64,000 nt of DNA from Candidatus Ancaeobacter aquaticus (GTDB lineage Bacteria; Auribacterota; Ancaeobacteria; Ancaeobacterales; Ancaeobacteraceae). Made by a program: the position numbers and the translations under genes. Every line of letters starts with the position of its first letter. Positions within the stretch are counted from its first letter, which is position 1. The notes under the pieces are model-generated. The model made no database searches and had not been told where the DNA came from. It saw nothing but the letters and a program-made list of their open reading frames with translations. The stretch is from the NCBI GenBank assembly GCA_030765405.1, contig JAVCCP010000071.1, forward strand, positions 8,615 to 72,614, read 5' to 3'. Positions 1 through 64,000 of the stretch are shown piece by piece.

Positions 1-1587
1 TGTTATAATAAATCCCATAATTCTCTGATAGATAGGAAGTTCTTTAGAATAATTTTCAAAATCCCATCTGATACTGTTTTCAATATTTATTATTCCCCTC
101 TTTTTAAAATATTCATAATCAGGCACAACAACAGCATGTATCTGGACATGTTCCCCTTTTTCAATATCAACAACACATATTTCCTTAATAAAGTGTGACT
201 GTTTGTAATGCGATTCAATTTCGTCCGGATATATATTTTTCCCAGAATCAAGAACCATAACCTCTTTTAATCTGCCGGTAATATAAACAAACCCATCACC
301 ATCAATAAAACCTTCATCCCCTGTACAAAACCATCCATCTTCTATCACAGCCTGCGCCTCATCCGGGCGATTATAATAGCCCTCCATTACATTTGGTCCT
401 TTTACAAGTATTTCACCTTTTCCTTCCTTATCAGGCTTATCTATAGATACTTCTACTCCCGGAATAATTTTCCCTACAGAACCGATCTTATATGTATCCA
501 GTGTATTTATTGTAACTACCGGACTTGTTTCTGTAAGACCATATCCCTCTAAAACAGTAAATCCTAATGCAAAAAAATACTCCGTTATTGATGGATCTAA
601 TCGCGCACCGCCACACGCAATAAAACGAAGTTTTTCACCAAATGCACAGTGCAATTTTTTTAGACATATCTTAGAGGTATTCATCCGTGTTTTGCACCGC
701 AAAAACCAGCCACTTTTTACGGTAAGCTTCAATAGCTCTTTTCTTATACCCTTTATACTGCCCATCCTTTTTTCAATACCTTTTTGAAACATTGATAATA
801 TGTGCGGAACAAGCGTAAGGATTGTTACTTCTTTTTCGTTCATACACTGAATAATCTTTTCTGGATCAAAGTGTTTTATGTATATGATACGTGCACCACA
901 GATAATAGGAACTAATAAGTTGCACATAAAAGGAAATGAGTGGTGAAGCGGTAAGATTGATAAGATAATATCGTTTTTAGTAATAAGGTTTAATGTTTGT
1001 ATCGAAGATAGATTTGAAGAAAAGTTTTTGTGTGTCAGCACAACACCTTTTGGTCTACCTACAGTTCCTGATGTGTAAATAATTGACGCAGAGTCTTCGA
1101 CTCTACCACCTTCGGGGGGTCTCCTATTGTCCATAGGACTCTTGAAAACTGTTTCTAGTGAAACATATGCAGTATCTTTATCAGAAGCATCTATAATGAT
1201 GACCTTTTGTACTGAAGATGCTTTTTTTACTCCCGTCAACAACCTACGTGTACAAAAAACATACCTGGCGCAACAATCGTTAATAATTGCTTCTATTTCA
1301 ATATCAGATGATTGTGAATCTATAGGGACAGCGATACCACCTGCTTTAAGAATGCCAAAATAAATCATTGGCCACTCAGGCATATTCTCTAAGATAAGGG
1401 CAACTCGATCGCTTTTTCGCAGACCAGAATCGGTTAGAAATGAAGATATCTTGCTAATATTCTCGTATAATACCGCGTAGGTATATGAACGATATCCAGA
1501 TTCATTTTTAGCTTCTATAATTATTTTGTCAGGATTATTTTCTACTGTTTCTTTTAATTTTTTGTGCAATAAAAAAGCATTGTTCAT
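1..1587 (-). CDS. Long-chain acyl-CoA synthetase / AMP-dependent ligase. The 3' end runs off the window and the gene is absent from the supplied ORF track.
   Basis: My own translation of the minus strand from the ATG at 1587-1585 gives MNNAFLLHKKLKETVENNPDK... It contains the AMP-binding box IYTSGTVGRPKGVVLTHKNF, then EGYGLTETSP and TGDEGFIDGDGFVYITGRLKE. The frame stays open to base 1. Confidence 0.85.
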   Translation of the reverse strand, partial: MNNAFLLHKKLKETVENNPDKIIIEAKNESGYRSYTYAVLYENISKISSFLTDSGLRKSDRVALILENMPEWPMIYFGILKAGGIAVPIDSQSSDIEIEAIINDCCARYVFCTRRLLTGVKKASSVQKVIIIDASDKDTAYVSLETVFKSPMDNRRPPEGGRVEDSASIIYTSGTVGRPKGVVLTHKNFSSNLSSIQTLNLITKNDIILSILPLHHSFPFMCNLLVPIICGARIIYIKHFDPEKIIQCMNEKEVTILTLVPHILSMFQKGIEKRMGSIKGIRKELLKLTVKSGWFLRCKTRMNTSKICLKKLHCAFGEKLRFIACGGARLDPSITEYFFALGFTVLEGYGLTETSPVVTINTLDTYKIGSVGKIIPGVEVSIDKPDKEGKGEILVKGPNVMEGYYNRPDEAQAVIEDGWFCTGDEGFIDGDGFVYITGRLKEVMVLDSGKNIYPDEIESHYKQSHFIKEICVVDIEKGEHVQIHAVVVPDYEYFKKRGIINIENSIRWDFENYSKELPIYQRIMGFIIT

Positions 1588-1594
1588 ATATGTC

Positions 1595-2422
1595 TCACTG
1601 TTTCATTAACATATATATTATTATTATCAGACCAACAGACCAGCAGTAAAACGAGAAATAATAGAGTTTATATGCCCGCACCAATTTAAGAAGCAATACC
1701 AGTGAACAGTACCCTGCTATTATTGAGACAAAAAAACCAATGAGAACATATCCAATATCGGTAGAGGAAAAACTGACGACATCTTTACACTGAACAAGCG
1801 TTGCACCAATTATTGCGGGAATAGATATAAGAAAAGAGAACTTTGCGGCCTTAACCGGATCGATCCCTCTATAGATACCCGTTGATATTGTAATACCTGA
1901 GCGTGATATACCCGGGCATATCGCGCATCCCTGCACGATACCCAGCAGAATAACATCTATTATGTTTATTTCTTTTTTCTCTCTATGTAAATAATACTTC
2001 GTAAAAAACAGGATACCCCCGGTAATGAGCAAAAAGAACCCTACCATACCTATTGAACCAAACAATGATTCAAACCAGTCTTTCAATAAAATGCCCATTA
2101 TTCCCGTTGGTATCGTCGCAATAATGATATATATCCCCATTCTGAATGTGGAACTCTCTTTATACACATTTTTATTCCCTCTCAGAATGTCAACTGCACC
2201 TTTTATGAATCCAATAGTAATGTCGCAGACATCTTTCCATAAGAATAAAAGGACGGCGATTAATGTACCCACATGCAAAACAATATCAACAAAAAGTTGA
2301 GGTTCTTCAAAACCAAACAGATTATGGGTAATGACAAGATGCCCCGAGCTTGATACAGGCAAAAACTCTGTTACACCCTGCACCACACCAAGAATCACAT
2401 TATAAAGTATTTTTTCCCACAT
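1595..2422 (-). CDS. uppP: Undecaprenyl-diphosphate phosphatase (BacA/UppP)
   Basis: Polytopic 275-aa protein. The N-terminus VQGVTEFLPVSSSGHL and the later PGISRSGITI motif are typical of UppP. Confidence 0.9.
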   Translation of the reverse strand: MWEKILYNVILGVVQGVTEFLPVSSSGHLVITHNLFGFEEPQLFVDIVLHVGTLIAVLLFLWKDVCDITIGFIKGAVDILRGNKNVYKESSTFRMGIYIIIATIPTGIMGILLKDWFESLFGSIGMVGFFLLITGGILFFTKYYLHREKKEINIIDVILLGIVQGCAICPGISRSGITISTGIYRGIDPVKAAKFSFLISIPAIIGATLVQCKDVVSFSSTDIGYVLIGFFVSIIAGYCSLVLLLKLVRAYKLYYFSFYCWSVGLIIIIYMLMKQ

Positions 2423-2459
2423 AATTGCCTCATACCTTCAGCTATAGTATTATTCATTA

Positions 2460-4760
2460 TCATTTCTTGTTTCTACGTATTTCACTCAACAAATCCTCTA
2501 AATTATTTACAGAATCTTTCTTATTCATATCAATATAAATAGTTTTCTCTCTTAATTTTGGTTCCACCCTGATAACCATAGGTTCTAAAAGCGGTATATC
2601 AACGGTATTTATTGCACCGCTTTTATCGACGTAACGTGCAATATTCCCAAGGATACATCTGTTTGAATAGTGTGAATTCCTGAGATCTTGAAGCACTATT
2701 GGTTCCTCACCGAGACGCTTCTGAGAAATCAGTTCATTGGGTAAAATAGTTTTTATATCAGATGATTTTATGCCGATCAGCGCGACACATTGCCATTTAC
2801 CAACTTGGGTAACCACAACAACATTATTGGGGAACACCCTCAGAAATGTCCTTGCTATAAGCTCAAATGATTCTCTATCATGCTGATACAAAGGAATCCA
2901 CTGGCAAAAGAGCCCGTCTTTATTCAAATGATCTCTAATATTCACAAAATGTTCATATGTATATAATCTATAGGCACCCTGATTCCATGCAAAAAACAGA
3001 TCTCCTATAATGACATCATATCTTTCTTTTGCAGTACCAAAGTAATGCACTCCATCATCTTGTACTATGGTTACTCGCGGGTCTTTATAAAAATAATTTG
3101 ATAATGGACCAAAGTATTCTAGTGATGCATCAATAACTAAAGGGTTCATCTCTACAACTGTTATTGATTCTACCGCGTCATGTTCCTGTGCCCCACTCGC
3201 AGTCATCCCTGTTGCAAGACCGATATAGGCAATATCACGGGGATTTTCATGCATCAAAAGCGGAATATGACTCATCAATCTATTCCACTGAGGATATTTT
3301 CCGGAAGATAACGTAAAGTTATTGTTAACAGTCATAATAATGTTTTTTCCGCGTAATTGTTTCACGCATACCACACCGGAAGGACCAACCTTGAGGTTAA
3401 TAAGGGTTGCATCATCCCCGAGTCTTACGTGGGGTATAGTAATACTCAAAAACATAACAAAACACGCGCATATCACCGCGCCCCATACCCACGCACACCA
3501 CGTGCTTGATCCTCTTTTCATTTTGGTCATCATGAGTATCCACACCACTAAAGGGACTACCCCAAGAAGCACGCATGATCTCCATATGCCAAAACGCGGT
3601 AACAGAACAAACTGGACCAATAACGCACCAATAACGGCACAGAGCGCATTTATTGACAATAACCATCCTATGATCTTTATCCCTTTCTTTTCATAATTCT
3701 TCGCTTGATCCAATAGCCAGGGAAATATGAGACCACACGTAAAAAGAACCGGACCGGCACTTACAAGACCAACAATAAGCATATAGGTAAGATATACCTC
3801 TAATCTGCCGGTAGAAATTGATATCATTTTCAATCCATTCGTAGCTTTATAAAAAAGTAATGGAAACACGCACAATGTACCGGCAATCAAAGGCACAATA
3901 AAAAGCAGTGTCTTTTTGCGTGAATATCGCCCAAAAGAAGAGATAAGCGCCGCAAATCCTAAAATCGCAATTACTTGAATGAGTATAATACCAAATGACC
4001 ACGAACTGTTATGCCCCACTTGTGCACATGCGTGGAGCATTACCACCTCAAATCCGATAACAACAAGTCCGCTCATTCCGGCTAGGGTATATAAAATTGT
4101 TTTTTCAATATGATCCTTGTCTTCTCTATGAACATTTTCGAGAGAGGTATATCTATTAATATCCCGTTTAGAAAAAATATGGAGTATAAACGCGCTTATT
4201 CCTAAAAGCACACTGAGTGCCATAACCTGCTGTAATGTCCCGCTGACACCGAAGGAATATATAGCATAAAAAGTTACGCTTATTATGCCTACTACACCGC
4301 CGAGCGTGTTTCCTCCGTAGAGTACGGAGACTTTACCTTTAAACTGGATGTTTCTTATCGCTTCTATGAGTGCAAGTAAAGTACCTCCCATAAAAAATGT
4401 GGGGATTCCAACAAATGCACCGACGACTACTATCTTTACCGACGTTTCTGTTCCGAAGAAAGAGGACTCAAATAATGGATAAAGATTATAACAGGCTGCA
4501 AACAATGTTGGCAGCATGGTAAGCGCTATGGCAAGCTCTAAAAGCGCATACGAAAGCCACGGTGACTTCTGTAAAAGACTCCATAAACGAATGCTAGCGG
4601 CACCTAATGATAATGCAACAAAGAAGACAACAATAACCAGGGTAGAATTAAAGACTGATACGCCAAATATATTTGCAAAAACACGATTCCATAACGTTTC
4701 ATAAGCTAACGCTGCAGCTCCGGATAAGATTGCTAATATAAATGCCCAGATAAAATTCAT
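2460..4760 (-). CDS. Fused polytopic membrane domain plus spermidine synthase-like (aminopropyl/methyltransferase fold) protein
   Basis: 766 aa. About 450 aa of transmembrane helices are followed by a spermidine-synthase-like region (IAYIGLATGMTA...VVEMNP...YDVIIGDLF). Confidence 0.7.
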   Translation of the reverse strand: MNFIWAFILAILSGAAALAYETLWNRVFANIFGVSVFNSTLVIVVFFVALSLGAASIRLWSLLQKSPWLSYALLELAIALTMLPTLFAACYNLYPLFESSFFGTETSVKIVVVGAFVGIPTFFMGGTLLALIEAIRNIQFKGKVSVLYGGNTLGGVVGIISVTFYAIYSFGVSGTLQQVMALSVLLGISAFILHIFSKRDINRYTSLENVHREDKDHIEKTILYTLAGMSGLVVIGFEVVMLHACAQVGHNSSWSFGIILIQVIAILGFAALISSFGRYSRKKTLLFIVPLIAGTLCVFPLLFYKATNGLKMISISTGRLEVYLTYMLIVGLVSAGPVLFTCGLIFPWLLDQAKNYEKKGIKIIGWLLSINALCAVIGALLVQFVLLPRFGIWRSCVLLGVVPLVVWILMMTKMKRGSSTWCAWVWGAVICACFVMFLSITIPHVRLGDDATLINLKVGPSGVVCVKQLRGKNIIMTVNNNFTLSSGKYPQWNRLMSHIPLLMHENPRDIAYIGLATGMTASGAQEHDAVESITVVEMNPLVIDASLEYFGPLSNYFYKDPRVTIVQDDGVHYFGTAKERYDVIIGDLFFAWNQGAYRLYTYEHFVNIRDHLNKDGLFCQWIPLYQHDRESFELIARTFLRVFPNNVVVVTQVGKWQCVALIGIKSSDIKTILPNELISQKRLGEEPIVLQDLRNSHYSNRCILGNIARYVDKSGAINTVDIPLLEPMVIRVEPKLREKTIYIDMNKKDSVNNLEDLLSEIRRNKK

Positions 4761-4839
4761 ATAAACCTTTAACTTTGGTTGCGTTTTTACATGAATTATC
4801 TTATAAATAGAGTTGATTCGCTACCATTAATTACATTTT

Positions 4840-5517
4840 ATGAAAAAATATATAATAACCCTACTCTCTTGCATTTTTATTTATACTGTGTGCATACCTG
4901 TCATATTTGCTCACGCACAATTTAAGCTTACAAAAAAAGAGTTTAAAGAAATAAAAGACGGAAAAATTATCCTTAAGGAAACACACCCTCATTATCTCAA
5001 AAAATATTCTAATACTCCATGGGTTGCAGTCACTTTCTTTGAAAGAACTCCTATTGAAATTGCAGGTGTCATACTTGATTTTCATAAATACACAAAAATG
5101 TTCGCGAAAGTAAAAGACCTAACAGTAAAACCCATGGGGCAGTCACGATACCGCCTTATATATACGGTGAAATCAGGGTTTTTCACGTTTTATTATACGA
5201 TCATTATGACCTATGATAAGAAACAAAACCTTATCTGGTGGGATCTTGATCCAAAAGAAAAGAACGATTTTAAAACATACAAAGGATATTGGAAGTTCAT
5301 CCAAAGAGATAAAGGTACCGTTGCAATATACTCAATATCCCCTATCGCAAAAATAGCCGTCCCTGATTTTTTACAGGAAAACGGTTCTCGTAACGAAATG
5401 CCAAAAACGGTACAGGAAATTAAAGACTGGATTAAAAATAAGGGGCAGGAAAAAACTTCCCACCCCTCAATTCAATTAGAAACACCTTTTGAGAAAGATT
5501 CTACGAGCAATTGGTAA
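4840..5517 (+). CDS. Secreted hypothetical protein, possibly SRPBCC/START-like fold
   Basis: N-terminal signal-like helix (LLSCIFIYTVCIPVIFAHA). Size and beta-rich pattern resemble polyketide-cyclase/SRPBCC proteins, but there is no diagnostic motif. Confidence 0.4.
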   Translation: MKKYIITLLSCIFIYTVCIPVIFAHAQFKLTKKEFKEIKDGKIILKETHPHYLKKYSNTPWVAVTFFERTPIEIAGVILDFHKYTKMFAKVKDLTVKPMGQSRYRLIYTVKSGFFTFYYTIIMTYDKKQNLIWWDLDPKEKNDFKTYKGYWKFIQRDKGTVAIYSISPIAKIAVPDFLQENGSRNEMPKTVQEIKDWIKNKGQEKTSHPSIQLETPFEKDSTSNW

Positions 5518-5609
5518 CCATTCTTTAGCATATATTCGTTTCAAAGCAGCATTATTAACCGTTATACCAAACACTTACATAGCGCATGTATTGTTTTTTA
5601 TTTTACCCC

Positions 5610-5638
5610 TTGACATCTAAGGTTATATATATTAAATT
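5610..5638 (+). promoter_or_regulatory. Possible sigma70-type promoter of the TetR-efflux operon
   Basis: Perfect TTGACA at 5610-5615 and TAAATT at 5633-5638 (17-nt spacer), about 55 nt upstream of the tetR-like ATG. The -10 is weak. Confidence 0.3.
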
Positions 5639-5691
5639 AATATTTAAAATGATCGTTTAAAATAGTTATTTTATGTTTTGGAGATGTTTTT

Positions 5692-6351
5692 ATGACTGAT
5701 AACATTGATACTAAAGAAAATACACGGTTACGTGTTCTCAAGAGCGCCTGCGACATCTTCGCTGAAAAGGGCTATGACAACACAACCGTGCAAGAAATAT
5801 GTGAAAAAGCCGGAGCAAATGTTGCTTCAGTAAATTATTATTTTCGAAATAAAGAAACACTGTACGAGGAAACGTGGAACCACGCATATACTCTTGCAAA
5901 CAGCGCCTATCCACCATTTCTTGAAGAAGAAAAAGATATTTCTCCAGAAAAACGTCTCCACACATACATTAATGCTATGATACGGAGGACACTCGATGGT
6001 GGCGAGGCAAGCTATTTCTCAAAATTCATGATAAAAGAGCTCGCAAAACCAACACCAGCTCTCAAACACATTGTTGAAAAAATTCTTCTTCCCCAAACTG
6101 TATACATTGAGAAAATAATAAAAGACCTTCTCGGCCCAAAAGCAACCGATACACAAGTCAGGTTATGTTTAATGAATATAATCAGCCCACATGTGCTTTT
6201 TTCGTGCAATACCCCTATACGAAATATTATTCAATCAAAACAATCCCCGCTTCTGCCCGATACAAAATATCTTGTAGAACATATCGTTACATTTGTCCTG
6301 GCGGGAATTAATGATCTAAAAAAACGCATTGAGGAAAATGATCATGAATAA
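5692..6351 (+). CDS. TetR/AcrR family transcriptional regulator
   Basis: N-terminal HTH region RLRVLKSACDIFAEKGYDNTTVQEICEKAGANVASVNYYFRNKETLY. It is the first gene of an efflux operon. Confidence 0.85.
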   Translation: MTDNIDTKENTRLRVLKSACDIFAEKGYDNTTVQEICEKAGANVASVNYYFRNKETLYEETWNHAYTLANSAYPPFLEEEKDISPEKRLHTYINAMIRRTLDGGEASYFSKFMIKELAKPTPALKHIVEKILLPQTVYIEKIIKDLLGPKATDTQVRLCLMNIISPHVLFSCNTPIRNIIQSKQSPLLPDTKYLVEHIVTFVLAGINDLKKRIEENDHE

Positions 6352-7822
6352 AAATACTATACAAGTAACACTACTCATCACTAGTTTAATGATATTTTCC
6401 TCGTCTTGCACATTTTTACCAAAAATAAAAAAACCTCCTGAGGGGAAAATATCCGAAGCATTTACTGAAAGTGACAGCAAAGTAAAAATGCCCGATCAGT
6501 GGTGGACTTCATTTGAAAATAATGATTTGAATGCTCTTATGGGAAAAGCTTTTGTAGGCAACCTTTCACTTAAAGAAACCTTTTATCGCCTTAAACAGGC
6601 AAAGGCGCGTGCAGTTATTGCCGGTTCTGAACTGTTTCCGCAAATCAATGCTACGGGCAATGCAAGCAGAAACCGCACGATGAGAGAGAATGTCACAACT
6701 AATACAACAACCTGGGGAACTCAACATAGAAAGATCTCGACCACTATTCAGGACTGGGCGGTGGGTATCGCGGCAAGTTATGAAGTCGATCTCTGGGGAC
6801 GGATTCGTTCCGGACGAAGTGCAGCTATATTTGAGGAGATGGCATCTGAAAAAGATCTTGAGACATCGGCATTCAGTCTTTCTGCTGAAATCACTGACCG
6901 ATGGATCAGAATACTCGAACAACGTGCTCAAAAAAGACTATTACATGAGCAGCTTAAAACCAATAAATCGTATCTGGAACTCGTCGAACTACGATACAAA
7001 AAAGCAATTGTCTCATCGCTTGACGTCTACCAGCAAAAACAAACCGTTGAATCTATACGCCAGCAGATTCCGCTTGTTGAAGCGCAGGAACAGGTTTTAC
7101 TACATGAACTAGCGGTACTCTTAGGAAAACTTCCTCGGACAAACATGGATATAACAGAAAAATCTCTTCCCCATCTTCCGGCACTGCCTGAGACAGGGAT
7201 TCCCGCTGATCTCTTACAAAACCGCCCTGATGTAAAAGCCGCATTTTTGAGACTGCAGGAATCTCGCTGGAATGTATCAGGGGCTATCGCAAACAGATTG
7301 CCCGCTATTAATCTTACAGGGGCAGCATCGTATGATACTGAAGGTATTGAAGATCTTTTTGATAACTGGTTTTTTAATCTCGGATCAAGCCTCGCAATGC
7401 CGCTTGTCGATGGATTTAAGCGTAAAGCAGAGGTCGAGCGCACCAAAGCGGTTATGAATGAATATTTAAACGCGTACAGAAGAACGGTCCTTAACGCAAT
7501 AAAAGAAGTTGAAGACGCATTAATACGCGAGAAAAAACAGATTGAGCACATTGATTCATTAAAAGATCAGATAGATGCCGCACGCAAGGGTCTGGAAGTT
7601 GCCGGTGAAAGATACTTAAAAGGCGTTAGCGACTATCTTCCTGTGCTCACCCAGCTCTCTGCGGTCCAAAGACTGGAAAGAGATATGATCACCAGTCACA
7701 GAAATCTACTCGTATATCGTGTAAATCTTTATCGGGCGCTCGGAGGTACCTGGACTGACAATATAGAACAAAAACTAGAACATGAAACTGAAACAGCTAC
7801 GGCTAAAAATGTGAGGAAATAA
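6329..7822 (+). CDS. RND efflux outer-membrane factor lipoprotein (NodT/TolC family)
   Basis: Signal peptide with lipobox (IFSSSC), two TolC-like repeats, and the C-terminal motif LYRALGGTW. It overlaps tetR by 23 nt; the real start may be the ATG at 6344 (MNKNT...). Confidence 0.85.
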   Translation: MRKMIMNKNTIQVTLLITSLMIFSSSCTFLPKIKKPPEGKISEAFTESDSKVKMPDQWWTSFENNDLNALMGKAFVGNLSLKETFYRLKQAKARAVIAGSELFPQINATGNASRNRTMRENVTTNTTTWGTQHRKISTTIQDWAVGIAASYEVDLWGRIRSGRSAAIFEEMASEKDLETSAFSLSAEITDRWIRILEQRAQKRLLHEQLKTNKSYLELVELRYKKAIVSSLDVYQQKQTVESIRQQIPLVEAQEQVLLHELAVLLGKLPRTNMDITEKSLPHLPALPETGIPADLLQNRPDVKAAFLRLQESRWNVSGAIANRLPAINLTGAASYDTEGIEDLFDNWFFNLGSSLAMPLVDGFKRKAEVERTKAVMNEYLNAYRRTVLNAIKEVEDALIREKKQIEHIDSLKDQIDAARKGLEVAGERYLKGVSDYLPVLTQLSAVQRLERDMITSHRNLLVYRVNLYRALGGTWTDNIEQKLEHETETATAKNVRK

Positions 7823-7824
7823 CC

Positions 7825-9036
7825 ATGGAATCACATAATACTCAAACACCTTCTAACGATAGAAAACGGAGTTTTTTACCGGTCATTATAATTGGCATCG
7901 GCGTCGCACTTGCCGCTATAATTATACTGACTAAACCGGTTGAAAAACAAAGAAAATTTGAACAGGTGCCTGTTCTTGTTCAAGTTGAACCTTTGAAGAG
8001 TTCTTCCGAACTCATAACTGTAAGAGCAATGGGGACAGTGATACCCGCTCAGGAAATCGTCTTAAAACCGCGGGTAAGCGGTGAAGTACTAGAAATTTCC
8101 CCTCATTTTATTCCCGGTGGCAGATTTAAAACAGGAGAGCTTATTTTACAAATAGATCCTGCAGACTACAAACTCATTGAAGAACAAAAAGAGGCTGAAG
8201 TTGCACGAGCGCAATATGATTATAAAATGGAACTCGGACAGCAGGAAATAGCAAAACATGAATGGGGTATGATTGAAACAAGTAAAGATCAAAACGAACT
8301 TGACCAGGAACTTGTACTTAGAAAACCGCATCTCAAAAAAGCAAAGGCCTCACTAGGCGCAGCACAAGCGTCTTTAGAGCGTGCTGACCTCGACCTCAAA
8401 AGAACTTCAGTAACCGCTCCTTTTAATTGTGTTGTACGCTCAAAAAACGTAGATCTCGGGGCACAGGTTGACCCGCAAACACAACTGGCGACACTTATTG
8501 GAACTGACGAGTACTGGGTACAGGTCTCAATACCGGTAAGCAGACTCAAGTGGCTTACGTTACCGACAAACATACATAAAACAGGGTCCAGCACTGTTAT
8601 ACAATTATCAGCCGAAGACAACAGAGAAAACGAATGGGAAGGACACATCGTTGGAAGAAACAGCGAACTTGAGACACAGGGAAGAATGGCACAGGTCTTG
8701 GTTTCCGTAAAAGACCCTCTTGACCTTGATCACACTGCGGGTCCAAAGATACCGCTTCTTATCGGTTCGTATGTAAATGTTCAGATCGAAGGAAAAACAA
8801 TAGATGCCGTATACACAATACCGCGAAGCGCCCTGCGTGATGGAAACAAAATCTGGATTGTTGGAAGTGACAATACGTTGCTCATTAAAAAAGTTGCAAT
8901 AGTCTGGCGAGAAGAAGATCAAGTGTACGTCAAAAACAATATAACCAACGGCGATTTGCTCGTAACAAGCAATATTCCTATACCGGTCGCGGGGATAAAA
9001 CTTGAAATCGAGGATAAAAACGAATCTGTAAAATAA
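7825..9036 (+). CDS. RND efflux periplasmic adaptor (membrane fusion protein, HlyD/AcrA family)
   Basis: Single N-terminal transmembrane helix, coiled-coil hairpin and beta-barrel region (VTAPFNCVV...). It sits between the OMF and RND genes. Confidence 0.85.
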   Translation: MESHNTQTPSNDRKRSFLPVIIIGIGVALAAIIILTKPVEKQRKFEQVPVLVQVEPLKSSSELITVRAMGTVIPAQEIVLKPRVSGEVLEISPHFIPGGRFKTGELILQIDPADYKLIEEQKEAEVARAQYDYKMELGQQEIAKHEWGMIETSKDQNELDQELVLRKPHLKKAKASLGAAQASLERADLDLKRTSVTAPFNCVVRSKNVDLGAQVDPQTQLATLIGTDEYWVQVSIPVSRLKWLTLPTNIHKTGSSTVIQLSAEDNRENEWEGHIVGRNSELETQGRMAQVLVSVKDPLDLDHTAGPKIPLLIGSYVNVQIEGKTIDAVYTIPRSALRDGNKIWIVGSDNTLLIKKVAIVWREEDQVYVKNNITNGDLLVTSNIPIPVAGIKLEIEDKNESVK

Positions 9037-9058
9037 CACATACAAGGCAGATAAACAT

Positions 9059-12000
9059 ATGGCAGATAGCGATTATAAAACTAGTCATAAAGGCCCTCTT
9101 GCGTGGATGGCAGGAAATACTGTAGCCGCAAACCTTCTCATGCTTGTTTTTATTATTGGCGGATTATTATACAGCACAAGAATCAAGCAGGAAGTTTTTC
9201 CGAGCTTTGAACTTGATATGGTGAGTATCTCTGTCCCTTATCCCGGTGCAAGCCCGGAAGAAATTGAAAAAGGGGTTATTTTCTCTGTTGAGGAAGCAGT
9301 AAGAGGACTTGACGGCGTTAAGGAAGTAACATCAAAATCACAAGAAGGTGTCGGCACCGTTAGGGTTGAAATCCTGCTTGGTGAAAACAATCAGAAAATA
9401 CTTCAGGATATAAAACAGGAAGTTGACCGCATAACATCTTTTCCAGAGGAAACTGAAGAGCCCCAAATAACACTTCTTACAATGCGAAGACAAGTGCTTC
9501 AACTTGTATTATATGGTGATACAGATGAAATAACTTTAAGGAAACTCGCTGAAAAAGTCCGGGACGAACTGATTCAGTCTAAGGACATCACGCAAGTTGA
9601 GCTGGGTGCTGTACGCCCGCTTGAAATTAGCATAGAAGTTCCTCAGAGCAACCTCAGAGCATATAATCTTACACTTGATGAAATCGCACGGAAAGTAAAA
9701 CAAACATCAGTTGAACTTCCCGGAGGAGGTATTAAAACAAATAGCGGTGAAATACTCCTCAGGATGAAAGAACGCAGGGATTACGGAAAGGAATTCTCAA
9801 GAATACCGATCGTTACCAGCGCGGAAGGGACCGAAGTTCTGTTAGACGATATAGCGACTATCGTTGACGGATTTGAAGATATCGACAAGTATGCCCTCTA
9901 TAATGGCAAATCATCAGTGCTTGTTAATGTCTATAGAGTAGGGAAACAGACCCCGATACAGGTCTCTGATGCGGTAAAAAAATTCGTTTCTGAGAACGTC
10001 CATCTCATTCCTCCCGGTATTGGGATCGCTGTACAAAATGATTCTTCAGACATCTATCGTCAGCGCCTCAATCTCCTTATTAGAAATGGACGCATAGGTC
10101 TTATTGTCGTTTTTATTATTCTCGCACTGTTCCTTGAAGCCAGGCTCGCGTTTTGGGTAACAATAGGTATACCCATATCATTTTTGGGATCACTTCTTTT
10201 CCTGCCCGTTTTCGGGGTCTCTATCAATATGATTTCTCTATTCGCTTTCATAATCGCACTCGGTATTGTCGTTGATGATGCGATTGTTGTCGGTGAAAAT
10301 ATTTATAAATACCACCAGGATGGGGTGCCCTTCCTAGAGTCCGCTATAAAAGGTGTCCGTGAAGTAGTTATGCCGGTGACATTCAGTATTCTTACTAACA
10401 TCGCTGCTTTCATGCCACTCTTTTTTATACCAGGTGTAACAGGTAAAATCTTTCGAACAATACCAGCTGTTGTTGTCGTGGTGTTTTTAATATCACTTGT
10501 TGAAAGCCTTCTTATTCTTCCCTCTCATTTAGGTCACCAGAAAACAAAACGGGGTAGATTTGGTGCATGGGTCCACGGATATCAGAAACAGTTCAGTGAC
10601 GGTTTTTCGCATTTTATTAAGACGGTTTTTGGTCCATTTCTGGAGAAAGTCATACATAAACGCTACGTAACCATTGCCATTGCAGTAAGTATTCTTATTA
10701 TAACAATCAGCTTCATGACCAGCGGCAGACTTGGCATGACACTTTTCCCGCGTGTTGAATCTGACCTTGCTGTTGCGGGTATAGTTATGCCGTTTGGCTG
10801 TTCTGTAGAAGAAACGGAAAGCGTACAGAAAAAACTCATTACGGCACTCAATGAAGTCGTAGCAGAAAACGGCGGAGAGGAACTGGTGAGCGGAATATTT
10901 TCTGAAATCGGTGCCGCAACAAGTTTAAGCAGTATGCGTGAAAGGCAAAGATCAGGGGCACACCTCTCCCAAATTATTGCGTATCTGACTCCTCCGGATG
11001 TCCGGCCGATAGGAACGGCAAAACTGGTAAAACTCTGGCGCGAACGTGTAGGAGAAATACCGGGTGTTGAATCCCTAACCTTTCAATCGGATGCAGGCGG
11101 ACCCGGGTCAGGATCTTCCCTGAAAATTGAATTAAGCCACTCAGATATAAAAGTTCTGGAAAAGGCAAGCAGTGAACTTGCCGATGCCTTGAGTTATTTC
11201 CCAAAGGTTAAAGACATCGATGACGGTTTTTCCCCGGGAAAACAACAGCTTGATTTTCATCTCTTACCTGAAGCACGAAGCCTGGGATTGAATACTCTTG
11301 ATGTCGCCCGTCAAATACGAAACGCCTTTTACGGTTCCGAAGCATTGCGCCAGCAAAGAGGAAGAAATGAGATTAAAGTAATGGTGCGGCTGCCAAAGTC
11401 AGAGCGTATATCAGAATATAACTGGGAAGAGCTCTTGATATCAACACCAAGCGGCATCGAAATCCCTATACTGGAGGCAATTGACTTTAATCGGGGGAGA
11501 TCCTATACCTCTATTGAACGTCGTGAGGGAAGACGCATCGTAAATGTCAGGGCTGACGTAGAACCAAACAGCCATTCCGGTAAAGTTATTGCGGCACTCA
11601 AGAAAAATACACTCCCAGAACTCACAAGAAAATATCCGGGATTGAATTACAGTTTTGAAGGTAAACAAGCAGATATTGCAGAAAATCTGGGAAGCCTGAA
11701 AATCGGCTTTTTGTTTGCTATGATACTTGTTTACGGGCTACTCGCCATCCCTTTCAGAAGTTACATTCAGCCGGCAATAGTCATGGTCAGTATTCCGTTT
11801 GGCATAATCGGTGCGGTTATAGGTCATTTGATTATGGGATACAGCCTGAGTATCCTGAGCATGTTTGGCATTGTCGCTCTTTCGGGGGTGGTCGTGAACG
11901 ATTCACTTCTTTTAATCAATTTCGCAAATAATGCTCGGGCAGAAGGAAAAACAGCTTTTGAAGCTATAGTGCTTGCCGGAACACGGCGTTTCAGACCGAT

Positions 12001-12220
12001 CATACTCACAACCATCACCACATTCGGCGGTCTCGCACCAATGATATTTGAAACCTCTATGCAGGCACGATTTTTAATACCAATGGCAATCTCTCTCGGA
12101 TACGGCATTCTTTTCGCCACTGGAATAACCTTACTTCTCGTCCCCAGCCTATACATGACGATAGAAGATGTAAAAAAGGCTTTCGGATTACGCATGACAC
12201 ATCATGAGGATCATAATTGA
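9059..12220 (+). CDS. RND efflux permease (AcrB/CzcA superfamily)
   Basis: 1053 aa with 12-TM RND topology. It carries the conserved IALGIVVDDAIVVGENI and GTRRFRPIILTTITTFGGLAPM motifs. Confidence 0.92.
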   Translation: MADSDYKTSHKGPLAWMAGNTVAANLLMLVFIIGGLLYSTRIKQEVFPSFELDMVSISVPYPGASPEEIEKGVIFSVEEAVRGLDGVKEVTSKSQEGVGTVRVEILLGENNQKILQDIKQEVDRITSFPEETEEPQITLLTMRRQVLQLVLYGDTDEITLRKLAEKVRDELIQSKDITQVELGAVRPLEISIEVPQSNLRAYNLTLDEIARKVKQTSVELPGGGIKTNSGEILLRMKERRDYGKEFSRIPIVTSAEGTEVLLDDIATIVDGFEDIDKYALYNGKSSVLVNVYRVGKQTPIQVSDAVKKFVSENVHLIPPGIGIAVQNDSSDIYRQRLNLLIRNGRIGLIVVFIILALFLEARLAFWVTIGIPISFLGSLLFLPVFGVSINMISLFAFIIALGIVVDDAIVVGENIYKYHQDGVPFLESAIKGVREVVMPVTFSILTNIAAFMPLFFIPGVTGKIFRTIPAVVVVVFLISLVESLLILPSHLGHQKTKRGRFGAWVHGYQKQFSDGFSHFIKTVFGPFLEKVIHKRYVTIAIAVSILIITISFMTSGRLGMTLFPRVESDLAVAGIVMPFGCSVEETESVQKKLITALNEVVAENGGEELVSGIFSEIGAATSLSSMRERQRSGAHLSQIIAYLTPPDVRPIGTAKLVKLWRERVGEIPGVESLTFQSDAGGPGSGSSLKIELSHSDIKVLEKASSELADALSYFPKVKDIDDGFSPGKQQLDFHLLPEARSLGLNTLDVARQIRNAFYGSEALRQQRGRNEIKVMVRLPKSERISEYNWEELLISTPSGIEIPILEAIDFNRGRSYTSIERREGRRIVNVRADVEPNSHSGKVIAALKKNTLPELTRKYPGLNYSFEGKQADIAENLGSLKIGFLFAMILVYGLLAIPFRSYIQPAIVMVSIPFGIIGAVIGHLIMGYSLSILSMFGIVALSGVVVNDSLLLINFANNARAEGKTAFEAIVLAGTRRFRPIILTTITTFGGLAPMIFETSMQARFLIPMAISLGYGILFATGITLLLVPSLYMTIEDVKKAFGLRMTHHEDHN

Positions 12221-12223
12221 TAT

Positions 12224-15200
12224 TTACGTGCTTGACTCGACCGCTACCGGAAGTGGCTCAACAATAACTGGTTCTGCCTTGAATTGTGGTATATTTGACA
12301 CATCAATATGATAATTCTTCACAATATATCCTTGATGCTTATCGCTATATACTCTGTTATTATCCCACTGGCCACCTTTATAATTTATTGCAAATGAAAT
12401 AAATTGATTCCCAAACGGTATATCACGCTCAGCGATATAATACCCGCTCTTTTCATCAAACAAGAGTATATCGTCCTGAATATTGTACCACGGTGCATTT
12501 GAAAGAGTACTATCAGCCGTTCCCCACCTAATAACATTCGGAACAACATCCCTGTTTTTCGGATGCACCAAAATTCTAATTTTTTTACTTCCACTGCCAT
12601 CAGTAATAACGCGGAAACGGAAGTAAGGATACTCTGTGATAATACTCTTATTTTCAACATTTGTAGCCCACTGCTTGATATATTCTGCAGCTACTTGTGA
12701 TGCTTCAAGCACATTACTTATGTAAATTGAATTAAGCTGGTATTTTAAAATATCTCCGCTGTTATAAAGATCTACAAGCATCTCAAAAGACTCTAAATAC
12801 GCTTCAGGTGTACTATCACTGGGAATAACAGTATTTCCTGAGCCTTCTTTATAGTTAATCGGCTCACCTTGAATACCAATGAGTCCTTCCCAAAACGGCG
12901 GTGAAAACTGCAGCCCGCAATTTGCTGATACATCGGCCTCAGTATATTCACACGCGCCTGTACGACGTTCAGAATCCTGCACCTGGACATCAGACGCTGC
13001 GAGAAGCGCTATCTGTTCATCAATGCTGAAACTCGGTATAAATATCAGTTTTCCTTTTTTGCCGTTTGTTTCCATTTCACGATTTAATTTATTTGCAAGT
13101 TTTCTCATTTTTCTTCCCATATCCTCACTAGCAGGATACGGCTGCACATTTCCAAATATAACTACCTGAACGCCTTTTCCCAGAAGAACCCTGAGATTTT
13201 CATCAACAAAAGCTCTGTTTCTCCCTCCTTTTTCCGGAACAAATCTGCCCGAATAACTGACAACCATAAGATTAGGATCAATGGGATTAGTATCCGTTAG
13301 TATACCCTCGGCCTTTAATATTTCATTTTTCTTGCCCAGCAATAATTCTCCGAGTTTTCTTTTCGCTTCTTTCTTTACTTCATTGATCTGGAAAGTGGTG
13401 ATACTACGCGCCATTTGATCAAAAGTAGTTTCGGACTGGCTTTTATCGCCGTATTTTTCGTGGTATATATTCCTAAATTGAGTGGTAGAATAATTAAGAT
13501 CGTCTCCGTTTGTTACCCCATAGAGCATCTTTAACATGGGATCATACCCTTGGACCTCATAGGCATGAATACCGCTCACTCCCTTGGTATAATCTGATCC
13601 ACGCAACCCTATGCTTGCCATATCAACTTGTTTCTCACTATTTACCATAAGCCAATGATACTCACGAGGAATACCCATATTGGTAAAAATGCGTGCCCAC
13701 CAGTCCTGATAAGCACCCTTAAAGCCACGGTTACGATAGGTATGGGTTGTTCCTGACAATAATGTATTGTTAACGATCTGATCAGCAGGATTCTGCACCC
13801 TATCCATTTGAGCCCATGCCGAAAGCAAGAGGGACTGGCTGTCATTCAAATCAACCACCGCACCTTTCCATTTCTTCCCAAGTGTTTCCTTTCGTTTAGC
13901 TTCATTCCACTTAATGAATTTCCATGCGGCTTTCGTAAAAAACTCCGTAAACATATAGTCTTCAACCGCCTCTAAACTGTCACTGTATTCGTAGAGCGTT
14001 TTAACAAAATACGGATCATCTATACCAAGTGATTTTTCAAGGTATTCTTTCTGTTCGCTTGTGAGGTTATCTCTTATCATATAGGTAACCATTTCTTTAC
14101 CATATACGTCACGGACACCTTTATACACCTCTACAACCACATCATCAGTCACTAACCCGTCTTTTCTAAATATAACTTCTAACGGAAATGTATATATTTT
14201 TTCAACTTGCGATAATGGGACCCCGATTGCCAATTTATCAGGATCTGAGTTTGTATAATCAACTTCTCCTAATGTCTCTTTATCTACACGTTTATAACGA
14301 TAATAGGGCTCAACAAACACTACATCAAGCCCAAGCTTCAAAAGGCCTTCTGTATGATACTTCATAACTCTGCCCAGTCCGCCTTTTAAAGCGTGTCCTT
14401 CAGGCGTTACCATGTACACTTTTCTCCCCTTCATATCAGAAAAGTATCGATCAACCCATGTTTCGGCCCATTTTCTCAGTTGCACTTCACTCACACCTTC
14501 TTTAGCAAGATACAATTGTAAATAAAGAGAATATGTAAGCGGGGCAGCGTATAAACTATCACCTTCGTCAAGTGTTTCTATCCATTTCACCAAATCCCGC
14601 TGATCCGCTTGTGAGAGTAATGCAACAGCCTTACTTATTGGATAACGCGCTTCAATAGGAAACTGTTCTTGAAGAGCTGCAGCGTGAGAGAGTTTATCAA
14701 ATATTATCCGTAATTGAGAATAATCATTCTTTTTTCTACATGTATTCAGTGTCCCTGCTATCATTTTTCTGATGTTTTGTATATCAAACGCCCATACAGC
14801 AGCTATAATAGGATCCGTAGCCAAATCATAATATTCTTGATCATCTTTTTTAGCGATATACTTAACGATCCCCTTATCCATAAGTGACATCAAAAGATAG
14901 CCCATGTACCTGTAATCTTTATCCGGATGAGGATCGCGGTTGATCCCGTATTCCTTTAATTTTTTTGCTGTACTTGCAAATAAAAAGTCTTTAGGAAGTT
15001 CATTCTTTGTATCAAAAAATATCGAGCACATAACCTGCATTTCGAGCCAATTGGGTCGGTATGGCTTGCGAGCATCATATACTTCCTGCTTTGGATCGTA
15101 GGGCGGATCAGCTACTGTCGTATATGTTTCCTTATACGTTGCTGTATCTGTATCGTCGCTTGAAATATCAGTTAATCTCGATTTAAATGTGGTCTCTGGG

Positions 15201-15292
15201 GCAAGATACTGATTTGTCACACATATTCCATGTGAAGAACACATGGCAATATAAATCAGTGTAGTTATAAAAAATACAGTATGTTTTCTCAT
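12224..15292 (-). CDS. Signal-peptide-bearing large GT-B fold alpha-glucan enzyme (glycogen synthase / alpha-glucan phosphorylase-like) with a CBM25/53-like C-terminal module
   Basis: N-terminal signal-like sequence MRKHTVFFITTLIYIAMCSSHG. GT5/GT35-like motifs are VTPEGHALKGGLGRV, SGRFVPEKGG and NCGLQFSPPFWEG. The C-terminal ~110 aa carries the GGQWDNN starch-binding-type motif. Confidence 0.5.
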   Translation of the reverse strand: MRKHTVFFITTLIYIAMCSSHGICVTNQYLAPETTFKSRLTDISSDDTDTATYKETYTTVADPPYDPKQEVYDARKPYRPNWLEMQVMCSIFFDTKNELPKDFLFASTAKKLKEYGINRDPHPDKDYRYMGYLLMSLMDKGIVKYIAKKDDQEYYDLATDPIIAAVWAFDIQNIRKMIAGTLNTCRKKNDYSQLRIIFDKLSHAAALQEQFPIEARYPISKAVALLSQADQRDLVKWIETLDEGDSLYAAPLTYSLYLQLYLAKEGVSEVQLRKWAETWVDRYFSDMKGRKVYMVTPEGHALKGGLGRVMKYHTEGLLKLGLDVVFVEPYYRYKRVDKETLGEVDYTNSDPDKLAIGVPLSQVEKIYTFPLEVIFRKDGLVTDDVVVEVYKGVRDVYGKEMVTYMIRDNLTSEQKEYLEKSLGIDDPYFVKTLYEYSDSLEAVEDYMFTEFFTKAAWKFIKWNEAKRKETLGKKWKGAVVDLNDSQSLLLSAWAQMDRVQNPADQIVNNTLLSGTTHTYRNRGFKGAYQDWWARIFTNMGIPREYHWLMVNSEKQVDMASIGLRGSDYTKGVSGIHAYEVQGYDPMLKMLYGVTNGDDLNYSTTQFRNIYHEKYGDKSQSETTFDQMARSITTFQINEVKKEAKRKLGELLLGKKNEILKAEGILTDTNPIDPNLMVVSYSGRFVPEKGGRNRAFVDENLRVLLGKGVQVVIFGNVQPYPASEDMGRKMRKLANKLNREMETNGKKGKLIFIPSFSIDEQIALLAASDVQVQDSERRTGACEYTEADVSANCGLQFSPPFWEGLIGIQGEPINYKEGSGNTVIPSDSTPEAYLESFEMLVDLYNSGDILKYQLNSIYISNVLEASQVAAEYIKQWATNVENKSIITEYPYFRFRVITDGSGSKKIRILVHPKNRDVVPNVIRWGTADSTLSNAPWYNIQDDILLFDEKSGYYIAERDIPFGNQFISFAINYKGGQWDNNRVYSDKHQGYIVKNYHIDVSNIPQFKAEPVIVEPLPVAVESST

Positions 15293-15540
15293 ATTATCCG
15301 TCTCACTGCTCTTATAAACGTTACCCCTATATTATACATGAATTTGTTCACATGTCAATAGGCTGAGACGGAAAAGTACAAATAATTTGGTGCTTTAAGT
15401 AGGTCTTTCTTAGGAAACATGTAGCGTTTCAAAGTATTAAGTCTACGAATAGAAAACTGCCCCAACAAGGATTATAGAGATGTACGAGATTAATTTAATG
15501 GTTACAGCAACCATCTAAACAAAATGATAGGCAATGGGAC

Positions 15541-15579
15541 AAAAAAATTCCCCTCGATAATGAAATCGGGAGGAATTTT
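15541..15579 (-). terminator. Intrinsic terminator after the OMF-MFP pair
   Basis: Stem 15548-15557 / 15566-15575 (10 positions, one mismatch, one G-U) with an 8-nt loop. On the minus strand it is followed by a run of 7 U (15541-15547). Confidence 0.55.
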
Positions 15580-15600
15580 ATATTTAATTTTAAAATAACT

Positions 15601-16761
15601 CTATTCCTGTATATCTACAACTTCAACCTGTGTCTCTGGCTTTAATTTCTCTTTTGCATCAATAACTACCAATTCACCAGGTTTGAGACCTTCATCAATT
15701 TGTGCATTATCAGTTGTTGCATACCCTATTTCTACCTCACGAGGCTCTATTTTGTTCTCTTTACTTATCACATTGACCATGTATCCACCCTCGCCTTTAT
15801 TAAGCGCAGATGTAGGGATAACTATTGTGTCGTCTTTTTCATATACCTTTATGATAACCCTAGCAAACATACCCGGAAGTAGTAATATATCAGGATTAGG
15901 TACCTTGGCCTTTACCGTTAGTGTTCTACTCCCCTGAACTGTTGATGCAATACTGTAGACCTCACCGGTAAATTCCCTATCAGGATACGCATCTACCGTA
16001 ACATGTACCGGCAAACCTTGTTTTATCTTCTCAACATCTTTTTCAATAATACCCATCTCAATCAAAACATCTTTGACTTCAATCAAGCTGGCAACCTTCA
16101 CTGAGCTCGTCACGTATTCACCAGGTTCAATGTCTTTTGAACCAAGAATACCGTCACGATTAGCATGAAGATATGTCTTCTCAAGCTCCTGATTTGATGA
16201 CTCCAACTCTATACGTGCAGCATCAAGCGCTTGTTTAGCTCTGTCATATTCAAGTTTTATCTCATCAAGCTTCAATTTTACTATAGCATTTGCTTTGTAG
16301 AGCTTTTCATGTATTTCAACTTTTTTACCAGCAGATAAAAGATTCGTCTTCGCGGTATCAAGTTTCGACTTTCTAAATTGAATTTTCAAATCAGCGTCAC
16401 TATGCCCCAACTCAGCAATTATCTGACCTTTTTTAACGAGATCACCTTCTCTAAAATTAAAATCTTTTACACGTCCTGCTGTTTCAAAACGCATATTAAC
16501 AGTACTCGATCCTCTCACTGTACCAATGTTAGGAAGATTATCCGCATAGTTTTGTTTTGATGTTTTATACGCCTTTACGCGAGGCAATTCACGCTCTTGT
16601 GGAGCCTTCTTTTTCTCAGCTTGTTCTTTCTTAGCCAGCTTTTCTTTTTCTTTTGAAGATTGGAAAAAACCACTTTTATTGACAACAAACATTATGGTCA
16701 AAAAAACAATGATAATACCTATTACTATTGGCACTTTATTTGTCTTTTTTGCCTGTTTCAT
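15601..16761 (-). CDS. Efflux periplasmic adaptor subunit (HlyD/MFP family)
   Basis: N-terminal transmembrane anchor, Lys/Glu-rich linker, lipoyl-like domain, coiled coil and barrel pattern (GQIIAELG..., PGMFARVII). Confidence 0.85.
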   Translation of the reverse strand: MKQAKKTNKVPIVIGIIIVFLTIMFVVNKSGFFQSSKEKEKLAKKEQAEKKKAPQERELPRVKAYKTSKQNYADNLPNIGTVRGSSTVNMRFETAGRVKDFNFREGDLVKKGQIIAELGHSDADLKIQFRKSKLDTAKTNLLSAGKKVEIHEKLYKANAIVKLKLDEIKLEYDRAKQALDAARIELESSNQELEKTYLHANRDGILGSKDIEPGEYVTSSVKVASLIEVKDVLIEMGIIEKDVEKIKQGLPVHVTVDAYPDREFTGEVYSIASTVQGSRTLTVKAKVPNPDILLLPGMFARVIIKVYEKDDTIVIPTSALNKGEGGYMVNVISKENKIEPREVEIGYATTDNAQIDEGLKPGELVVIDAKEKLKPETQVEVVDIQE

Positions 16762-16852
16762 AACAATCTTTCTTTAAATTACAAAATTAAGCGGGGTTTT
16801 TATAACCCCGCTTAATTAGTTTACATTACTACACAATTATCTACATTACAAA

Positions 16853-19291
16853 CTAACGTGAACCACCTTGGAACAACTGCTTTACCATATCGCGGGTAAC
16901 AAGATCTTCTGCATTAGGTTGAAACGGCTTCTGATCAGCTGCACTCTTGAATGGTGAGTTACTGAGCGATCTATGGCTGACAGAATCGAACTTCCACACC
17001 TGCCACCATTTTTTCTGTGTAGCGCGTGGAGCTGTAGCTTTGCCTTTTGCCCACGGCATCCACCACATATTCTTTGGCTTGACAATGCCAGTCTTTGTGT
17101 CTTTTTCCCATGTTTCCCACCAACGATCTTTGAGTGTTGCCTGGGTTGTACCGTCTTTTTCCCAGATATCCCACCATTTTTCGTCAGGTTTAACAGACTG
17201 AACGATTTTTTCTGCTCTAGAAAGTTCCGCAGCATAATTGCTGATATTATTTTTAGATCGTACAAGTTTTCTTCTCGAAATATTTTGATCGATAAGTGAC
17301 TCTTCTATCTTACCTGATAATGGATCAAAATATCCTGTTACACCAACTGCTTTATTGATCTTACAAATCGAGATGAAATAGTTCATTGATGCTCTATTAA
17401 AACCAGTCTTGTGACCATTTGAGCGAATTTTTGAACGTAAAACATCCGCTAATTTTGCTTGGTTGAGATCGTACTGTGATTTAGCAATCTTTACTTCTTC
17501 ATCACCAAGTCTCACTTTTCCCAAAAACCCATCAAGATTAAGTTTTGCTTTTTGATAATCAAAATATGATTTCTTAACCTCAAAATCGATAGATTTCTTT
17601 GCTTTATACATTGCTTCAAGAGCTTTATGATACGCAATTTGAGCTTGCACTACACTCATTGTTGCAAAATTATCAAAAAGTCTTAAAGTTGTGGTAATAC
17701 TTTCAAAACGGTTAGAGGTTGTCTGACCAGCTGATGGAGCTTTGTCCTGATTAATGAATGATTCCTCTAACGTGTGCGGCCCAATAGGAAGACTGGCTTT
17801 AAGCCCGATAAAATATTCTTTTAACATATCAAGCTTTGTTCCATAATTTGCTTCCCTTTTGAGTCCATATGCACCAGTAAGGTCAACTTTTAAACGCCCC
17901 TTACTCTTTGAAATTTCAACACCATATTTATAGAACTGCACCATAAGTTCTTTGATATAGAAATCTGAGCGGTTGTTATATGCAAGTTTCAAGCAATCAT
18001 CTAAATTAATTACAAATGATTCATATTCGCTCTTGGTCAGTCTCTGTACCGGAGCAATATCGAATACTGTTTCAGAATCAATATTAAGAAGATGTGCTAA
18101 TGTCATTTTTGCAAGTTCTAAGTCGTGCTGAGCGCTTCTCTCTTTAAAAGAAACGTCATCATGCTGTGACTGGATATTTAAAACGTCAACATCCCTCGCA
18201 GTACCAATCTTCTTCTGGTTTACGATCGCATCTAAGTCACCTTTTGCAGTAACATGCATTGTTTCATGGCTTTTAAGATTTGCTTTCGCATTTGCCATTT
18301 GGAAGTATGCCTGCTCAACTTCAAATGTAAAATCGTCTTTAACTTTATCATAATTTTTCACTGAAACAGCCAAGCTGATCTTTGACTGACGCACCGTATT
18401 AATGAGTCGTCCACCTTGATATATCGGCTGTTGTAATTCAACTGCGAATTCTCGACCACGGAAATTTTGACCTCCAGGAACAGAACCTTCGATCTCTTCT
18501 TCTTTTAAGCTTGCGCTTGGGAAGAGACCTCTTTTTGCCTGAGATACTTTCATCTTAGCAAGAAGGACTTCTTCAAGAGCCACACGCATCGGCTTATGAT
18601 TTGCAAGTGCTATCGTAACACAATCCTTTATTGTAAGCATTGTATAATCAGCCTTTGCCTGAGGAGCAAGAGGAGCTGTTATCACCTCAGCCTTAATTTC
18701 TGGTGTCATCGGTGCAGCAACCATCAGTCCTGGGATTTCCATAATGCCAGGAGAAACGGCTTTTGGCATTTCAACTGCAATCTCATCAGATATCATCTGC
18801 GGAGCTTTCTTTGCTTCTGCTCTTTCTATATATCTTAATGCTTTTTTATTTGCAGGATCACTTTCAAGTACGTTGTTCCATGAAGATATCGCCATGTCAT
18901 AATCGCCATCACGATAATATTTTTTACCTTCATTTAATAATCGCACTACATCCGTCTGATCTTCAACAACAACCGGAGCGGCTGCAATAGGAACCATTTC
19001 AGGTTTTTCTTTTTCAACTTCAACAATAATTTGTTCTTCTATAATAAGCGCTTCACCTTTTGCTGCGTCTCTTTCTGCTACAATATCAGATGCATACTCT
19101 TCTGCAGCAGCTTCAGCATCTGCCTTGTCTTCCGCTGATGAAGCTTCAGTACCATAAATTTCTTCTACCTCATAGCCTTCAATATCATAGTCTGCTGTCA
19201 TACCATTAAGTGACAAACTGAACACAGTTACTGATGCGACCATGAATGACAATACGACAAACCTGACTTTTCCCAGTTCCCTCAGATTCAT
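16853..19291 (-). CDS. TolC-like outer-membrane efflux protein with an acidic/TPR-like N-terminal extension and a Trp-rich repeat tail
   Basis: 812 aa with a signal peptide. The central ~450 aa shows the TolC/OEP repeat pattern. The C-terminus has four WWxxW repeats (see findings). Confidence 0.75.
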   Translation of the reverse strand: MNLRELGKVRFVVLSFMVASVTVFSLSLNGMTADYDIEGYEVEEIYGTEASSAEDKADAEAAAEEYASDIVAERDAAKGEALIIEEQIIVEVEKEKPEMVPIAAAPVVVEDQTDVVRLLNEGKKYYRDGDYDMAISSWNNVLESDPANKKALRYIERAEAKKAPQMISDEIAVEMPKAVSPGIMEIPGLMVAAPMTPEIKAEVITAPLAPQAKADYTMLTIKDCVTIALANHKPMRVALEEVLLAKMKVSQAKRGLFPSASLKEEEIEGSVPGGQNFRGREFAVELQQPIYQGGRLINTVRQSKISLAVSVKNYDKVKDDFTFEVEQAYFQMANAKANLKSHETMHVTAKGDLDAIVNQKKIGTARDVDVLNIQSQHDDVSFKERSAQHDLELAKMTLAHLLNIDSETVFDIAPVQRLTKSEYESFVINLDDCLKLAYNNRSDFYIKELMVQFYKYGVEISKSKGRLKVDLTGAYGLKREANYGTKLDMLKEYFIGLKASLPIGPHTLEESFINQDKAPSAGQTTSNRFESITTTLRLFDNFATMSVVQAQIAYHKALEAMYKAKKSIDFEVKKSYFDYQKAKLNLDGFLGKVRLGDEEVKIAKSQYDLNQAKLADVLRSKIRSNGHKTGFNRASMNYFISICKINKAVGVTGYFDPLSGKIEESLIDQNISRRKLVRSKNNISNYAAELSRAEKIVQSVKPDEKWWDIWEKDGTTQATLKDRWWETWEKDTKTGIVKPKNMWWMPWAKGKATAPRATQKKWWQVWKFDSVSHRSLSNSPFKSAADQKPFQPNAEDLVTRDMVKQLFQGGSR

Positions 19292-19717
19292 TCATCTCCT
19301 CCTTTCAAATATTGGAAGTCTTTTGTCTTTCTTTATAGATACAATTATCCTAATACAAATTAATTTGGGAATATCTTACATTACTCAGAAAATTTGTCAA
19401 TATTTTTTTATTTAAAAATAATTCATTTAAACCATAGCGGTACTATTTCTTAAATATTACGTTCTTACGCACTACACATCTACATTCATTAACGATCAGA
19501 TAAAAAATATTTGTTATATATTTTTATCTATACATTCTTTTTATTCGCACACATAGGTTAATAAGATTGACAAGGAATTTACATGTATGTGGATAAATTT
19601 ATTTTCAGATTTTGAATTTATTATTTGTTTAGAGTTTAGGATTTTCTTTAGGGTCTGTAGTCTGTGTAAGTGGTTCGTTGCATATCACTGTATAGTGTTT
19701 TTTCTCTTTATTTTTTC

Positions 19718-19746
19718 TTGACAGGCACAATATATAGTACTACTAT
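19718..19746 (+). promoter_or_regulatory. Candidate sigma70 promoter of smc
   Basis: TTGACA at 19718-19723, an exact 17-nt spacer, and TACTAT at 19741-19746, 62 nt upstream of the smc ATG. Confidence 0.45.
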
Positions 19747-19808
19747 CTTTCAAAAGAAAATTTATTCGTGACTTTTAAGCTAACCCGTAAAATAACGACT
19801 ATATAACA

Positions 19809-22800
19809 ATGTACTTTAAGCGAATTGAAATAGCTGGCTTTAAATCCTTTCTTGGAAAAACCGTCCTTGATTTCGAACCCGGTATCGCTGTTATTGTTGG
19901 CCCTAATGGCTGCGGTAAGAGCAATATCTCTGATGCGATCAGATGGGTTATTGGCGAGCAAAGCGCTAAGCTTCTCCGCGGCGCCCGCATGGAAGATGTT
20001 ATTTTTAACGGTGCCGACGATAAAAAACCCCTCAGTATGGCTGAAGCTTCCATTACACTTGCTGATTGTGATAAGGACCTCCCTCTCGGATATAATGAAA
20101 TAACGGTAACGCGCCGTATTTACCGTTCAGGTGAAGGTGAATACTTCATAAATAAGACCCCATGCCGATTAAAAGACATTAACGAGCTCTTCATGGGTAC
20201 CGGTGTTGGAAAACAAGCATACTCAATTATTGAGCAAGGGAAGATCGGACAAATACTTTCAACAAAACCTGAAGAACGCCGACATATTTTCGAAGAAGCC
20301 GCAGGAATCACAAAATATAAAAGCAGAAAACGTGAAGCATTACGAAAAATCGAACATACCGAAGAGAACCTTATCCGCCTTAACGACATCATTAAAGAAG
20401 TGAAACGGCAAATCAATTCCATTAATCGATATGCGAAAAAAGCTCATGAATATAAATCTGTGTACGATGAACTTAAAGAACTCGATATTCATTATAATTA
20501 TTATAAATACTTTGAGCTCAAAGCAGCTGCCGACGAAACGGCTAAACAAATAACTCTGATTAAAGAAAATGAATCGCAACATACGAGCCGTATTAGAGAG
20601 CTCGAAGAAGCATCAGACAAGGTTCGACAAGATCTCGATGTTTTAGAACAGTCGATCATGTCTTTTGAAAACGATCGCTTGTCAACTTCAGAAGCAATAA
20701 ACCAGACTGAAAGCGAAATAACGTTACATGAGGAACGCGTGCGAGACCTAAAGCTTCTTGAAGAAAATGCGCTTAAAGAAATTGAGGCACTCAAAGAAAA
20801 TCTTGGTCAGTTTGAAGCACAACAAAAAGGATCAGAAGAAGAATATACGCGTATTAAAGAATCAAATGTAGCACTCAAAACAATTATTAAAGAAAAGCAT
20901 GAGCAGATCCATGCTTATAGTACACGCATCAAAGAGAAGGAAATGGAATTAGCGAAGAATAAAGAAGAATCGTTTGAGATGCTCTCCGTTGAAACAAGAA
21001 CGCGCAATGAATTCTCAAACTTTCAAATGGAAAAAAAGAATGTATCACTTCGTAAAGAGAAACTACATGTTGAAAAAAATGAAATTATCGATCAGTGCGA
21101 ATCAATAGACGCAGAATTCACAGCACTTAAGACAACTATAGACGAAGAAGAAATTTCTACTCGTTCACTCCGAGAATCTATACATGCTTTAACACACACT
21201 CAAAACACTATTTCTGAAGACGTAAAACAGCACACCGAAAAAATTCAACACTTGAAAGAGCAATTATCCGAAAAACGTGCAGATCTAAAACTGCTTAACG
21301 AACTTAAAGAACGATTCGAAGGTTATGATACAGGAGTGCGCTCAATACTTGAAACATGTACACAGGGAACAGCAAACGGTATCATAGGCCCCATAGCAGA
21401 CTTTATCGAGATTAAGCCTGGGTACGAGCTTCCTGTGCAGCTTGCCCTTTCTCAAGACATGCAAGACATTCTGACCGATGATATAGACTCTATTAAGGAT
21501 CATATTTCGTATTTAAAAGAACATGGAAGCGGACGAGCATCATTTATTCCCTTTATCGACTTTAAATATCGCATTAACACTGAAACCAAAAAAGATACTT
21601 TCGAGCACCTTTTACACAATCCATCCGTAAAAGGATTCGTTGCAGACTTTATCCAGTGTAAAACAACCTTTAAAGACATCATTGAGTTTCTCTTTAAGGA
21701 CACTCTTGTCGTTGACACATTCGATTCTGCACTTAAACTCATTAAGCATGAGAACTTTAATTGCAATATCGTTACGCTTACCGGTGAAATGATTGACAAA
21801 AATGGTATTGTACGCGGCGGGAGCATACCGAAAGAAGAGCTCGAAATACTCAAACGTGATAATGATATCGAATCTCTCATCAAGACGATTCAAACACTTG
21901 AAAATGATATAGAAAACAACTCAGCCCTAAAAGATAAAGAAGAACTCGAACTTAAAAAGATTGTAGACGACATAACAGTCCAACGTGAAAAACTCAGAGA
22001 AAGCGAAGTGCTTCTCGGCACAAAAAAGAATGATTTTGATAAAGTCCGTTCACAAAAAGAGCGTTTACAGGATCATCACACTGTCATTGTTTCAGAAATA
22101 AAAGAACTATTCTCTGAAGACGAAAAAGTGACCCAGGAGATTGAAAAGCTCAATACCCTTTTAAACGAAAAAGAACAGGCAAACGTCACACTAAAAGTAA
22201 ACCTTTCAGATATCGAAGCAACACTTACAGAGATCAACCGGGAAAAAGATGAACTCGCCGAAGAAATGACTCGATACAAAATTGATCTGGCATCTTCTGA
22301 AGAAAAAGAATTTAACACACAGGCTGGGCTGGGTAGAATTATTGAAGACCTTGCTTCAAAAAATGCATTACTCACCAGTCGCACACAGGACTGTGCAAGC
22401 TATAACGAGAAACAGATTGAATTTACACATTCCATTGAGGCGGCAAAAAATAAACTGTCATCCTTAACGGTAAAAAAAGAAGGCATAGAAAAATATCTTG
22501 AAGAAACAAAAATAAAAAAACGTTCGTTTATTAATGAACTATCCGAAATTGAAGAAGAACAAAAAGAGCTTAGATCTCTTTTAACATCATACAGCGAAAA
22601 ACGTATGCAGCATGAGATTAAAATATCTGAAACAAAAATGCACCTCTCAGCAATGATTGAACATGTCAGAAAAGATTACCACATTGCTCTTGATGAGGTC
22701 TCTCTCTCTCTTGAAGAAAATACTGATTGGACTGCAGTCGAAGAGCGGATTGAAGAACTGAAAGCTATTCTCGAAAAAATCGGACCGGTGAACCTTGCCG

Positions 22801-23636
22801 CTATTGAGGAAAATGAAGAATTAGAAAAACGACACGCATTCATGGTCAAACAGCATGAGGATCTGGTCAAAGCAAAAGAAACATTAATGAAAGTTATCTC
22901 AAAAATCAACTCTACAACTCGTAAGCTTTTTATCGATACCTTTACCCAGGTAAGAACTAATTTTCAGGAAATGTTCGTACACCTCTTTGGCGGCGGTAAA
23001 GCAGATCTCATATTGGGAGATGAATCGGACATACTTGAGACAGGTATAGAGATCATTGCGCGGCCTCCGGGAAAGAAACTGCAAAATATTTCTCTTCTTT
23101 CCGGTGGAGAGAAAGCGCTTACTGCAGTCTCCCTGTTATTTGCAATATTCAAGGTAAAACCAAGTCCGTTTTGCGTCTTGGATGAAATTGACGCACCGCT
23201 TGATGAATCAAATATCGGCAGATTCACCGACGTCTTAAAAGACTTTGCTAAAGAATCACAATTTATCGTTATTACACATAACAAGAAAACTATTAGTTCT
23301 GCGGACATCATGTACGGAATTACTATGGAACAGATGGGTGTTTCTAAGGTTGTTTCCGTGCGGTTCTCACCAAAAAGAGATAAAGCTGAAAAAGAGGTGC
23401 AAGAAACATTACCTATCGAGGGTGTTCAAAAACCGTTAAGACACGAGCTCCGCTATGATGATGACTTGAGCTCTATTGATAAAGAATTAAATATCGAAAT
23501 AAAAGAACCACTTTCACAGACTACTGACCTCAGTCAACAGACCTCAGACGTCAGACCAGAGACTACAGACACCGTACCTCAAACATCTGACAGCATACCA
23601 CAGACTACGGACGTAAGACCAGAGACTACAGACTAA
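19809..23636 (+). CDS. smc: Chromosome segregation protein SMC, with a ~100-aa non-canonical C-terminal extension
   Basis: N-terminal Walker A (FKSFLGKTVLDFEPGIAVIVGPNGCGKSNISDAI), long coiled coils and a hinge. C-terminal signature LSGGEKALTAVSLLFAIF and Walker B FCVLDEIDAPLDE. Confidence 0.92.
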   Translation: MYFKRIEIAGFKSFLGKTVLDFEPGIAVIVGPNGCGKSNISDAIRWVIGEQSAKLLRGARMEDVIFNGADDKKPLSMAEASITLADCDKDLPLGYNEITVTRRIYRSGEGEYFINKTPCRLKDINELFMGTGVGKQAYSIIEQGKIGQILSTKPEERRHIFEEAAGITKYKSRKREALRKIEHTEENLIRLNDIIKEVKRQINSINRYAKKAHEYKSVYDELKELDIHYNYYKYFELKAAADETAKQITLIKENESQHTSRIRELEEASDKVRQDLDVLEQSIMSFENDRLSTSEAINQTESEITLHEERVRDLKLLEENALKEIEALKENLGQFEAQQKGSEEEYTRIKESNVALKTIIKEKHEQIHAYSTRIKEKEMELAKNKEESFEMLSVETRTRNEFSNFQMEKKNVSLRKEKLHVEKNEIIDQCESIDAEFTALKTTIDEEEISTRSLRESIHALTHTQNTISEDVKQHTEKIQHLKEQLSEKRADLKLLNELKERFEGYDTGVRSILETCTQGTANGIIGPIADFIEIKPGYELPVQLALSQDMQDILTDDIDSIKDHISYLKEHGSGRASFIPFIDFKYRINTETKKDTFEHLLHNPSVKGFVADFIQCKTTFKDIIEFLFKDTLVVDTFDSALKLIKHENFNCNIVTLTGEMIDKNGIVRGGSIPKEELEILKRDNDIESLIKTIQTLENDIENNSALKDKEELELKKIVDDITVQREKLRESEVLLGTKKNDFDKVRSQKERLQDHHTVIVSEIKELFSEDEKVTQEIEKLNTLLNEKEQANVTLKVNLSDIEATLTEINREKDELAEEMTRYKIDLASSEEKEFNTQAGLGRIIEDLASKNALLTSRTQDCASYNEKQIEFTHSIEAAKNKLSSLTVKKEGIEKYLEETKIKKRSFINELSEIEEEQKELRSLLTSYSEKRMQHEIKISETKMHLSAMIEHVRKDYHIALDEVSLSLEENTDWTAVEERIEELKAILEKIGPVNLAAIEENEELEKRHAFMVKQHEDLVKAKETLMKVISKINSTTRKLFIDTFTQVRTNFQEMFVHLFGGGKADLILGDESDILETGIEIIARPPGKKLQNISLLSGGEKALTAVSLLFAIFKVKPSPFCVLDEIDAPLDESNIGRFTDVLKDFAKESQFIVITHNKKTISSADIMYGITMEQMGVSKVVSVRFSPKRDKAEKEVQETLPIEGVQKPLRHELRYDDDLSSIDKELNIEIKEPLSQTTDLSQQTSDVRPETTDTVPQTSDSIPQTTDVRPETTD
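23515..23633 (+). repeat. Heptanucleotide tandem array, NNNAGAC (CAGAC) family, 17 in-phase units
   Basis: The units read cacagac tactgac ctcagtc aacagac ctcagac gtcagac cagagac tacagac accgtac ctcaaac atctgac agcatac cacagac tacggac gtaagac cagagac tacagac. The array lies inside the 3' end of the smc ORF. Confidence 0.9.
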
Positions 23637-23668
23637 ATCGTTGTTCATATCTCGTGATTCGTGAATCG
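23634..23668 (+). repeat. Heptamer units of the ...TCG / CGTGAWT family, continuing in the same phase
   Basis: Units read taaatcg ttgttca tatctcg tgattcg tgaatcg. The first unit contains the smc stop codon. Confidence 0.7.
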
Positions 23669-23734
23669 TACCAAAGAAATCAATAAGTGAATTTCTCTAG
23701 GTGTACTCCCAATGGGGCCTCCAATTAAAAATAA

Positions 23735-23755
23735 TACGCTATCCGCTAAACGCTA
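23735..23755 (+). repeat. Heptamer array, NNCGCTA family (3 units)
   Basis: tacgcta tccgcta aacgcta. Confidence 0.75.
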
Positions 23756-23770
23756 TATTTAGTATATTAT

Positions 23771-23805
23771 CTTATAGCATATAACTTACAGCTTACGGCT
23801 AAACT
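23771..23805 (-). repeat. Heptamer array, GCTNTAA family in reverse orientation (CTTAYAG, 5 units)
   Basis: Units read cttatag catataa cttacag cttacgg ctaaact. The array overlaps the stop codon and last codons of the radical SAM gene. Confidence 0.75.
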
Positions 23806-24706
23806 TTATTCCCTGGTAGGTATTTCTTCTTTCGAATTCCTTATCAATCTTATGTAACACCGGGGCTTTTTCCGTTGTCCACAGTGGTGCAATAAGTTTT
23901 CCGCTCGGCCCATCCCCCATCACCCGCTGAACAATTATACAAGGATCTAAATGTTCCAAAAAATCACATACTAAACTTACATACTCATCCACCTCAAAAA
24001 GGGGTGTTCCACCCTTTTTATATTTTTCTTCCAACACTGTGCCCTTAACAATGTGTAAATGATGAAGCTTCACTCCTTCTAAACCTAACTCTGATATCTT
24101 TTTTGCCGCAGATATATAATCTTCATGCGTATCTCCCGGCAACCCGAGAATAATATGCGCACATATATTGATACCTTTTCTCTTTTTAATGCGATTAATG
24201 GCATCGTATATTTCATCAGTACCGTGTCCCCTATTAATTGCACGAAGCGCCTTATCATTAAATGATTGGATGCCGAGCTCGATCCATACTTCGTACTGCG
24301 CAGTATACCCCTCAATTACATCTAACACAGGTTCGCTCACACAATCTGGTCTGGTACCGATCGCTATTCCTACAACACCCTCATGTTCATTAACTGTGCC
24401 ATAAACCTCGTTTAATTTATCAGGATCGGCATAGGTATTTGAAAATGCCTGAAAATAAGCAATAAACTTCTCTACCCCATACCTCCTACTGAGAAACTCT
24501 ATTCCCTTCTCTATCTGCTCTGATACACTGCTATTTTCAGAGCAATATGGAGCGCGATTACCGCCTTCGTCACAGTAGATACACCCACCTGTTGATACGG
24601 TGCCATCCCTGTTTGGACAGGTGAAACCGGCATCAATGGATATTTTATATACTTTTTGACCATACTTTTTTTTAAGATAAGTGCTGAACTTTGTGTAGCA
24701 TTCCAT
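23786..24706 (-). CDS. Radical SAM protein, TIGR01212 (YhcC-like) family
   Basis: The N-terminus KISIDAGFTCPNRDGTVSTGGCIYCDE is the characteristic TIGR01212 cluster motif. Length is 306 aa. Confidence 0.85.
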   Translation of the reverse strand: MECYTKFSTYLKKKYGQKVYKISIDAGFTCPNRDGTVSTGGCIYCDEGGNRAPYCSENSSVSEQIEKGIEFLSRRYGVEKFIAYFQAFSNTYADPDKLNEVYGTVNEHEGVVGIAIGTRPDCVSEPVLDVIEGYTAQYEVWIELGIQSFNDKALRAINRGHGTDEIYDAINRIKKRKGINICAHIILGLPGDTHEDYISAAKKISELGLEGVKLHHLHIVKGTVLEEKYKKGGTPLFEVDEYVSLVCDFLEHLDPCIIVQRVMGDGPSGKLIAPLWTTEKAPVLHKIDKEFERRNTYQGIKFSRKL

Positions 24707-24740
24707 ATTAATTTAGACCCCAACTACATATTATTATTCA

Positions 24741-24775
24741 GCTGTAAGCTTTAAGCTGTAAGCTATATGTTTTAA
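24741..24775 (+). repeat. Heptamer array, GCTNTAA family (5 units)
   Basis: gctgtaa gctttaa gctgtaa gctatat gttttaa. Confidence 0.8.
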
Positions 24776-24914
24776 GCTCCAATAATCAAATAGCAATTAC
24801 CAAACAAATTTCAATACACAATGACTAAAATACCAAACCATATGTTTGATTATTGGTAATTATTTGCCCCGAGAAATTTGAAAAATTCCCGGGATTTAGT
24901 CCCTTGGGGAGAAA

Positions 24915-24935
24915 TTGGTATTTGGTTATTGGTAT
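24915..24935 (+). repeat. Heptamer array, TTGGTAT family (3 units)
   Basis: Units read ttggtat ttggtta ttggtat. The complementary ATACCAA-type words lie at 24796-24803 and 24830-24837. Confidence 0.7.
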
Positions 24936-24939
24936 TTAA

Positions 24940-24974
24940 ACGAGATACGATTCACTAATAACGAACCACGAAAA
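24940..24974 (+). repeat. Heptamer array, ACGANNN family (5 units)
   Basis: acgagat acgattc actaata acgaacc acgaaaa. Confidence 0.65.
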
Positions 24975-25007
24975 AAAGCCCCGGGATTGTATTCCCAGGG
25001 CTTTTTT
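24971..25007 (-). terminator. Bidirectional intrinsic terminator downstream of the FecR-domain gene
   Basis: Stem gccccggg (24978-24985) / cccagggc (24994-25001) with one mismatch and an 8-nt loop. It is flanked by A7 (24971-24977, read as U7 on the minus strand) and T6 (25002-25007). Confidence 0.7.
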
Positions 25008-25029
25008 GTTTTTCTATTAATCAAATCAA

Positions 25030-26022
25030 TTATGGATTTGATGGACTATCTTCTAATATTTCCTGAATCTGTTTTTTATTTAGAAAATTTAAACTGTTGT
25101 TTGTTTGACTAGGATCTGGTTGATTTGCATCTCCTCCACCAGTCTTTTTCTGTGCGTTCTGCGCAGCTTGCGCTGCTGCATTACGAACCGGTGGTAACTG
25201 TGATGGAAGCGCAGCTTTCATGCTCCCAGAATCGTCAATTGTTACGGTCATTCCCGCTTCAAATGTATGTGTCTCACTATATCTGCCTGAAGAAGTAACA
25301 ACAACACTACCTTTTGTTACCGCAATAGTCGAACCAGTTGCATCTGTTTCTACCGCATTTGTCGGATTAATAGCAATTGTTGTACCATTTGCCATTACTA
25401 CATCTACATCACCTGACAAACCCTCAATGCTAACGTTACCATTTGCATCAACACTTACCTGTATTGAATCACCGTCACCAAGACTGACGTTCGGACGACT
25501 ATCACCAGCACCAAGCTCTACGAGAACTAAACCTTCTTCAGTTAAAATCTGTACCGTACCATCAGCAAGAACTGACAATGATACTGTTGTTCCCTTTACC
25601 GCTGCAACTGCACTTGGGGTAACAAACTCTGTCTTTGTTGATGTTCCCGGAGTAATCTTTGCCCACATGTCACCAACAAAAAGTTTAATTCTTCTCGTTA
25701 CCTGTCCCGAAGATTCATCTTTAAGATCTGTTATTGTTGTCACACTATGATCTTTTATCTTTAATATCGATCCATCAGGATATACTATATCTGCTGTACC
25801 GTTTTCAGTCTTAATGCTATCTCCGCTACCCAACTTAACATCACTTCTCTTTATTTCAACCCACTTATCTGAATCTACGGTTTTCACCAACACTTTACCA
25901 TCATACGATGATATTACAGCTGATGCATCATCTGCATATAAACTTCCCGCTGTTACAAATCCTATTGCCACAAAAACAGCCACTGCAGAAACACAGAGTT
26001 TCTTATAAAAAGACATGCCCAC
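25030..26022 (-). CDS. Secreted FecR-domain protein
   Basis: Signal peptide, then a FecR-like pattern: YDGKVLVKTVDSDKWVEIKRSDVKLGSGDSIKTENGTADIVYPDGSILKIKDHS...VKGTTVSL. Confidence 0.7.
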   Translation of the reverse strand: MGMSFYKKLCVSAVAVFVAIGFVTAGSLYADDASAVISSYDGKVLVKTVDSDKWVEIKRSDVKLGSGDSIKTENGTADIVYPDGSILKIKDHSVTTITDLKDESSGQVTRRIKLFVGDMWAKITPGTSTKTEFVTPSAVAAVKGTTVSLSVLADGTVQILTEEGLVLVELGAGDSRPNVSLGDGDSIQVSVDANGNVSIEGLSGDVDVVMANGTTIAINPTNAVETDATGSTIAVTKGSVVVTSSGRYSETHTFEAGMTVTIDDSGSMKAALPSQLPPVRNAAAQAAQNAQKKTGGGDANQPDPSQTNNSLNFLNKKQIQEILEDSPSNP

Positions 26023-26216
26023 CTCCCGTTTGGTTTTCTATATTTATTTTCTAGAAGAATTGTAGGATAAATACAATTATACGTCAACAAAAATCTAACA
26101 ATATTATCATCTTTTATCATTTCTTTTTTTATTTGATATTTTTGCCATATTATATTAAAATATTAATTGTAAATATACATTGAGAATATTACTTAAAAAA
26201 TACAAAAGGGATATAT

Positions 26217-29200
26217 ATGAACCTTGCAGAATTTGCTGTAAAAAAGCCCGTGTCTACCATGATGGCGTATCTTGGCCTATTCCTTCTCGGACTCCTTACT
26301 TACACTATGATTCCTCAAGATCTTTATCCGCCGATCACGTTTCCACAGCTTACTGTTGTTACAAACTACCCGAATGCTGCCCCCGAAGAAGTGGAAAACT
26401 TGGTCACTAAAGTTATTGAAGAAGCGGTCAGTACCGTTAAGGGCGTAAAAAATATTCGCTCGGTTTCACGTGAAGGCACCTCTATGGTTCTTGTTGAGTT
26501 CACCTGGGGGACAAAACTGGATTTTGCTTCACTTGCCATGCGTGAGAAGATCGATTTAGTTAAGTCGCGTCTTCCCCGTGATGCCAACGAACCGATTGTA
26601 CTTAAATTTAATCCGTTTGCGCGCCCAATGATGGTATTGAGCGTTACCGGAAATTATTCACCCGAAGACCTCCTGAAAGTATCGGAAAAAATACTCAAGG
26701 ACAAGCTCGAAAAAGTAAAAGGCGTCGCTTCAGCAGGCTTAAGTGGTGGTCGGGAACGGCAAATATTCGTTGAAATCAATCAGGCGCAGTTAAAAGCGAG
26801 TCGCGCCGATATTCTCTCAATTGTCCAGTCACTAAAGGATTCAAATCTTAACTATCCCGGCGGATCAACAAAAGAAAAGTTTTATGAATATCTTATCCGG
26901 ACAATGGGAGAATTCGAACATGTCTCTGATATTGGTAAAACAGTGATTACGCTTGAAGATGCGAAGGATCAAAGAAGACGAGACCAAGAAAGAAGTACCG
27001 GCGGCTGGGACCAACTTCAAATTAAAAGCGATAAAGACCGCAGAGGATTCCAGAAAAGAATTATCACACTAAATGACGTGTCAGTCATAGTGGATGACTT
27101 CAAAGAAATTGAAAGTTATTCCCGCTATAACGGTAAAAATAATATTTCTATTGCAATACAAAAACAAACCGCAGCAAACACCATAAAAACCGCAGAAAAG
27201 GTACGTAAAGAGCTCAAAAAACTCCTTCCCATGCTTCCTAAAGGAGTGGATGTAGACATTGTTTATGACCAGTCGATCTTTATTAAAAATTCTATAAGGG
27301 GTCTTTTTGATAATGCGTGGCAAGGCGGGTTGCTTGCCTTTATCATCTTATTTCTGTTTTTGAGGAGTTTTGTAAATTCGCTCATTGTTATCTTTATTAT
27401 CCCAACTTCAATCCTGGCAACTTTTTCGCTGATGCATTTTACCGGGGTCTCGATCAATATGATGAGCTTGGCAGGGCTAGCAATGGGTGTCGGTATGATT
27501 ATTGATAGCGGTATCGTTTTAATCGAAAATGTGTCTATCAAGAGGGAAGAAGGAATGGGACAAAAAGAAGCAGCAATTTCAGGAACATCGGAACTGGCTA
27601 AACTCGTTATTAGTTCGATACTCTCAAATGCTGCCGTGTTCTTCCCTATGATCTTCGTTATCGGTATCGCCGGTCAGCTGTTCAAACAATTATCAATGGT
27701 CGTTGTATTTATCCTGCTTGTATCGGTACCAATCGCTATAACTATTGTTCCCCGGCTGTATAGCATGGGAAACAGACCATTTGTAAAAAAACCAGAGTTT
27801 GGCATCATTCTTATTGCAAGAAAACTTTACGATAAAGCACTCAACATCTTTCTCAACTTTCCTATTACAAGTCTTCTTGCAATTTTTGTTCTTTTTATGT
27901 CCAGTCTCTTCCTTATGTCAAAACTTGATTTTACCGCTATGCCAAAAGTCGATGAAGGTAAATTCTCCATTAAAGTTGATATGAGGACCGGCACAGTTCT
28001 CGCTGTAACAAATGCGGCTGTTGAAAAAGTCGAAAAGATATTACTTGAAGCCCCTGAGATCAAAGATGTCACTGTGAGGGTAGGATCAACAAAATCGACA
28101 AAAGCCGGGGCATCCCTTGAAACACTCGGCAGCAATCAGGGTCAGATCATGCTAAACATGAAAGAAGGTCTAAAAATATCGACAAATGATTTTGTGCAAC
28201 AGATCAGAGAAAAGATCGACAAACTGCACTTGAAAGAAGCGACCATAAACTATATCGTGCAAGACAGTGAAATAGGCTCTGCATTTGCCGGTGGGGCAGA
28301 TATCGTTATTGATGTCAAAGGACCAAGACTTGATACCCTTGAAAAATTCACTAGAGAAATAAAAGCAGCACTTAAAAAAATACCGGGACTTACCAATATT
28401 AAAGACACCGTTCCAAAATCCGCACCTGAGACAAAAATATTGGTAAGAAAAGATAAAGCCGCTTCATACGGGCTTTCTGTTAAAGCAGTTGCAGAAACCG
28501 CACTCTATGCCGTCAAGGGTGTTGTCCCCACAAGGCTCAAAGAAGGAGGACGCGAAATCGACATCATGGTACGTATGAGAGAAGAAGACAGAAAAAATAT
28601 CGATACATTGAAAAAATCTATTTATATTAAGACACAGCAAGGATTTGATGCCCCATTAAATGATGTGTGTACCCTCAAAAGCGGCATGGGACCCAGCGAA
28701 GTCATCCGACTCAATCAGAGACGAACCATAAATGTTCTCGCGAATATCTATGGAAGAAAACGTGTTGAAGTTGAACAAGAAGTTGAAAAAGCACTGAAGA
28801 GCATTATTATGACTAAAGCAGAAAAAGAAAACTACACCATTGATATTGGCGGTGATAGAGAAGCAACTCAAAAATCGATACAGAGTCTTGTATTTGCACT
28901 CATATTATCAGTACTCTTGATCTACATGATCATGGCAAGCCAATTTGAATCGCTCTGGCAACCGTTTATTATCATGTTCTCAATTCCCCTATCGATCATC
29001 GGTGTTGCAGTAGCGCTATATGTGACAAATACCCCATTATCCGGCGTGGCTTTTTTCGGTATCATTATACTTGGTGGTATTGTGGTCAATAACGGCATCA
29101 TTTTGATAGAGAATTTCAACATGCTTAGAGAAGAAGGTGAAACACTCCGTGAGGCACTTGTTGAATCAGGCAGAAAGAGATTTCGCCCGATTATCATGAC

Positions 29201-29387
29201 CGCTTTGACGACACTTGTTGCGCTTATCCCGCTTGCGCTTGGACTTGGTGACGGTGGCGAATTAAGAGCCCCAATGGCTCGCGCTATTATTGGTGGCGTA
29301 TTTGCCTCAACTCCGCTTACGCTCTTAGTTATACCAACAATAATATTAGTAACCGAGAGATTATTTACGAAATTAAAGAAAAAATAA
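26217..29387 (+). CDS. RND efflux permease (AcrB/HAE-type), first of a tandem pair
   Basis: 1056 aa with RND topology. Motifs are LAGLAMGVGMIIDSGIVLIENV and GRKRFRPIIMTALTTLVALIPLA. Confidence 0.9.
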   Translation: MNLAEFAVKKPVSTMMAYLGLFLLGLLTYTMIPQDLYPPITFPQLTVVTNYPNAAPEEVENLVTKVIEEAVSTVKGVKNIRSVSREGTSMVLVEFTWGTKLDFASLAMREKIDLVKSRLPRDANEPIVLKFNPFARPMMVLSVTGNYSPEDLLKVSEKILKDKLEKVKGVASAGLSGGRERQIFVEINQAQLKASRADILSIVQSLKDSNLNYPGGSTKEKFYEYLIRTMGEFEHVSDIGKTVITLEDAKDQRRRDQERSTGGWDQLQIKSDKDRRGFQKRIITLNDVSVIVDDFKEIESYSRYNGKNNISIAIQKQTAANTIKTAEKVRKELKKLLPMLPKGVDVDIVYDQSIFIKNSIRGLFDNAWQGGLLAFIILFLFLRSFVNSLIVIFIIPTSILATFSLMHFTGVSINMMSLAGLAMGVGMIIDSGIVLIENVSIKREEGMGQKEAAISGTSELAKLVISSILSNAAVFFPMIFVIGIAGQLFKQLSMVVVFILLVSVPIAITIVPRLYSMGNRPFVKKPEFGIILIARKLYDKALNIFLNFPITSLLAIFVLFMSSLFLMSKLDFTAMPKVDEGKFSIKVDMRTGTVLAVTNAAVEKVEKILLEAPEIKDVTVRVGSTKSTKAGASLETLGSNQGQIMLNMKEGLKISTNDFVQQIREKIDKLHLKEATINYIVQDSEIGSAFAGGADIVIDVKGPRLDTLEKFTREIKAALKKIPGLTNIKDTVPKSAPETKILVRKDKAASYGLSVKAVAETALYAVKGVVPTRLKEGGREIDIMVRMREEDRKNIDTLKKSIYIKTQQGFDAPLNDVCTLKSGMGPSEVIRLNQRRTINVLANIYGRKRVEVEQEVEKALKSIIMTKAEKENYTIDIGGDREATQKSIQSLVFALILSVLLIYMIMASQFESLWQPFIIMFSIPLSIIGVAVALYVTNTPLSGVAFFGIIILGGIVVNNGIILIENFNMLREEGETLREALVESGRKRFRPIIMTALTTLVALIPLALGLGDGGELRAPMARAIIGGVFASTPLTLLVIPTIILVTERLFTKLKKK

Positions 29388-29402
29388 AGTGTGATTCTTT
29401 TT

Positions 29403-29482
29403 CGATGAACGATAAACAATCCCCTACGGGGACAATACTCAGAAAAATTTACTTATTAATTTTATGGGTGTGAACGATAAAC
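29403..29482 (+). repeat. 80-nt repeated element, copy A (partner at 41641-41720)
   Basis: Gap-free alignment by eye to 41641-41720 gives 68/80 identical positions. The central 53 nt are 49/53 identical. The copy lies between the two RND genes. Confidence 0.85.
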
Positions 29483-29489
29483 GAGTTTT

Positions 29490-32400
29490 ATGAATTTACC
29501 GCAATTTTCAATTAAACGCCCTGTATCCATGCTCATGGTGTTTACGGGCATTATACTCTTTGGTATTGTCAGCTATACAAGGCTTCCTGTAGAGCTGATG
29601 CCCAACATGTCTTATAAAACAATCTCCGTTATTATTCAGGCGCGCGGTGGTATCCCTCCCACTGAAGTTGAATCCCTGATAACGGTCCTTGTTGAAGAGG
29701 CACTGTCTACCGTAGCAAATCTTGAAAGCCTCAGTTCAACCTCAGAAAAAGGGAAAAGCACCGTAGCTCTCAAATTCCAGCCGGGAACAGACATGAATTT
29801 TGCTGCGCTTGAAGCGCGTGAAAAGTTTTCTAAGATCAAGAACAAATTACCCAAAGATATCGAGAAGCCCGTCATTGCAAAATATGAAGAGAATGATGTC
29901 CCTATCATGATCCTTGCGATCACGAGTACAAACAAAAGTTATACTGTTGAAGAAATCCGAAAGATCGTTGAGATAGAGATCAAAGAACGTATTTCTCGTG
30001 TACCGGGCGTTGCAAATGTAGACTTGGCCGGCGGCCGTGAAGAAAAGATCATTGTCGATGTCGATGAAGAACGCCTCAAAGCATATAAACTCCCAATGAA
30101 TGAAGTAGTCAATAAGATCGGCATCGAAAACGTATCTCTTTTAGCGGGTTCCGTAAAAGATACCAGGATGGAAACAAAGATCCGAACAGCAGGTCTTTTT
30201 TCTGATATTAAAGAGGTTGAACAAGTCTCCATAAAATCAACAAAATCAGGTTCACTTATCAGGTTAAAAGATATTGCAAAAGTAAAACGTGATTATATGG
30301 AGCCCCAGGGATATTCTCGTATCAACACAAAAGGAACTGTATCACTCTATGTTCAACGCGAAAGCGCGGCAAATACTGTTTCTGTCGGTGCCGGTGTAAA
30401 TAAAGTCTTGGAAAATTTAAAGCCGACACTTCCAAGACATATCAGAATACTTACCGTAAGTAACCAGGCAGATTTCATACTCCTTGCTATCGGTGAAGTA
30501 AAAAAAGCACTTGTCTACGGTTTTGTTCTTGCTACCATTATTATCCTCTTATTTCTGAGGAACATCTTTTCCGCACTTATCATTGTCATGGCAATACCGA
30601 TTTCAATGATGGTCACTTTCGCATTGATGTATTTTACGGGCATCACTTTGAATGTAATGACATTAAGCGGACTTGCGCTCGGCATTGGTATGATGCTTGA
30701 TAACTCTATTGTTGTACTCGAAAATATCTTTAAGTTGAAAGAAAAAGGGGGCGAACCGGTAAAAGCTGCAATTGATGGTTCTAACGAAGTATTGATGTCA
30801 ATTTTTGCGGCTACCATTACCACAATTATCGTATTCTTACCGCTCAACTTTGTTTCAGAACAAATTAAAATACTCTATGGCGGACTTGCTATTACCGTAA
30901 CCTATGCCCTTATCGCGTCGCTTTTTACCGCGCTTACAATGGTTCCCCTGCTTGGATCGAAAATGAAAGAACTTAAAAAAAGCACATCAGGCACTGCTCA
31001 AAAAAAAGGACTTCACAAAATATTTTTCAAATATTACCGTAAAATTCTCGTCTTAGTTATCAGATACCGTTATATTGCAATCATTTCAGCATTTGCACTT
31101 TTTATTGTTTCACTTTACGGGAGTCAATCACTTAAAAAAGAACTTTCCGGTGGGTCCGAACAAAGTAGGTTTACCATATTTGTTGAACTTCCTGACGGTG
31201 CACGATTAGAAATGTCTGACATTGTTGTAAAAGAAGTTGAAAAAGAAGTCAGCAAAAACCCTGATGTCAAAAGCGTGCAATCACGTGTTGAAGGATGGTC
31301 CTCAAAAGTATATGTAAACCTTAAACCGGAAAAAGAACGTCAGAAGCAGATGGCAGATATTGTAGAAGGACTTCGACCAAAACTCTCCAAACTCGGTAAA
31401 GCACAAGATGCATTTATCTATTTCTCGGCGGGACAAGAGTCGGGAGGAAAAGAAATACTTATAGATATTTACGGCCATAGTTATGACACACTCAAGAAAC
31501 TGGCAATCAAGATATCAAAGGAAGCTGGCAATATCAAAGGACTTGTTGATACAAAGATCAGAATCACTGAAGGTCGTCCGGAATATCGCTTTTATGTTGA
31601 TAAAGATGCTGCGGCCCTCGCAGGACTCACCACTCGAGATATTGCTGAAGAAATACATGCCAAGATACGAGGATTGCGTGCAACCGCCTTTCGCACCGAA
31701 GGGCGCGAAATTGAAATTATTGTACGAGACGATGAAAAGTACAGAAAGAACAAAAAAGATATTCAACGATTCGCCGTTTTTAACAAAAATAAAAACATGT
31801 TCTATGTTGATCAGGTAACACGGTATGAACCAGGTCTTGGACCAAGTGAAATATGGCGCAACAACAAGAGTAGAATGATACAGGTAAGCGCGACAGTTAC
31901 CAATATGACCATCGGTACCGCAATGGAAAAAGTAAGCGAAAAGCTTAAAGACTTTGAGTTCCCAAAGGATTTTTATTGGGAATTTGGCGGTAACTACGCA
32001 AAAATGCAGGAAAATCAAAAACAGCTCTTTGTTGTCTTCCTTCTTTCTGTTCTCTTAATCTATATGATCCTTGCCTCATTATTTGAATCGTATATTCAAC
32101 CATTTATTATTCTTACGGCAGTGCCGCTGGCTTTAATCGGTGCTATCGCCGGACTCCTTATGACACAAAAACCGGTCACTATGGGAGTACTCGTTGGGGC
32201 AATTATGCTTGCTGGTATTGTTGCAAGTAATGCGATCATATTGATCAGTAAGATCAATCAGCTTATGGCAAGTGGGTGTAATCTGTATAAAGCGCTCATA
32301 TCTGCCGGAGAAAGCAGATTACGGCCTATTATTATGACTGCAGCATCTACTGTTATAGCGCTTTTTCCTATGGCCGTCGGTCGGGGCGGAAGTTCCGCGC

Positions 32401-32540
32401 TGTGGGCACCTTTGGCTATCACCGTTATGGGGGGTCTTATTACATCAACGTTTCTTACCCTTCTTATCATTCCCGGCATCTATTCTATGATTGAAGATAT
32501 TAAAAAGATAAAAGCTCGCCCGGATGAGGAGCTATCATAA
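29490..32540 (+). CDS. RND efflux permease, second of the tandem pair
   Basis: 1016 aa with RND topology. Motifs are LSGLALGIGMMLDNSIVVLENI and GESRLRPIIMTAASTVIALFPMA. Confidence 0.9.
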   Translation: MNLPQFSIKRPVSMLMVFTGIILFGIVSYTRLPVELMPNMSYKTISVIIQARGGIPPTEVESLITVLVEEALSTVANLESLSSTSEKGKSTVALKFQPGTDMNFAALEAREKFSKIKNKLPKDIEKPVIAKYEENDVPIMILAITSTNKSYTVEEIRKIVEIEIKERISRVPGVANVDLAGGREEKIIVDVDEERLKAYKLPMNEVVNKIGIENVSLLAGSVKDTRMETKIRTAGLFSDIKEVEQVSIKSTKSGSLIRLKDIAKVKRDYMEPQGYSRINTKGTVSLYVQRESAANTVSVGAGVNKVLENLKPTLPRHIRILTVSNQADFILLAIGEVKKALVYGFVLATIIILLFLRNIFSALIIVMAIPISMMVTFALMYFTGITLNVMTLSGLALGIGMMLDNSIVVLENIFKLKEKGGEPVKAAIDGSNEVLMSIFAATITTIIVFLPLNFVSEQIKILYGGLAITVTYALIASLFTALTMVPLLGSKMKELKKSTSGTAQKKGLHKIFFKYYRKILVLVIRYRYIAIISAFALFIVSLYGSQSLKKELSGGSEQSRFTIFVELPDGARLEMSDIVVKEVEKEVSKNPDVKSVQSRVEGWSSKVYVNLKPEKERQKQMADIVEGLRPKLSKLGKAQDAFIYFSAGQESGGKEILIDIYGHSYDTLKKLAIKISKEAGNIKGLVDTKIRITEGRPEYRFYVDKDAAALAGLTTRDIAEEIHAKIRGLRATAFRTEGREIEIIVRDDEKYRKNKKDIQRFAVFNKNKNMFYVDQVTRYEPGLGPSEIWRNNKSRMIQVSATVTNMTIGTAMEKVSEKLKDFEFPKDFYWEFGGNYAKMQENQKQLFVVFLLSVLLIYMILASLFESYIQPFIILTAVPLALIGAIAGLLMTQKPVTMGVLVGAIMLAGIVASNAIILISKINQLMASGCNLYKALISAGESRLRPIIMTAASTVIALFPMAVGRGGSSALWAPLAITVMGGLITSTFLTLLIIPGIYSMIEDIKKIKARPDEELS

Positions 32541-32586
32541 AACAATTCTTTAAAAACCCGTATTGACTAATAAGGAAGGCGCAGAG

Positions 32587-32618
32587 GCTGCAGAAGCATG
32601 CATTAACACTTCTGCAGC
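32587..32618. other. Perfect 10-bp stem-loop between convergent genes
   Basis: gctgcagaag (32587-32596) pairs with cttctgcagc (32609-32618) around a 12-nt loop. No U-tract follows on either strand. Confidence 0.5.
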
Positions 32619-32640
32619 AAAAATAAAATGGGAATTCAGA

Positions 32641-33180
32641 TCATATAAGCGGGACACGAGACGCTAGCTGAGATAATACAGGAAACTTTGAAAAAATGCG
32701 ATATTCTATGAGTTTCATTATTGTTGAAACATCCTTTACTTCAGTAACTAAATCACTTTTGGCTTGAAGTAATTGTGCGGCTTCATTACCCAGATCCTTT
32801 ATAAAATCCTCTATCGATTCATCGGTAACAATATCTTCTAGATACGCGATTAACTTTTCTAATTCACCTTTTTCAAGCCATACTCCCTGACAATCCATAC
32901 ACAGAAAAAGTATTACCTCATGCCCGCGATAATTCACCTGATACATCTTTTTTCCACATTGAGGACATCCCTTTTCTGAAACAGCCATTTGATGCTCTTT
33001 ATCTTCTTTCCATAAAGGGATATCAAGCCATCTAATAAAACGATCTTCTTTTGCTTTCAGCTCATCCAAATGATCCTTAGTGATCCATATACCCTGACAG
33101 CTTTGACATTCATCAATGGTCACTGTATCTTTTACCGTTCTTTTCATATCTGTACTACAGTTGGGACAGCTCATAAACAT
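32641..33180 (-). CDS. Protein with two zf-TFIIB-type zinc-ribbon domains
   Basis: Two copies of CPxC...CxxCxGxWxxKxxLxxL: CPNCSTDM...CQSCQGIWITKDHLDEL and CPQCGKKM...CMDCQGVWLEKGELEKL. Confidence 0.6.
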   Translation of the reverse strand: MFMSCPNCSTDMKRTVKDTVTIDECQSCQGIWITKDHLDELKAKEDRFIRWLDIPLWKEDKEHQMAVSEKGCPQCGKKMYQVNYRGHEVILFLCMDCQGVWLEKGELEKLIAYLEDIVTDESIEDFIKDLGNEAAQLLQAKSDLVTEVKDVSTIMKLIEYRIFSKFPVLSQLASRVPLI

Positions 33181-33233
33181 CTCCTTTGGCTTACGGTATA
33201 TGTACCTTTTACATTAATACAATTATAGGTGTT

Positions 33234-34343
33234 TTACTTTTCACTTTCAACTTTTTCTCTCAGCGCATTTAACTGGTCAACTCCGCGCTTTAGTGTTTCA
33301 TCATTTACAGCATATGATATCCGAAAATGTGTATCTTTTTGTGAGAATACATTTCCGGGAATTATCAAAACATTATTATCGATCGCTCGTTCCACAAATC
33401 GCGAAGCATTCCCATCAGGCGCTTCAGGAAAAATATAAAACGCGCCATGAGGCTTTTCAACGGTAAAGGCATCTTTCAGACCGTTATAGACAATATCTCT
33501 TTTCTTTTTATAGTCCTCTATATACGGTTCCATAGAAAAATCAAACGCGTTAACCGCAGCTTTTTGCGCAAATGAAGGAGCGCACACAAAGGTATATTGC
33601 TGTAACTTTGTCATTTCCGCAATAATATCTTTTGGGCCTGCTGCATATCCAATACGCCATCCGGTCATAGAATATGATTTTGAAAAACCATTTAAGGTAA
33701 TTGTATTATTATAAAGCGATCCCATATGAGTATAATCACCATCGTACGTAAAGGTATCGTATATCTCATCAGATAAGACAATAATCCCGTGTTCTCGGGC
33801 AAGATCTGCTACCATGGTCAGTTCTTCCCTGGTATACACTGTTCCTGTTGGATTCGAGGGGCTATTTATAATTATAAGCTTTGTTTTCTTAGTGATATTC
33901 TTTTCTATGTCAGATCGCAACAGGCGAAAATGCGGATAGGTATCAACATATCGTGGGACACCTCCCATCAAGCTCACCAGATGCGTATACATCACAAAAT
34001 AAGGATCAGCAATAATAACTTCATCACCCGGATCGATTAACGCCATAAAGGCCAAAAGCAAACCGCCTGAAACACCGGAGGTGATTAATGAGCTCTCATA
34101 AAATATGCCTTTTTTGTCTAATTCTTTTTCAACGTTTTTGCGCAGTGGATCAATTCCCTGAGTAACCGTGTATTTGTTAAACCCACTCTCAATAGCTTTC
34201 ACTGCTTCATTCTTGAGTATATCAGGCACATCAAAGTCAGGTTGGCCTATGCTAAGATTTATAGGATCTTTCATATTTTTTGCAAGCTCAAAGACTTTTC
34301 GTATCCCTGAGGAATCAATTTTTTTCATTCTTTCGGCAAACAT
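33234..34343 (-). CDS. Class I/II pyridoxal-phosphate aminotransferase (aspartate/aromatic aminotransferase-like)
   Basis: The motifs NPSNPTGTVYTREEL and LNGFSKSYSMTGWRIGY (PLP-lysine region) are typical of the family. Confidence 0.88.
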   Translation of the reverse strand: MFAERMKKIDSSGIRKVFELAKNMKDPINLSIGQPDFDVPDILKNEAVKAIESGFNKYTVTQGIDPLRKNVEKELDKKGIFYESSLITSGVSGGLLLAFMALIDPGDEVIIADPYFVMYTHLVSLMGGVPRYVDTYPHFRLLRSDIEKNITKKTKLIIINSPSNPTGTVYTREELTMVADLAREHGIIVLSDEIYDTFTYDGDYTHMGSLYNNTITLNGFSKSYSMTGWRIGYAAGPKDIIAEMTKLQQYTFVCAPSFAQKAAVNAFDFSMEPYIEDYKKKRDIVYNGLKDAFTVEKPHGAFYIFPEAPDGNASRFVERAIDNNVLIIPGNVFSQKDTHFRISYAVNDETLKRGVDQLNALREKVESEK

Positions 34344-34344
34344 A

Positions 34345-34890
34345 TTACCCTCTTTTCAAAATAGTTTTTCCACGTGAATCAATAGCTACTATAACGGGGA
34401 AATCCTCAACTTCAAGTTTCCGTACAGCTTCAGTCCCAAGTTCTGAGTATGCGACAATAGAAGCCTTTTTCACGCAGCATGAGAGTAACGCACCAGCTCC
34501 TCCTACTGCTATAAAGTATACCGCTTTATTTTTTTGTATCGCTTTAACAACCTCTTGAGAACGCTCACCTTTACCTATCATACCTTTGAGCCCCTTTGCC
34601 AACAAGGCCGGAGTGAATTCATCCATTCTCGCGCTTGTTGTTGGGCCACAGGATCCTATAGCACGACCGGGTCGTGCGGGAGTTGGCCCACAATAATATA
34701 TGAGGGCACTCGATAAATCAATTGGCACTCTTTTATTGTGCGCCAGCGCATGACATATTTTTTTATGTGCTTGATCACGTGCAGTATACAGTGCCCCGCT
34801 TAATAGCACTTTCTGCCCTGCTTTTAATGATCTTACTTTTCCTACTGTTAATGGCATTTGTATTTTCGTTTCATTCATTTTTTTCAGCAT
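34345..34890 (-). CDS. Fe-S hydro-lyase, class I fumarate hydratase / tartrate dehydratase beta subunit
   Basis: Motifs are SGALYTARDQAHKK, GPTTSARMD and AVYFIAVGGAGAL. It sits 17 nt downstream of the alpha subunit gene. Confidence 0.85.
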   Translation of the reverse strand: MLKKMNETKIQMPLTVGKVRSLKAGQKVLLSGALYTARDQAHKKICHALAHNKRVPIDLSSALIYYCGPTPARPGRAIGSCGPTTSARMDEFTPALLAKGLKGMIGKGERSQEVVKAIQKNKAVYFIAVGGAGALLSCCVKKASIVAYSELGTEAVRKLEVEDFPVIVAIDSRGKTILKRG

Positions 34891-34907
34891 GTAACTCTCA
34901 ATGATTT

Positions 34908-35750
34908 TTATATAATCTTTTCTTTATGTCTGAGCGCATGACAACATATATTTACCGCAACAGGTAATCCCGCAATATGCGTAGGATGCGTCATTACATT
35001 TACTTTAAGTGCGGTTGTTTTCCCACCAACGCCTTGCGGGCCTATCCCTAACGCATTTATCTTTTTTAACAATACATTTTCAACTTTTCTAATTGGCAAT
35101 GACTTCTTTTTATTATTAATAGGCTCCATTAACGCATGCTTTGATAGTAACGCTGCTTTTTCAAATGTACCCCCTATCCCCACTCCCACAATAACAGGGG
35201 GACATGGTCGCGCACCACCAACCTTTACTGTTTCAACAATAAACAATGTTATATCTTCGATTGATGCGGTTGGATTAAACATCTTTATAGCACTCATATT
35301 CTCACTGCCAAAACCTTTCGGAGATACACTGATCTTTATACGTGAGCCGGGAACAATCGTAGTATGAATTATTGCCGGTGTGTTATCGCCTGTATTCTTT
35401 CTACTTAATGGATCAACAACAGAATTTCTAAAATAACCAGTTTTGTACGCCTGCCTAACACCCTTATCGATCGCTTTACTTAGATCGCCACCCACAAGAT
35501 GAACATCCTGCCCAATCTCAAGAAAAACGACTACCATGCCTGTGTCCTGACACAAAGCAAGTTTATTATCTTTGGCAATACGTGCATTATCTACCAATGA
35601 CTGCAAGCAATATGCCGCCAAATCAGATTTCTCTTTTTTTAAACTCTTTTTCAGCTCTATCATTACATCTTTGGGGGCGTTTATATTCGCATCAAGACAC
35701 AGTTCTTGTACAATACGGGTTAGCTCTTTAACATGTATTTTTCTTACCAT
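34908..35750 (-). CDS. Fe-S hydro-lyase, class I fumarate hydratase / tartrate dehydratase alpha subunit
   Basis: Motifs are LCQDTGMVVVFLEIGQDV and PPVIVGVGIGGTFEKAA. Confidence 0.85.
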   Translation of the reverse strand: MVRKIHVKELTRIVQELCLDANINAPKDVMIELKKSLKKEKSDLAAYCLQSLVDNARIAKDNKLALCQDTGMVVVFLEIGQDVHLVGGDLSKAIDKGVRQAYKTGYFRNSVVDPLSRKNTGDNTPAIIHTTIVPGSRIKISVSPKGFGSENMSAIKMFNPTASIEDITLFIVETVKVGGARPCPPVIVGVGIGGTFEKAALLSKHALMEPINNKKKSLPIRKVENVLLKKINALGIGPQGVGGKTTALKVNVMTHPTHIAGLPVAVNICCHALRHKEKII

Positions 35751-35841
35751 ATATTCTACCGGTTCTCATAGTTTCTATTGCAATATAACTTGCTCTACAC
35801 CGTTAATTTTTGCCTATCTCTTGATATTAGTCAACTGTTTG

Positions 35842-37728
35842 TTATGTTACATTCGCTCCATACCACGCACACCCAAGAGCACCTGCAAATTGTGGGCGAT
35901 CAATTTTGACAATACTCACTCCCAATTCCTCTTGAGCAAAGTGTTGTATTGCAATATTTCTCGCACCACCACCAGTAAAAAGCACTGGAGTTTCCCCATC
36001 CAAGAATTTGAGTATATACAATTTTATCCTTAAAAATGCACTGTAATTAACACTTGATGCTATGATTTCTTTTGACAGGCCACTATTAATTTTTCCGATT
36101 ACTTCGGTTTCTGAAAATACTGCACATGTCGCATTCAAATACTCGGGCGAATCATATTGCATGCCTAAATCATCTATACTAATACCTAATATCTTACTCA
36201 TGTTTTCAAGGTACCGTCCTGTTCCTGCAGCACACTTATCATTAACAATAAAATCTTTTACTAACCCTTCTTTTACCGATGCCACCTTTACATCCTGCCC
36301 GCCAATATCAACTAAAATAAACGACTCATGTCCAGTTGAGTACCGGGCACCATATATATGAGCATAAATCTCTGAGATAGAGTTTTTACCACTGGCACCA
36401 ATATTGCCTCGTCCATACCCTGTTGAAATGATTTTACCGGGACGTTCAGGAAACAAAGACATATCGATAGAAAATGAATCTTCCCCATGTTTTCCAAAAC
36501 ATTTATAAAAATCTACCGTATCAAATATCTGTTCCTTTGCAATCTTCTCATTCTGAACATAGATTATTTTAGTATTTCTACTCCCAATATCAACCCCGCA
36601 GGTCAACTTTTCTTTTATTTTTCCCGACTTTGTTATAGATCCAGAAATGTTCGAGGCACTTTTCTTCGGCAGGTGAGTACTCCCCCTTTTTATAGATAAT
36701 GATTTTGTAAATGTATCAATTCTTAATTTTTCTTTTCCATCAAGTTTACCCGGTTTATCACACTCTAGAGCAAGTATCGGAACTGAAAGCTCTTTTTTAA
36801 ATATTTCATGCTCTGCATGATGATGACAAAAACTCTGCACATAATGTATGATCCCATCAATGTTTCTCTTTTTTATCTCACCTTCAATATCCGCTATTTT
36901 CTTCTTTATACCATATGGGTACGTATAGAGCATATACTGTTGAACAACATCAGCTGCAACATAAGGCATTGCACATTGCCGCTGCATTTCATTAAAGACT
37001 ACTTTTGCTCCGGACTGTTCAATGTATTGATAGAGATCGGATACTATAGGAGGCACACCGATAACGCCGATTCTGATAAGCTTGTCCATCGGTTCAGCAG
37101 AAACAGTTCGCTTTGAAACAACTTTATAGAACTCATCGAGTTCTCTTTCGAACGTATCAGGATCACCATTAAAGTCACTGCAGCTTATCTGCCAAATATG
37201 ATTTTCAAAACCGCTTACACTACCAATACGCCATGTCAGTTCATCTATTTTTTTTACTTTTGATCTGATCCTATCAAGTTTTCTCTTTGTTTGTGCTACA
37301 TCTTCCCAGGAAACATTAAAATATTTCATCAGCTTCTCTATTTCTCTTTTAAGCAAGTAGCTGTCCCCATCATACGGGTATGAAAAAGGAATTATTGATA
37401 CTCCTTCGGTCTCTACTCGTTCACTCAACGATATGGCATTACTGCAATCTCCCTGTACAACGGCAATTATCTCTCGAATATCACGCTGTTTTATCGTTGC
37501 ATACAGTCCTTTAATCCATGCACACATATTACGAGGAAAACCGTTTTCCTCCGCATATAAAATATGCCTCGACGGATCACTATCAGTAACAAACGCATTG
37601 TTAAGATCACAAGCACGATAACCGGCGGCGTAGACCACTTCTATAGGCACAGTTGTTGTTATTCCAATTTGTTTATTCATTTTGTGTTCCCTGCTCTTAT
37701 AATTTAGATCACGTTTTCTATTTTTCAT
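35842..37728 (-). CDS. Fusion of a 2-hydroxyacyl-CoA dehydratase-like domain (HgdB/D-component family) with a BcrAD/BadFG-type activase ATPase domain
   Basis: The N-terminal ~330 aa resemble HGD-D (GITTTVPIEVVYAAGY...). The C-terminal ~260 aa have ASKHA-fold activase motifs (CGVDIGSRNTKIIY, DIGGQDVKV, NDKCAAGTGRYLE, FTGGGARN). The start overlaps the queE stop by 4 nt. Confidence 0.75.
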   Translation of the reverse strand: MKNRKRDLNYKSREHKMNKQIGITTTVPIEVVYAAGYRACDLNNAFVTDSDPSRHILYAEENGFPRNMCAWIKGLYATIKQRDIREIIAVVQGDCSNAISLSERVETEGVSIIPFSYPYDGDSYLLKREIEKLMKYFNVSWEDVAQTKRKLDRIRSKVKKIDELTWRIGSVSGFENHIWQISCSDFNGDPDTFERELDEFYKVVSKRTVSAEPMDKLIRIGVIGVPPIVSDLYQYIEQSGAKVVFNEMQRQCAMPYVAADVVQQYMLYTYPYGIKKKIADIEGEIKKRNIDGIIHYVQSFCHHHAEHEIFKKELSVPILALECDKPGKLDGKEKLRIDTFTKSLSIKRGSTHLPKKSASNISGSITKSGKIKEKLTCGVDIGSRNTKIIYVQNEKIAKEQIFDTVDFYKCFGKHGEDSFSIDMSLFPERPGKIISTGYGRGNIGASGKNSISEIYAHIYGARYSTGHESFILVDIGGQDVKVASVKEGLVKDFIVNDKCAAGTGRYLENMSKILGISIDDLGMQYDSPEYLNATCAVFSETEVIGKINSGLSKEIIASSVNYSAFLRIKLYILKFLDGETPVLFTGGGARNIAIQHFAQEELGVSIVKIDRPQFAGALGCAWYGANVT

Positions 37729-38423
37729 GGTACGTTTAATATCTTATGTATTTGCGGCATTACCCTCACTTCTAGAAGGGATTTATTCGCCAATTTAAAC
37801 AAATCGACTAGCTTTTCTTCTGTTATTCTACATTTTCCATCTATATCACTCTCCGGCTGAATAAAAAATGGGATTGCCTTATCAATTTTTCTCACACAAT
37901 CAATGGCACGAGAAAATTCTTTCCCTTCTGTCTCTTTACCCACAACAACTTTTATATAGAGATCTTTCTCTGAGGCCCTCTGCAAAAATTCTGTGTGCTG
38001 TGACCAGTAACTTTTTCCGCTACACGAACTTGGAAGTTTAATATCTATAGAAACAATATCAACATATGTTTTTATTCTTTCGAAAGCTTCTGGCATAGTA
38101 CCATTTGTTTCAAGGAGTATCTTTACGCCCTCTGAACTTAATAGTTTTAACACGTTTTCTAAGAACTCATCCTGAACCAGAGGTTCTCCACCGGTAACAC
38201 TAATCGTTCTAATATCTTCTTTTTTGCGTAACAATAAGATGTTTTTTACTACTTCTTCGGCCGTCATTTCTGACTGGGCAGCATAATCTGTATCACAATA
38301 AGAACACGCACCGATATTGCATCCAGCCAAACGAACAAATATATGTCTTTGCCCTACATATTTTCCTTCACCCTGTATGGAATGAAATATTTCAACGATT
38401 TTTCCTTTTATTTCTTTTTCCAT
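37725..38423 (-). CDS. queE: 7-carboxy-7-deazaguanine synthase (radical SAM)
   Basis: Motifs are IFHSIQGEGKYVGQRHIFVRLAGCNIGACSYCDTDY and SVTGGEPL. Confidence 0.85.
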   Translation of the reverse strand: MEKEIKGKIVEIFHSIQGEGKYVGQRHIFVRLAGCNIGACSYCDTDYAAQSEMTAEEVVKNILLLRKKEDIRTISVTGGEPLVQDEFLENVLKLLSSEGVKILLETNGTMPEAFERIKTYVDIVSIDIKLPSSCSGKSYWSQHTEFLQRASEKDLYIKVVVGKETEGKEFSRAIDCVRKIDKAIPFFIQPESDIDGKCRITEEKLVDLFKLANKSLLEVRVMPQIHKILNVP

Positions 38424-38461
38424 CCAAATATGCCTTTTAAATATTCAAATTTATAGTTTTT

Positions 38462-38496
38462 CTTATAGCTTAAAGCTTACAGCCTATAGTTCTAAG
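38462..38496 (-). repeat. Heptamer array, GCTNTAA family in reverse orientation (5 units), between queC and queE
   Basis: cttatag cttaaag cttacag cctatag ttctaag. Confidence 0.8.
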
Positions 38497-38534
38497 ATTA
38501 TTTAGGGTTTAGAAATTCGAAATTAATATTTTAT

Positions 38535-39200
38535 CTACATTTTGATTGCTGGATCAATGACCCCGGCATCTTTAAAACCTTTTGCTCTCAACACACAAGA
38601 ATCACAGGTTAAACAGGGAACCTTCCCCCCATCGTAACAGGACCAGGTAAGTTCATAGGGAACCTTTAGGCGCATTCCCCACTTTATAATCTGGGCTTTT
38701 GTTTTATGTAAAAGAGGGACATTAATTTTTATACCTCGTCCTTCAACACCCGCTTTTGTTCCAACACGCACAATATGCTGAAACTCCCTGAAATATTCCG
38801 GTCGGCAATCAGGATACCCGCTATAGTCCACGGCATTGGCACCAATAAAAACTGCTTCCGCTTCTATCGATTCTGCACATGAAAGAGCATAACTCAGAAA
38901 TATTGTATTACGAGAAGGAACATACGTGGAAGGTATATTGTCCGCACAATTCTTTCTCTTGCGAGGTAATGGAACAGCCTTATCTAGAAGAGCACTCCCT
39001 TTCCAAGGAAGCGCAATTTTTAGCGTACTGTGCTCAACCCCACTTGCTTTTGCAAGCTGGCGGGCACTCTGCATCTCTTTCTTATGCCTTTGTCCATAGT
39101 CAAAGATAAGACAAAATATCTCATAGCCTTTCTTCCGCGCAACATACAGTGTTGTAGCGGAATCTAAACCTCCGGATAATAATACGACTGCTTTTTTCAT
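38535..39200 (-). CDS. queC: 7-cyano-7-deazaguanine synthase
   Basis: PP-loop motif VVLLSGGLDSAT, then DYGQRH and the C-terminal Zn cluster CYDGGKVPCLTCDSCVLR. Confidence 0.92.
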   Translation of the reverse strand: MKKAVVLLSGGLDSATTLYVARKKGYEIFCLIFDYGQRHKKEMQSARQLAKASGVEHSTLKIALPWKGSALLDKAVPLPRKRKNCADNIPSTYVPSRNTIFLSYALSCAESIEAEAVFIGANAVDYSGYPDCRPEYFREFQHIVRVGTKAGVEGRGIKINVPLLHKTKAQIIKWGMRLKVPYELTWSCYDGGKVPCLTCDSCVLRAKGFKDAGVIDPAIKM

Positions 39201-39565
39201 TCTTCTCTATAGGTAGCACAGTTAGCATTTGTCTCCCAGACAGAAACACTACTCATGCTGCAACTTTTTGGTAATTTCTTTTTCACATTGTTGTAGATCA
39301 GCTGCGCGATATTTTCTGCCGATGGGTTTATTTTTTTGAAAAATGGTGTTCCGTTAAGCACTTTATGGTCAAGATTCTTAATAAACGTATTTGTGATCTT
39401 TTTTAGCTTAACAAAGTCAACAACGAACCCATTTCTATCAAGTTCTGGTGAGCAAACCAGCACTTCTACTCTCCAGTTATGACCATGTAAATTTTCACAT
39501 TTTCCATTATAATTTCTTAACCTATGTGCTGAATTAAACTCTGTTACAATCATTGCTTCAAACAC
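39197..39565 (-). CDS. queD: 6-carboxy-5,6,7,8-tetrahydropterin synthase
   Basis: 122 aa with the PTPS motifs FNSAHRL and CENLHGHNWRVEV. Confidence 0.9.
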   Translation of the reverse strand: MFEAMIVTEFNSAHRLRNYNGKCENLHGHNWRVEVLVCSPELDRNGFVVDFVKLKKITNTFIKNLDHKVLNGTPFFKKINPSAENIAQLIYNNVKKKLPKSCSMSSVSVWETNANCATYREE

Positions 39566-40494
39566 TTTTGCCTCTTTTCATCTTGTATTTCTTGTTTTTT
39601 ATGATAACCAATGTATTCATTCTTATGCGTAATGCCATTACAAAACAAAATGACCCCTTGAGCAATACCGCAGGCAATTTTCTCCCTATGTGTGTCTTGT
39701 GAAAGCTGTGTTTCTTCATGTGTATTGGAAATAAAACCAACTTCGATTAGCACTGCGGGCATCTGTGTCTTTCTTAAAACAAAAAAACGCGCTCTTTTCA
39801 CCCCTCTATCACGTGAAGCAATATGTGTTTTTAAAGATGAATGAATGGAATCTGCCAAACCAATACTATATGAACGCGACTCACTCGAAGCTGAATCTAA
39901 CAGTTTTAAATATAACCTCCCTATTTCATGATTTACCTGTGAAAATAAGTCGTATTTCACATATCCGTTGCCCTCACTAAATAACATCGTAGGATCCAAT
40001 GAATCATACAGCGGATCAGACAGATAAAAAGTCTCATACCCATGAGCGCTTTTATCCGTGTGAGCGTTCGTATGAATACTAATAAAAAGATCTGCGTCAA
40101 TCTTGTTTACAAACTGCGCACGTTCCTCTAACGAAATGGTCTTATCTGAGTCACGTGTCAGGAATACTTTAAAACCGTTTCTTTTTAGATACCTCTCTAA
40201 ATGTAGTGCAATGCTAAGATTTACCTGCTTTTCTTCTATTCCATTTATACCAATTGCTCCGGGATCTCTTCCCCCATGGCCGGGATCTATAACAATAACT
40301 TCAACTTTCTCCGGCACTTTCTTGTCATCTGAGTTTACTAAAGCATAGTCACCTCTCACACTATAGGCGAAAGCCACTGGTGCATATACATGCACCAGTG
40401 AGCATACCATAAATAATAAGCTGAGAACAAACACTGCTTTTTGTAAAAAATGGTAAATATATGTATAAGAATTCTTTATCATAAACATGAGCAC
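39550..40494 (-). CDS. N-acetylmuramoyl-L-alanine amidase (Amidase_3 family)
   Basis: Motifs are VIDPGHGGRDPGAIG, SIHTNA and PAVLIEVGFISN. An N-terminal transmembrane or signal segment is present. Confidence 0.85.
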   Translation of the reverse strand: MLMFMIKNSYTYIYHFLQKAVFVLSLLFMVCSLVHVYAPVAFAYSVRGDYALVNSDDKKVPEKVEVIVIDPGHGGRDPGAIGINGIEEKQVNLSIALHLERYLKRNGFKVFLTRDSDKTISLEERAQFVNKIDADLFISIHTNAHTDKSAHGYETFYLSDPLYDSLDPTMLFSEGNGYVKYDLFSQVNHEIGRLYLKLLDSASSESRSYSIGLADSIHSSLKTHIASRDRGVKRARFFVLRKTQMPAVLIEVGFISNTHEETQLSQDTHREKIACGIAQGVILFCNGITHKNEYIGYHKKQEIQDEKRQKCLKQ

Positions 40495-40655
40495 TGTATA
40501 TAGTATCTATTACTTTAATTACTCGTCAAGCTCAAAAATATCTGTCTATAGACCAGAAATATAGATGCTATCAATCTAATACGCTTAAAAATAACTCTTT
40601 TACTATGTTTTAAAACGTTCTACAATACAGGCATACAAAAAATAAGGAGGAATAT

Positions 40656-40886
40656 ATGGCAAAAGCATATCTCAAGATAATTGTTGAAGGCGGAAAAGAA
40701 TCTAAAATTAAGACTGCTCTTCTTAAAATAAAAGGGGTTAAAAGCGCTGAGCTGACTACTGGCGAACAGGATATTATTTGTCTTATCGAAGGGAAAACGC
40801 ATAAAGATGTCCTGAGACTCATCATTGATAAGATCAGAAAAATAAAAGGCGTCAAGGAAACCGTCACAAACCTTATTCTGGAATGA
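40656..40886 (+). CDS. Small stand-alone Lrp/AsnC ligand-binding (RAM) domain protein
   Basis: 76 aa with a beta-alpha-beta-beta-alpha-beta pattern (AYLKIIVEGG...GVKSAELTTGEQDIICLIEG...IRKIKGVKETVT). Strong RBS AGGAGG 7 nt upstream. Confidence 0.55.
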   Translation: MAKAYLKIIVEGGKESKIKTALLKIKGVKSAELTTGEQDIICLIEGKTHKDVLRLIIDKIRKIKGVKETVTNLILE

Positions 40887-40893
40887 CAAAAAC

Positions 40894-40928
40894 GTTAATC
40901 GTTCAGAGTTCAGCGTTCACCGTTTAGT
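40894..40928 (+). repeat. Heptamer array, GTTCANN family (5 units)
   Basis: gttaatc gttcaga gttcagc gttcacc gtttagt. Confidence 0.8.
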
Positions 40929-40944
40929 TTTTGTTTTTTAACTA

Positions 40945-40972
40945 TACGCTATGCGCTAAACGCTATCCGCTG
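40945..40972 (+). repeat. Heptamer array, NNCGCTA family (4 units)
   Basis: tacgcta tgcgcta aacgcta tccgctg. Confidence 0.8.
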
Positions 40973-40982
40973 AAAGAATACT

Positions 40983-41459
40983 ATGTCCGATGAACTTGAT
41001 CTCGCATTAACGTTACTTAAAGAGAACAAACTCGATGAAGCACGCTCATGGTTTAACCACGTCCTCTTCCATACCAAGTGTGATGTTGAGGAAAAGTTAT
41101 GCACACGCCACCTAAAAGATATTAATGCCCGTATAAGCGAATTGCAGTCCATTTCTACTATCAGTATCGACTCGACCCTAAAAGAAAATTTATTAAGAGA
41201 ATGTACTATTAAATTCGTTTCACGAGAGGCCGCTCACCGAGATCTCGCACAAAAAATCTTTACCGCAATACACAAACATTCCTATGCCAGCGACTCATCG
41301 ATAAAGATCGTTTTACATGATGCCGGATTAACCCTGGTTATACACGGAAAAGAAAAAGACTCGCGATGCACACTATGCGCCAAATTCAGGAACAAACTAA
41401 AAGACAATCTCGGTAAAGATGGTTTTTGGAAAGAGGGGAAATGCCCGTTCCAGCTATAA
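40983..41459 (+). CDS. Hypothetical protein
   Basis: 158-aa ORF with genome-typical composition and no recognisable motif. Its stop codon lies inside a GCTNTAA heptamer array. Confidence 0.4.
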   Translation: MSDELDLALTLLKENKLDEARSWFNHVLFHTKCDVEEKLCTRHLKDINARISELQSISTISIDSTLKENLLRECTIKFVSREAAHRDLAQKIFTAIHKHSYASDSSIKIVLHDAGLTLVIHGKEKDSRCTLCAKFRNKLKDNLGKDGFWKEGKCPFQL

Positions 41460-41480
41460 GCTGTAAGTTGTAAGCTTTAG
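41453..41480 (+). repeat. Heptamer array, GCTNTAA family (4 units)
   Basis: gctataa gctgtaa gttgtaa gctttag. Confidence 0.8.
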
Positions 41481-41530
41481 TGAGACACGAAGGGCACTAG
41501 TGATAACATAGTGGCTTTCGACTGTCGAAC

Positions 41531-41586
41531 TATCCCCCCTTCTTTACGATTTTGGAGGCGAAGTCCGATAAAATCTAGGGGGGATA
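41531..41586. other. 56-nt extended stem-loop closed by C6/G6
   Basis: tatcccccc (41531-41539) pairs with ggggggata (41578-41586). Inner helix is gatttt/aaaatc plus gg/cc around the loop aggcgaagt. Confidence 0.5.
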
Positions 41587-41640
41587 AGTCAAAAAACAAA
41601 TATTACGTTTAGTGAATCGATCTAGCGAAAAACTTTCTAT

Positions 41641-41720
41641 CGATGAATCATCAACGATCCCCTACGAGGACAATACCCAGAAAAATTTACTTATAAATTT
41701 TATGAGTGTAGACGATGAAC
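41641..41720 (+). repeat. 80-nt repeated element, copy B (partner at 29403-29482)
   Basis: See copy A: 68/80 identity without gaps. Confidence 0.85.
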
Positions 41721-41762
41721 TAAACTGCGCTCACCGCTTACCGATCAACTAACACCGCAAAA

Positions 41763-41876
41763 TTAATGTCCGCCTTTGGGTATTTTTCCATGACATGCTT
41801 GTCTATTAGCACGTGCTTTTCTGACAGCTTTTTTACGGCTTGACTTACAAATTCGTTTCGCTCTATTTTTTGGCAT
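41763..41876 (-). CDS. Small very basic peptide (37 aa), unannotated sORF
   Basis: My own translation is MPKNRAKRICKSSRKKAVRKARANRQACHGKIPKGGH. A strong SD (aaGAAGGAGtgtagtATG) precedes it. It is below the 60-aa cut-off of the ORF track. Confidence 0.4.
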   Translation of the reverse strand: MPKNRAKRICKSSRKKAVRKARANRQACHGKIPKGGH

Positions 41877-41893
41877 ACTACACTCCTTCTTTT

Positions 41894-41928
41894 GTCAGAC
41901 TATAGACATCAGACCACCGACTACAGAC
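41894..41928 (+). repeat. Heptamer array, NNNAGAC family (5 units)
   Basis: Units read gtcagac tatagac atcagac caccgac tacagac. On the minus strand they read as GTCTGNN units directly 5' of the sORF's SD. Confidence 0.85.
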
Positions 41929-42061
41929 CTTTTATTTAAATAAATTCACACCTAATAAGGGAAAAGTAAAAACTAATGTGGGGTCTTCAGCCAATTTAAT
42001 AAAATATTATATTAATCCTTAGTTTTGAATTTTTCTTTTTAACTTTAGACTTTAGCAAAAA

Positions 42062-42471
42062 TGGTGGAGGTGGCGGGAGTTGAACCCGCGTCCTTGAGCG
42101 GCTCGAATATAACGTCTACATGCTTATTCTATCTTTAGTTCTCATCTCCCAAAGGATAATAGAAAAACCTTAAAGGAGATCAGCAGCGTAAAGTTCGCTT
42201 CTCACCCCGCCGCATAATGAGAAACTAGCCTATTAATCGGCGTCTATAATAATGAACAGGCACATCACCATAGACGAGCTACTTAATTAAGCAGCGTTAG
42301 CTAACACCCCAAGATTAATTGATGGAGCCTTAATGGCTGGCACAATATTCTCAAAGGGTATAATTTTACCTTTGTCAGCATTTATGTGTTTGCCAGGTTT
42401 TTAGGAGGCCACCTGACACCCTCCGCATGCAATTATACTCTGCAATCACAAGTCGAATCCGAATCACCCCC
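42062..42471 (-). ncRNA. ssrA: tmRNA (transfer-messenger RNA)
   Basis: Minus strand 5' GGGGGUGAUUCGGAUUCGAC... and 3' ...GGGUUCAACUCCCGCCACCUCCACCA. The 7-bp acceptor stem has the G3:U pair, and the T-arm is GGGUUCAACUCCC. An internal open frame ends ...GVLANAA-UAA. The gene is adjacent to smpB. Confidence 0.93.
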
Positions 42472-42512
42472 ATACTAAAACAGGGTTATAATTGTAAAAG
42501 AGCAGGTACTAG

Positions 42513-42980
42513 CTACTTATTGTGTTTTCTTATGGCACGTTGCATTTCTCTTTGAGAATCTCTTTCTTTGATCGTTTCCCGCTTGTCGTACTGTGTTTTA
42601 CCACGTCCGATAGCGAGAGCCACTTTCACTTTACCTTTTTTTAAATATAATTTCAAGGGAATTAACGCAAATCCTTTTGTCGTCGCTTTTCCCGATAACT
42701 TCATTATTTCACTTTTATGGAGCAATAATTTACGCGTTCTCAAGGGATCGTGATTGTTAATATTACCAAAATCGTATGGACTAATGTGGAGGTTAAAAAG
42801 GAACACTTCCCCTTTAATTACCCGCGCAAAACTGTCGTTCATATTACCTTTTTTTTGGCGCAAAGACTTTACTTCTGTCCCCCGCAACTCAATTCCCGTC
42901 TCGAACGTATCTATAATATGATAATCATGAAGAGCTTTTCGGTTGGTAATAATAACGTGTGAGGTATTCTTATTCATCAC
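42513..42980 (-). CDS. smpB: SsrA-binding protein
   Basis: [29 protein letters not shown]...LLLHKSEI is the canonical SmpB pattern. Confidence 0.95.
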
Positions 42981-43980
42981 TCACTTCGTCTTCGGACGTT
43001 TTCTTCTTCATTTTTTTCTTTGTTGCGGGCTTGGGATTTGTCTCAGACGATTTAAACCGCAGATTCTTGACCTTTTCCGTGTTTTTAAAATGAAGTTTTG
43101 CAGCTCTCTGCATTATATCCATTCCTTTTTCATTGTACATTTTAAGCGCCAGTTCATTTACCTTATCCCCAGCACCTTTTAATAACTGATAATTAAGCTC
43201 GACGGAGATTCTTCTCAAACGCTTCAAAAATTCTCCCCGAGCAACTATTGATGCTGCAGCAACCACTAAATCGCTTTCTGCTCTATGTCTTTGCTCTAAA
43301 TTAATGTCTCTGCCCTTCTTGAGAAGTGCAGATTTCACCATTCTTTCATCAGCGAACTGATCAACAATAACTTTTGAGCATTGTACTTTTGTTACAAGAT
43401 TTTCTATTGCACGAGCATGTGCCCACGCAAGCATGACATTTAAATTTGACATCTTTACATAAAGCTCGTTATACTTTTCAGGACCAATAACAACAACCGA
43501 ATGGGGATATTTTTCAATAATTTTTTTATACAGCACATCAACTGCTTTGTCCGAAAGTTTCTTACTGTCTCTAACACCCATCTCTTCTAATTTTACAATC
43601 TCTGACGCCTCAGAAAACACACTCGCGACAACAAGCGGCCCAAAATAGTCCCCTTTTCCACTTTCATCAACACCAATTCTACTCTCACCATAATCAGCAT
43701 CGATACGTTTTCCTCCGCTCATCGTAATTTTCTTCAAGAGCTGAGGTTCTAGATAAAATTCCACAAATTCTGACGCCATCTTACCTTGTATGACAAGCTT
43801 CCCTTTTAAATACATAGTAACGGAAAGATTTTTCCTTTGCGCGCTGAAATAGGTATAGGGAACCTTTTTAAACATATATCCACTCTCATCAAGATACTGC
43901 CTGAGTACAGGCACTTTATCTTTATCAAGATCACAGACATATAAACCTTTACCTATTAAATCAACCATATGGTACCTCAT
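42970..43980 (-). CDS. rnhC: Ribonuclease HIII-like (RNase HII/HIII family with an N-terminal extra domain), with a Lys-rich C-terminal tail
   Basis: An N-terminal ~85-aa domain precedes the catalytic core [18 protein letters not shown]. Confidence 0.75.
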
Positions 43981-44208
43981 ATTAAATATTTATAGAGTGA
44001 GTATAACAAATATACCCCAAAATTGCAATATAAATATTGCTAATTTTATTGCTTAAACCCATATCAGTAATGCGCAACATTATTTAGGCATAATTACATT
44101 ACAACCATACATTTTTATATAAAATGTACTTTAACACTTTAAAACTTATTGCTATAATTACATATAGAGCTATCTAACTTTAAAAAACTCAAACAACAAG
44201 GGGGTGCT

Positions 44209-45510
44209 ATGGAAAAAATCTTTATATTAGACACAAATGTTATTCTTCATAGTGCAGCTTCATTAAAATCATTCGGAGACAACATGGTTGTTATCCCTCT
44301 TGAGGTCATTGAAGAGCTAGATAAATTTAAAAAAGAGAGCTCTGAACGCGGGAGAAACGCAAGAGCTGCCATACGACAATTAGATATTCTCAGAAAAAGA
44401 GGTCGCCTCAGTGATGGCGTAAAAATGAAAAATGGCGGGATCTTCAAAATCTCACTGACTCAACCAGATGAAAAAATTGATTTTGATAAAAATATCACAG
44501 ACAATAAAATACTTATGCTCGCTTACAACCTCCACAGGACAAATAAAGATAAAAAAGTGATTTTTGTTTCAAAAGATATCAACGCGCGCATTAAGTCTGA
44601 TGCCCTCGGTATTTATACTGTCGACTTTGAAAAACAAAAAGTTGATTTTGAAAAATTATATACCGGATGGCAGCAAATGGATCTCAATAAAAAGAATTAT
44701 GACACACTCCTTGCTACGGGTGAAATGCCAGTTGAGGGAAGAAAATTATGTCCAAACGAATATGTTATTGCATACAACGCAAGCAGCAAAGAAGATCATG
44801 TTATCTGCAAACACGATCATAGAAATAATAAGCTTGTGGTCCTCCCCAATGACAACTTAAAGCTTTGGAATATCCGTCCGCGCAGTTTTGAGCAGCGTAT
44901 AGCCTTTGACCTTCTTCTTGACCCTGAAATTAAATTGGTAACTCTCGTAGGACAGGCAGGTACCGGTAAAACTCTTCTTGCGCTTACCGTAGGGCTCCAA
45001 CAAGTTATCAATGAAAGTAAGTTCCAGAAAATGCTCATTTCCCGACCTATCATGCCGCTGGGAAAAGACATTGGATACCTTCCCGGATCAAAGGAAGAAA
45101 AGATCGGACATTGGATGGATCCAATCCATGACAATCTTGAATATATACTCAGTCATAAAACACCTGATATAAAGGTTAAAATATACCAGTTATTTAAAGA
45201 CAATAAGATTGAAACAGAGGCATTAACATATATTCGAGGCAGAAGTATTCCAAATCAATTTGTTATAATTGATGAAGCTCAAAATCTGACCCCACACGAG
45301 ATTAAAACAATTATTAGTAGGGCTGGATATGGGACAAAAATGATATTAACCGGTGATCCATACCAAATTGATAATCCATATCTTGATGCGAGCTCTAACG
45401 GTTTGTCTTATGCAACCGAACGATTAAAAGATGAATCATTAGTTGGAACGGTAACATTAACAAAAAGTGAGCGTAGTCCTTTAGCATCTATTGCAGCAGA
45501 ACTATTATAA
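44209..45510 (+). CDS. PhoH2: PIN-domain RNase fused to a PhoH-like ATPase
   Basis: The N-terminus IFILDTNVILH is a PIN motif. Walker A is LVGQAGTGKT and Walker B is FVIIDEAQNLT. Confidence 0.88.
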   Translation: MEKIFILDTNVILHSAASLKSFGDNMVVIPLEVIEELDKFKKESSERGRNARAAIRQLDILRKRGRLSDGVKMKNGGIFKISLTQPDEKIDFDKNITDNKILMLAYNLHRTNKDKKVIFVSKDINARIKSDALGIYTVDFEKQKVDFEKLYTGWQQMDLNKKNYDTLLATGEMPVEGRKLCPNEYVIAYNASSKEDHVICKHDHRNNKLVVLPNDNLKLWNIRPRSFEQRIAFDLLLDPEIKLVTLVGQAGTGKTLLALTVGLQQVINESKFQKMLISRPIMPLGKDIGYLPGSKEEKIGHWMDPIHDNLEYILSHKTPDIKVKIYQLFKDNKIETEALTYIRGRSIPNQFVIIDEAQNLTPHEIKTIISRAGYGTKMILTGDPYQIDNPYLDASSNGLSYATERLKDESLVGTVTLTKSERSPLASIAAELL

Positions 45511-45576
45511 GGCTTCAGACAAGAGGCTGAAACAACGTTGAGTGCATAGTGTATGGTATTTTTGCTTTTTTTACTA

Positions 45577-45619
45577 TACGCTAAACGCTCTGTTTACCAT
45601 TACCTGTTATGGTAAACAG
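45577..45619 (+). repeat. Two NNCGCTA heptamer units followed by a perfect 11-bp stem-loop
   Basis: tacgcta aacgctc, then ctgtttaccat (45590-45600) pairs with atggtaaacag (45609-45619) around an 8-nt loop. It lies between phoH2 and tRNA-Leu. Confidence 0.6.
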
Positions 45620-45631
45620 ATAATTCACTTT

Positions 45632-45715
45632 GCCGAGATGGTGAAATTGGTAGACGCACTAGATTCAGAGTCTAGCGCCCGCAAGGGCTTGGGGGTTCAA
45701 ATCCCCCTCTCGGCA
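45632..45715 (+). tRNA. tRNA-Leu (anticodon CAG), class II with a long variable arm
   Basis: Acceptor GCCGAGA/TCTCGGC plus discriminator A. Anticodon stem ctaga/tctag with loop TTCAGAG. Variable arm cgcccgcaagggc. T-arm GGGGG-TTCAAAT-CCCCC. No encoded CCA. Confidence 0.93.
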
Positions 45716-45720
45716 TTTTC

Positions 45721-45748
45721 GTTAATAGTTCATAGTTCAACGATAAAC
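45721..45748 (+). repeat. Heptamer array, GTTCANN family switching to GATAAAC (4 units)
   Basis: Units read gttaata gttcata gttcaac gataaac. The array lies between tRNA-Leu and the stop of the NRAMP-family gene. Confidence 0.75.
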
Positions 45749-45752
45749 GCAT

Positions 45753-47018
45753 CTACAGAAAAAGAAATACGATCATCACGATACTGAGTACGCTAATTAT
45801 CGCAGCAGCAATCCAGGAAAAGTAGTTATAAAATTTTGAATTTACATAACTACCCATAAGCTTCACATTATTTACCAGCAGTATCATCGCGACTAATATA
45901 AACGGCAACATGACACCATTAATGACCTGAGAAATAAGCATGATGGGTATAAGCGGTGCATTGGGGAACAATATTATCCCGCCCCCAATAATAATGAGTA
46001 TTGAATAAAGAATATAGAATTGCGGGGCTTCAGAGAAGGTCTTGTTCACTCCTGACTCATAGCCAAATGCCTCGCATACAAAAAACGATGTTGCAAGTGG
46101 TAATATCGATGCCGCAAATAGTGACGCAACTAAAAGGCCGATAGCAAACAGTACCATGCAATGTTCCCCCGCAAGTGGTTTTAGCGCCATAGCTGCATCT
46201 TTTGCGGTATGGATGGTAATTCCTGATTTAAAAAGTGTCGCGCCACATACCACTATTATAAAAAAAGCAATTACCGTTACCACCACTCCGCCAATGATCG
46301 TGTCCCAGCGAGAATATTTATAATCTTCAATCTTTATCCCTTTTTCAACAACACTCGCCTGTTGATAAAACTGCATCCAAGGAGCAATAGTCGTTCCGAT
46401 AAGTCCGACTAACATAATAAGGTACGGGCCCTTTAATTGGAATTGCGGGATCAATGTACACTTAGCAACTTCACCCCAATCAGGTTTAGCAAGAAAACCA
46501 CTTACTACGTACGCCAAATAAAATAAGCACGCAACAAGAAATGCTTTTTCTACACTTCTATATGTTCCCTTTGTGACTAGCCACCACACAAACCCCGCAC
46601 TAATAGGAACTGAAATATATTTACTGATACCGAAAAGCTCCATACTTGCTGCAATACCCGCAAATTCTGCAATGATATTTCCTAGATTTGTAAAAAGGAG
46701 CCCTAACATAAGATAAAACGTAATTTTTAAACCAAAACGTTCGCGTATAAGGGATGACAATCCTTTTCCGGTAACGACCCCCATTCGGTTACACATTTCC
46801 TGGACCATTATAAGGAGTATCCCTATCGGGATAAGTGACCACAAAAGAGTATATCCAAAATTCGCGCCACACAAAGAATATGTGGTAATCCCACCTGCAT
46901 CATTATCGACATTTGCCGTAATTATACCGGGACCCATAACTGCAAAAAATATCGCAGCTCTTTTCCACCACTGAAAACGCCTTACACTCACGCTCATAAC
47001 ACATTTACTCCCTAGCAA
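45753..47018 (-). CDS. NRAMP/SLC11-family divalent cation transporter with a non-canonical metal site (NRMT-like)
   Basis: 421 aa, 11-12 TM. TM1 reads GPGIITANVDNDAGGI where classical NRAMPs have DPGN. TM6 reads GTTIAPWMQFYQQ where classical NRAMPs have AxxMPHN. Confidence 0.8.
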   Translation of the reverse strand: MLGSKCVMSVSVRRFQWWKRAAIFFAVMGPGIITANVDNDAGGITTYSLCGANFGYTLLWSLIPIGILLIMVQEMCNRMGVVTGKGLSSLIRERFGLKITFYLMLGLLFTNLGNIIAEFAGIAASMELFGISKYISVPISAGFVWWLVTKGTYRSVEKAFLVACLFYLAYVVSGFLAKPDWGEVAKCTLIPQFQLKGPYLIMLVGLIGTTIAPWMQFYQQASVVEKGIKIEDYKYSRWDTIIGGVVVTVIAFFIIVVCGATLFKSGITIHTAKDAAMALKPLAGEHCMVLFAIGLLVASLFAASILPLATSFFVCEAFGYESGVNKTFSEAPQFYILYSILIIIGGGIILFPNAPLIPIMLISQVINGVMLPFILVAMILLVNNVKLMGSYVNSKFYNYFSWIAAAIISVLSIVMIVFLFL

Positions 47019-48282
47019 GTTGAGGAACTAATTCTTCGAGAGAATTCTTTAATGCTATCACCCCTTCAAGCTGATTTTCATCATCAGTAACCGGCAGCAC
47101 ATCAAAATCATATTTAGCAAACATTCGCATTACTTCTTTTCGATTAGTATCAACCTTTACGCGAATCACATTCTCATGCATAAACTCACCGATCTTGGTA
47201 TCTGGCTCATTGATCATAATCCTTCTTAATGTGGTCACACCTCTAAGACTATTATCATCATCAGTTATATAAATATAATTTATTAATTCTATTTCTTGAG
47301 CAGCTTTACGTATTTTTTCTAAAGCTGCTTGTACCGTCATATCAGCACTCAACGTAATATAATCAAGCTCCATAAAACTACCCGCTTCATTTTTAGGGAC
47401 AGCAGCAATCTCTCTTATTTTTTCAACTTCTTCTTTATCTAATGTACTTAAAAGGACTTCTGCTTTCCTATCCGGAAGCTCAACTATAATATCTGCAATA
47501 TCATCTACCGGTAATTCTTTAAATATCTGCGTGCCTTTTTCTTTTCCAATCGCCTCAAAAACTGTCTTTCTCACATGCGGACTCACTTCTTTTATTACAT
47601 TTGCTGCGGTTTCAGTATCAAGCGCCCTAAAAAGATTCATCCTTTCCTTCATACCGAGATCTTCAATAATTTCAGCTAAATCAGCAGGCCACAAACCTGA
47701 CAACTTTTGTTGTGTAACTTTTAGTTTAAGGACAGAAGAAGGCTTTCCAGGCTCATCAAGACTTTGTACATATTTCCATGAAATAAAACGTTCTTTCAAG
47801 GTGTAGTCAAATAACCAGTGTGTAATATTATCAACGATTTTCTCAAATCCTAATCGACGCATAATCCCTCGTGCACCTACATCCGCATGCACAACCCAAA
47901 GAATATCTTTTTCTTTCAACAAGTGAAAATCATTCACACGCACAACATTCGCTCCATACGTATCCACTATTTGCATATCGAGATATTCATCTTTCAATAG
48001 AAACTCACCTTCGGAAGGTTCATACACTTTGAGAAGATCTTGATACTCACCCTTCAACAAATACATACGATTTTTAACATATTCGAGTTTGTTCCACGGA
48101 ATAATCATCTGTTTTTTCGTTTTCTTTTGCATAATAAGTGCGCCGACAATCCGTGGATATAGCTCCTTAGTAGATGCAACTAAATCAACAATACGCCCTA
48201 TCATAACAGAGGTATCCTGTTCAATAACCTCGCAATCCAACATCTCGGTAAAATAAAGAAAATGTTTATGTTTATCGATCAT
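47005..48282 (-). CDS. Soluble MgtE-N-domain plus CBS-pair protein with N-terminal PRC-barrel-like repeats; no MgtE membrane domain
   Basis: MgtE_N-like helices are LWPADLAEIIEDLGMKERMNLFRALDTETAANVI...LPVDDIADIIVELPDRKAEVLLSTL. A tandem CBS region follows. No transmembrane segments. It overlaps the NRAMP gene by 14 nt. Confidence 0.75.
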   Translation of the reverse strand: MIDKHKHFLYFTEMLDCEVIEQDTSVMIGRIVDLVASTKELYPRIVGALIMQKKTKKQMIIPWNKLEYVKNRMYLLKGEYQDLLKVYEPSEGEFLLKDEYLDMQIVDTYGANVVRVNDFHLLKEKDILWVVHADVGARGIMRRLGFEKIVDNITHWLFDYTLKERFISWKYVQSLDEPGKPSSVLKLKVTQQKLSGLWPADLAEIIEDLGMKERMNLFRALDTETAANVIKEVSPHVRKTVFEAIGKEKGTQIFKELPVDDIADIIVELPDRKAEVLLSTLDKEEVEKIREIAAVPKNEAGSFMELDYITLSADMTVQAALEKIRKAAQEIELINYIYITDDDNSLRGVTTLRRIMINEPDTKIGEFMHENVIRVKVDTNRKEVMRMFAKYDFDVLPVTDDENQLEGVIALKNSLEELVPQLARE

Positions 48283-49942
48283 ATATATCCTTTTGATTCG
48301 TAATCAAATATCTTCCATATGAATCATACATGAGTCGTGTTCTATCTGGAAACATATTTTTCAAGATATCAAAATCACCCGGCTCTTTTGTAATAAAAAA
48401 CACTCTTTTGTGCCCGTTAAACAACTGCTCAAATTCATTCCAGTTTACAAAATATTTCCTGTGCTCTGGATACCTACTGCCAAAATCAAGATCACCGTCT
48501 ACTCTCCATGGTTCGCACACAACGTAAGCGCGTTTTTTGAGGTAGAATGAGGCAGTTGAGTTTCTTTCATACTTACCTCTAATAACAATGAGATCACCAT
48601 CATTATAATGCGTATTAATAATGTAAGCATGCTCATTCGCAGATTTCTCATCATTCACTAAGAACGTATTTTGAGACAAGACAACACCTGCACAACCTAC
48701 CCCTATAAGAAACACGATAAACGCAGTTGTTCGTTTATCTCTAAAAAACAAAAATACTGATAGGAGCGCACCCAACATCATAAAAAAGAGCATAAGCACA
48801 GATGCCGGATATACTTCTATAGAAAGATTATCACACACAATCTGTGGATAGATCAGTAGAAGCGTCAAACATGCAAATCCTGCTAAGATATATATACTAA
48901 AAGTTATTGCAACTATTCGTCTTTCAATTTTTCGCGCCATATCAACAATGCCCGCCTCCCACACAAGTCCTATACATAAAGCAACCGGTACAAGTGCAGA
49001 GAGCATATAATAATTTGCTTTCGCTTTAGAAAGAGAAAAGAAAATAAGAATGGTAAGGAACCATACCGCAAAAAATAGCCAGTTCTCTTTTTTACCGATC
49101 TTTTTTATATAATAGTAAATGCCTGCAGGAATAAAAATACTCCACGGGAAAAGCATGGCGAATAATCTCAGTACATGGTAATAGATAGGACCATGAAAAT
49201 AATCTATCGGATACCGTATACCAAGGTATCGATAGACATGTTCATTAATAAAATAATACCACAGAAATTCCTTATTCTTAATTGCGGCGGCGACATGCCA
49301 CGGTGCGGCAACAACAATAAAGATGATTACCCCTTCGAGTAGATATATATTCTTTAGTATGCGCCATCTTCGCGTAACACAGATATACGCGATAATAACA
49401 AGTACCGGTAAAATTATTCCTGCGAATCCTTTTGTAAGAACAGCAAGTGCCAATACAATATAAAACATATAAAAATACTTGCGCGCATGCTTCTCTATTC
49501 CCACATAAAACAACAGAAGAGAGAGTCCAATCAAGCATGAAAAGAGCATGTCCATATAACAAATTTTGGACATCATAATAAATCCAAAACTTGTCCCTAG
49601 GATAAGTGCAGACATGAACCCATATAAACGGTTTTTGAGTCGCGCACCTGCGCCATAAGTAATTATAACCAGTCCTAGTGCGGGAATAGCAGCCCATAAA
49701 CGTGCTGCTGCTTCATTACACCCCATGACTTTATAGGTTAATGCGGTAAGCCAGTAAAAAAAAGGTGGTTTTTCAAGATAAGGAACATAATTCAAATGGG
49801 GAACAATAAAATCTTTCATTTCCATCATTTCACGTGCTAACTCAGCGTAGTTTCCTTCACTATCACCGATTAATGGAAATGAGCCATTGCCCAGAAAAAA
49901 GAGAATGTATCCAACAATTGTTAAAATTATAATGTACAACAT
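48272..49942 (-). CDS. ArnT/PMT-like (GT39/GT83-type) membrane glycosyltransferase
   Basis: 556 aa. The N-terminus GDSEGNYAELAREMMEMKDFIVPHLNYVPYLEKPPFFYWL is typical of undecaprenyl-phosphate-sugar dependent glycosyltransferases. About 12 TM helices plus a C-terminal soluble domain. Confidence 0.8.
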   Translation of the reverse strand: MLYIIILTIVGYILFFLGNGSFPLIGDSEGNYAELAREMMEMKDFIVPHLNYVPYLEKPPFFYWLTALTYKVMGCNEAAARLWAAIPALGLVIITYGAGARLKNRLYGFMSALILGTSFGFIMMSKICYMDMLFSCLIGLSLLLFYVGIEKHARKYFYMFYIVLALAVLTKGFAGIILPVLVIIAYICVTRRWRILKNIYLLEGVIIFIVVAAPWHVAAAIKNKEFLWYYFINEHVYRYLGIRYPIDYFHGPIYYHVLRLFAMLFPWSIFIPAGIYYYIKKIGKKENWLFFAVWFLTILIFFSLSKAKANYYMLSALVPVALCIGLVWEAGIVDMARKIERRIVAITFSIYILAGFACLTLLLIYPQIVCDNLSIEVYPASVLMLFFMMLGALLSVFLFFRDKRTTAFIVFLIGVGCAGVVLSQNTFLVNDEKSANEHAYIINTHYNDGDLIVIRGKYERNSTASFYLKKRAYVVCEPWRVDGDLDFGSRYPEHRKYFVNWNEFEQLFNGHKRVFFITKEPGDFDILKNMFPDRTRLMYDSYGRYLITNQKDIYDR

Positions 49943-50095
49943 AAAAGCCTCTCCACACTTATTATTCTCTCAATGAGATGTCCGGGGTAAGAGGTTTACT
50001 TTAAAGATATACTACACACACATGCACTACGAATAAGCATTTGAGAGGTAACCTCAAGCATCGTGCTAAAGATCGCCTCTCAGTATATTAAGAAA

Positions 50096-51037
50096 TTAAT
50101 TCATTTTTTCTTTTTCACGCACAAAACGTTCAGTGCGTATTGAATATACGGGATTAGAAATACTTTTACCGGCTAATTTTTTATCTATTCTATTGATACG
50201 ATCTTTAGCTTTAGGATGTGTTTTAAACCAGCCACCGGTTTCATTGCCTTCATTCATCGCATCCATATTAACAAGAAAAGTACGAAGACCAGACGGGTTA
50301 TACCCAGCTTTGGTAACAATTTCAATAGCCATCGCATCAGCTTCATATTCCTTGCTTCTACTATATCCTTTTGTGACAAGATCGTTGGTTATATCTGTTA
50401 CCGCACCTTGCATGACATCTTTAAGACTTCCGACATTGACATCCGTATATTGATTAAGAGCATAGTTTCCTGCTTCAGATGCAGTAATTGCCGCAAGATT
50501 GGAAAGACGTGAGCTTTTAATTGTTCCTACACCATGTTTTAATTTAACATGTGCTATTTCATGGGCAAGGATATTTGCTAGTTCATCTTCATTTTGTACC
50601 AGCTTTAATGTACCTTTCGTAATAAAGACATATCCTCCCGGTGTGGCCATAGCATTAACCTCATCCGAATCAAGTACTATAAAATGGTATCCACCGTATG
50701 TCCCCGGCGTACCAGAGGCATAGAGCACCGTATTTCCTACCTTATTAACATAATGCAACAATTCAGGATTATCATAGTTGCCATATTTATCGAATAAATT
50801 AACCGCAATAGCGCGCCCTAAATAGTATTCTTGTTCCTCGGTTATGCCTTCCGCTGCTTTAAAAAAAGCTGATCCCGTATTGGCTATTGCGCTCCCTGCA
50901 CCTGATGGAAGATATCCAGTTTGAGATGCAACAGATGCTGCAGCCTGGAGGGCTCCATCCATTGTCTGACAACCATGTAATACAAGTGTAAACGCACAAA
51001 ATAAAAGAAGTATACCGTTTTTCATTATTGATCGCAT
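50096..51037 (-). CDS. M48-family Zn metallopeptidase, probable lipoprotein
   Basis: HEIAHV (HExxH) in a LAHEIAHVKLKH context. Signal peptide ends in LHGC. Confidence 0.85.
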   Translation of the reverse strand: MRSIMKNGILLLFCAFTLVLHGCQTMDGALQAAASVASQTGYLPSGAGSAIANTGSAFFKAAEGITEEQEYYLGRAIAVNLFDKYGNYDNPELLHYVNKVGNTVLYASGTPGTYGGYHFIVLDSDEVNAMATPGGYVFITKGTLKLVQNEDELANILAHEIAHVKLKHGVGTIKSSRLSNLAAITASEAGNYALNQYTDVNVGSLKDVMQGAVTDITNDLVTKGYSRSKEYEADAMAIEIVTKAGYNPSGLRTFLVNMDAMNEGNETGGWFKTHPKAKDRINRIDKKLAGKSISNPVYSIRTERFVREKEKMN

Positions 51038-51519
51038 GAGACACCTCCAAACTCGCCGAGTTTTCCTTCTCGCATAAACTCAACTAATTCATAATCTCCT
51101 ATTTCAATAGCCTCTATTTGATCTAACAAGGCATAATTAAACCCTGGATTTTCTTCTCTATATTTTTTTTCAACCAACGGATTAAATCCTTTACCTGCAA
51201 GCGCTACTTCATCAGCAGAAATATTTCCCGTACCGACTTTACCGGCATGTGACAGATTAAGCTTTTTTAAAACACATGATGAGGCATGGATCCATCCAAC
51301 AGCACCGGATGAAGTTTTAACCTTTATCCACTGATTTTGTTTCCCCATTTCATCCAACCAATCTCCTCGTAAGACAGTTGCTATTGATGGCGCATAAAAT
51401 TTTGGAAGTTTCCTGACTTTTGCTTTCTTTTGCCTTACAGTAATAGTTTTAGCGTAACACGTCTCGGAAACAAAAAACACTGCCATAAACACAATTAGAA
51501 TATATAGATATTTCTTCAT
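51025..51519 (-). CDS. Secreted bacterial SH3-domain protein
   Basis: Signal peptide, then an SH3_3-like segment AKVRKLPKFYAPSIATVLRGDWLDEMGKQNQWIKVKTSSGAVGWIHASS. Strong SD GGGAGGGAG. It overlaps the M48 gene by 13 nt. Confidence 0.6.
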   Translation of the reverse strand: MKKYLYILIVFMAVFFVSETCYAKTITVRQKKAKVRKLPKFYAPSIATVLRGDWLDEMGKQNQWIKVKTSSGAVGWIHASSCVLKKLNLSHAGKVGTGNISADEVALAGKGFNPLVEKKYREENPGFNYALLDQIEAIEIGDYELVEFMREGKLGEFGGVSCDQ

Positions 51520-51536
51520 ACAAACTCCCTCCCTTT

Positions 51537-51811
51537 AGGGGTTGTGAAATAATAATACCCCCAATTTGGAGGCTCAAGTTTGAACCGTATGCAAGACGCT
51601 ACAACGCTGACGTCCCCTCTGTGGTACGTCAAGGAGGAGCAACAAAGCAGACGGTCAAAGATGAGCCTCCCCAAATGGGCTGGCCACTTTTTGGCTGCAA
51701 CGGCGTCACTCATTGTTTGCGTATCGCAGGGGATACGCGGCACTCTTCGTTCCTTGTTTCGCTCAAAAATAGACTCAGCCAAATTGTGGATATTATTATT
51801 TCACAACTCCT
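51537..51811 (-). ncRNA. Candidate structured RNA or cis-regulatory leader of unknown class; alternative reading is a MITE-like insert with ~29-bp terminal inverted repeats
   Basis: The core is GC-rich within AT-rich surroundings. The closing helix 51541-51569 / 51779-51807 has 29 positions with 2 mismatches and can extend by 4 bp. At least four internal helices are present (see finding). The strand was chosen from context: the element ends 4 nt before the SD of the SH3 gene. Confidence 0.4.
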
Positions 51812-51902
51812 TATTCTTTCCTCGAAATAGTGTACCATAATTCGCATAAAAACAAACGAAAAAGAACCTACGAGAGGAAAGATCATGCACATCAAGATAA
51901 CA

Positions 51903-54038
51903 CTACTTTGACTGAAGAACACTCACGCCATCCCAATCATCACCAGGAGGCTGTTTTTTAGAGTCTTCAATACGCTGCACATACAACTGAGCAACACTAT
52001 CATGTGGCGACAAGCGTAGACCGTCTTTAAATATGGTTGATGCTTTGTCCCACTCCCTTTGACGATACGCTTCTAACCCCTCATGATATATTTTGAGGGC
52101 ATCTAAAATACTTTGCGATAATTCGCCCTTTTTGGAAAGAAGTTCATATACACGTATGGGCTTATTTTTACCTTTAACCTTCACGAGATCTAATTCTCTG
52201 GCTTCAATAGTATCCCCGGCAAGCTCGCGTGTTCTTTGACTAATCATTATTTTGCTACCATAAATCTTATTCGCGCTTTCAAGACGTGCGCCTAAATTAA
52301 CTGTATCTCCAATAACAGTATAATCAAAACGTTTATGTGATCCCATATTCCCTACAAGCACAATCCCGGAACTAATTCCTATGCGGGTATTTAGCTCTGG
52401 CAGTTCGCGCTGCTTTAGTGATTCATTCAGCACAAGAAGCATCTTTTGACAATCGAGTGCGGCATAACATGCTCGCGCGGCATGATCATTTTGAGATAGC
52501 GGCGCTCCCCACAAAGCCATAACCGCATCACCCAAAAATTTATCTACGGTACCGGCATATGACAAAATAACGTCGCCCACTTCATTTAAATACTCATTGA
52601 GAATATCAACAAGTTTTTCTGGTTCCATGCGTTCTGATATTGTCGTAAATCCCGCAATATCGGAAAAAAATACTGTCAGTTCTTTCCGCTCACCGCCTAA
52701 CTTTAATTTTTCAGGATATTTTAATATCTCATTTACAACAATTGGGGATGAATATTGCTGAAATGCTTGTTTTATTTTTCGTTTATTTCTACCTTCTGTT
52801 GCATAATTGATAATACTTGAGACCATAACAGTTATAAAAAAACACATAAGTGGCGCCATCATCTCAAACAATACACCATACTTAAAAAGAAGCATATCTA
52901 TTGAAACAAACAGGACCAGTACCATACTGATAAGTACACATATCACCCTCACTGACTGTAAAGAATAGACAATTATACCGATGATAAGCGCAATCAGTAA
53001 TGAAATTGCATAGACAACTTCCTTCGGCATTTCTCTAATGAAATCTCTTTGCAGAATATTATCAAGCACTGTTGCATGCACTTCAGCACCGGGATAAATT
53101 GATGAAAAGGGTGTTACTCTCAAATCCATTAGCCCGGGAGCACTACACCCGACAAATACTATTTTATCTTTAACAATCGAGGATTCATAAATAGGTTTGA
53201 GCCCAGACTGAATCCTCACAGCAGATTGGATAATATCACCTATGGAGAATGCTTTGTAACATCCAGCAGAGCCATAATATCGAATTATCATTCTCCCTTG
53301 TCGATCAACGGGGATATTTCGATCCCCAACGGAGAGCACCTCATCACGATACCTAAGGCTATCAGCACTCAAAAGAGTCTTATAGGGAGCAAAAGCAAGG
53401 AAGGGAAAAACGTTTTTATCTATACGACTTACAATGGGAGCTCTTCTAAATACACCGTCTTGGTCTGGTTCCCCTGCAACATTCCCTACACCTTTAGTGG
53501 CTTTTAAAAGTTCTTTTATGGGAGGGGTATAAGAAAAATACTCAATAAGATCACTGTTTTCTATCCCCTGAACATTAAGCGCACCCTTATCAATAAAAAG
53601 GCTCTTGTCATTCTCATTTTTCTTTTCTTTCTTACTGCCAAAAAACGCAAAATAAGCTGCTCCATATTCTTTTATCGACTGTGCAAAATCTTCATCATCC
53701 TCTGAACCAAACGATGATGTTTCAGTGTAAAGCATATCAAAAACAAGCGCTGCGGCGCCACCTTGCATACAGAAATCAACAACAGGTTTATACATACCAC
53801 GCGGCCATGGCCAGTTTATGCCCTCATTGTTCGCATAGTGATCAATACTTGCCTGATCAATATAGAAAAGTACAATGTTACGCCCCGCCTTATCACTATC
53901 ACTTAAAACTCGGCATCTCCAATCATACGTTTTAAACTCAAACGTTTGAAGAAATGATGTGTGATCAAGGAGAACTACAACAAGAAACACAGCTACTGCC
54001 GTCACTATTCCCTGGATAATTTTTGTTTTCCTATTCAC
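51903..54038 (-). CDS. CHASE2-sensor class III adenylate/guanylate cyclase with a C-terminal TPR-like region
   Basis: N-terminal transmembrane helix plus periplasmic CHASE2, then a transmembrane cluster. The cyclase core reads ELTVFFSDIAGFTTISE...KFLGDAVMALWGAP...GISSGIVLVGNMGS...YTVIGDTVNLGARLE. Confidence 0.88.
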   Translation of the reverse strand: MNRKTKIIQGIVTAVAVFLVVVLLDHTSFLQTFEFKTYDWRCRVLSDSDKAGRNIVLFYIDQASIDHYANNEGINWPWPRGMYKPVVDFCMQGGAAALVFDMLYTETSSFGSEDDEDFAQSIKEYGAAYFAFFGSKKEKKNENDKSLFIDKGALNVQGIENSDLIEYFSYTPPIKELLKATKGVGNVAGEPDQDGVFRRAPIVSRIDKNVFPFLAFAPYKTLLSADSLRYRDEVLSVGDRNIPVDRQGRMIIRYYGSAGCYKAFSIGDIIQSAVRIQSGLKPIYESSIVKDKIVFVGCSAPGLMDLRVTPFSSIYPGAEVHATVLDNILQRDFIREMPKEVVYAISLLIALIIGIIVYSLQSVRVICVLISMVLVLFVSIDMLLFKYGVLFEMMAPLMCFFITVMVSSIINYATEGRNKRKIKQAFQQYSSPIVVNEILKYPEKLKLGGERKELTVFFSDIAGFTTISERMEPEKLVDILNEYLNEVGDVILSYAGTVDKFLGDAVMALWGAPLSQNDHAARACYAALDCQKMLLVLNESLKQRELPELNTRIGISSGIVLVGNMGSHKRFDYTVIGDTVNLGARLESANKIYGSKIMISQRTRELAGDTIEARELDLVKVKGKNKPIRVYELLSKKGELSQSILDALKIYHEGLEAYRQREWDKASTIFKDGLRLSPHDSVAQLYVQRIEDSKKQPPGDDWDGVSVLQSK

Positions 54039-54169
54039 CGATACCTCGAATATCTCTTAATCTCATGTTTTCCTAAATGTCTATTTATTCGCTATCTTGG
54101 TTCTTTTTTGCCCCTTGACGATACAAAAAGTTATATATAGTATGGTAATATAATTGTAATGGAGACGCT

Positions 54170-54433
54170 ATGAAAAATAACGTAAAAAAACTACTCTACG
54201 GTCTCGGCTTTGACAATAAGGACGGCCACACACGGATAACAAAAGGTGACAATTTTCGTTTATACGGTGGCTCTGAGGAAACCCATGAACTCATGCAGGA
54301 AAAATCAATTAAAATAAATGAAGAGCTTCGAAAGAAGGGTAAAAACCTTGATAATGTATCAGATAAAGAGTTTCTTGATATTGCCGATAAAGTAGGAATA
54401 AAGCCAATAGAACCGCCAAATGCTAAGAACTAA
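54170..54433 (+). CDS. Small conserved-looking hypothetical protein
   Basis: 87 aa, GLGFDNKDGHTRITKGDNFRLYGGSEETHELM... An RBS-like GGAG lies upstream. No assignable family. Confidence 0.4.
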   Translation: MKNNVKKLLYGLGFDNKDGHTRITKGDNFRLYGGSEETHELMQEKSIKINEELRKKGKNLDNVSDKEFLDIADKVGIKPIEPPNAKN

Positions 54434-54446
54434 TTCTGGTATCTCT

Positions 54447-54507
54447 TAGCGTGTAGCGAATAGTTAAAAAATTAAAGCAAAATCTAAACGCTACGCGCTA
54501 TACGCTA
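54447..54507. repeat. Opposed NNCGCTA heptamer arrays forming a dyad between convergent genes
   Basis: tagcgtg tagcgaa (54447-54460) faces aacgcta cgcgcta tacgcta (54487-54507). Confidence 0.75.
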
Positions 54508-54512
54508 AATAA

Positions 54513-55217
54513 CTACGGAGTTTTGTCCCGTTCATTAAGTTTATCTAAAGCTTTTCTGATCGTACATTCTTCTTTAAAACATTTAATATGATCATCAATG
54601 CAATCAATCTCTTGCTGAATTAGCCCCAATCGTTCTGCAATAGGGTCCGGGAGATCAGCATGATCAAGCTTAACAGAAGGAACCTTTTCACCTTTTTTCC
54701 GAACAATCGACGCAGGAACTCCCACAACAGTACAATCGTTGGGGACATCTTTAATAACAACTGACCCAGATCCAATATTTACATTATTCCCGATTACAAT
54801 ATTTCCTAACACCTTTGCTCCGGCACCGACAGTCACATTATTGCCAATTGTCGGATGACGCTTTCCCTTGATATACCCCACACCGCCAAGAGTCGCACAC
54901 TGATAAAGAGTAACATTATCGCCAATAATGGTTGTTTCACCTATAACAACACCCATACCATGGTCAATAAAAAATGATTTACCGATCTGGGCTCCGGGAT
55001 GAATCTCAATACCGGTAAAAAACCGTGCTATCTGTGCCAACAGTCGAGGAATAACAGGTATCTTGAGCGTCGTGTGCAAATAATGATTTATACGATGACA
55101 TATAAGCGCATGAAAACCTGAGTAACATAAAATAATCTCAATTTTACCGCTTAACCCACGGGCTGCGGGATCACGATCGATAACTGCGCTAAAATCATCT
55201 CTAAGTATTTTAAACAT
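54513..55217 (-). CDS. cysE: Serine O-acetyltransferase
   Basis: DRDPAARG, HRINHYL, IHPGAQIGKSFFIDHGMGVVIGETTIIGDNVTLYQCATLGG and hexapeptide repeats. Confidence 0.88.
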   Translation of the reverse strand: MFKILRDDFSAVIDRDPAARGLSGKIEIILCYSGFHALICHRINHYLHTTLKIPVIPRLLAQIARFFTGIEIHPGAQIGKSFFIDHGMGVVIGETTIIGDNVTLYQCATLGGVGYIKGKRHPTIGNNVTVGAGAKVLGNIVIGNNVNIGSGSVVIKDVPNDCTVVGVPASIVRKKGEKVPSVKLDHADLPDPIAERLGLIQQEIDCIDDHIKCFKEECTIRKALDKLNERDKTP

Positions 55218-57163
55218 TATACACCCACTTTTTGTTGTTCCACCAAAAACGGAACATGATTTCCTTCAGAAACGGCTTCTTTAATTAAACGTGGTTCTTT
55301 CGCATCACCTATTAAATACAGCTCTTTTACTTTTCCTTCAAGATCAAGATATAGCTTATTGTTACTTTCATGATGAACAGCAATCACAACTGAATCAAAA
55401 TCCCTTATATGACTTGTTCCCAGTTTGCGATTATAGATCTCTATTGACCCTTGATCGAAATTTACTACTTTTGTTTTGCGTAATAATGTTACACCCTCTT
55501 CTTCAATCTTAGGCTCTAAAAGGGCACGTACCCCCGAAGGAAGTCCAAGACCAACCAATCGTCTCATTTCAATAATAGTTACCTTTTTACCTTTTTCAAC
55601 AAGAAAATCTGCTAGTTCTGCCCCCTCAGGACCACCACCGATAATAACAATGCGATCTCCCATTTCCGAAGGATTACAAAGCGCATCTTTAACCGAATAC
55701 GCTTTAACCGTATCTAATCCTGGTAAAGGCGGGAAATGGTGCGTAGACCCCGTTGCGATTACAACAACGTCGGGATTACGACTAACAATATCATCCGCTT
55801 GACATTCCTTACCAAGCACAACCTCAATCTGGGCTTCCTCTACCTCTCGTTTAAGGTAATCTTTAAACTCTAAAATAGACTCTTTTCCCGGCGGCAATCC
55901 CGCTATGGCCATTTGTCCACCAACATCATTTTCTTTTTCAAACAAAGTCACTGAGTGGCCATCTTGAAAAAGACTTAACGCAGCCTGCATTCCAGCAGGT
56001 CCTGCACCTACAATACATATATTCTTTTTTTCCACAGCACTTTTCTTCTCACTGTCAACTTCTATACCTATATATGGATTAACCACACATACCATCTTTC
56101 CTCTGGTGATACTTTCAATACAACGATTACAAGACAAACATGGTCGTATATGAGACTCTCTGCCGTCTGCTATCTTTTTTGGTAAAAAAGGATCAGCAAT
56201 AAGAACTCGGCCCATACAGACACAATCAGCATCACCTCGGGAAATAATGTCTTCAGCCATTTGTGGGCGACGGATTCTCCCTACTGCAAAAACAGGTAAT
56301 GATACCGTACGCTTAATTTCTCTGGAGAGATGCACAAAACAACCTTCCGGGCGGTAATAGCAGGGCATATTAAGATGCGCAGACTCATAATTACATGCCG
56401 AAACATTCAACGCATCAATTTGACACGCTCCAAGAATAGCTGCAATCTTTTTTGCCTCATCAATATCAATGCCCCCATCAACATATTCATCTGCACTTAT
56501 ACGGCAAATGATTGGAAATGTTTGACCTACAAGCTCTCTTGTCCGGGCAATAATCTCTACTGAAAATCGGCAGCGATTTTCAGTGCTCCCCCCATACATA
56601 TCACTACGAATATTTGAATATGGCGATAGAAATTGACATACAAGGTATCCATGTGCCATATGAAATTCAACAGCATCTGCTCCAGCTTTTTGCGCTCGCA
56701 GCGCGCTTTGGGCAAACGATTCCACGAGATCGTGTATTTCATCTACCGCTAGTTCTTTCGGTTCTTCGCGTAATACCGGACAGGAAATAGCCGATGGTGC
56801 TAAGGGGTCACTGCCGGTAAAATCAGAAAGCGTTTGCCTTCCCGCATGTGAAAGCTGCAACGCTATTTTTCCGCCTTCTTCATGAACCGCATCACATAAT
56901 TTCTGAAAGCCCGGTATATAAGAATCATCGTGAATACATGCCATACCTTTATTTACTCTTCCGGACATTGCAACCCCGGTATTTTCAAAAATGATAAGCC
57001 CTACCCCGCCACGCGCACGATATCGATAATATGATATTATTTCATCGGTAATATAACCTTTACTATCAGCCAAATGCGTTTCCATAGCAGGCATAATAAT
57101 ACGATTAGGTATAGTCATAGACCCTATGGTAAAACCACTTAACAATCTATCATATGTCGGCAT
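55217..57163 (-). CDS. Old-yellow-enzyme family NADH:flavin oxidoreductase fused to an FAD/NAD(P)-binding domain (2,4-dienoyl-CoA reductase / FadH-like)
   Basis: The N-terminal OYE TIM barrel includes NRIIMPAMETH, GVGLIIFENT and HMAHGYL. A Cys cluster reads CLSCNRC...C. The Rossmann motif is VGAGPAGMQAA. Confidence 0.88.
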   Translation of the reverse strand: MPTYDRLLSGFTIGSMTIPNRIIMPAMETHLADSKGYITDEIISYYRYRARGGVGLIIFENTGVAMSGRVNKGMACIHDDSYIPGFQKLCDAVHEEGGKIALQLSHAGRQTLSDFTGSDPLAPSAISCPVLREEPKELAVDEIHDLVESFAQSALRAQKAGADAVEFHMAHGYLVCQFLSPYSNIRSDMYGGSTENRCRFSVEIIARTRELVGQTFPIICRISADEYVDGGIDIDEAKKIAAILGACQIDALNVSACNYESAHLNMPCYYRPEGCFVHLSREIKRTVSLPVFAVGRIRRPQMAEDIISRGDADCVCMGRVLIADPFLPKKIADGRESHIRPCLSCNRCIESITRGKMVCVVNPYIGIEVDSEKKSAVEKKNICIVGAGPAGMQAALSLFQDGHSVTLFEKENDVGGQMAIAGLPPGKESILEFKDYLKREVEEAQIEVVLGKECQADDIVSRNPDVVVIATGSTHHFPPLPGLDTVKAYSVKDALCNPSEMGDRIVIIGGGPEGAELADFLVEKGKKVTIIEMRRLVGLGLPSGVRALLEPKIEEEGVTLLRKTKVVNFDQGSIEIYNRKLGTSHIRDFDSVVIAVHHESNNKLYLDLEGKVKELYLIGDAKEPRLIKEAVSEGNHVPFLVEQQKVGV

Positions 57164-57222
57164 TTCTTTTATCCTCTCCGTGCACTATATAAGCTCACAA
57201 AACATGTAATAACGCACATTCA

Positions 57223-57357
57223 TTAATCACCTGATATCATGCTTCCAAAATTAGAGATGTCTCTTCCTGTTCCCTTTACTGTCTCGCAGCCTGAAAGCAA
57301 AATCGGAAATAGTACAACAGCACAGAGTAAAAATAGTATGGCAATCTTTTTAATCAT
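57223..57357 (-). CDS. Entericidin (EcnA/EcnB)-like small lipoprotein, unannotated sORF
   Basis: My own translation is MIKKIAILFLLCAVVLFPILLSGCETVKGTGRDISNFGSMISGD. It has the lipobox LSGC and a GxGxDIxxxG pattern resembling entericidins. It is below the ORF-track cut-off. Confidence 0.55.
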   Translation of the reverse strand: MIKKIAILFLLCAVVLFPILLSGCETVKGTGRDISNFGSMISGD

Positions 57358-57433
57358 TGGGGTCCCCTTATACATAGTTTAATTATAGTAATATAATCTC
57401 CTAATTATATGTATCATACATTTTATTTCAACC

Positions 57434-58354
57434 TTATAATGCCCCGTCATCTACAAACTTTACTTCATAGAGAACATCATGTGCTTTTTGCAACGCTTGA
57501 GATCTCTTTATCTCATTGGTTTCTTTCTGTGCATACTTTTTGTAATACGTATTCGCATCATCAACTCTTTTCAGTTCTTCATATGCCATTGCAACACCGA
57601 GATAGCCGGAAGAAAAATTCTCATCTAATTCAATCGTACGCATAAATTCTATCACTGCCTCATTGTAGCGCTTCATAGCCATAAGCGCTCTCCCTTTACG
57701 GTAATACGCCGAAATATATTTTGGTCGTTTTCTCAATACTTTATTGTATTCCGTCAGGGCATCCCTGTATTTTCCCTGTGACTCATATATATTTGCAAGA
57801 TTATATCTCGAATATACATTGTTACGGTCAAGACTGAGTGATTTCTTAAACGCATATACCGCTTGATCATATTCATGCCGCTGTGAATGGATAACTCCTA
57901 TATTAAAGTACGCCTTTGCTGTTGGATAATTCTTTATCGATCGATCAAATTCCTGTAACGCTTTTTGAAAATCGTTTTTTTTCTTATACGCAATACCTAA
58001 ACAATAATGTACCCCTTTATAAAAATAATTATACTCAGTAAGTCTTATGAGGTAGTCAATTGCCTGATCATACTCATCACGCATAATACTTATCACCCCT
58101 AAGTAATAATATGCTGTCTCTGATCGAGAATTCTGCATTAAGGCATCTTTAAAACTGTCCTCTGCACGTTTAATGAGTCCTTTATTATAATACTCGATAC
58201 CACGTGACAAGGTATCTATACCGTAGACACTCCTCACGGAGAAATTCAGTAGAATTATACAAGGAAGGATACAAAGAAATAAAAAATTAAAAATTCTCAA
58301 GGAGTTTCTTTTTTCTTTCTTTAAACTCTGCTTCGGTAATAATACCATCATCAA
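57434..58354 (-). CDS. Membrane-anchored or secreted TPR-repeat protein
   Basis: N-terminal hydrophobic segment plus about 6 TPR units (YYNKGL..., YYYLGV..., HYCLGIAY..., YFNIGV..., RYNLANIY..., YYRKGRA...). It overlaps the upstream gene by 68 nt, so the start is uncertain. Confidence 0.7.
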   Translation of the reverse strand: MMMVLLPKQSLKKEKRNSLRIFNFLFLCILPCIILLNFSVRSVYGIDTLSRGIEYYNKGLIKRAEDSFKDALMQNSRSETAYYYLGVISIMRDEYDQAIDYLIRLTEYNYFYKGVHYCLGIAYKKKNDFQKALQEFDRSIKNYPTAKAYFNIGVIHSQRHEYDQAVYAFKKSLSLDRNNVYSRYNLANIYESQGKYRDALTEYNKVLRKRPKYISAYYRKGRALMAMKRYNEAVIEFMRTIELDENFSSGYLGVAMAYEELKRVDDANTYYKKYAQKETNEIKRSQALQKAHDVLYEVKFVDDGAL

Positions 58355-60518
58355 ATAACTTTCGCAAATTATGCAATTTTTTACTCATCAGATCAGGATC
58401 AATCTCTTCAGATACTACTTTTGTCGGTTCTTCTTTATCAGTCTTTATGTCGTTTCCTTTTTCCAGATCACTAATAACGGCAAGTTCCTCAGCCGCCTTG
58501 TCAATTTGCCCCATATTCATATATACTGATGCAAGCGCACGATGAGCATCTCCGTAGCGTGGATTCACCGTCAGTGCCAGCTTAAAATGAGATATTGCTT
58601 CCTCTAACTGTCCAATATTGACATATAGCTTGCCAAGCTTACAATTAATATCCGGATATTCGGGATGCAACCCCAATATTTCTTTCAAGGGAACTGTTGC
58701 CTCCTCAAACCGCTTTTGTGAAACATATAAATCAGCTAGTTCTCCCCGGCCCTTAATATCTGTCGGTGTAATACGAGATTTCAGATCCTCAATTTTATCT
58801 TCAATACGTTTTTGCTTTTTCGCACCTTCTTCTTTTTTGCCTAATTCTGCCTGCATCTTTTCAAGCATCATACGCGCTTTTTCCGCTTTAACCTGCTGTA
58901 TTTTTTCAGTATCACCCTGTTCTTTTGCTATGCGCTCTTCTTCAGCTCTCTTTTCGTTCAGTAAACGGTCTGCTTCTTGCTTCTCTTTTTCAAGTCGCTG
59001 GGTTTCAACTTTCAACTTTTCTTGCGCTTCTTTTTCAACTTGTTCACGTGCTTGTCTCTCTTCTGACGCTTTTGCTTCAGCTTGCTTTTGTGCTTCTGCT
59101 TTTGCATCTACTTCCTTAAGTGCTTCTTCTTTTTCTTTTACAAGCGTGTCAATTTCCGCTTTCATTTTTTCAAGTGCAACGGCTTGTTCCTTTTCTTTCT
59201 CTTTAAGCTCCTTCTCAAGTTTTTCGCGGGACTTCTTTTCGGTTTCTTCAAACTCTTGTTTTTCTTTTACTGCCTTCTTCTTCGATTCTTTTTCGGCCTC
59301 TTGCGCCATTCGATCTTTTTCTGCCAATTCTTTTTCTATCTCTTGCGCTACGCGCTCTTTCTCTGCCAACTCTTTTTCAAGCTTTTCGCGCATTTTCTTT
59401 TCTTCTTCGACTTTTTCCTGCGCGCGCTTCTCAGCTTCTGCTTTTTCTTTTTCAAGTTTGACAGCTGCTTCTTTTTCCTTCTCCAGCCGCGCTTTTTCCT
59501 CTTTATCTCTTTGAGATTTTTCAGCTTCCGCTTTTTCTCGAGCTTTGCGTTCTTCTTCAGCCTTCTCTATCGCCATACGCTGGGCCGCTTCCTTTTCTTT
59601 TGCAATTTTACTCGCCTCTTCAGCCGCATCTACGTCTTCAGTCTTTTTATCTTTTTGCTTTACTGCTTTTTCTTCTTGAGAAGTTTTCTTCTTCTCCTGA
59701 GCAATCTCATCAAGGAATGATTGTGCATCAGACTCATTTGGATCGATTTCTAATATCTTTTTAAACTGCGATTGGGCATCTTCAAACATTTCTTTAGAAA
59801 GGTAAAGATTACCAAGATTGTAAAAAGTATCTATATCTTCAGGATTAATCTCTATACCCTTGCGATATTCTTCAATAGCAGTATCAGCCTCACCTCGCAG
59901 AACATAAATATTTCCAAGGTTGTAGTGTATGCCAGGAAACTCAGGATTAATAAGCACAACTTCATTGAACTCTTTTAAAGCATCTTCATATTGTTCTTTC
60001 TCCTGATAACATATACCAAGAGAATTACATGCAGCAGTATGTTTCGCGTTGATAGAAATGACCTTCTTAAATTGTTCAATTGCTTCATCTATTTTTTTGT
60101 TTTGCAGACATTCAAGACCTTTATTGTAATACAGGGTATCTTCATTACCTTCAAGCTTAATAATACGTTCTTTGACAATATCTTTGTCGGACGCATTAGG
60201 AGATACCTCAAGATACTTTTTATAATACTGATTTGACAAGTCTTTATCACCTGTTTTACCGTAAAACTCTCCAAGATTATAGTATGCATCAGCAAATTTA
60301 GGATCTAACGCTATTGCATTCTTTGTTTCTTCAATTGCTTCTTTATATTTTCCTGATTTAGCAAGTTTGCATGCCTTATTAAATGCTGCAACACTCTTAG
60401 ACGCTCCAAAGATCATTGCAACAGGCAATAGCCCGACAATATCTTGTATATTATTAAGTATATCGTGCATAAATACGTATCCTTTCATTTCTATTATATA
60501 TACCGAATTGTACACCAT
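58287..60518 (-). CDS. TPR protein with a ~290-aa Glu/Lys-rich coiled-coil insert and a C-terminal SHOCT domain
   Basis: TPR units flank a long EKxxAE-type charged helix. The C-terminus LRKLFDDGIITEAEFKERKKKLL matches the SHOCT pattern. Confidence 0.75.
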   Translation of the reverse strand: MVYNSVYIIEMKGYVFMHDILNNIQDIVGLLPVAMIFGASKSVAAFNKACKLAKSGKYKEAIEETKNAIALDPKFADAYYNLGEFYGKTGDKDLSNQYYKKYLEVSPNASDKDIVKERIIKLEGNEDTLYYNKGLECLQNKKIDEAIEQFKKVISINAKHTAACNSLGICYQEKEQYEDALKEFNEVVLINPEFPGIHYNLGNIYVLRGEADTAIEEYRKGIEINPEDIDTFYNLGNLYLSKEMFEDAQSQFKKILEIDPNESDAQSFLDEIAQEKKKTSQEEKAVKQKDKKTEDVDAAEEASKIAKEKEAAQRMAIEKAEEERKAREKAEAEKSQRDKEEKARLEKEKEAAVKLEKEKAEAEKRAQEKVEEEKKMREKLEKELAEKERVAQEIEKELAEKDRMAQEAEKESKKKAVKEKQEFEETEKKSREKLEKELKEKEKEQAVALEKMKAEIDTLVKEKEEALKEVDAKAEAQKQAEAKASEERQAREQVEKEAQEKLKVETQRLEKEKQEADRLLNEKRAEEERIAKEQGDTEKIQQVKAEKARMMLEKMQAELGKKEEGAKKQKRIEDKIEDLKSRITPTDIKGRGELADLYVSQKRFEEATVPLKEILGLHPEYPDINCKLGKLYVNIGQLEEAISHFKLALTVNPRYGDAHRALASVYMNMGQIDKAAEELAVISDLEKGNDIKTDKEEPTKVVSEEIDPDLMSKKLHNLRKLFDDGIITEAEFKERKKKLLENF

Positions 60519-60617
60519 TTTTAAATATATTCAAGAAACTTTACGTATATTTTACTTGCGCACATTGTGTATATATTTATAATAAGAAGCCATTTATAAA
60601 CAAACTGCGAGCATATT

Positions 60618-61805
60618 ATGAGTGCTATTTTATATTACACTTTTCTCATTATTTCATTGGTTGGTATTGCTATATGGATAGACCGGTATCTTGAAACTCA
60701 CAGAAGTGTCGCGAAAGACCCCAAACTCAATATTGACTCGTATACACAACATTCTGATAGTCTTCCTTTCATATCCGTCCTTATCCCTGCATTAAATGAA
60801 GAAAAGAATATCGGCACCTGCCTCTCCTCACTTATGAATCAACAATACCCGCATTTTGAGGTTATTGTCATAAATGACCGTTCCACTGATAACACTCGCT
60901 CAATTGTTGAAGATTTTCAAAAAAAATATTCCAATATCACCCTTATTAATAACGACCAACTACATGAAGGATGGTCTGGAAAAAATTATGCGCTTAACAA
61001 AGGGGTCGCGCACGCAAAAGGCCAGTGGTATCTTTTTACCGATGCTGATACATATCATCATCCCCAAAGTCTTTTTCAATCTACAAGCTATGTCATAGAT
61101 AAAAAAGTGGATATGCTTACTTTGATTCCCTACCTCGAAGGCATAAGCTTTTGGGAAAAACTTTTACAACCCATTGCGGGAGCAATTCTTCTTGTATCAT
61201 TTCCGATAAAATATTCCAATAACCCAAAAAAGAAAACAGCATTCGCCAACGGACAATACATCTTGATCAATAAAGACGTATACCATTCATTCGGTGGTCA
61301 TGAAGCGCTAAAAAGTTGCCTACTTGAAGATATCGCCATGGCTAAAATAGTTAAAACGAGCGGATACTCACTCAATGTCGCGGTGAGCCCCGATGTTTAC
61401 AAGACTAGAATGTATAAGAATTTTAAGGAAATATGGAATGGATGGACAAGAATATTTCATATTATTTACGACAAAAGAATATCACTGATATTCCTGAATG
61501 CATTACTCTTATTTGTCTTTTCACTTCTTCCGCTTTTCTTAATGTTATTCTGCATTATCTTCTTTATTATTACTCGAGAAATAGACATCCCTATTCTTAT
61601 CCTTCTAGTTGTAACCATTATTGAAATCATTTTCATACGCTTAACCACATTTCGGTTCTATAGGCTGGCCAAAATGAACCCTTACATATCACTCTTAAAT
61701 CCACTAGGATGCATTATCATGCTCGGAGTGCTTATGAATGCCATACTAAAAACATTCTCTAAAAAAGGCATGACCTGGCGAGGAACAACATATCAGAAAG
61801 TGTAA
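60618..61805 (+). CDS. Membrane-bound family 2 glycosyltransferase
   Basis: VLIPALNEE, INDRSTDNT and FTDADT (DxD) motifs, plus N- and C-terminal transmembrane helices. Confidence 0.8.
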   Translation: MSAILYYTFLIISLVGIAIWIDRYLETHRSVAKDPKLNIDSYTQHSDSLPFISVLIPALNEEKNIGTCLSSLMNQQYPHFEVIVINDRSTDNTRSIVEDFQKKYSNITLINNDQLHEGWSGKNYALNKGVAHAKGQWYLFTDADTYHHPQSLFQSTSYVIDKKVDMLTLIPYLEGISFWEKLLQPIAGAILLVSFPIKYSNNPKKKTAFANGQYILINKDVYHSFGGHEALKSCLLEDIAMAKIVKTSGYSLNVAVSPDVYKTRMYKNFKEIWNGWTRIFHIIYDKRISLIFLNALLLFVFSLLPLFLMLFCIIFFIITREIDIPILILLVVTIIEIIFIRLTTFRFYRLAKMNPYISLLNPLGCIIMLGVLMNAILKTFSKKGMTWRGTTYQKV

Positions 61806-61807
61806 AC

Positions 61808-61842
61808 CGTGAATCGTAGATCGTGATTCGTGGATCGAAAAA
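61808..61842 (+). repeat. Heptamer array, CGTGAWT family (5 units), starting 3 nt after the GT2 stop
   Basis: cgtgaat cgtagat cgtgatt cgtggat cgaaaaa. Confidence 0.85.
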
Positions 61843-61868
61843 AAACGCCAAACGAAGAGGGGGAAACG

Positions 61869-63176
61869 CTAGAAATCCTCTACGGCTACTCTGAAGGCAG
61901 TGTTCAAATACACCATCATTTCTTCCATAGAGTATTTTCCATCAGCGGAAATATTAGATAAGCTGACTTTGCTGAAGCAGTGTGCTAAACGTTTTTGAAT
62001 ACTTTTCTTTGAGTAGAAATTTTGCCATATCCATAAGAGCCCCTCATCAAGTTCTTCAGGCGTCATCAATTTTGGATAAAATGTTGCATGCTGACCATTA
62101 AATTTTGCCATATCAGTTTCGAATACTCTATTTTCTCTCTTGAGTTGCGCGTAAAACTCAGCTCCTTCCATAGGAAATATCGCTGAGAACAGTGCAAGCT
62201 CAATTTTTGTCTCCTCGGCAAAATGGAGTGTCTTTTCAAATACACTCGCATCATCATGTTCAAAACCAAACATAAAAGATCCGTAAAGAGCTATTCCCGC
62301 GTCATGAACCATTTTAATATAATCCGGATATTTTTCAGGCTGCGCCCACGACTTATTAACATCTTCTAGATTCTGTTTATTTAATGTTTCAATGCCGGCA
62401 AAGAGAAACTTGCATCCGCTCTTGTATGCTAAATCAAGGAGTTCAGTATCTTTCGCGCTAAACAGTGTAAACTGCCCGCTCCACACTATATTAAGATGTG
62501 CAATTTTCCTGAATAACTCTTTAGCATATTTCGTATCAGCCGCAATATTATCATCAACAAAAAATACCGGTTTATCGGTGAGCTGTTCAAGCTGTTTCAC
62601 AACATCTTTTATTGGACGATGCCGATACGTCTTACCATAAAACCTGGATACTGAACAATAATCACACGCATAGGGACACCCTCTGGTTGTTTCTACATGA
62701 TAACAGTCAGCTCCCTGCATAAATTCTCTTTTAACAATTGGTGTTTCCTTAAGATCAATATACCCATCTTGCTTGTATATCGGTTTTAAAGGCCGATCAT
62801 TTTTTAAATCATCAAGCAAATGAAGCCATAAATGCTCACCCTCGCCCCTCACAATAGAGTCAACATATGGGGCTGCTTTTTCCGGCCATAATGACGGAAA
62901 AAACCCTCCCATTACAACCGGTACATTTCTTTTTTTAAATTCTTGCGCAATAGAAATAGCTTGTGGCCCAACATGAAGCATAACGGAAATACCTACAAGA
63001 TCGACATTCTGATCATAGTCGATATGCTGGTTATTCTCGTCTATAATACTGACTTCGAAATCAGACGGGACCATACTTGCTAAAAGAGGAAGAGCAAGAG
63101 GTGTTGCAGACATATAGTTAACTGATGACTGCCCTCTTCCGACCCGCTTTGGATTTATAAGTAAAATCTTTTTCAT
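61869..63176 (-). CDS. B12-binding-domain radical SAM protein
   Basis: The N-terminal B12-binding-like domain includes ILLINP...LALPLLASM...DLVGISV. The radical SAM cluster reads ETTRGCPYACDYCSV. Confidence 0.85.
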   Translation of the reverse strand: MKKILLINPKRVGRGQSSVNYMSATPLALPLLASMVPSDFEVSIIDENNQHIDYDQNVDLVGISVMLHVGPQAISIAQEFKKRNVPVVMGGFFPSLWPEKAAPYVDSIVRGEGEHLWLHLLDDLKNDRPLKPIYKQDGYIDLKETPIVKREFMQGADCYHVETTRGCPYACDYCSVSRFYGKTYRHRPIKDVVKQLEQLTDKPVFFVDDNIAADTKYAKELFRKIAHLNIVWSGQFTLFSAKDTELLDLAYKSGCKFLFAGIETLNKQNLEDVNKSWAQPEKYPDYIKMVHDAGIALYGSFMFGFEHDDASVFEKTLHFAEETKIELALFSAIFPMEGAEFYAQLKRENRVFETDMAKFNGQHATFYPKLMTPEELDEGLLWIWQNFYSKKSIQKRLAHCFSKVSLSNISADGKYSMEEMMVYLNTAFRVAVEDF

Positions 63177-63224
63177 AATGGTATTTTATTCTAGAAGAGA
63201 GTACCGTGCTCCTTCATAACAATA

Positions 63225-64000
63225 TCATAAATTTTTATGTAAGAAATCAGTCACTCTATTTTTGTATAGTTCGCCATTAATAACAATACTTTCATTATGC
63301 CGCGCACCAGGCACCTCAAGAAGCACTTTAGGATCATTAGCATAACCATAAAGCATCCGTGCCTGATCAACACCAATATAGGTGTCACGTTGTCCATGTA
63401 TCATAAGTAGCGGACATGCTCGGGTTTTAATCGCATTCTCAACTGACGGAAGTTTGTATCCCAACTTTATCTCAGTTACTTTTATAACAACGTTTTCCAA
63501 TATAATATACATAAAATGAGGCATTTGCGTAACAGGTAGAAATAAACTTGTCCATTTCTTCATATATGAGTTTAAAGTCTTCTTTGTCGAAAACGCACTG
63601 TCTGTTACGACACATTTTATCTCGGGACATTCTTGTGCAGTGCATAATGCCGCACCCCCTCCACGCGATACACCAAAGAGTCCAATACGACTGGTATCAA
63701 TATCACTCCTGCTCTTAATATACTCAATAGCTCCTAAAAGATCGTAGACTTCATATGTGCTCACCCACTGTCTTGATATGTATCCATCAAGATTTGAACT
63801 ATTGCCATGGCCACGAAAATCAACCGAAAGTATATTATACCCTTTATCACACAAAAAAGATGCGTACTTGGTGACCGACGTGCTGTCCGCATCAACTTCA
63901 GGACAAAAAATTATGGTCCCGTTATCCTTCTCTTTTGCCGGCATAAAAACGCCGCATAACATCACGCCGTCAGCGCTATAAAACTGGACAGATTCACCAC
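63225..64000 (-). CDS. Alpha/beta hydrolase (prolyl oligopeptidase / dienelactone hydrolase-like); 5' end probably beyond the window
   Basis: Nucleophile elbow GVSRGG and the HGxxD / ARHNE pattern. The frame remains open upstream of the listed start to base 64000 (..GESVQFYSADGVMLCGVF..). Confidence 0.75.
   Translation of the reverse strand, partial: GESVQFYSADGVMLCGVFMPAKEKDNGTIIFCPEVDADSTSVTKYASFLCDKGYNILSVDFRGHGNSSNLDGYISRQWVSTYEVYDLLGAIEYIKSRSDIDTSRIGLFGVSRGGGAALCTAQECPEIKCVVTDSAFSTKKTLNSYMKKWTSLFLPVTQMPHFMYIILENVVIKVTEIKLGYKLPSVENAIKTRACPLLMIHGQRDTYIGVDQARMLYGYANDPKVLLEVPGARHNESIVINGELYKNRVTDFLHKNL

Follow-up and report, generated by a model that had tools for sequence, protein, structure and literature searches.

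The window (the whole stretch of DNA analysed, 64,000 nt) contains short, degenerate tandem arrays of 7-nt units, belonging to several recurrent families and lying mainly behind the 3' ends of genes, which are a non-cyanobacterial example of STRR-like heptanucleotide repeats, a kind known in bacteria for decades. They may well be frozen, decayed arrays of the slippage type, tolerated in 3' spacers and added in this lineage, a reading to which we would give an even chance of being correct.

The period is a property of the intergenic DNA (5,008 nt in the window), in which identity at lag 7 reaches 0.328, compared with 0.284 when the same DNA is dinucleotide-shuffled 200 times (z=7.5), with further excesses over the shuffles at lags 14 and 21 (z=5.3 and z=3.2); lag-7 identity in the coding sequences of the window is 0.255, without excess. 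A lag-k segment scan of the window assigned 21 segments (777 nt) to period 7 and at most 11 to each of the other periods from 4 to 15. An earlier note on this DNA had described pervasive 7-nt arrays and proposed a comparison with dinucleotide-shuffled controls, which bears it out for the intergenic DNA of the window. All the arrays that it listed were recovered in place or a few nt away, the first CGTGAWT array being real but in register at 23653-23673 and not at 23648-23668. The word pervasive is true of the stretch examined and has to be restricted to it, because window positions 1-19,600 and about 19 kb of flanking contig (about 38 kb of adjoining sequence) contain no arrays. Chance or an assembly artefact has next to no probability as an explanation. 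Short repeats are generally fragile in short-read assemblies, and otherwise nothing speaks for it; chance is refuted by the shuffles (z=7.5) and by a family recurrence roughly 20- to 500-fold over expectation, and positions 19001-26300 are 100% identical across ten independent assemblies from three repositories (ENA, JGI and Logan), so that the arrays are not artefacts. The array sites of the window are the following:

19609..19666, no strand: weak arrays ATTTNNN x3, TAGNNTT x2 and GTCTGTA GTCTGTG (19653-19666, the AGAC family reversed), in the divergent spacer upstream of smc; the only clearly 5'-only array site
23515..23633, +: NNNAGAC, 17 units, forming the final ~40 codons of smc; as protein, a 21-nt heptapeptide repeat Q/E-T-S/T-D-x-x-x (the SMC tail)
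23634..23673, +: NNNNTCG / CGTGAWT, beginning at the smc stop codon
23735..23755, +: NNCGCTA, 3 units, in the convergent spacer smc/radical SAM
23771..23805, -: AGCTNTA, with the radical SAM (TIGR01212) gene's stop codon inside
24740..24775, +: AGCTNTA, 34 nt upstream of the radical SAM start, inverted with respect to the 23771-23805 array
24915..24935, no strand: TTGGTAT, 3 units
24940..24974, -: CGTNNNT family (plus strand ACGANNN), directly distal to the conserved terminator hairpin of the FecR gene (24975-25013)
29402..29482, +: 81-nt element, copy 1, whose heptamer ends are the GTTCANN family reversed
38462..38496, -: AGCTNTA, 39 nt downstream of queC
40894..40928, +: GTTCANN, 8 nt past the stop of an AsnC-type gene (40656-40886, +, 76 aa)
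40945..40972, +: NNCGCTA, 4 units, with a T-rich AACTATA leader in common with the 45577 and 54447 arrays
41452..41480, +: AGCTNTA, with the stop codon of ORF 40983-41459 inside
41640..41720, +: 81-nt element, copy 2, 86% identical to copy 1
41894..41928, +: NNNAGAC, 5 units
42012..42055, no strand: loose period-7 segment TTAGNNN / ACTTTAG, 7 nt past the tmRNA 3' end
45577..45590, +: NNCGCTA, 2 units, 67 nt beyond a phoH-like gene's stop and followed by an 11-bp hairpin
45721..45748, +: GTTCANN, 5 nt past the 3' end of tRNA-Leu, with the Nramp stop also 5 nt away
54447..54507, no strand: CGCTA inverted pair (TAGCG 54447-54460, CGCTA 54487-54507)
61808..61842, +: CGTGAWT, 5 units, 3 nt after a glycosyltransferase stop

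Five or six unit families can be distinguished, each recurring at 2-5 separate loci in the window (CGCTA at 5, AGCTNTA at 4, CGTNNNT at 3, AGAC at 3 and GTTCA at 2-4). Their recurrence far exceeds that in 100 shuffles: CGCTANNCGCTA gave 7 matches over 4 loci (0.08 expected), AGCTNTAAGCTNTA 5 matches over 3 loci (0.01 expected), AGAC-N3 x3 5 matches (0.00 expected) and CGT-N3-T x3 3 matches (0.03 expected). Together with the lag-7 excess and the segment scan, these counts uphold the claim of several non-random period-7 families, among which ACGANNN (24940-24974) loses its separate place, being the reverse complement of CGTNNNT. Families had also been said to abut without loss of phase; this is so at the direct junction 23633/23634 but is not a general property, and phase continuity is weakly supported.

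The arrays are concentrated at gene 3' ends, as had been claimed. Ten of the 18 lie within 30 nt of one, a zone that makes up 18.6% of the intergenic nt (p=5e-4), and 14 within 60 nt (p=8e-5), including those behind the tmRNA and tRNA-Leu, and no enrichment of the 18 was seen at 5' ends. Of the spacers in the window, arrays are present in 5 of the 6 convergent, 5 of the 15 co-directional and 1 of the 7 divergent ones, with no rule of orientation relative to the flanking genes, and many 3' ends in the window have none. Some arrays had been described as containing a stop codon, which is correct for the radical SAM gene and ORF 40983-41459, but the smc stop only adjoins its array.

Judged by its proteins, the best relatives of which (50-57% identity) are found in Ca. 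Auribacterota, Planctomycetota and Scalindua, by the synteny that the window has in common with an Auribacterota MAG and by its gene content, that of a housekeeping anaerobe, the host is an uncultured PVC-group bacterium, nearest to Ca. Auribacterota, and not a cyanobacterium, in agreement with the earlier note. Three relatives that preserve the FecR-radical SAM-SMC synteny have no arrays at the same loci, which makes the arrays dispensable gains, and in two of the three the spacers are shorter. The SMC proteins of these relatives stop 8-11 residues past 'EIKEP', whereas that of the window continues into a 41-residue array-encoded tail, which is missing from all three orthologues (they end ~30 residues earlier); the missing arrays and the shorter SMC mark the arrays as lineage-specific additions.

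RNA folding of the array regions is unremarkable in 9 of 12 cases (z from -1.4 to +0.7), the CGCTA inverted pair at 54447..54507 being the sole array site with a strong hairpin (z=-4.2). The arrays are, as proposed, mostly not hairpins and not REP elements; nor are they CRISPR, since their 7-nt units are contiguous, whereas CRISPR repeats are 23-50 nt long and alternate with unique spacers of about the same size. The units match one another at 65-91% (TRF), and none of the 81 adjacent pairs is identical, a count on the low side of the 3.6-16% obtained in neutral-decay simulations. Unit number does not vary among the ten assemblies; the arrays are static, and neither slippage nor contingency behaviour is seen in them. 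A phase-variable contingency SSR was rejected for these two reasons and because the arrays follow genes and do not occupy the 5' coding regions or promoters where such SSRs are found. Variation gathers in 1-3 columns of the unit, the most variable of which has 3-4 alleles. In the non-coding arrays its column-wise concentration (z=2.4, automated) slightly exceeds neutral decay and is close to the simulated values (0.6-1.4), and a curated test gave p=0.006; a conserved core with free positions, as the note had it, is weakly supported. Both the somewhat greater column concentration and the lack of identical neighbours run against neutral decay.

Arrays placed behind genes might be transcribed as 3' UTRs and serve as unstructured pads or barriers that fix where transcripts end or how stable mRNAs are, standing in for intrinsic terminators, although we regard this as very unlikely. 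It would fit the strong enrichment at 30-60 nt from 3' ends, those of the tmRNA and tRNA-Leu included, the unstructured nature of tandem direct repeats and the lack of enrichment of consensus terminator hairpins in the window (17 vs 13.3 and 15 vs 12.9 expected), as well as the convergent smc/radical SAM spacer, where two of the three relatives have a hairpin terminator and the window has arrays alone. The 3'-end RNA signal that had been put forward as a candidate is weakened, however, because no preference for the sense strand appears in the window tally or among metagenome arrays, because the 24915-24974 arrays lie beyond a conserved strong terminator, and because the best hairpin is equally strong whether or not a 3' end has an array (-10.0 with vs -10.1 kcal/mol without, p=0.46). 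Placement that ignores orientation would suit a reader of double-stranded DNA, and it is conceivable, though doubtful, that the arrays form a functional lattice of 4-5 nt cores spaced exactly 7 nt apart, bound by an oligomerising protein and marking or insulating the ends of transcription units. On double-stranded DNA such a lattice would resemble the omega repressor of pSM19035, a ribbon-helix-helix protein that binds cooperatively to contiguous 7-bp heptads, direct or inverted; the geometry of the window arrays is the same, but omega heptads have a single consensus and occupy plasmid promoters and centromere sites, whereas the arrays are chromosomal, belong to several families and lie at 3' ends. 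On single-stranded RNA or DNA the models would be cold-shock-domain proteins, which bind at about one per heptamer, or HutP, which reads UAG-N4 repeats. The same cores at several loci far above chance, the confinement of variation to 1-3 columns, the coexistence of direct and inverted arrangements and the lack of identical neighbours, as if perfect (and unstable) repeats were selected against, are all in its favour, and binding of heptamer repeats by CspB has been discussed for TAACTGA (PMC4679880). Against it, several specific readers would be required for the five or more unrelated cores in 64 kb, the column concentration nearly disappears after calibration for detection bias, the orthologous loci of three relatives, many 3' ends and about 38 kb of adjoining sequence lack arrays, and no candidate binding protein was found.

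It also seems unlikely that the arrays, with their short flanks, are REP-like non-autonomous selfish repeats that a trans-acting enzyme or ectopic gene conversion has copied into further 3' spacers, with amplification in 7-nt steps only secondary. REP and BIME elements of Enterobacteria and Pseudomonas are imperfect palindromes that form hairpins and depend on RAYT transposases for their mobility. Like them (and like MITEs), the arrays are abundant short dispersed repeats of 3' and convergent spacers, and some contexts recur: three CGCTA arrays have the T-rich AACTAT leader in common (81-82% over 33-37 nt), CGTGAWT arrays begin at the stop codon with 'TAAAYCGT', and the two copies of the 81-nt element end in GATGAAC/GATAAAC heptamers. 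The restriction of the gain to the lineage of the window would also be expected. The arrays are, however, direct repeats without the REP-type hairpin (z about 0), the four AGCTNTA loci have nothing in common outside the array itself, none of the 34 window proteins in the Pfam scan is a transposase, RAYT or reverse transcriptase, and target-site duplications are not evident.

The preferred reading, decayed slippage-type arrays, draws on the limitation of the period-7 excess to intergenic DNA, column-wise variation near that of simulated neutral decay, unremarkable RNA folds, the lack of an orientation rule, the location of some arrays beyond a terminator, the static units, the lack of arrays in the three relatives, and the heptamer excess and unit diversity seen in other genomes (see below). 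According to it, a few heptamer families would have been seeded at several loci, and the leader of ~15-20 nt common to three CGCTA copies suggests copying between loci. Slippage, of the slipped-strand or replication-repair kind, would then have amplified the seeds locally while keeping the 7-nt register, and the arrays would have survived only where added DNA does no harm, behind stops and RNA-gene ends and in convergent spacers, or, in the single case of the SMC C-terminal tail, where it could be tolerated. Point substitutions would finally have broken up every array, putting an end to slippage and freezing them. Of all this, the 7-nt period, its unit families, the bias to 3' ends, the gain in this lineage, the decay and the stability across the population are shown by the data, and slippage as the source, neutral retention as the ground for the positional bias and copying between loci are inferred. 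Slippage is a generic mechanism for simple repeats, with a preference for heptamers reported across prokaryotes; we know of no demonstrated mechanism for a 7-nt preference, the polymerase-footprint idea being a published conjecture. Observations that sit less easily with this history are, for slippage alone, the presence of the same cores at 3-5 loci and of AGCTNTA x3 in metagenomes (see below), and, for the reading as a whole, the smc/radical SAM spacer described above, which is the only comparable convergent spacer.

STRR are short tandemly repeated repetitive heptanucleotides of heterocystous cyanobacteria (Calothrix, Anabaena, Nostoc), with CCCCAGT, TTGGTCA and CAACAGT as classical units; none of these three forms arrays in the window, where scattered near-matches occur in coding DNA. 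Like STRR, the window arrays consist of 7-nt units placed head-to-tail (TRF, lag 7 and the 21 segments) and form several, mainly intergenic families per genome with many loci each; unlike them, they belong to a PVC-group host and are short and heavily degenerate, with neighbouring units never identical. The earlier note was right in taking STRR as a precedent; they are not the only one, since GGGNATC and TAACTGA heptamers have been published. GGGNATC / GGGGAYT repeats of Xanthomonas and Nostoc are 89-93% intergenic, lie on average 28 nt from the stop of the upstream ORF (some overlap it), favour convergent over divergent spacers about 2:1, include inverted pairs and occupy stable sites next to genes without functional pattern (Rehm et al. 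2015, PMC4692102). All these positional rules are reproduced by the window arrays; the difference is in the units, which in GGGNATC are G-rich, form G-quadruplexes and are preferentially four in number, whereas the window cores AGAC, CGCTA, AGCTNTA, CGTGAWT and GTTCA have no G-tracts. TAACTGA occurs as intergenic direct repeats of 2-6 copies in marine Beggiatoaceae, some Cyanobacteria and Bacteroidetes, the same heptamer thus appearing in unrelated phyla, and repeats with stops in all three frames were described as tolerated at ORF ends (MacGregor 2015, PMC4679880). Its copies are perfect, of a single family, in forward orientation and mostly just upstream of starts; those of the window are degenerate, of several families and behind 3' ends.

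The heptamer period extends to other genomes. Among periods that are not multiples of 3, period 7 was the most frequent in 1.29 Mb of sequence taken from 80 named genomes, with 129 segments compared with 39-75 for each of periods 4, 5, 8, 10 and 11, which fits the over-representation of heptameric repeats among longer simple repeats across prokaryotes, as attributed to Mrazek (2007) in PMC4679880 and PMC4692102. The window arrays resemble these prokaryotic heptameric SSRs in the excess of the 7-nt period over neighbouring ones in intergenic DNA and in their nearness to upstream stops, preference for convergent over divergent spacers and scarcity inside ORFs; their iterations are decayed and not near-perfect. 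From genome to genome the unit sequences vary widely, with 79 families counted at the 80 named-genome loci and 136 at metagenome loci, indicating that the period, and not the sequence, is the common property. Metagenome contigs containing AGCTNTA x3 number at least 120 and range in GC from 0.26 to 0.72, much as the TAACTGA heptamer is scattered over unrelated phyla. The 131 metagenome AGCTNTA arrays follow no orientation rule (53 sense vs 50 antisense at 3' ends), lie inside ORFs in 5 cases, and are found in 15 convergent and 8 divergent spacers.

The heptanucleotide arrays of the window proved to be a genuine and statistically solid pattern. Identity at lag 7 in the intergenic DNA (a pool of 5,008 nt, under a gene model derived from the long ORFs of the window) is 0.328, versus 0.284 +/- 0.006 in 200 dinucleotide-preserving shuffles (z = 7.5), with further excesses at lag 14 (z = 5.3) and lag 21 (z = 3.2), and the coding DNA of the window shows no lag-7 signal, only the usual 3-nt periodicity; this is, within the window, the intergenic excess that the earlier note had proposed to look for across the source genome by lag-7 autocorrelation against coding DNA and dinucleotide shuffles. 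A lag-k segment finder returned 21 period-7 segments (777 nt) in the window, versus 0-11 for each other period from 4 to 15. Tandem Repeats Finder placed period-7 arrays at 23515, 23600, 24740, 24913, 38462, 40900, 40942, 41452, 45721 and 54484, among others, and scored the array at 61808 as period 14. All the coordinates first assigned to the arrays held, except for the register of one of them, which runs 23653-23673 instead of 23648-23668. The unit families proposed at the same time recur far above the expectation from 100 shuffles:

Recurrence of unit families in the window
CGCTANNCGCTA: 7 matches at four loci, expected 0.08
AGCTNTAAGCTNTA: 5 matches at three loci, expected 0.01
AGAC-N3-AGAC-N3-AGAC: 5 matches, expected 0.00
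CGT-N3-TCGT-N3-TCGT: 3 matches, expected 0.03

The ACGANNN array at 24940 is the CGTNNNT family on the opposite strand, and three CGCTA arrays have a T-rich AACTAT leader in common. The claim that different families abut without losing phase stood for a single direct junction and was rejected as a general rule; the register between different cores is arbitrary.

As had been described, arrays decorate the 3' ends of genes. In a gene model to which the tmRNA (42062-42471, minus strand) and tRNA-Leu (45631-45716, plus strand) genes were added, 10 of the 18 array loci are no more than 30 nt from a gene 3' end, which is true of 18.6% of intergenic positions (p = 5e-4), and 14 are no more than 60 nt away (p = 8e-5); these 18 loci show no such excess near 5' ends. 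Arrays are present in five of six convergent spacers of the window, in five of 15 co-directional and in one of seven divergent ones. They are also found directly behind the tmRNA and tRNA-Leu genes, indicating that the association is with transcription-unit ends and not with translation stops; a role as triple-frame stop pads was rejected partly on the same grounds. A stop codon is present on one strand in about 4-5 of the six cores, but by a rough estimate some 60% of random AT-rich heptamers would carry one, which also counted against that role. Stop codons had been placed inside several arrays, and this was borne out for the radical SAM gene (TIGR01212, convergent to smc) and the ORF at 40983-41459, both ending inside AGCTNTA arrays, as expected for a unit that contains TAA and whose length, 7, is coprime with 3. 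Positions 1-19,600 of the window are array-free, as are about 19 kb of flanking contig, which are nearly all coding. A 76-aa stand-alone AsnC/Lrp ligand-binding-domain gene (40656-40886, plus strand) lies beneath two longer antisense ORFs; these minus-strand ORFs (40610-40867 and 40620-40889) are therefore taken as spurious, and the spacer 40887-40982 as co-directional instead of divergent.

The host is not a cyanobacterium, in agreement with the earlier note, judging from the gene content, which combines ordinary housekeeping functions with anaerobe-type enzymes, and from the radical SAM protein, whose best relatives (50-57% identity) belong to Ca. Auribacterota, unnamed bacteria, Scalindua/Brocadiaceae and other Planctomycetota. 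With the nearest of these proteins at 55-57% identity, arrays at orthologous loci are comparable by presence or absence alone. The order FecR, radical SAM and convergent SMC is kept in three of the closest relatives (L215, L217 and L219), one of them an NCBI Ca. Auribacterota MAG, a phylum within the PVC group, and no heptamer arrays are found at these loci in any of the three. Their FecR-radical SAM spacers measure 60-146 nt, versus 323 in the window, and their convergent radical SAM/SMC spacers 24 and 73 nt in two relatives and 170 nt in L217, versus 149 in the window; this convergent spacer contains hairpin terminators in L215 and L217, and no clear hairpin in L219. SMC ends 8-11 residues past the conserved 'EIKEP' in the three relatives, whereas that of the window continues with 41 further residues encoded by the NNNAGAC array (residues ~1235-1275, 23512-23636: QTTDLSQ QTSDVRP ETTDTVP QTSDSIP QTTDVRP ETTD). 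Since the three orthologues lack this heptapeptide tail, a repeat of non-coding type has become part of the protein as its tail. The longer SMC and the absence of arrays in syntenic relatives thus mark the arrays as DNA added to 3' flanks in this lineage, which the neighbouring genes can do without. The spacer of the Auribacterota relative (L219 2085-2125, TGGTTTTGGTTATTTGGATTTTGAATTTCGGATC) shows a faint TTGG-type periodicity of about 7 nt, below the detection threshold, that recalls the TTGGTAT array of the window. Inverted AGCTNTA arrays (23758-23800 and 24747-24789, 43 nt, 74% complementary, 946 nt apart) enclose the entire radical SAM gene and could pair or recombine; as this gene is syntenic in relatives that have no arrays, it is probably not a mobile cassette.

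The radical SAM protein adjoining several of the arrays is encoded on 18 contigs, and 10 loci from ENA, JGI and Logan, each set assembled from different samples, match window 19001-26300 at 100% identity along as much as 7.3 kb, the sole two mismatches being at a chimeric contig end in one of them (20135-20136, L085), outside any array. An assembly artefact, contemplated in the earlier note, was thus rejected, and the length polymorphism in unit counts that it had suggested looking for is absent across these 10 assemblies. The phylum and two JGI samples match a study of Auribacterota from Ace Lake (PMC9324843), in which the repeats go unmentioned, and from this match we infer that these samples come from Ace Lake.

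Heptanucleotide arrays have been known since 1990, cyanobacterial STRRs (short tandemly repeated repetitive sequences) being the classical case, and their excess across prokaryotes since 2007; to our knowledge, no function of the arrays and no cause of their 7-nt period has been established. TAACTGA repeats occur in Beggiatoaceae, Cyanobacteria and Bacteroidetes (MacGregor, PMC4679880) and, as relayed in that paper, Mrazek et al. (2007) found that, in most genomes, heptanucleotides outnumber the other classes of longer simple repeats, a link to the DNA polymerase footprint being conjectured. The GGGNATC repeats of Xanthomonas and Nostoc are 89-93% intergenic, lie on average 28 nt from the upstream ORF, some across its stop, prefer convergent (16%) over divergent (8%) spacers, form inverted pairs and occupy stable genomic locations, with no identified function (Rehm et al., PMC4692102). 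The arrays of the window resemble GGGNATC repeats in their positional rules, all of which are already on record for other heptamer families, and differ from the classical repeats in their units, since the window contains no arrays of STRR1-3, TAACTGA, GGGAATC or GGGGAYT.

Among 80 named-genome loci (1.29 Mb), period 7 leads once multiples of three are set aside, with 129 segments versus 39-75 for periods 4, 5, 8, 10 and 11. Very array-rich loci include an Eubacteriales-labelled MAG (L068, 8059-20371; 18 arrays on a locus of 21 kb), Desulfobacterales (L033, 9543-14408), Ca. Anammoxibacter (L031), Omnitrophota (L041) and Brocadiaceae (L034), and in several of them an array lies directly behind the same radical SAM gene. 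Exact matches to three consecutive AGCTNTA units were found in at least 120 metagenome contigs (L091-L210), with GC 0.26-0.72 among the matches listed, and many of the contigs listed bear further period-7 arrays and inverted AGCTNTA/TANAGCT pairs. Among the matches listed, five of 131 AGCTNTA arrays are located in long ORFs, and 15 lie in convergent versus eight in divergent spacers. A heptamer repertoire shared across taxa was rejected, because unit families are highly diverse between contigs; the common property across genomes is the period and not the motif repertoire. Some units resemble those of the window, such as CTTATAG CTTAAAG in L014 (10925-11011) and TAGCG arrays beside AGCTNTA arrays in L176. 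The AGCTNTA arrays of these metagenome contigs, of which L100 (6017-6148), L096 and L108 (1674-1733) are further examples, frequently come as closely spaced inverted pairs (AGCTNTA ... TANAGCT) that would form long imperfect hairpins.

The most economical reading, to which we give about an even chance, is that a few seeded unit families gave rise to these STRR-like arrays through local duplication in steps of 7 nt, and that the arrays were kept solely where extra DNA is harmless and are now frozen, interrupted by substitutions. The recurrence of the same cores at several loci, with the AACTAT leader common to three CGCTA arrays, is not explained by this reading, so that its rivals keep real weight. 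These are a functional 7-nt protein-binding lattice, which we consider unlikely, REP-like dispersed mini-elements, slightly less likely still, and a role at RNA 3' ends, which is very improbable and has lost the most ground in the tests of orientation, terminators and hairpins. Within families, arrays of the window do not keep to one orientation with respect to the nearest 3' end; a sense-strand rule was rejected, being found neither there nor among the 131 listed AGCTNTA arrays (53 sense versus 50 antisense). The window shows no enrichment of consensus intrinsic terminators, and arrays were rejected as terminator substitutes since genes with and without an array are followed by best local hairpins of equal strength (-10.0 versus -10.1 kcal/mol); the strong FecR terminator (24975-25013) is conserved in the relatives and the window, with array block 24915-24974 distal to it. 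In 9 of 12 RNA folds, the stability of array regions does not exceed that of shuffles (z from -1.4 to +0.7), the exception being an inverted CGCTA pair (54447-54507, z = -4.2 on the plus and -2.6 on the minus strand); the fold of 41445-41520 (z = -2.8) is stabilised by a hairpin that lies immediately downstream of its array. Rfam at gathering score returned the tmRNA and tRNA-Leu alone in the whole window, and nothing but the tmRNA in 40400-42100.

The conserved core with free positions, as originally described, is weakly supported. Substitutions in curated arrays are concentrated in columns beyond row-preserving permutations (pooled p = 0.006), and automatically detected non-coding arrays give z = 2.4, versus 0.6-1.4 (sd about 1) under neutral decay, simulated by random substitution in arrays that were perfect at the start. 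Column structure is strong in the 17-unit smc array; this, however, is really a 21-nt heptapeptide repeat within the reading frame, with a higher score in Tandem Repeats Finder at period 21 than at period 7. Identical adjacent units are absent (0 of 81 pairs, versus 3.6-16% in simulations), which is suggestive, though not decisive. If the arrays were not junk but an orientation-independent, 7-bp-periodic protein-binding lattice or a heptad-built, REP-like mobile family marking transcription-unit ends in an Auribacterota-like candidate phylum, which we regard as unlikely, selection would have left its mark in the conserved core with free positions and in the avoidance of identical neighbours, and the same logic would account for STRR-type repeats of cyanobacteria, Xanthomonas and Beggiatoaceae and for those at the Desulfobacterota, Brocadiia and Omnitrophota loci described above.

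The arrays of the window extend a familiar class of repeat to a new phylum and do not represent a novel type of element. The case adds a host in a PVC candidate phylum that has received very little study, a clean contrast of gain and absence at syntenic loci, including the array-encoded SMC tail, an example of arrays that can be frozen and degenerate rather than hypervariable and, incidentally, indications of array-rich genomes in Brocadiia, Desulfobacterota and Omnitrophota. Auribacterota populations of the Ace Lake type offer a tractable comparative system for asking whether such repeats are selected or merely tolerated.

Other elements were observed in the window. An 81-nt element in two copies with 86% identity (29402-29482 and 41640-41720), confined to contigs of this organism among all loci examined, has GATGAAC/GATAAAC heptamers at each end, an internal CCCCTACG(G/A)GG mini-hairpin and an AT-rich stem, and may represent either a MITE-like repeat or a small RNA. 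Repeats of 30, 42 and 150 nt at 58966-59606, within a TPR-protein gene (58287-60518), are coding repeats of an ordinary type and have no connection with the heptamer arrays. The tag peptide predicted by ARAGORN for the tmRNA is unusually long (30 residues, ADKGKIIPFENIVPAIKAPSINLGVLANAA), so either the resume codon is mispredicted or the lineage has a long tag. A 33-nt inverted repeat (51537-51569 and 51779-51811, 91% complementary, arms 209 nt apart) brackets a small gene (51516-51782, 88 aa) upstream of a CHASE2-cyclase gene.

Follow-up and report, generated by a model that had tools for sequence, protein, structure and literature searches.

Small non-autonomous DNA transposons (MITEs) of prokaryotes are shorter than 500 bp, carry inverted and direct repeats, lie between genes and yield transcripts with stable stem-loops (PMC10969869, PMC11602168). 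Among the Correia elements (CREE/NEMIS) of Neisseria, pairing of the inverted repeats in RNA gives a long helix that RNase III cuts, and the element ends can carry promoters. ERIC sequences are co-transcribed with their neighbours, occur as size variants with internal deletions or insertions, and affect mRNA stability in an orientation-dependent way (PMC10969869). Within the IS5 family, the insertion site recognised by the IS1031 group consists of three nucleotides (PMC2516522). The palindromic elements of Rickettsia (RPE) are repeats that can sit in frame within genes.

The products of insertion differ between these systems. Correia elements duplicate TA, and a 3-bp TWA duplication combined with GG ends is the signature of IS5/PIF-Harbinger transposition. 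We take MITEs of the Tourist/mPing type, which have 3-nt TTA/TAA flanks and ends starting with GG, to be linked to PIF-Harbinger. Elements of the IS200/IS605 type have no terminal inverted repeats (TIRs), carry subterminal hairpins, and insert 3' of a fixed tetra- or pentanucleotide without a duplication.

Here we describe a discrete 273-nt unit in the 64-kb window (the whole stretch of DNA analysed, 64,000 nucleotides). It lies in the 383-nt gap between a CHASE2 cyclase gene and an SH3_3 gene, and its ends are joined by a terminal inverted repeat of 30-33 bp (Table 1). The arms in the window, taken as 51537-51569 and 51779-51811, are 33 nt long, 91% complementary and 209 nt apart, and an 18-nt piece of the arm matches just the two TIR sites in the 64-kb window (chance expectation 0.13). 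The G+C content of the element core is 0.51-0.52, compared with 0.35-0.41 in the flanks and 38.6% for the genome. On the minus strand the unit folds with -118.1 kcal/mol (z = -8.4) and on the plus strand with -110.7 kcal/mol (z = -7.4), in each case with none of 200 shuffles as good. A GC-rich structured element had been proposed here from the sequence-only reading, and its position, base composition and fold all bear this out. The same reading placed the end of the element 4 nt from the SH3 Shine-Dalgarno sequence, which agrees with a GGGG end at position 51538. It also proposed an extended -10-like site (TGgTACACT) upstream; the sequence is present, although a promoter scan makes no call. 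Use of this site would put the whole element in the transcribed 5' UTR.

Table 1 Features of the locus in the window, and copies of the element
Feature	Position	Strand	Remarks
CHASE2 adenylate/guanylate cyclase gene	51903-54038	minus	
Extended -10-like site TGGTACACT	51829-51837	minus	Putative; proposed by the sequence-only reading and seen in sequence only
TTA triplet, right flank	51811-51813		Direct repeat of 51535-51537
Right TIR (...AAATTGTGGATATTATTATTTCACAACTCC)	51781-51810		P1 5' arm on the minus strand
Domain 2	51678-51780		Basal stem, two conserved strands, apical hairpin P5
P5, apical hairpin in domain 2	51719-51738		
Conserved, mostly unpaired strands of domain 2, CAAGGAnCGAAGA and TGAGnGACGCnG		minus	
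Linker, 7 nt	51671-51677		Between the domains at the three-way junction; consensus structure of the four-copy alignment
Domain 1, long bulged hairpin (P2, P3, P4)	51568-51670		Contains the invariant GTTGCTCCTC / GAGGAGCAAC stretch
P4	51607-51632		Minimum-energy folds
P2 + P3	51568-51592 paired with 51647-51670		Minimum-energy folds
Left TIR GGGGTTGTGAAATAATAATACCCCCAATTT	51538-51567		P1 3' arm on the gene-sense (minus) strand; homology to other copies stops here
TTA triplet, left flank	51535-51537		Target-site duplication or conserved terminal triplet
Shine-Dalgarno sequence GGGAGGGAG of the SH3_3 gene	51525-51533	minus	
ATG of the SH3_3 gene	51517-51519	minus	
SH3_3 gene	51025-51519	minus	M48 peptidase gene next
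Copy A	Window 51538-51810		CHASE2 cyclase / SH3 gap
Copy B	L028 8017-8293		Metallophosphatase gene / vanZ; 87% identical, 277 nt, gapless
Copy C	L012/L031		priA / leuC; 170-nt short form with inverted repeats and domain 1 only
Copy D	L040		Left 155 nt of copy C with priA, joined to another right end that adjoins a sigma-54 response regulator
Copy E	L044 758-1032		275 nt with flanking bases; leuS-like ATG 18 nt downstream
Copy F	L045 5727-5999		273 nt; in frame within a DUF2344 gene

The unit probably belongs to a family of small DNA transposons that are non-autonomous, that is, MITEs. This identification follows from its discrete boundaries, its insertion at unrelated sites that include protein domains, its absence from relatives with the same gene order and its lack of a coding signal. 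It is 273 bp long, contains no transposase gene, has long TIRs and recurs at non-homologous sites in copies that end at the termini; its size, its inverted and direct repeats, its intergenic location and its predicted stable stem-loop transcripts agree with how prokaryotic MITEs have been described (PMC10969869, PMC11602168), which also argues for this reading.

Copies of the element were recovered by several routes. Copy B was found with a concatenated six-frame translation query, copy C by scanning metagenome contigs with the inverted repeat (8 matches, of which 7 are chance and one, in L012, is real), and copy D by PriA lookup. An exhaustive phmmer search with the translation of window:51522-51800:- as query yielded copies E and F, and the exhaustive protein search returned 12 ORFs containing translated element sequence, which cluster lookups identify as singletons on short contigs. 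Such protein-based searching favours copies that are open within ORFs, so that the orientations and the frequency of in-gene insertion seen here are biased. Together the copies occupy at least six distinct contexts as DNA, and more as translated traces. Two of the traces interrupt recognisable domains, a Tag glycosylase domain cut at profile position 117/177 and a methyltransferase domain cut at profile position 46/97. When copy F is removed from its DUF2344 gene, the profile match is 111.6 versus 110.7 bits. Most of the DNA copies with both flanks are intergenic (4 of 5 loci, plus an orphan right end in the copy D contig). Copy C is inverted with respect to its downstream gene, and its end directly adjoins an 11/12 sigma-70 promoter match (TTGACA-16-TATACT). 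An RVT_1 reverse-transcriptase gene lies 6 kb from this copy.

In every DNA copy the similarity ends at the GGGG...CCCC termini. The inverted repeats are 32 nt long at 94% in copy E and 31 nt at 94% in copy F, and their sequences diverge widely among the translated matches. The triplets that flank the element are TTA/TTA in the window, TAA/TAA in L031, TAA/TAA in copy E, TGA/TAA in copy B and TAA/CGT in copy F. They read as direct, not inverted, repeats, and we infer from these sequences that they are putative target-site duplications; they are also nearly constant, so they may instead belong to the terminus of the element itself. Dispersed copies had been named in the sequence-only reading as a pointer to a MITE, and this is what we find: copies at unrelated sites, with the flanking triplets as direct repeats in most of them.

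The short form in copy C lacks exactly the segment between two CCAAAT direct repeats at the edges of domain 2 (51671 and 51779), and domain 2 could have been lost by deletion between these repeats. Copy D represents a fourth local copy, or else two copies were joined in assembly. Contigs from several assemblers, Logan and MEGAHIT among them, break inside the element (L007, L009, L037 and L039), as expected of a repeat.

The surrounding genes occur in a conserved order in relatives (OYE-type oxidoreductase, hexapeptide-repeat protein, CHASE2 cyclase, SH3, M48 peptidase, PMT_2, MgtE, Nramp). Five loci of relatives with this gene order lack the element and have FMN_red and DUF975 genes at its position. 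The window organism has lost FMN_red and DUF975, and the element stands in their place. Across L020-L027, the loci of SH3 homologues at 59-65% identity, BLAST finds no element, and none is present in L041; taken together, these relatives have SH3 or PriA proteins with 58-65% identity. Among the relatives without the element, which are distant and have rearranged loci, no base-precise empty site was recovered.

Searches for a partner element and for further copies were negative within the sequences covered. Neither a transposase gene nor a full-length IS with matching ends is present in the window or the ~495 kb of loci, and no related end occurs there at up to 5 mismatches in 23 nt. Fuzzy inverted-repeat searching, blastn and nhmmer over the ~495 kb gave no further copies, and the ~74 kb of contiguous source contig (the window plus 10 kb) holds no second copy. 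The lack of a transposase partner and of an empty site, the near-constant flanking triplet and the single copy in this contig all weigh against the MITE reading. Plasmid and phage collections contain no match to the element by blastn and no transposase partner, and inverted-repeat and core patterns gave no matches or chance matches in viral contigs. An inverted-repeat scan of 185,579 species genomes, which evidently do not include the host genome, produced one chance match, in a Desulfonema CDS.

Several of the copies probably belong to a single lineage. NCBI annotates the PriA protein encoded beside copy C as belonging to Candidatus Ancaeobacter aquaticus, a member of the Auribacterota in the PVC group that was described from Ace Lake, Antarctica (PMC9324843). 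The priA-leuC locus and the window locus co-occur in ENA assemblies ERZ27315822 and ERZ27315831, and the nearest relatives of each locus trace to one and the same foreign metagenome, with equal divergence. Tetranucleotide usage in L012, L028 and L031 correlates with that of the window at r = 0.81-0.88 (0.80-0.94 between chunks of the window), with similar G+C content. A heptamer-type repeat is common to L012 and the window. From the shared assemblies, the composition, this repeat and the common nearest relatives, it is likely that copies A and C, and probably B too, reside in one genome or genus. The contigs of copies E and F have 45% and 51% G+C, respectively, which indicates that the family extends beyond the Ancaeobacter lineage.

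The P1-P5 structure of the element is real and under constraint. All five helices, which the sequence-only reading had paired by eye, are present in the minimum-energy fold and are backed by compensatory changes in homologues. The covariation alignment comprises four full-length DNA copies (A, B, E and F; RNAalifold consensus), which are 65-87% identical with zero gaps across 273 nt. In the four-copy consensus fold, standard pairs occupy 95.1% of pair cells, and both sides have changed at 33 of the 96 base pairs, compared with 18.4 +/- 2.5 in shuffles, none of 500 of which reaches 33; in a slid-partner control, compensated pairs drop to 2-6. Compensatory changes occur in every helix (P1, 11; domain 2 basal stem, 5; P5, 3; P2/P3, 8; P4, 4). 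Counted by consensus helices, the closing helix (helix 1, P1) has 11 of 30 pairs changed on both sides, helices 2-5 of domain 2 have 10 compensated pairs and helices 6-8 of domain 1 have 12. Bulges are retained across the four copies, and the unpaired strands CAAGGAnCGAAGA and GTTGCTCCTC show little or no variation. Variable columns make up 37 of 103 (36%) in domain 2, compared with 47% in the inverted repeats. A relationship in which domain 2 is an inverted copy of domain 1 was considered and rejected, being marginal in copy B (z ~3.6) and not significant in the window copy.

The fold does not distinguish between the strands. The consensus energy is -121.9 kcal/mol for one strand versus -124.4 kcal/mol for its reverse complement, with 33 versus 29 compensated pairs. 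The pair table of the four copies holds 19 G.U cells versus 9 A.C cells; within the well-supported helices 1, 2, 5, 6 and 8, a hand tally gives 9 G.U and about 6 A.C. An early excess of G.U on the sense strand (8 to 2) might have been read as RNA-level selection, but is better explained by a general C-to-T excess (12 vs 4); this excess falls on the gene-sense, G-rich strand, and the four-copy data show the strands to be equivalent. Because the fold is symmetric between the strands, the constraint is likely to lie at the DNA level, or on RNA transcribed in both directions, as opposed to a single RNA strand. The conserved core and compensated helices nevertheless exceed what simple decay of a MITE predicts, which suggests functional constraint. 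The fold might be conserved because DNA hairpins are needed for transposition, because selection favours a compact, harmless transcript whichever way the element is inserted, or because the hairpin itself templates repair.

This degree of conservation is also the main argument for a different reading, in which the element is first of all a structured nucleic acid with a function, and its mobility is secondary or proceeds without a DDE enzyme. It could then be an RNA module for regulation or processing, a ribozyme, or a template of the retron kind consisting of a closing helix and two domains; the three-way-junction core would do the work and P1 would merely have to pair. The absence of any indel over 273 nt among four copies at 65-87% identity is what such an element would show, as are a frequency of standard and compensated pairs far above that of shuffles, conserved bulges and unpaired CAAGGAnCGAAGA and GTTGCTCCTC strands, and a closing helix that is more variable in sequence than the core. 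Full-length copies A, B and E, moreover, share one orientation and each precede a start codon by 7-18 nt, and a reverse-transcriptase gene lies near copy C; against this, orientation data from the protein-search copies are biased towards those read within ORFs, and copy C is oppositely oriented. We nevertheless consider this reading unlikely: the structure is equally good on either strand, G.U pairs are barely commoner than A.C, unlike in typical functional RNAs, some copies lie within coding domains, no associated protein gene is common to the loci, and Rfam gives no match even at E <= 10. In that search (Rfam 15; the window, L028 and L031 copies) only chance snoRNA/sRNA matches appeared, with E >= 0.88 and far below gathering scores, and at gathering scores the whole window yields only the tmRNA and one tRNA.

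The sequence-only reading had called the element a candidate leader, riboswitch or ncRNA. A discrete, strongly structured, non-coding unit is indeed present, but it is not a leader specific to the SH3/M48 operon. A cis-regulatory leader or riboswitch of that operon, possibly sensing the cyclic nucleotide made by the CHASE2 cyclase, would account for the strong fold, for the location in the 5' UTR 4 nt from a strong Shine-Dalgarno sequence, and for a conserved CUCCUCC stretch that could pair with this sequence. The distribution of the element contradicts it: the element is missing from the five relatives' loci of the same gene order, its other copies lie beside or within unrelated genes, none of them near a cyclase, and its orientation to the downstream gene varies. 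With equivalent folds on both strands there is no strand-specific structure, and the element, which the sequence-only reading could match to no riboswitch consensus, fits no family in Rfam. We regard this as the least probable of the readings considered. A peptide-coding role, either as a small gene or as an in-frame insert in the manner of the Rickettsia palindromic elements, is highly unlikely. One minus-strand frame is open in several copies, 273 + 3 = 276 nt corresponds to 92 codons, copy F is read through in frame in its DUF2344 gene and translated element sequence occurs within 12 database ORFs; yet a translation-based search is biased towards open copies, and in that same frame the window copy is interrupted by a stop codon. 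Variable columns are distributed 42/39/39 over codon positions and thus show no three-base periodicity, non-synonymous differences outnumber synonymous ones in every frame, and Pfam recognises nothing in the ORFs that run across the element. A translated and conserved overlapping ORF, which the sequence-only reading had said would speak against a structured RNA, therefore finds no coding signal in its favour. Covariation without codon periodicity or synonymous excess indicates that the constraint is on nucleic-acid pairing and not on a peptide.

Three other identities were rejected. An integron attC site has the wrong end arrangement, the unit is too long for one, and on either side lie housekeeping genes whose order is conserved. 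The 3'-terminal G of a group I intron is absent. IS200/IS605-type elements (PATE, omega-RNA carriers) do not fit an element whose termini are joined by a 30-bp helix and which has the same triplet on both sides, and Rfam finds no HEARO.

Comparison with described systems is consistent with a MITE. Like Correia elements, which have short AT duplications, the element is small and non-coding with terminal inverted repeats; Correia elements lie mostly just upstream of genes and are co-transcribed with them, and the element is similarly placed in a predicted 5' UTR. The full-length and internally deleted classes of Correia elements resemble the 273-nt and 170-nt forms found here. The comparison is one of description and not of sequence, and the two differ in that our element belongs to a different host phylum, is longer, is G+C-rich relative to its host, has a two-domain covarying junction fold, and has 3-nt TWA flanks in place of TA. 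ERIC sequences (intergenic repeat units of the Enterobacteriaceae) are also imperfect palindromes conserved across species, a likeness again by description and not by sequence, but they are ~127 bp long against 273 bp and belong to the Gammaproteobacteria; the element turns up within coding domains at a higher frequency than has been described for ERIC, in a protein-based search that favours such copies. Copy F sits in frame within a gene, as do the Rickettsia elements, whereas the family shows no sign of coding constraint and its copies are mostly intergenic. With riboswitches the element shares a 5' UTR position near a Shine-Dalgarno sequence, a multi-helix junction, conserved unpaired nucleotides and covariation; unlike them it is tied to no gene family or orientation, is absent from orthologous leaders and folds equally on both strands.

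For the MITE we propose that a transposase encoded elsewhere mobilises the element in trans. The 3-bp TWA flanks and GG termini suggest that this would probably be a DDE enzyme of the IS5/PIF-Harbinger type; the assignment is a lead, and internal sequence is conserved here, compared with mainly the ends in typical MITE families. The transposase would bind both ends, excise the unit and paste it into T-W-A sites. At this locus the insertion would have separated the likely promoter of the SH3-M48 operon from its Shine-Dalgarno sequence, and the element is most likely transcribed as a 273-nt three-way junction in the SH3-M48 5' UTR. If it alters how stable the mRNA is or how it is processed or translated, this would be a by-product of insertion, as for Correia and ERIC elements, and not ligand sensing.

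If the functional reading were correct, the family would constitute a new class of mobile functional nucleic acid, with a junction core selected across hosts of 38-51% G+C and moving between genomes; we hold this to be doubtful. In that case the core could process itself out of host transcripts, recruit a host or transposon protein, or template a reverse transcriptase, and the inverted repeats would be a closing helix first and transposase sites second.

Recognition of the element as a probable MITE removes one false riboswitch candidate from annotation and explains assembly breaks in the lineage, which is probably Candidatus Ancaeobacter aquaticus (Auribacterota) of Ace Lake. A structure of about -118 kcal/mol directly before the SH3-M48 ribosome-binding site may affect expression of that operon. 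More broadly, the element represents an undescribed repeat family in poorly known uncultivated bacteria that inserts in 5' UTRs and genes. With its strict length, no gaps at 65% identity and covariation in all helices, it surpasses what is expected of a decaying MITE, and it is a good test case for asking why folding is kept: for transposition through hairpins in the DNA, to spare host transcripts from damage, or because the element itself has a function.

At three loci from relatives with the same gene order, two additional genes, one FMN_red/flavodoxin_2 and one DUF975, separate SH3 from the CHASE2 cyclase gene. The window genome has neither of these genes, and the element occupies their expected place.

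Coordinates of the features compared or located in this analysis
Feature	Location	Strand	Details
CHASE2 cyclase–SH3 interval	window 51520-51902		compared with L020 4590-5845, L023 4662-5917 and L027 4677-5926 (relatives)
tmRNA, full-length	window 42062-42471	minus	Rfam, 179 bits; adjoins smpB
tRNA	window 45632-45715	plus	Rfam
Heptamer-type motif, GCTRTAAGCTRTAAG...	window 24741-24777 and 41453-41475; L012 12011-12035
Composite copy	L040 2805-3040		ENA ERZ27315977
Stand-alone Y1_Tnp gene	L041 3297-3980		immediately upstream of priA
Predicted sigma-70-type promoter, near-consensus	L031 12239-12266		TTGACA, 16-nt spacer, TATACT, preceded by TG; 11/12 matches
Gene cluster	L031 16536-20054		AbiEii/NTP_transf_5-like gene, ParE toxin gene, small ORFs, 437-aa RVT_1 reverse-transcriptase gene

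Apart from the tmRNA and this single tRNA, the window has no Rfam match. Among the ORFs returned by the protein search with the translated element, P0156 (137 aa) contains EGPAQKGRTSAFHFK twice, an internal tandem duplication inside the translated element, and its sequence suggests that it derives from an element copy with a duplicated segment. P0157 (260 aa), a repeat protein of low complexity, is probably a false match.

Substitutions specific to a single copy, among the window copy (A), the vanZ-associated copy (B) and the short copy between priA and leuC (C), are biased when read on the gene-sense strand, with 12 C-to-T changes versus 4 G-to-A. In copy C (L031), each of the six one-sided changes leaves a G.U pair on the sense strand. 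The C-to-T excess agrees with the window plus strand having a negative GC skew, in other words with a deamination bias linked to replication or transcription.

In contig L040, priA and the left portion of the short element are joined to another right end (TTTTGTCACAACCCC|TTAGTATAG), which is adjoined by a sigma-54 response-regulator gene. The left flank (CTATACTAA) recurs as its reverse complement in the 9 bases past this right end. The junction could be a chimeric assembly, the product of recombination between two copies or an extended palindrome.

Many PriA homologues of 950-1020 aa (P0035, P0044, P0045, P0052 and others) have an added Y1_Tnp (PF01797) domain, and a stand-alone Y1_Tnp gene is present at the element-free priA locus of a relative. 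The heptamer-type short tandem motif is positioned directly after genes; its window and priA–leuC contig versions agree at 27 of 28 positions, and no occurrence in the window is expected by chance. The short element is followed, 4-6 kb further downstream, by the AbiEii/ParE/RVT_1 cluster.

Upstream of leuC, the end of the predicted promoter coincides exactly with the border of the short element, so that the leuCDB transcript would begin with the element itself.
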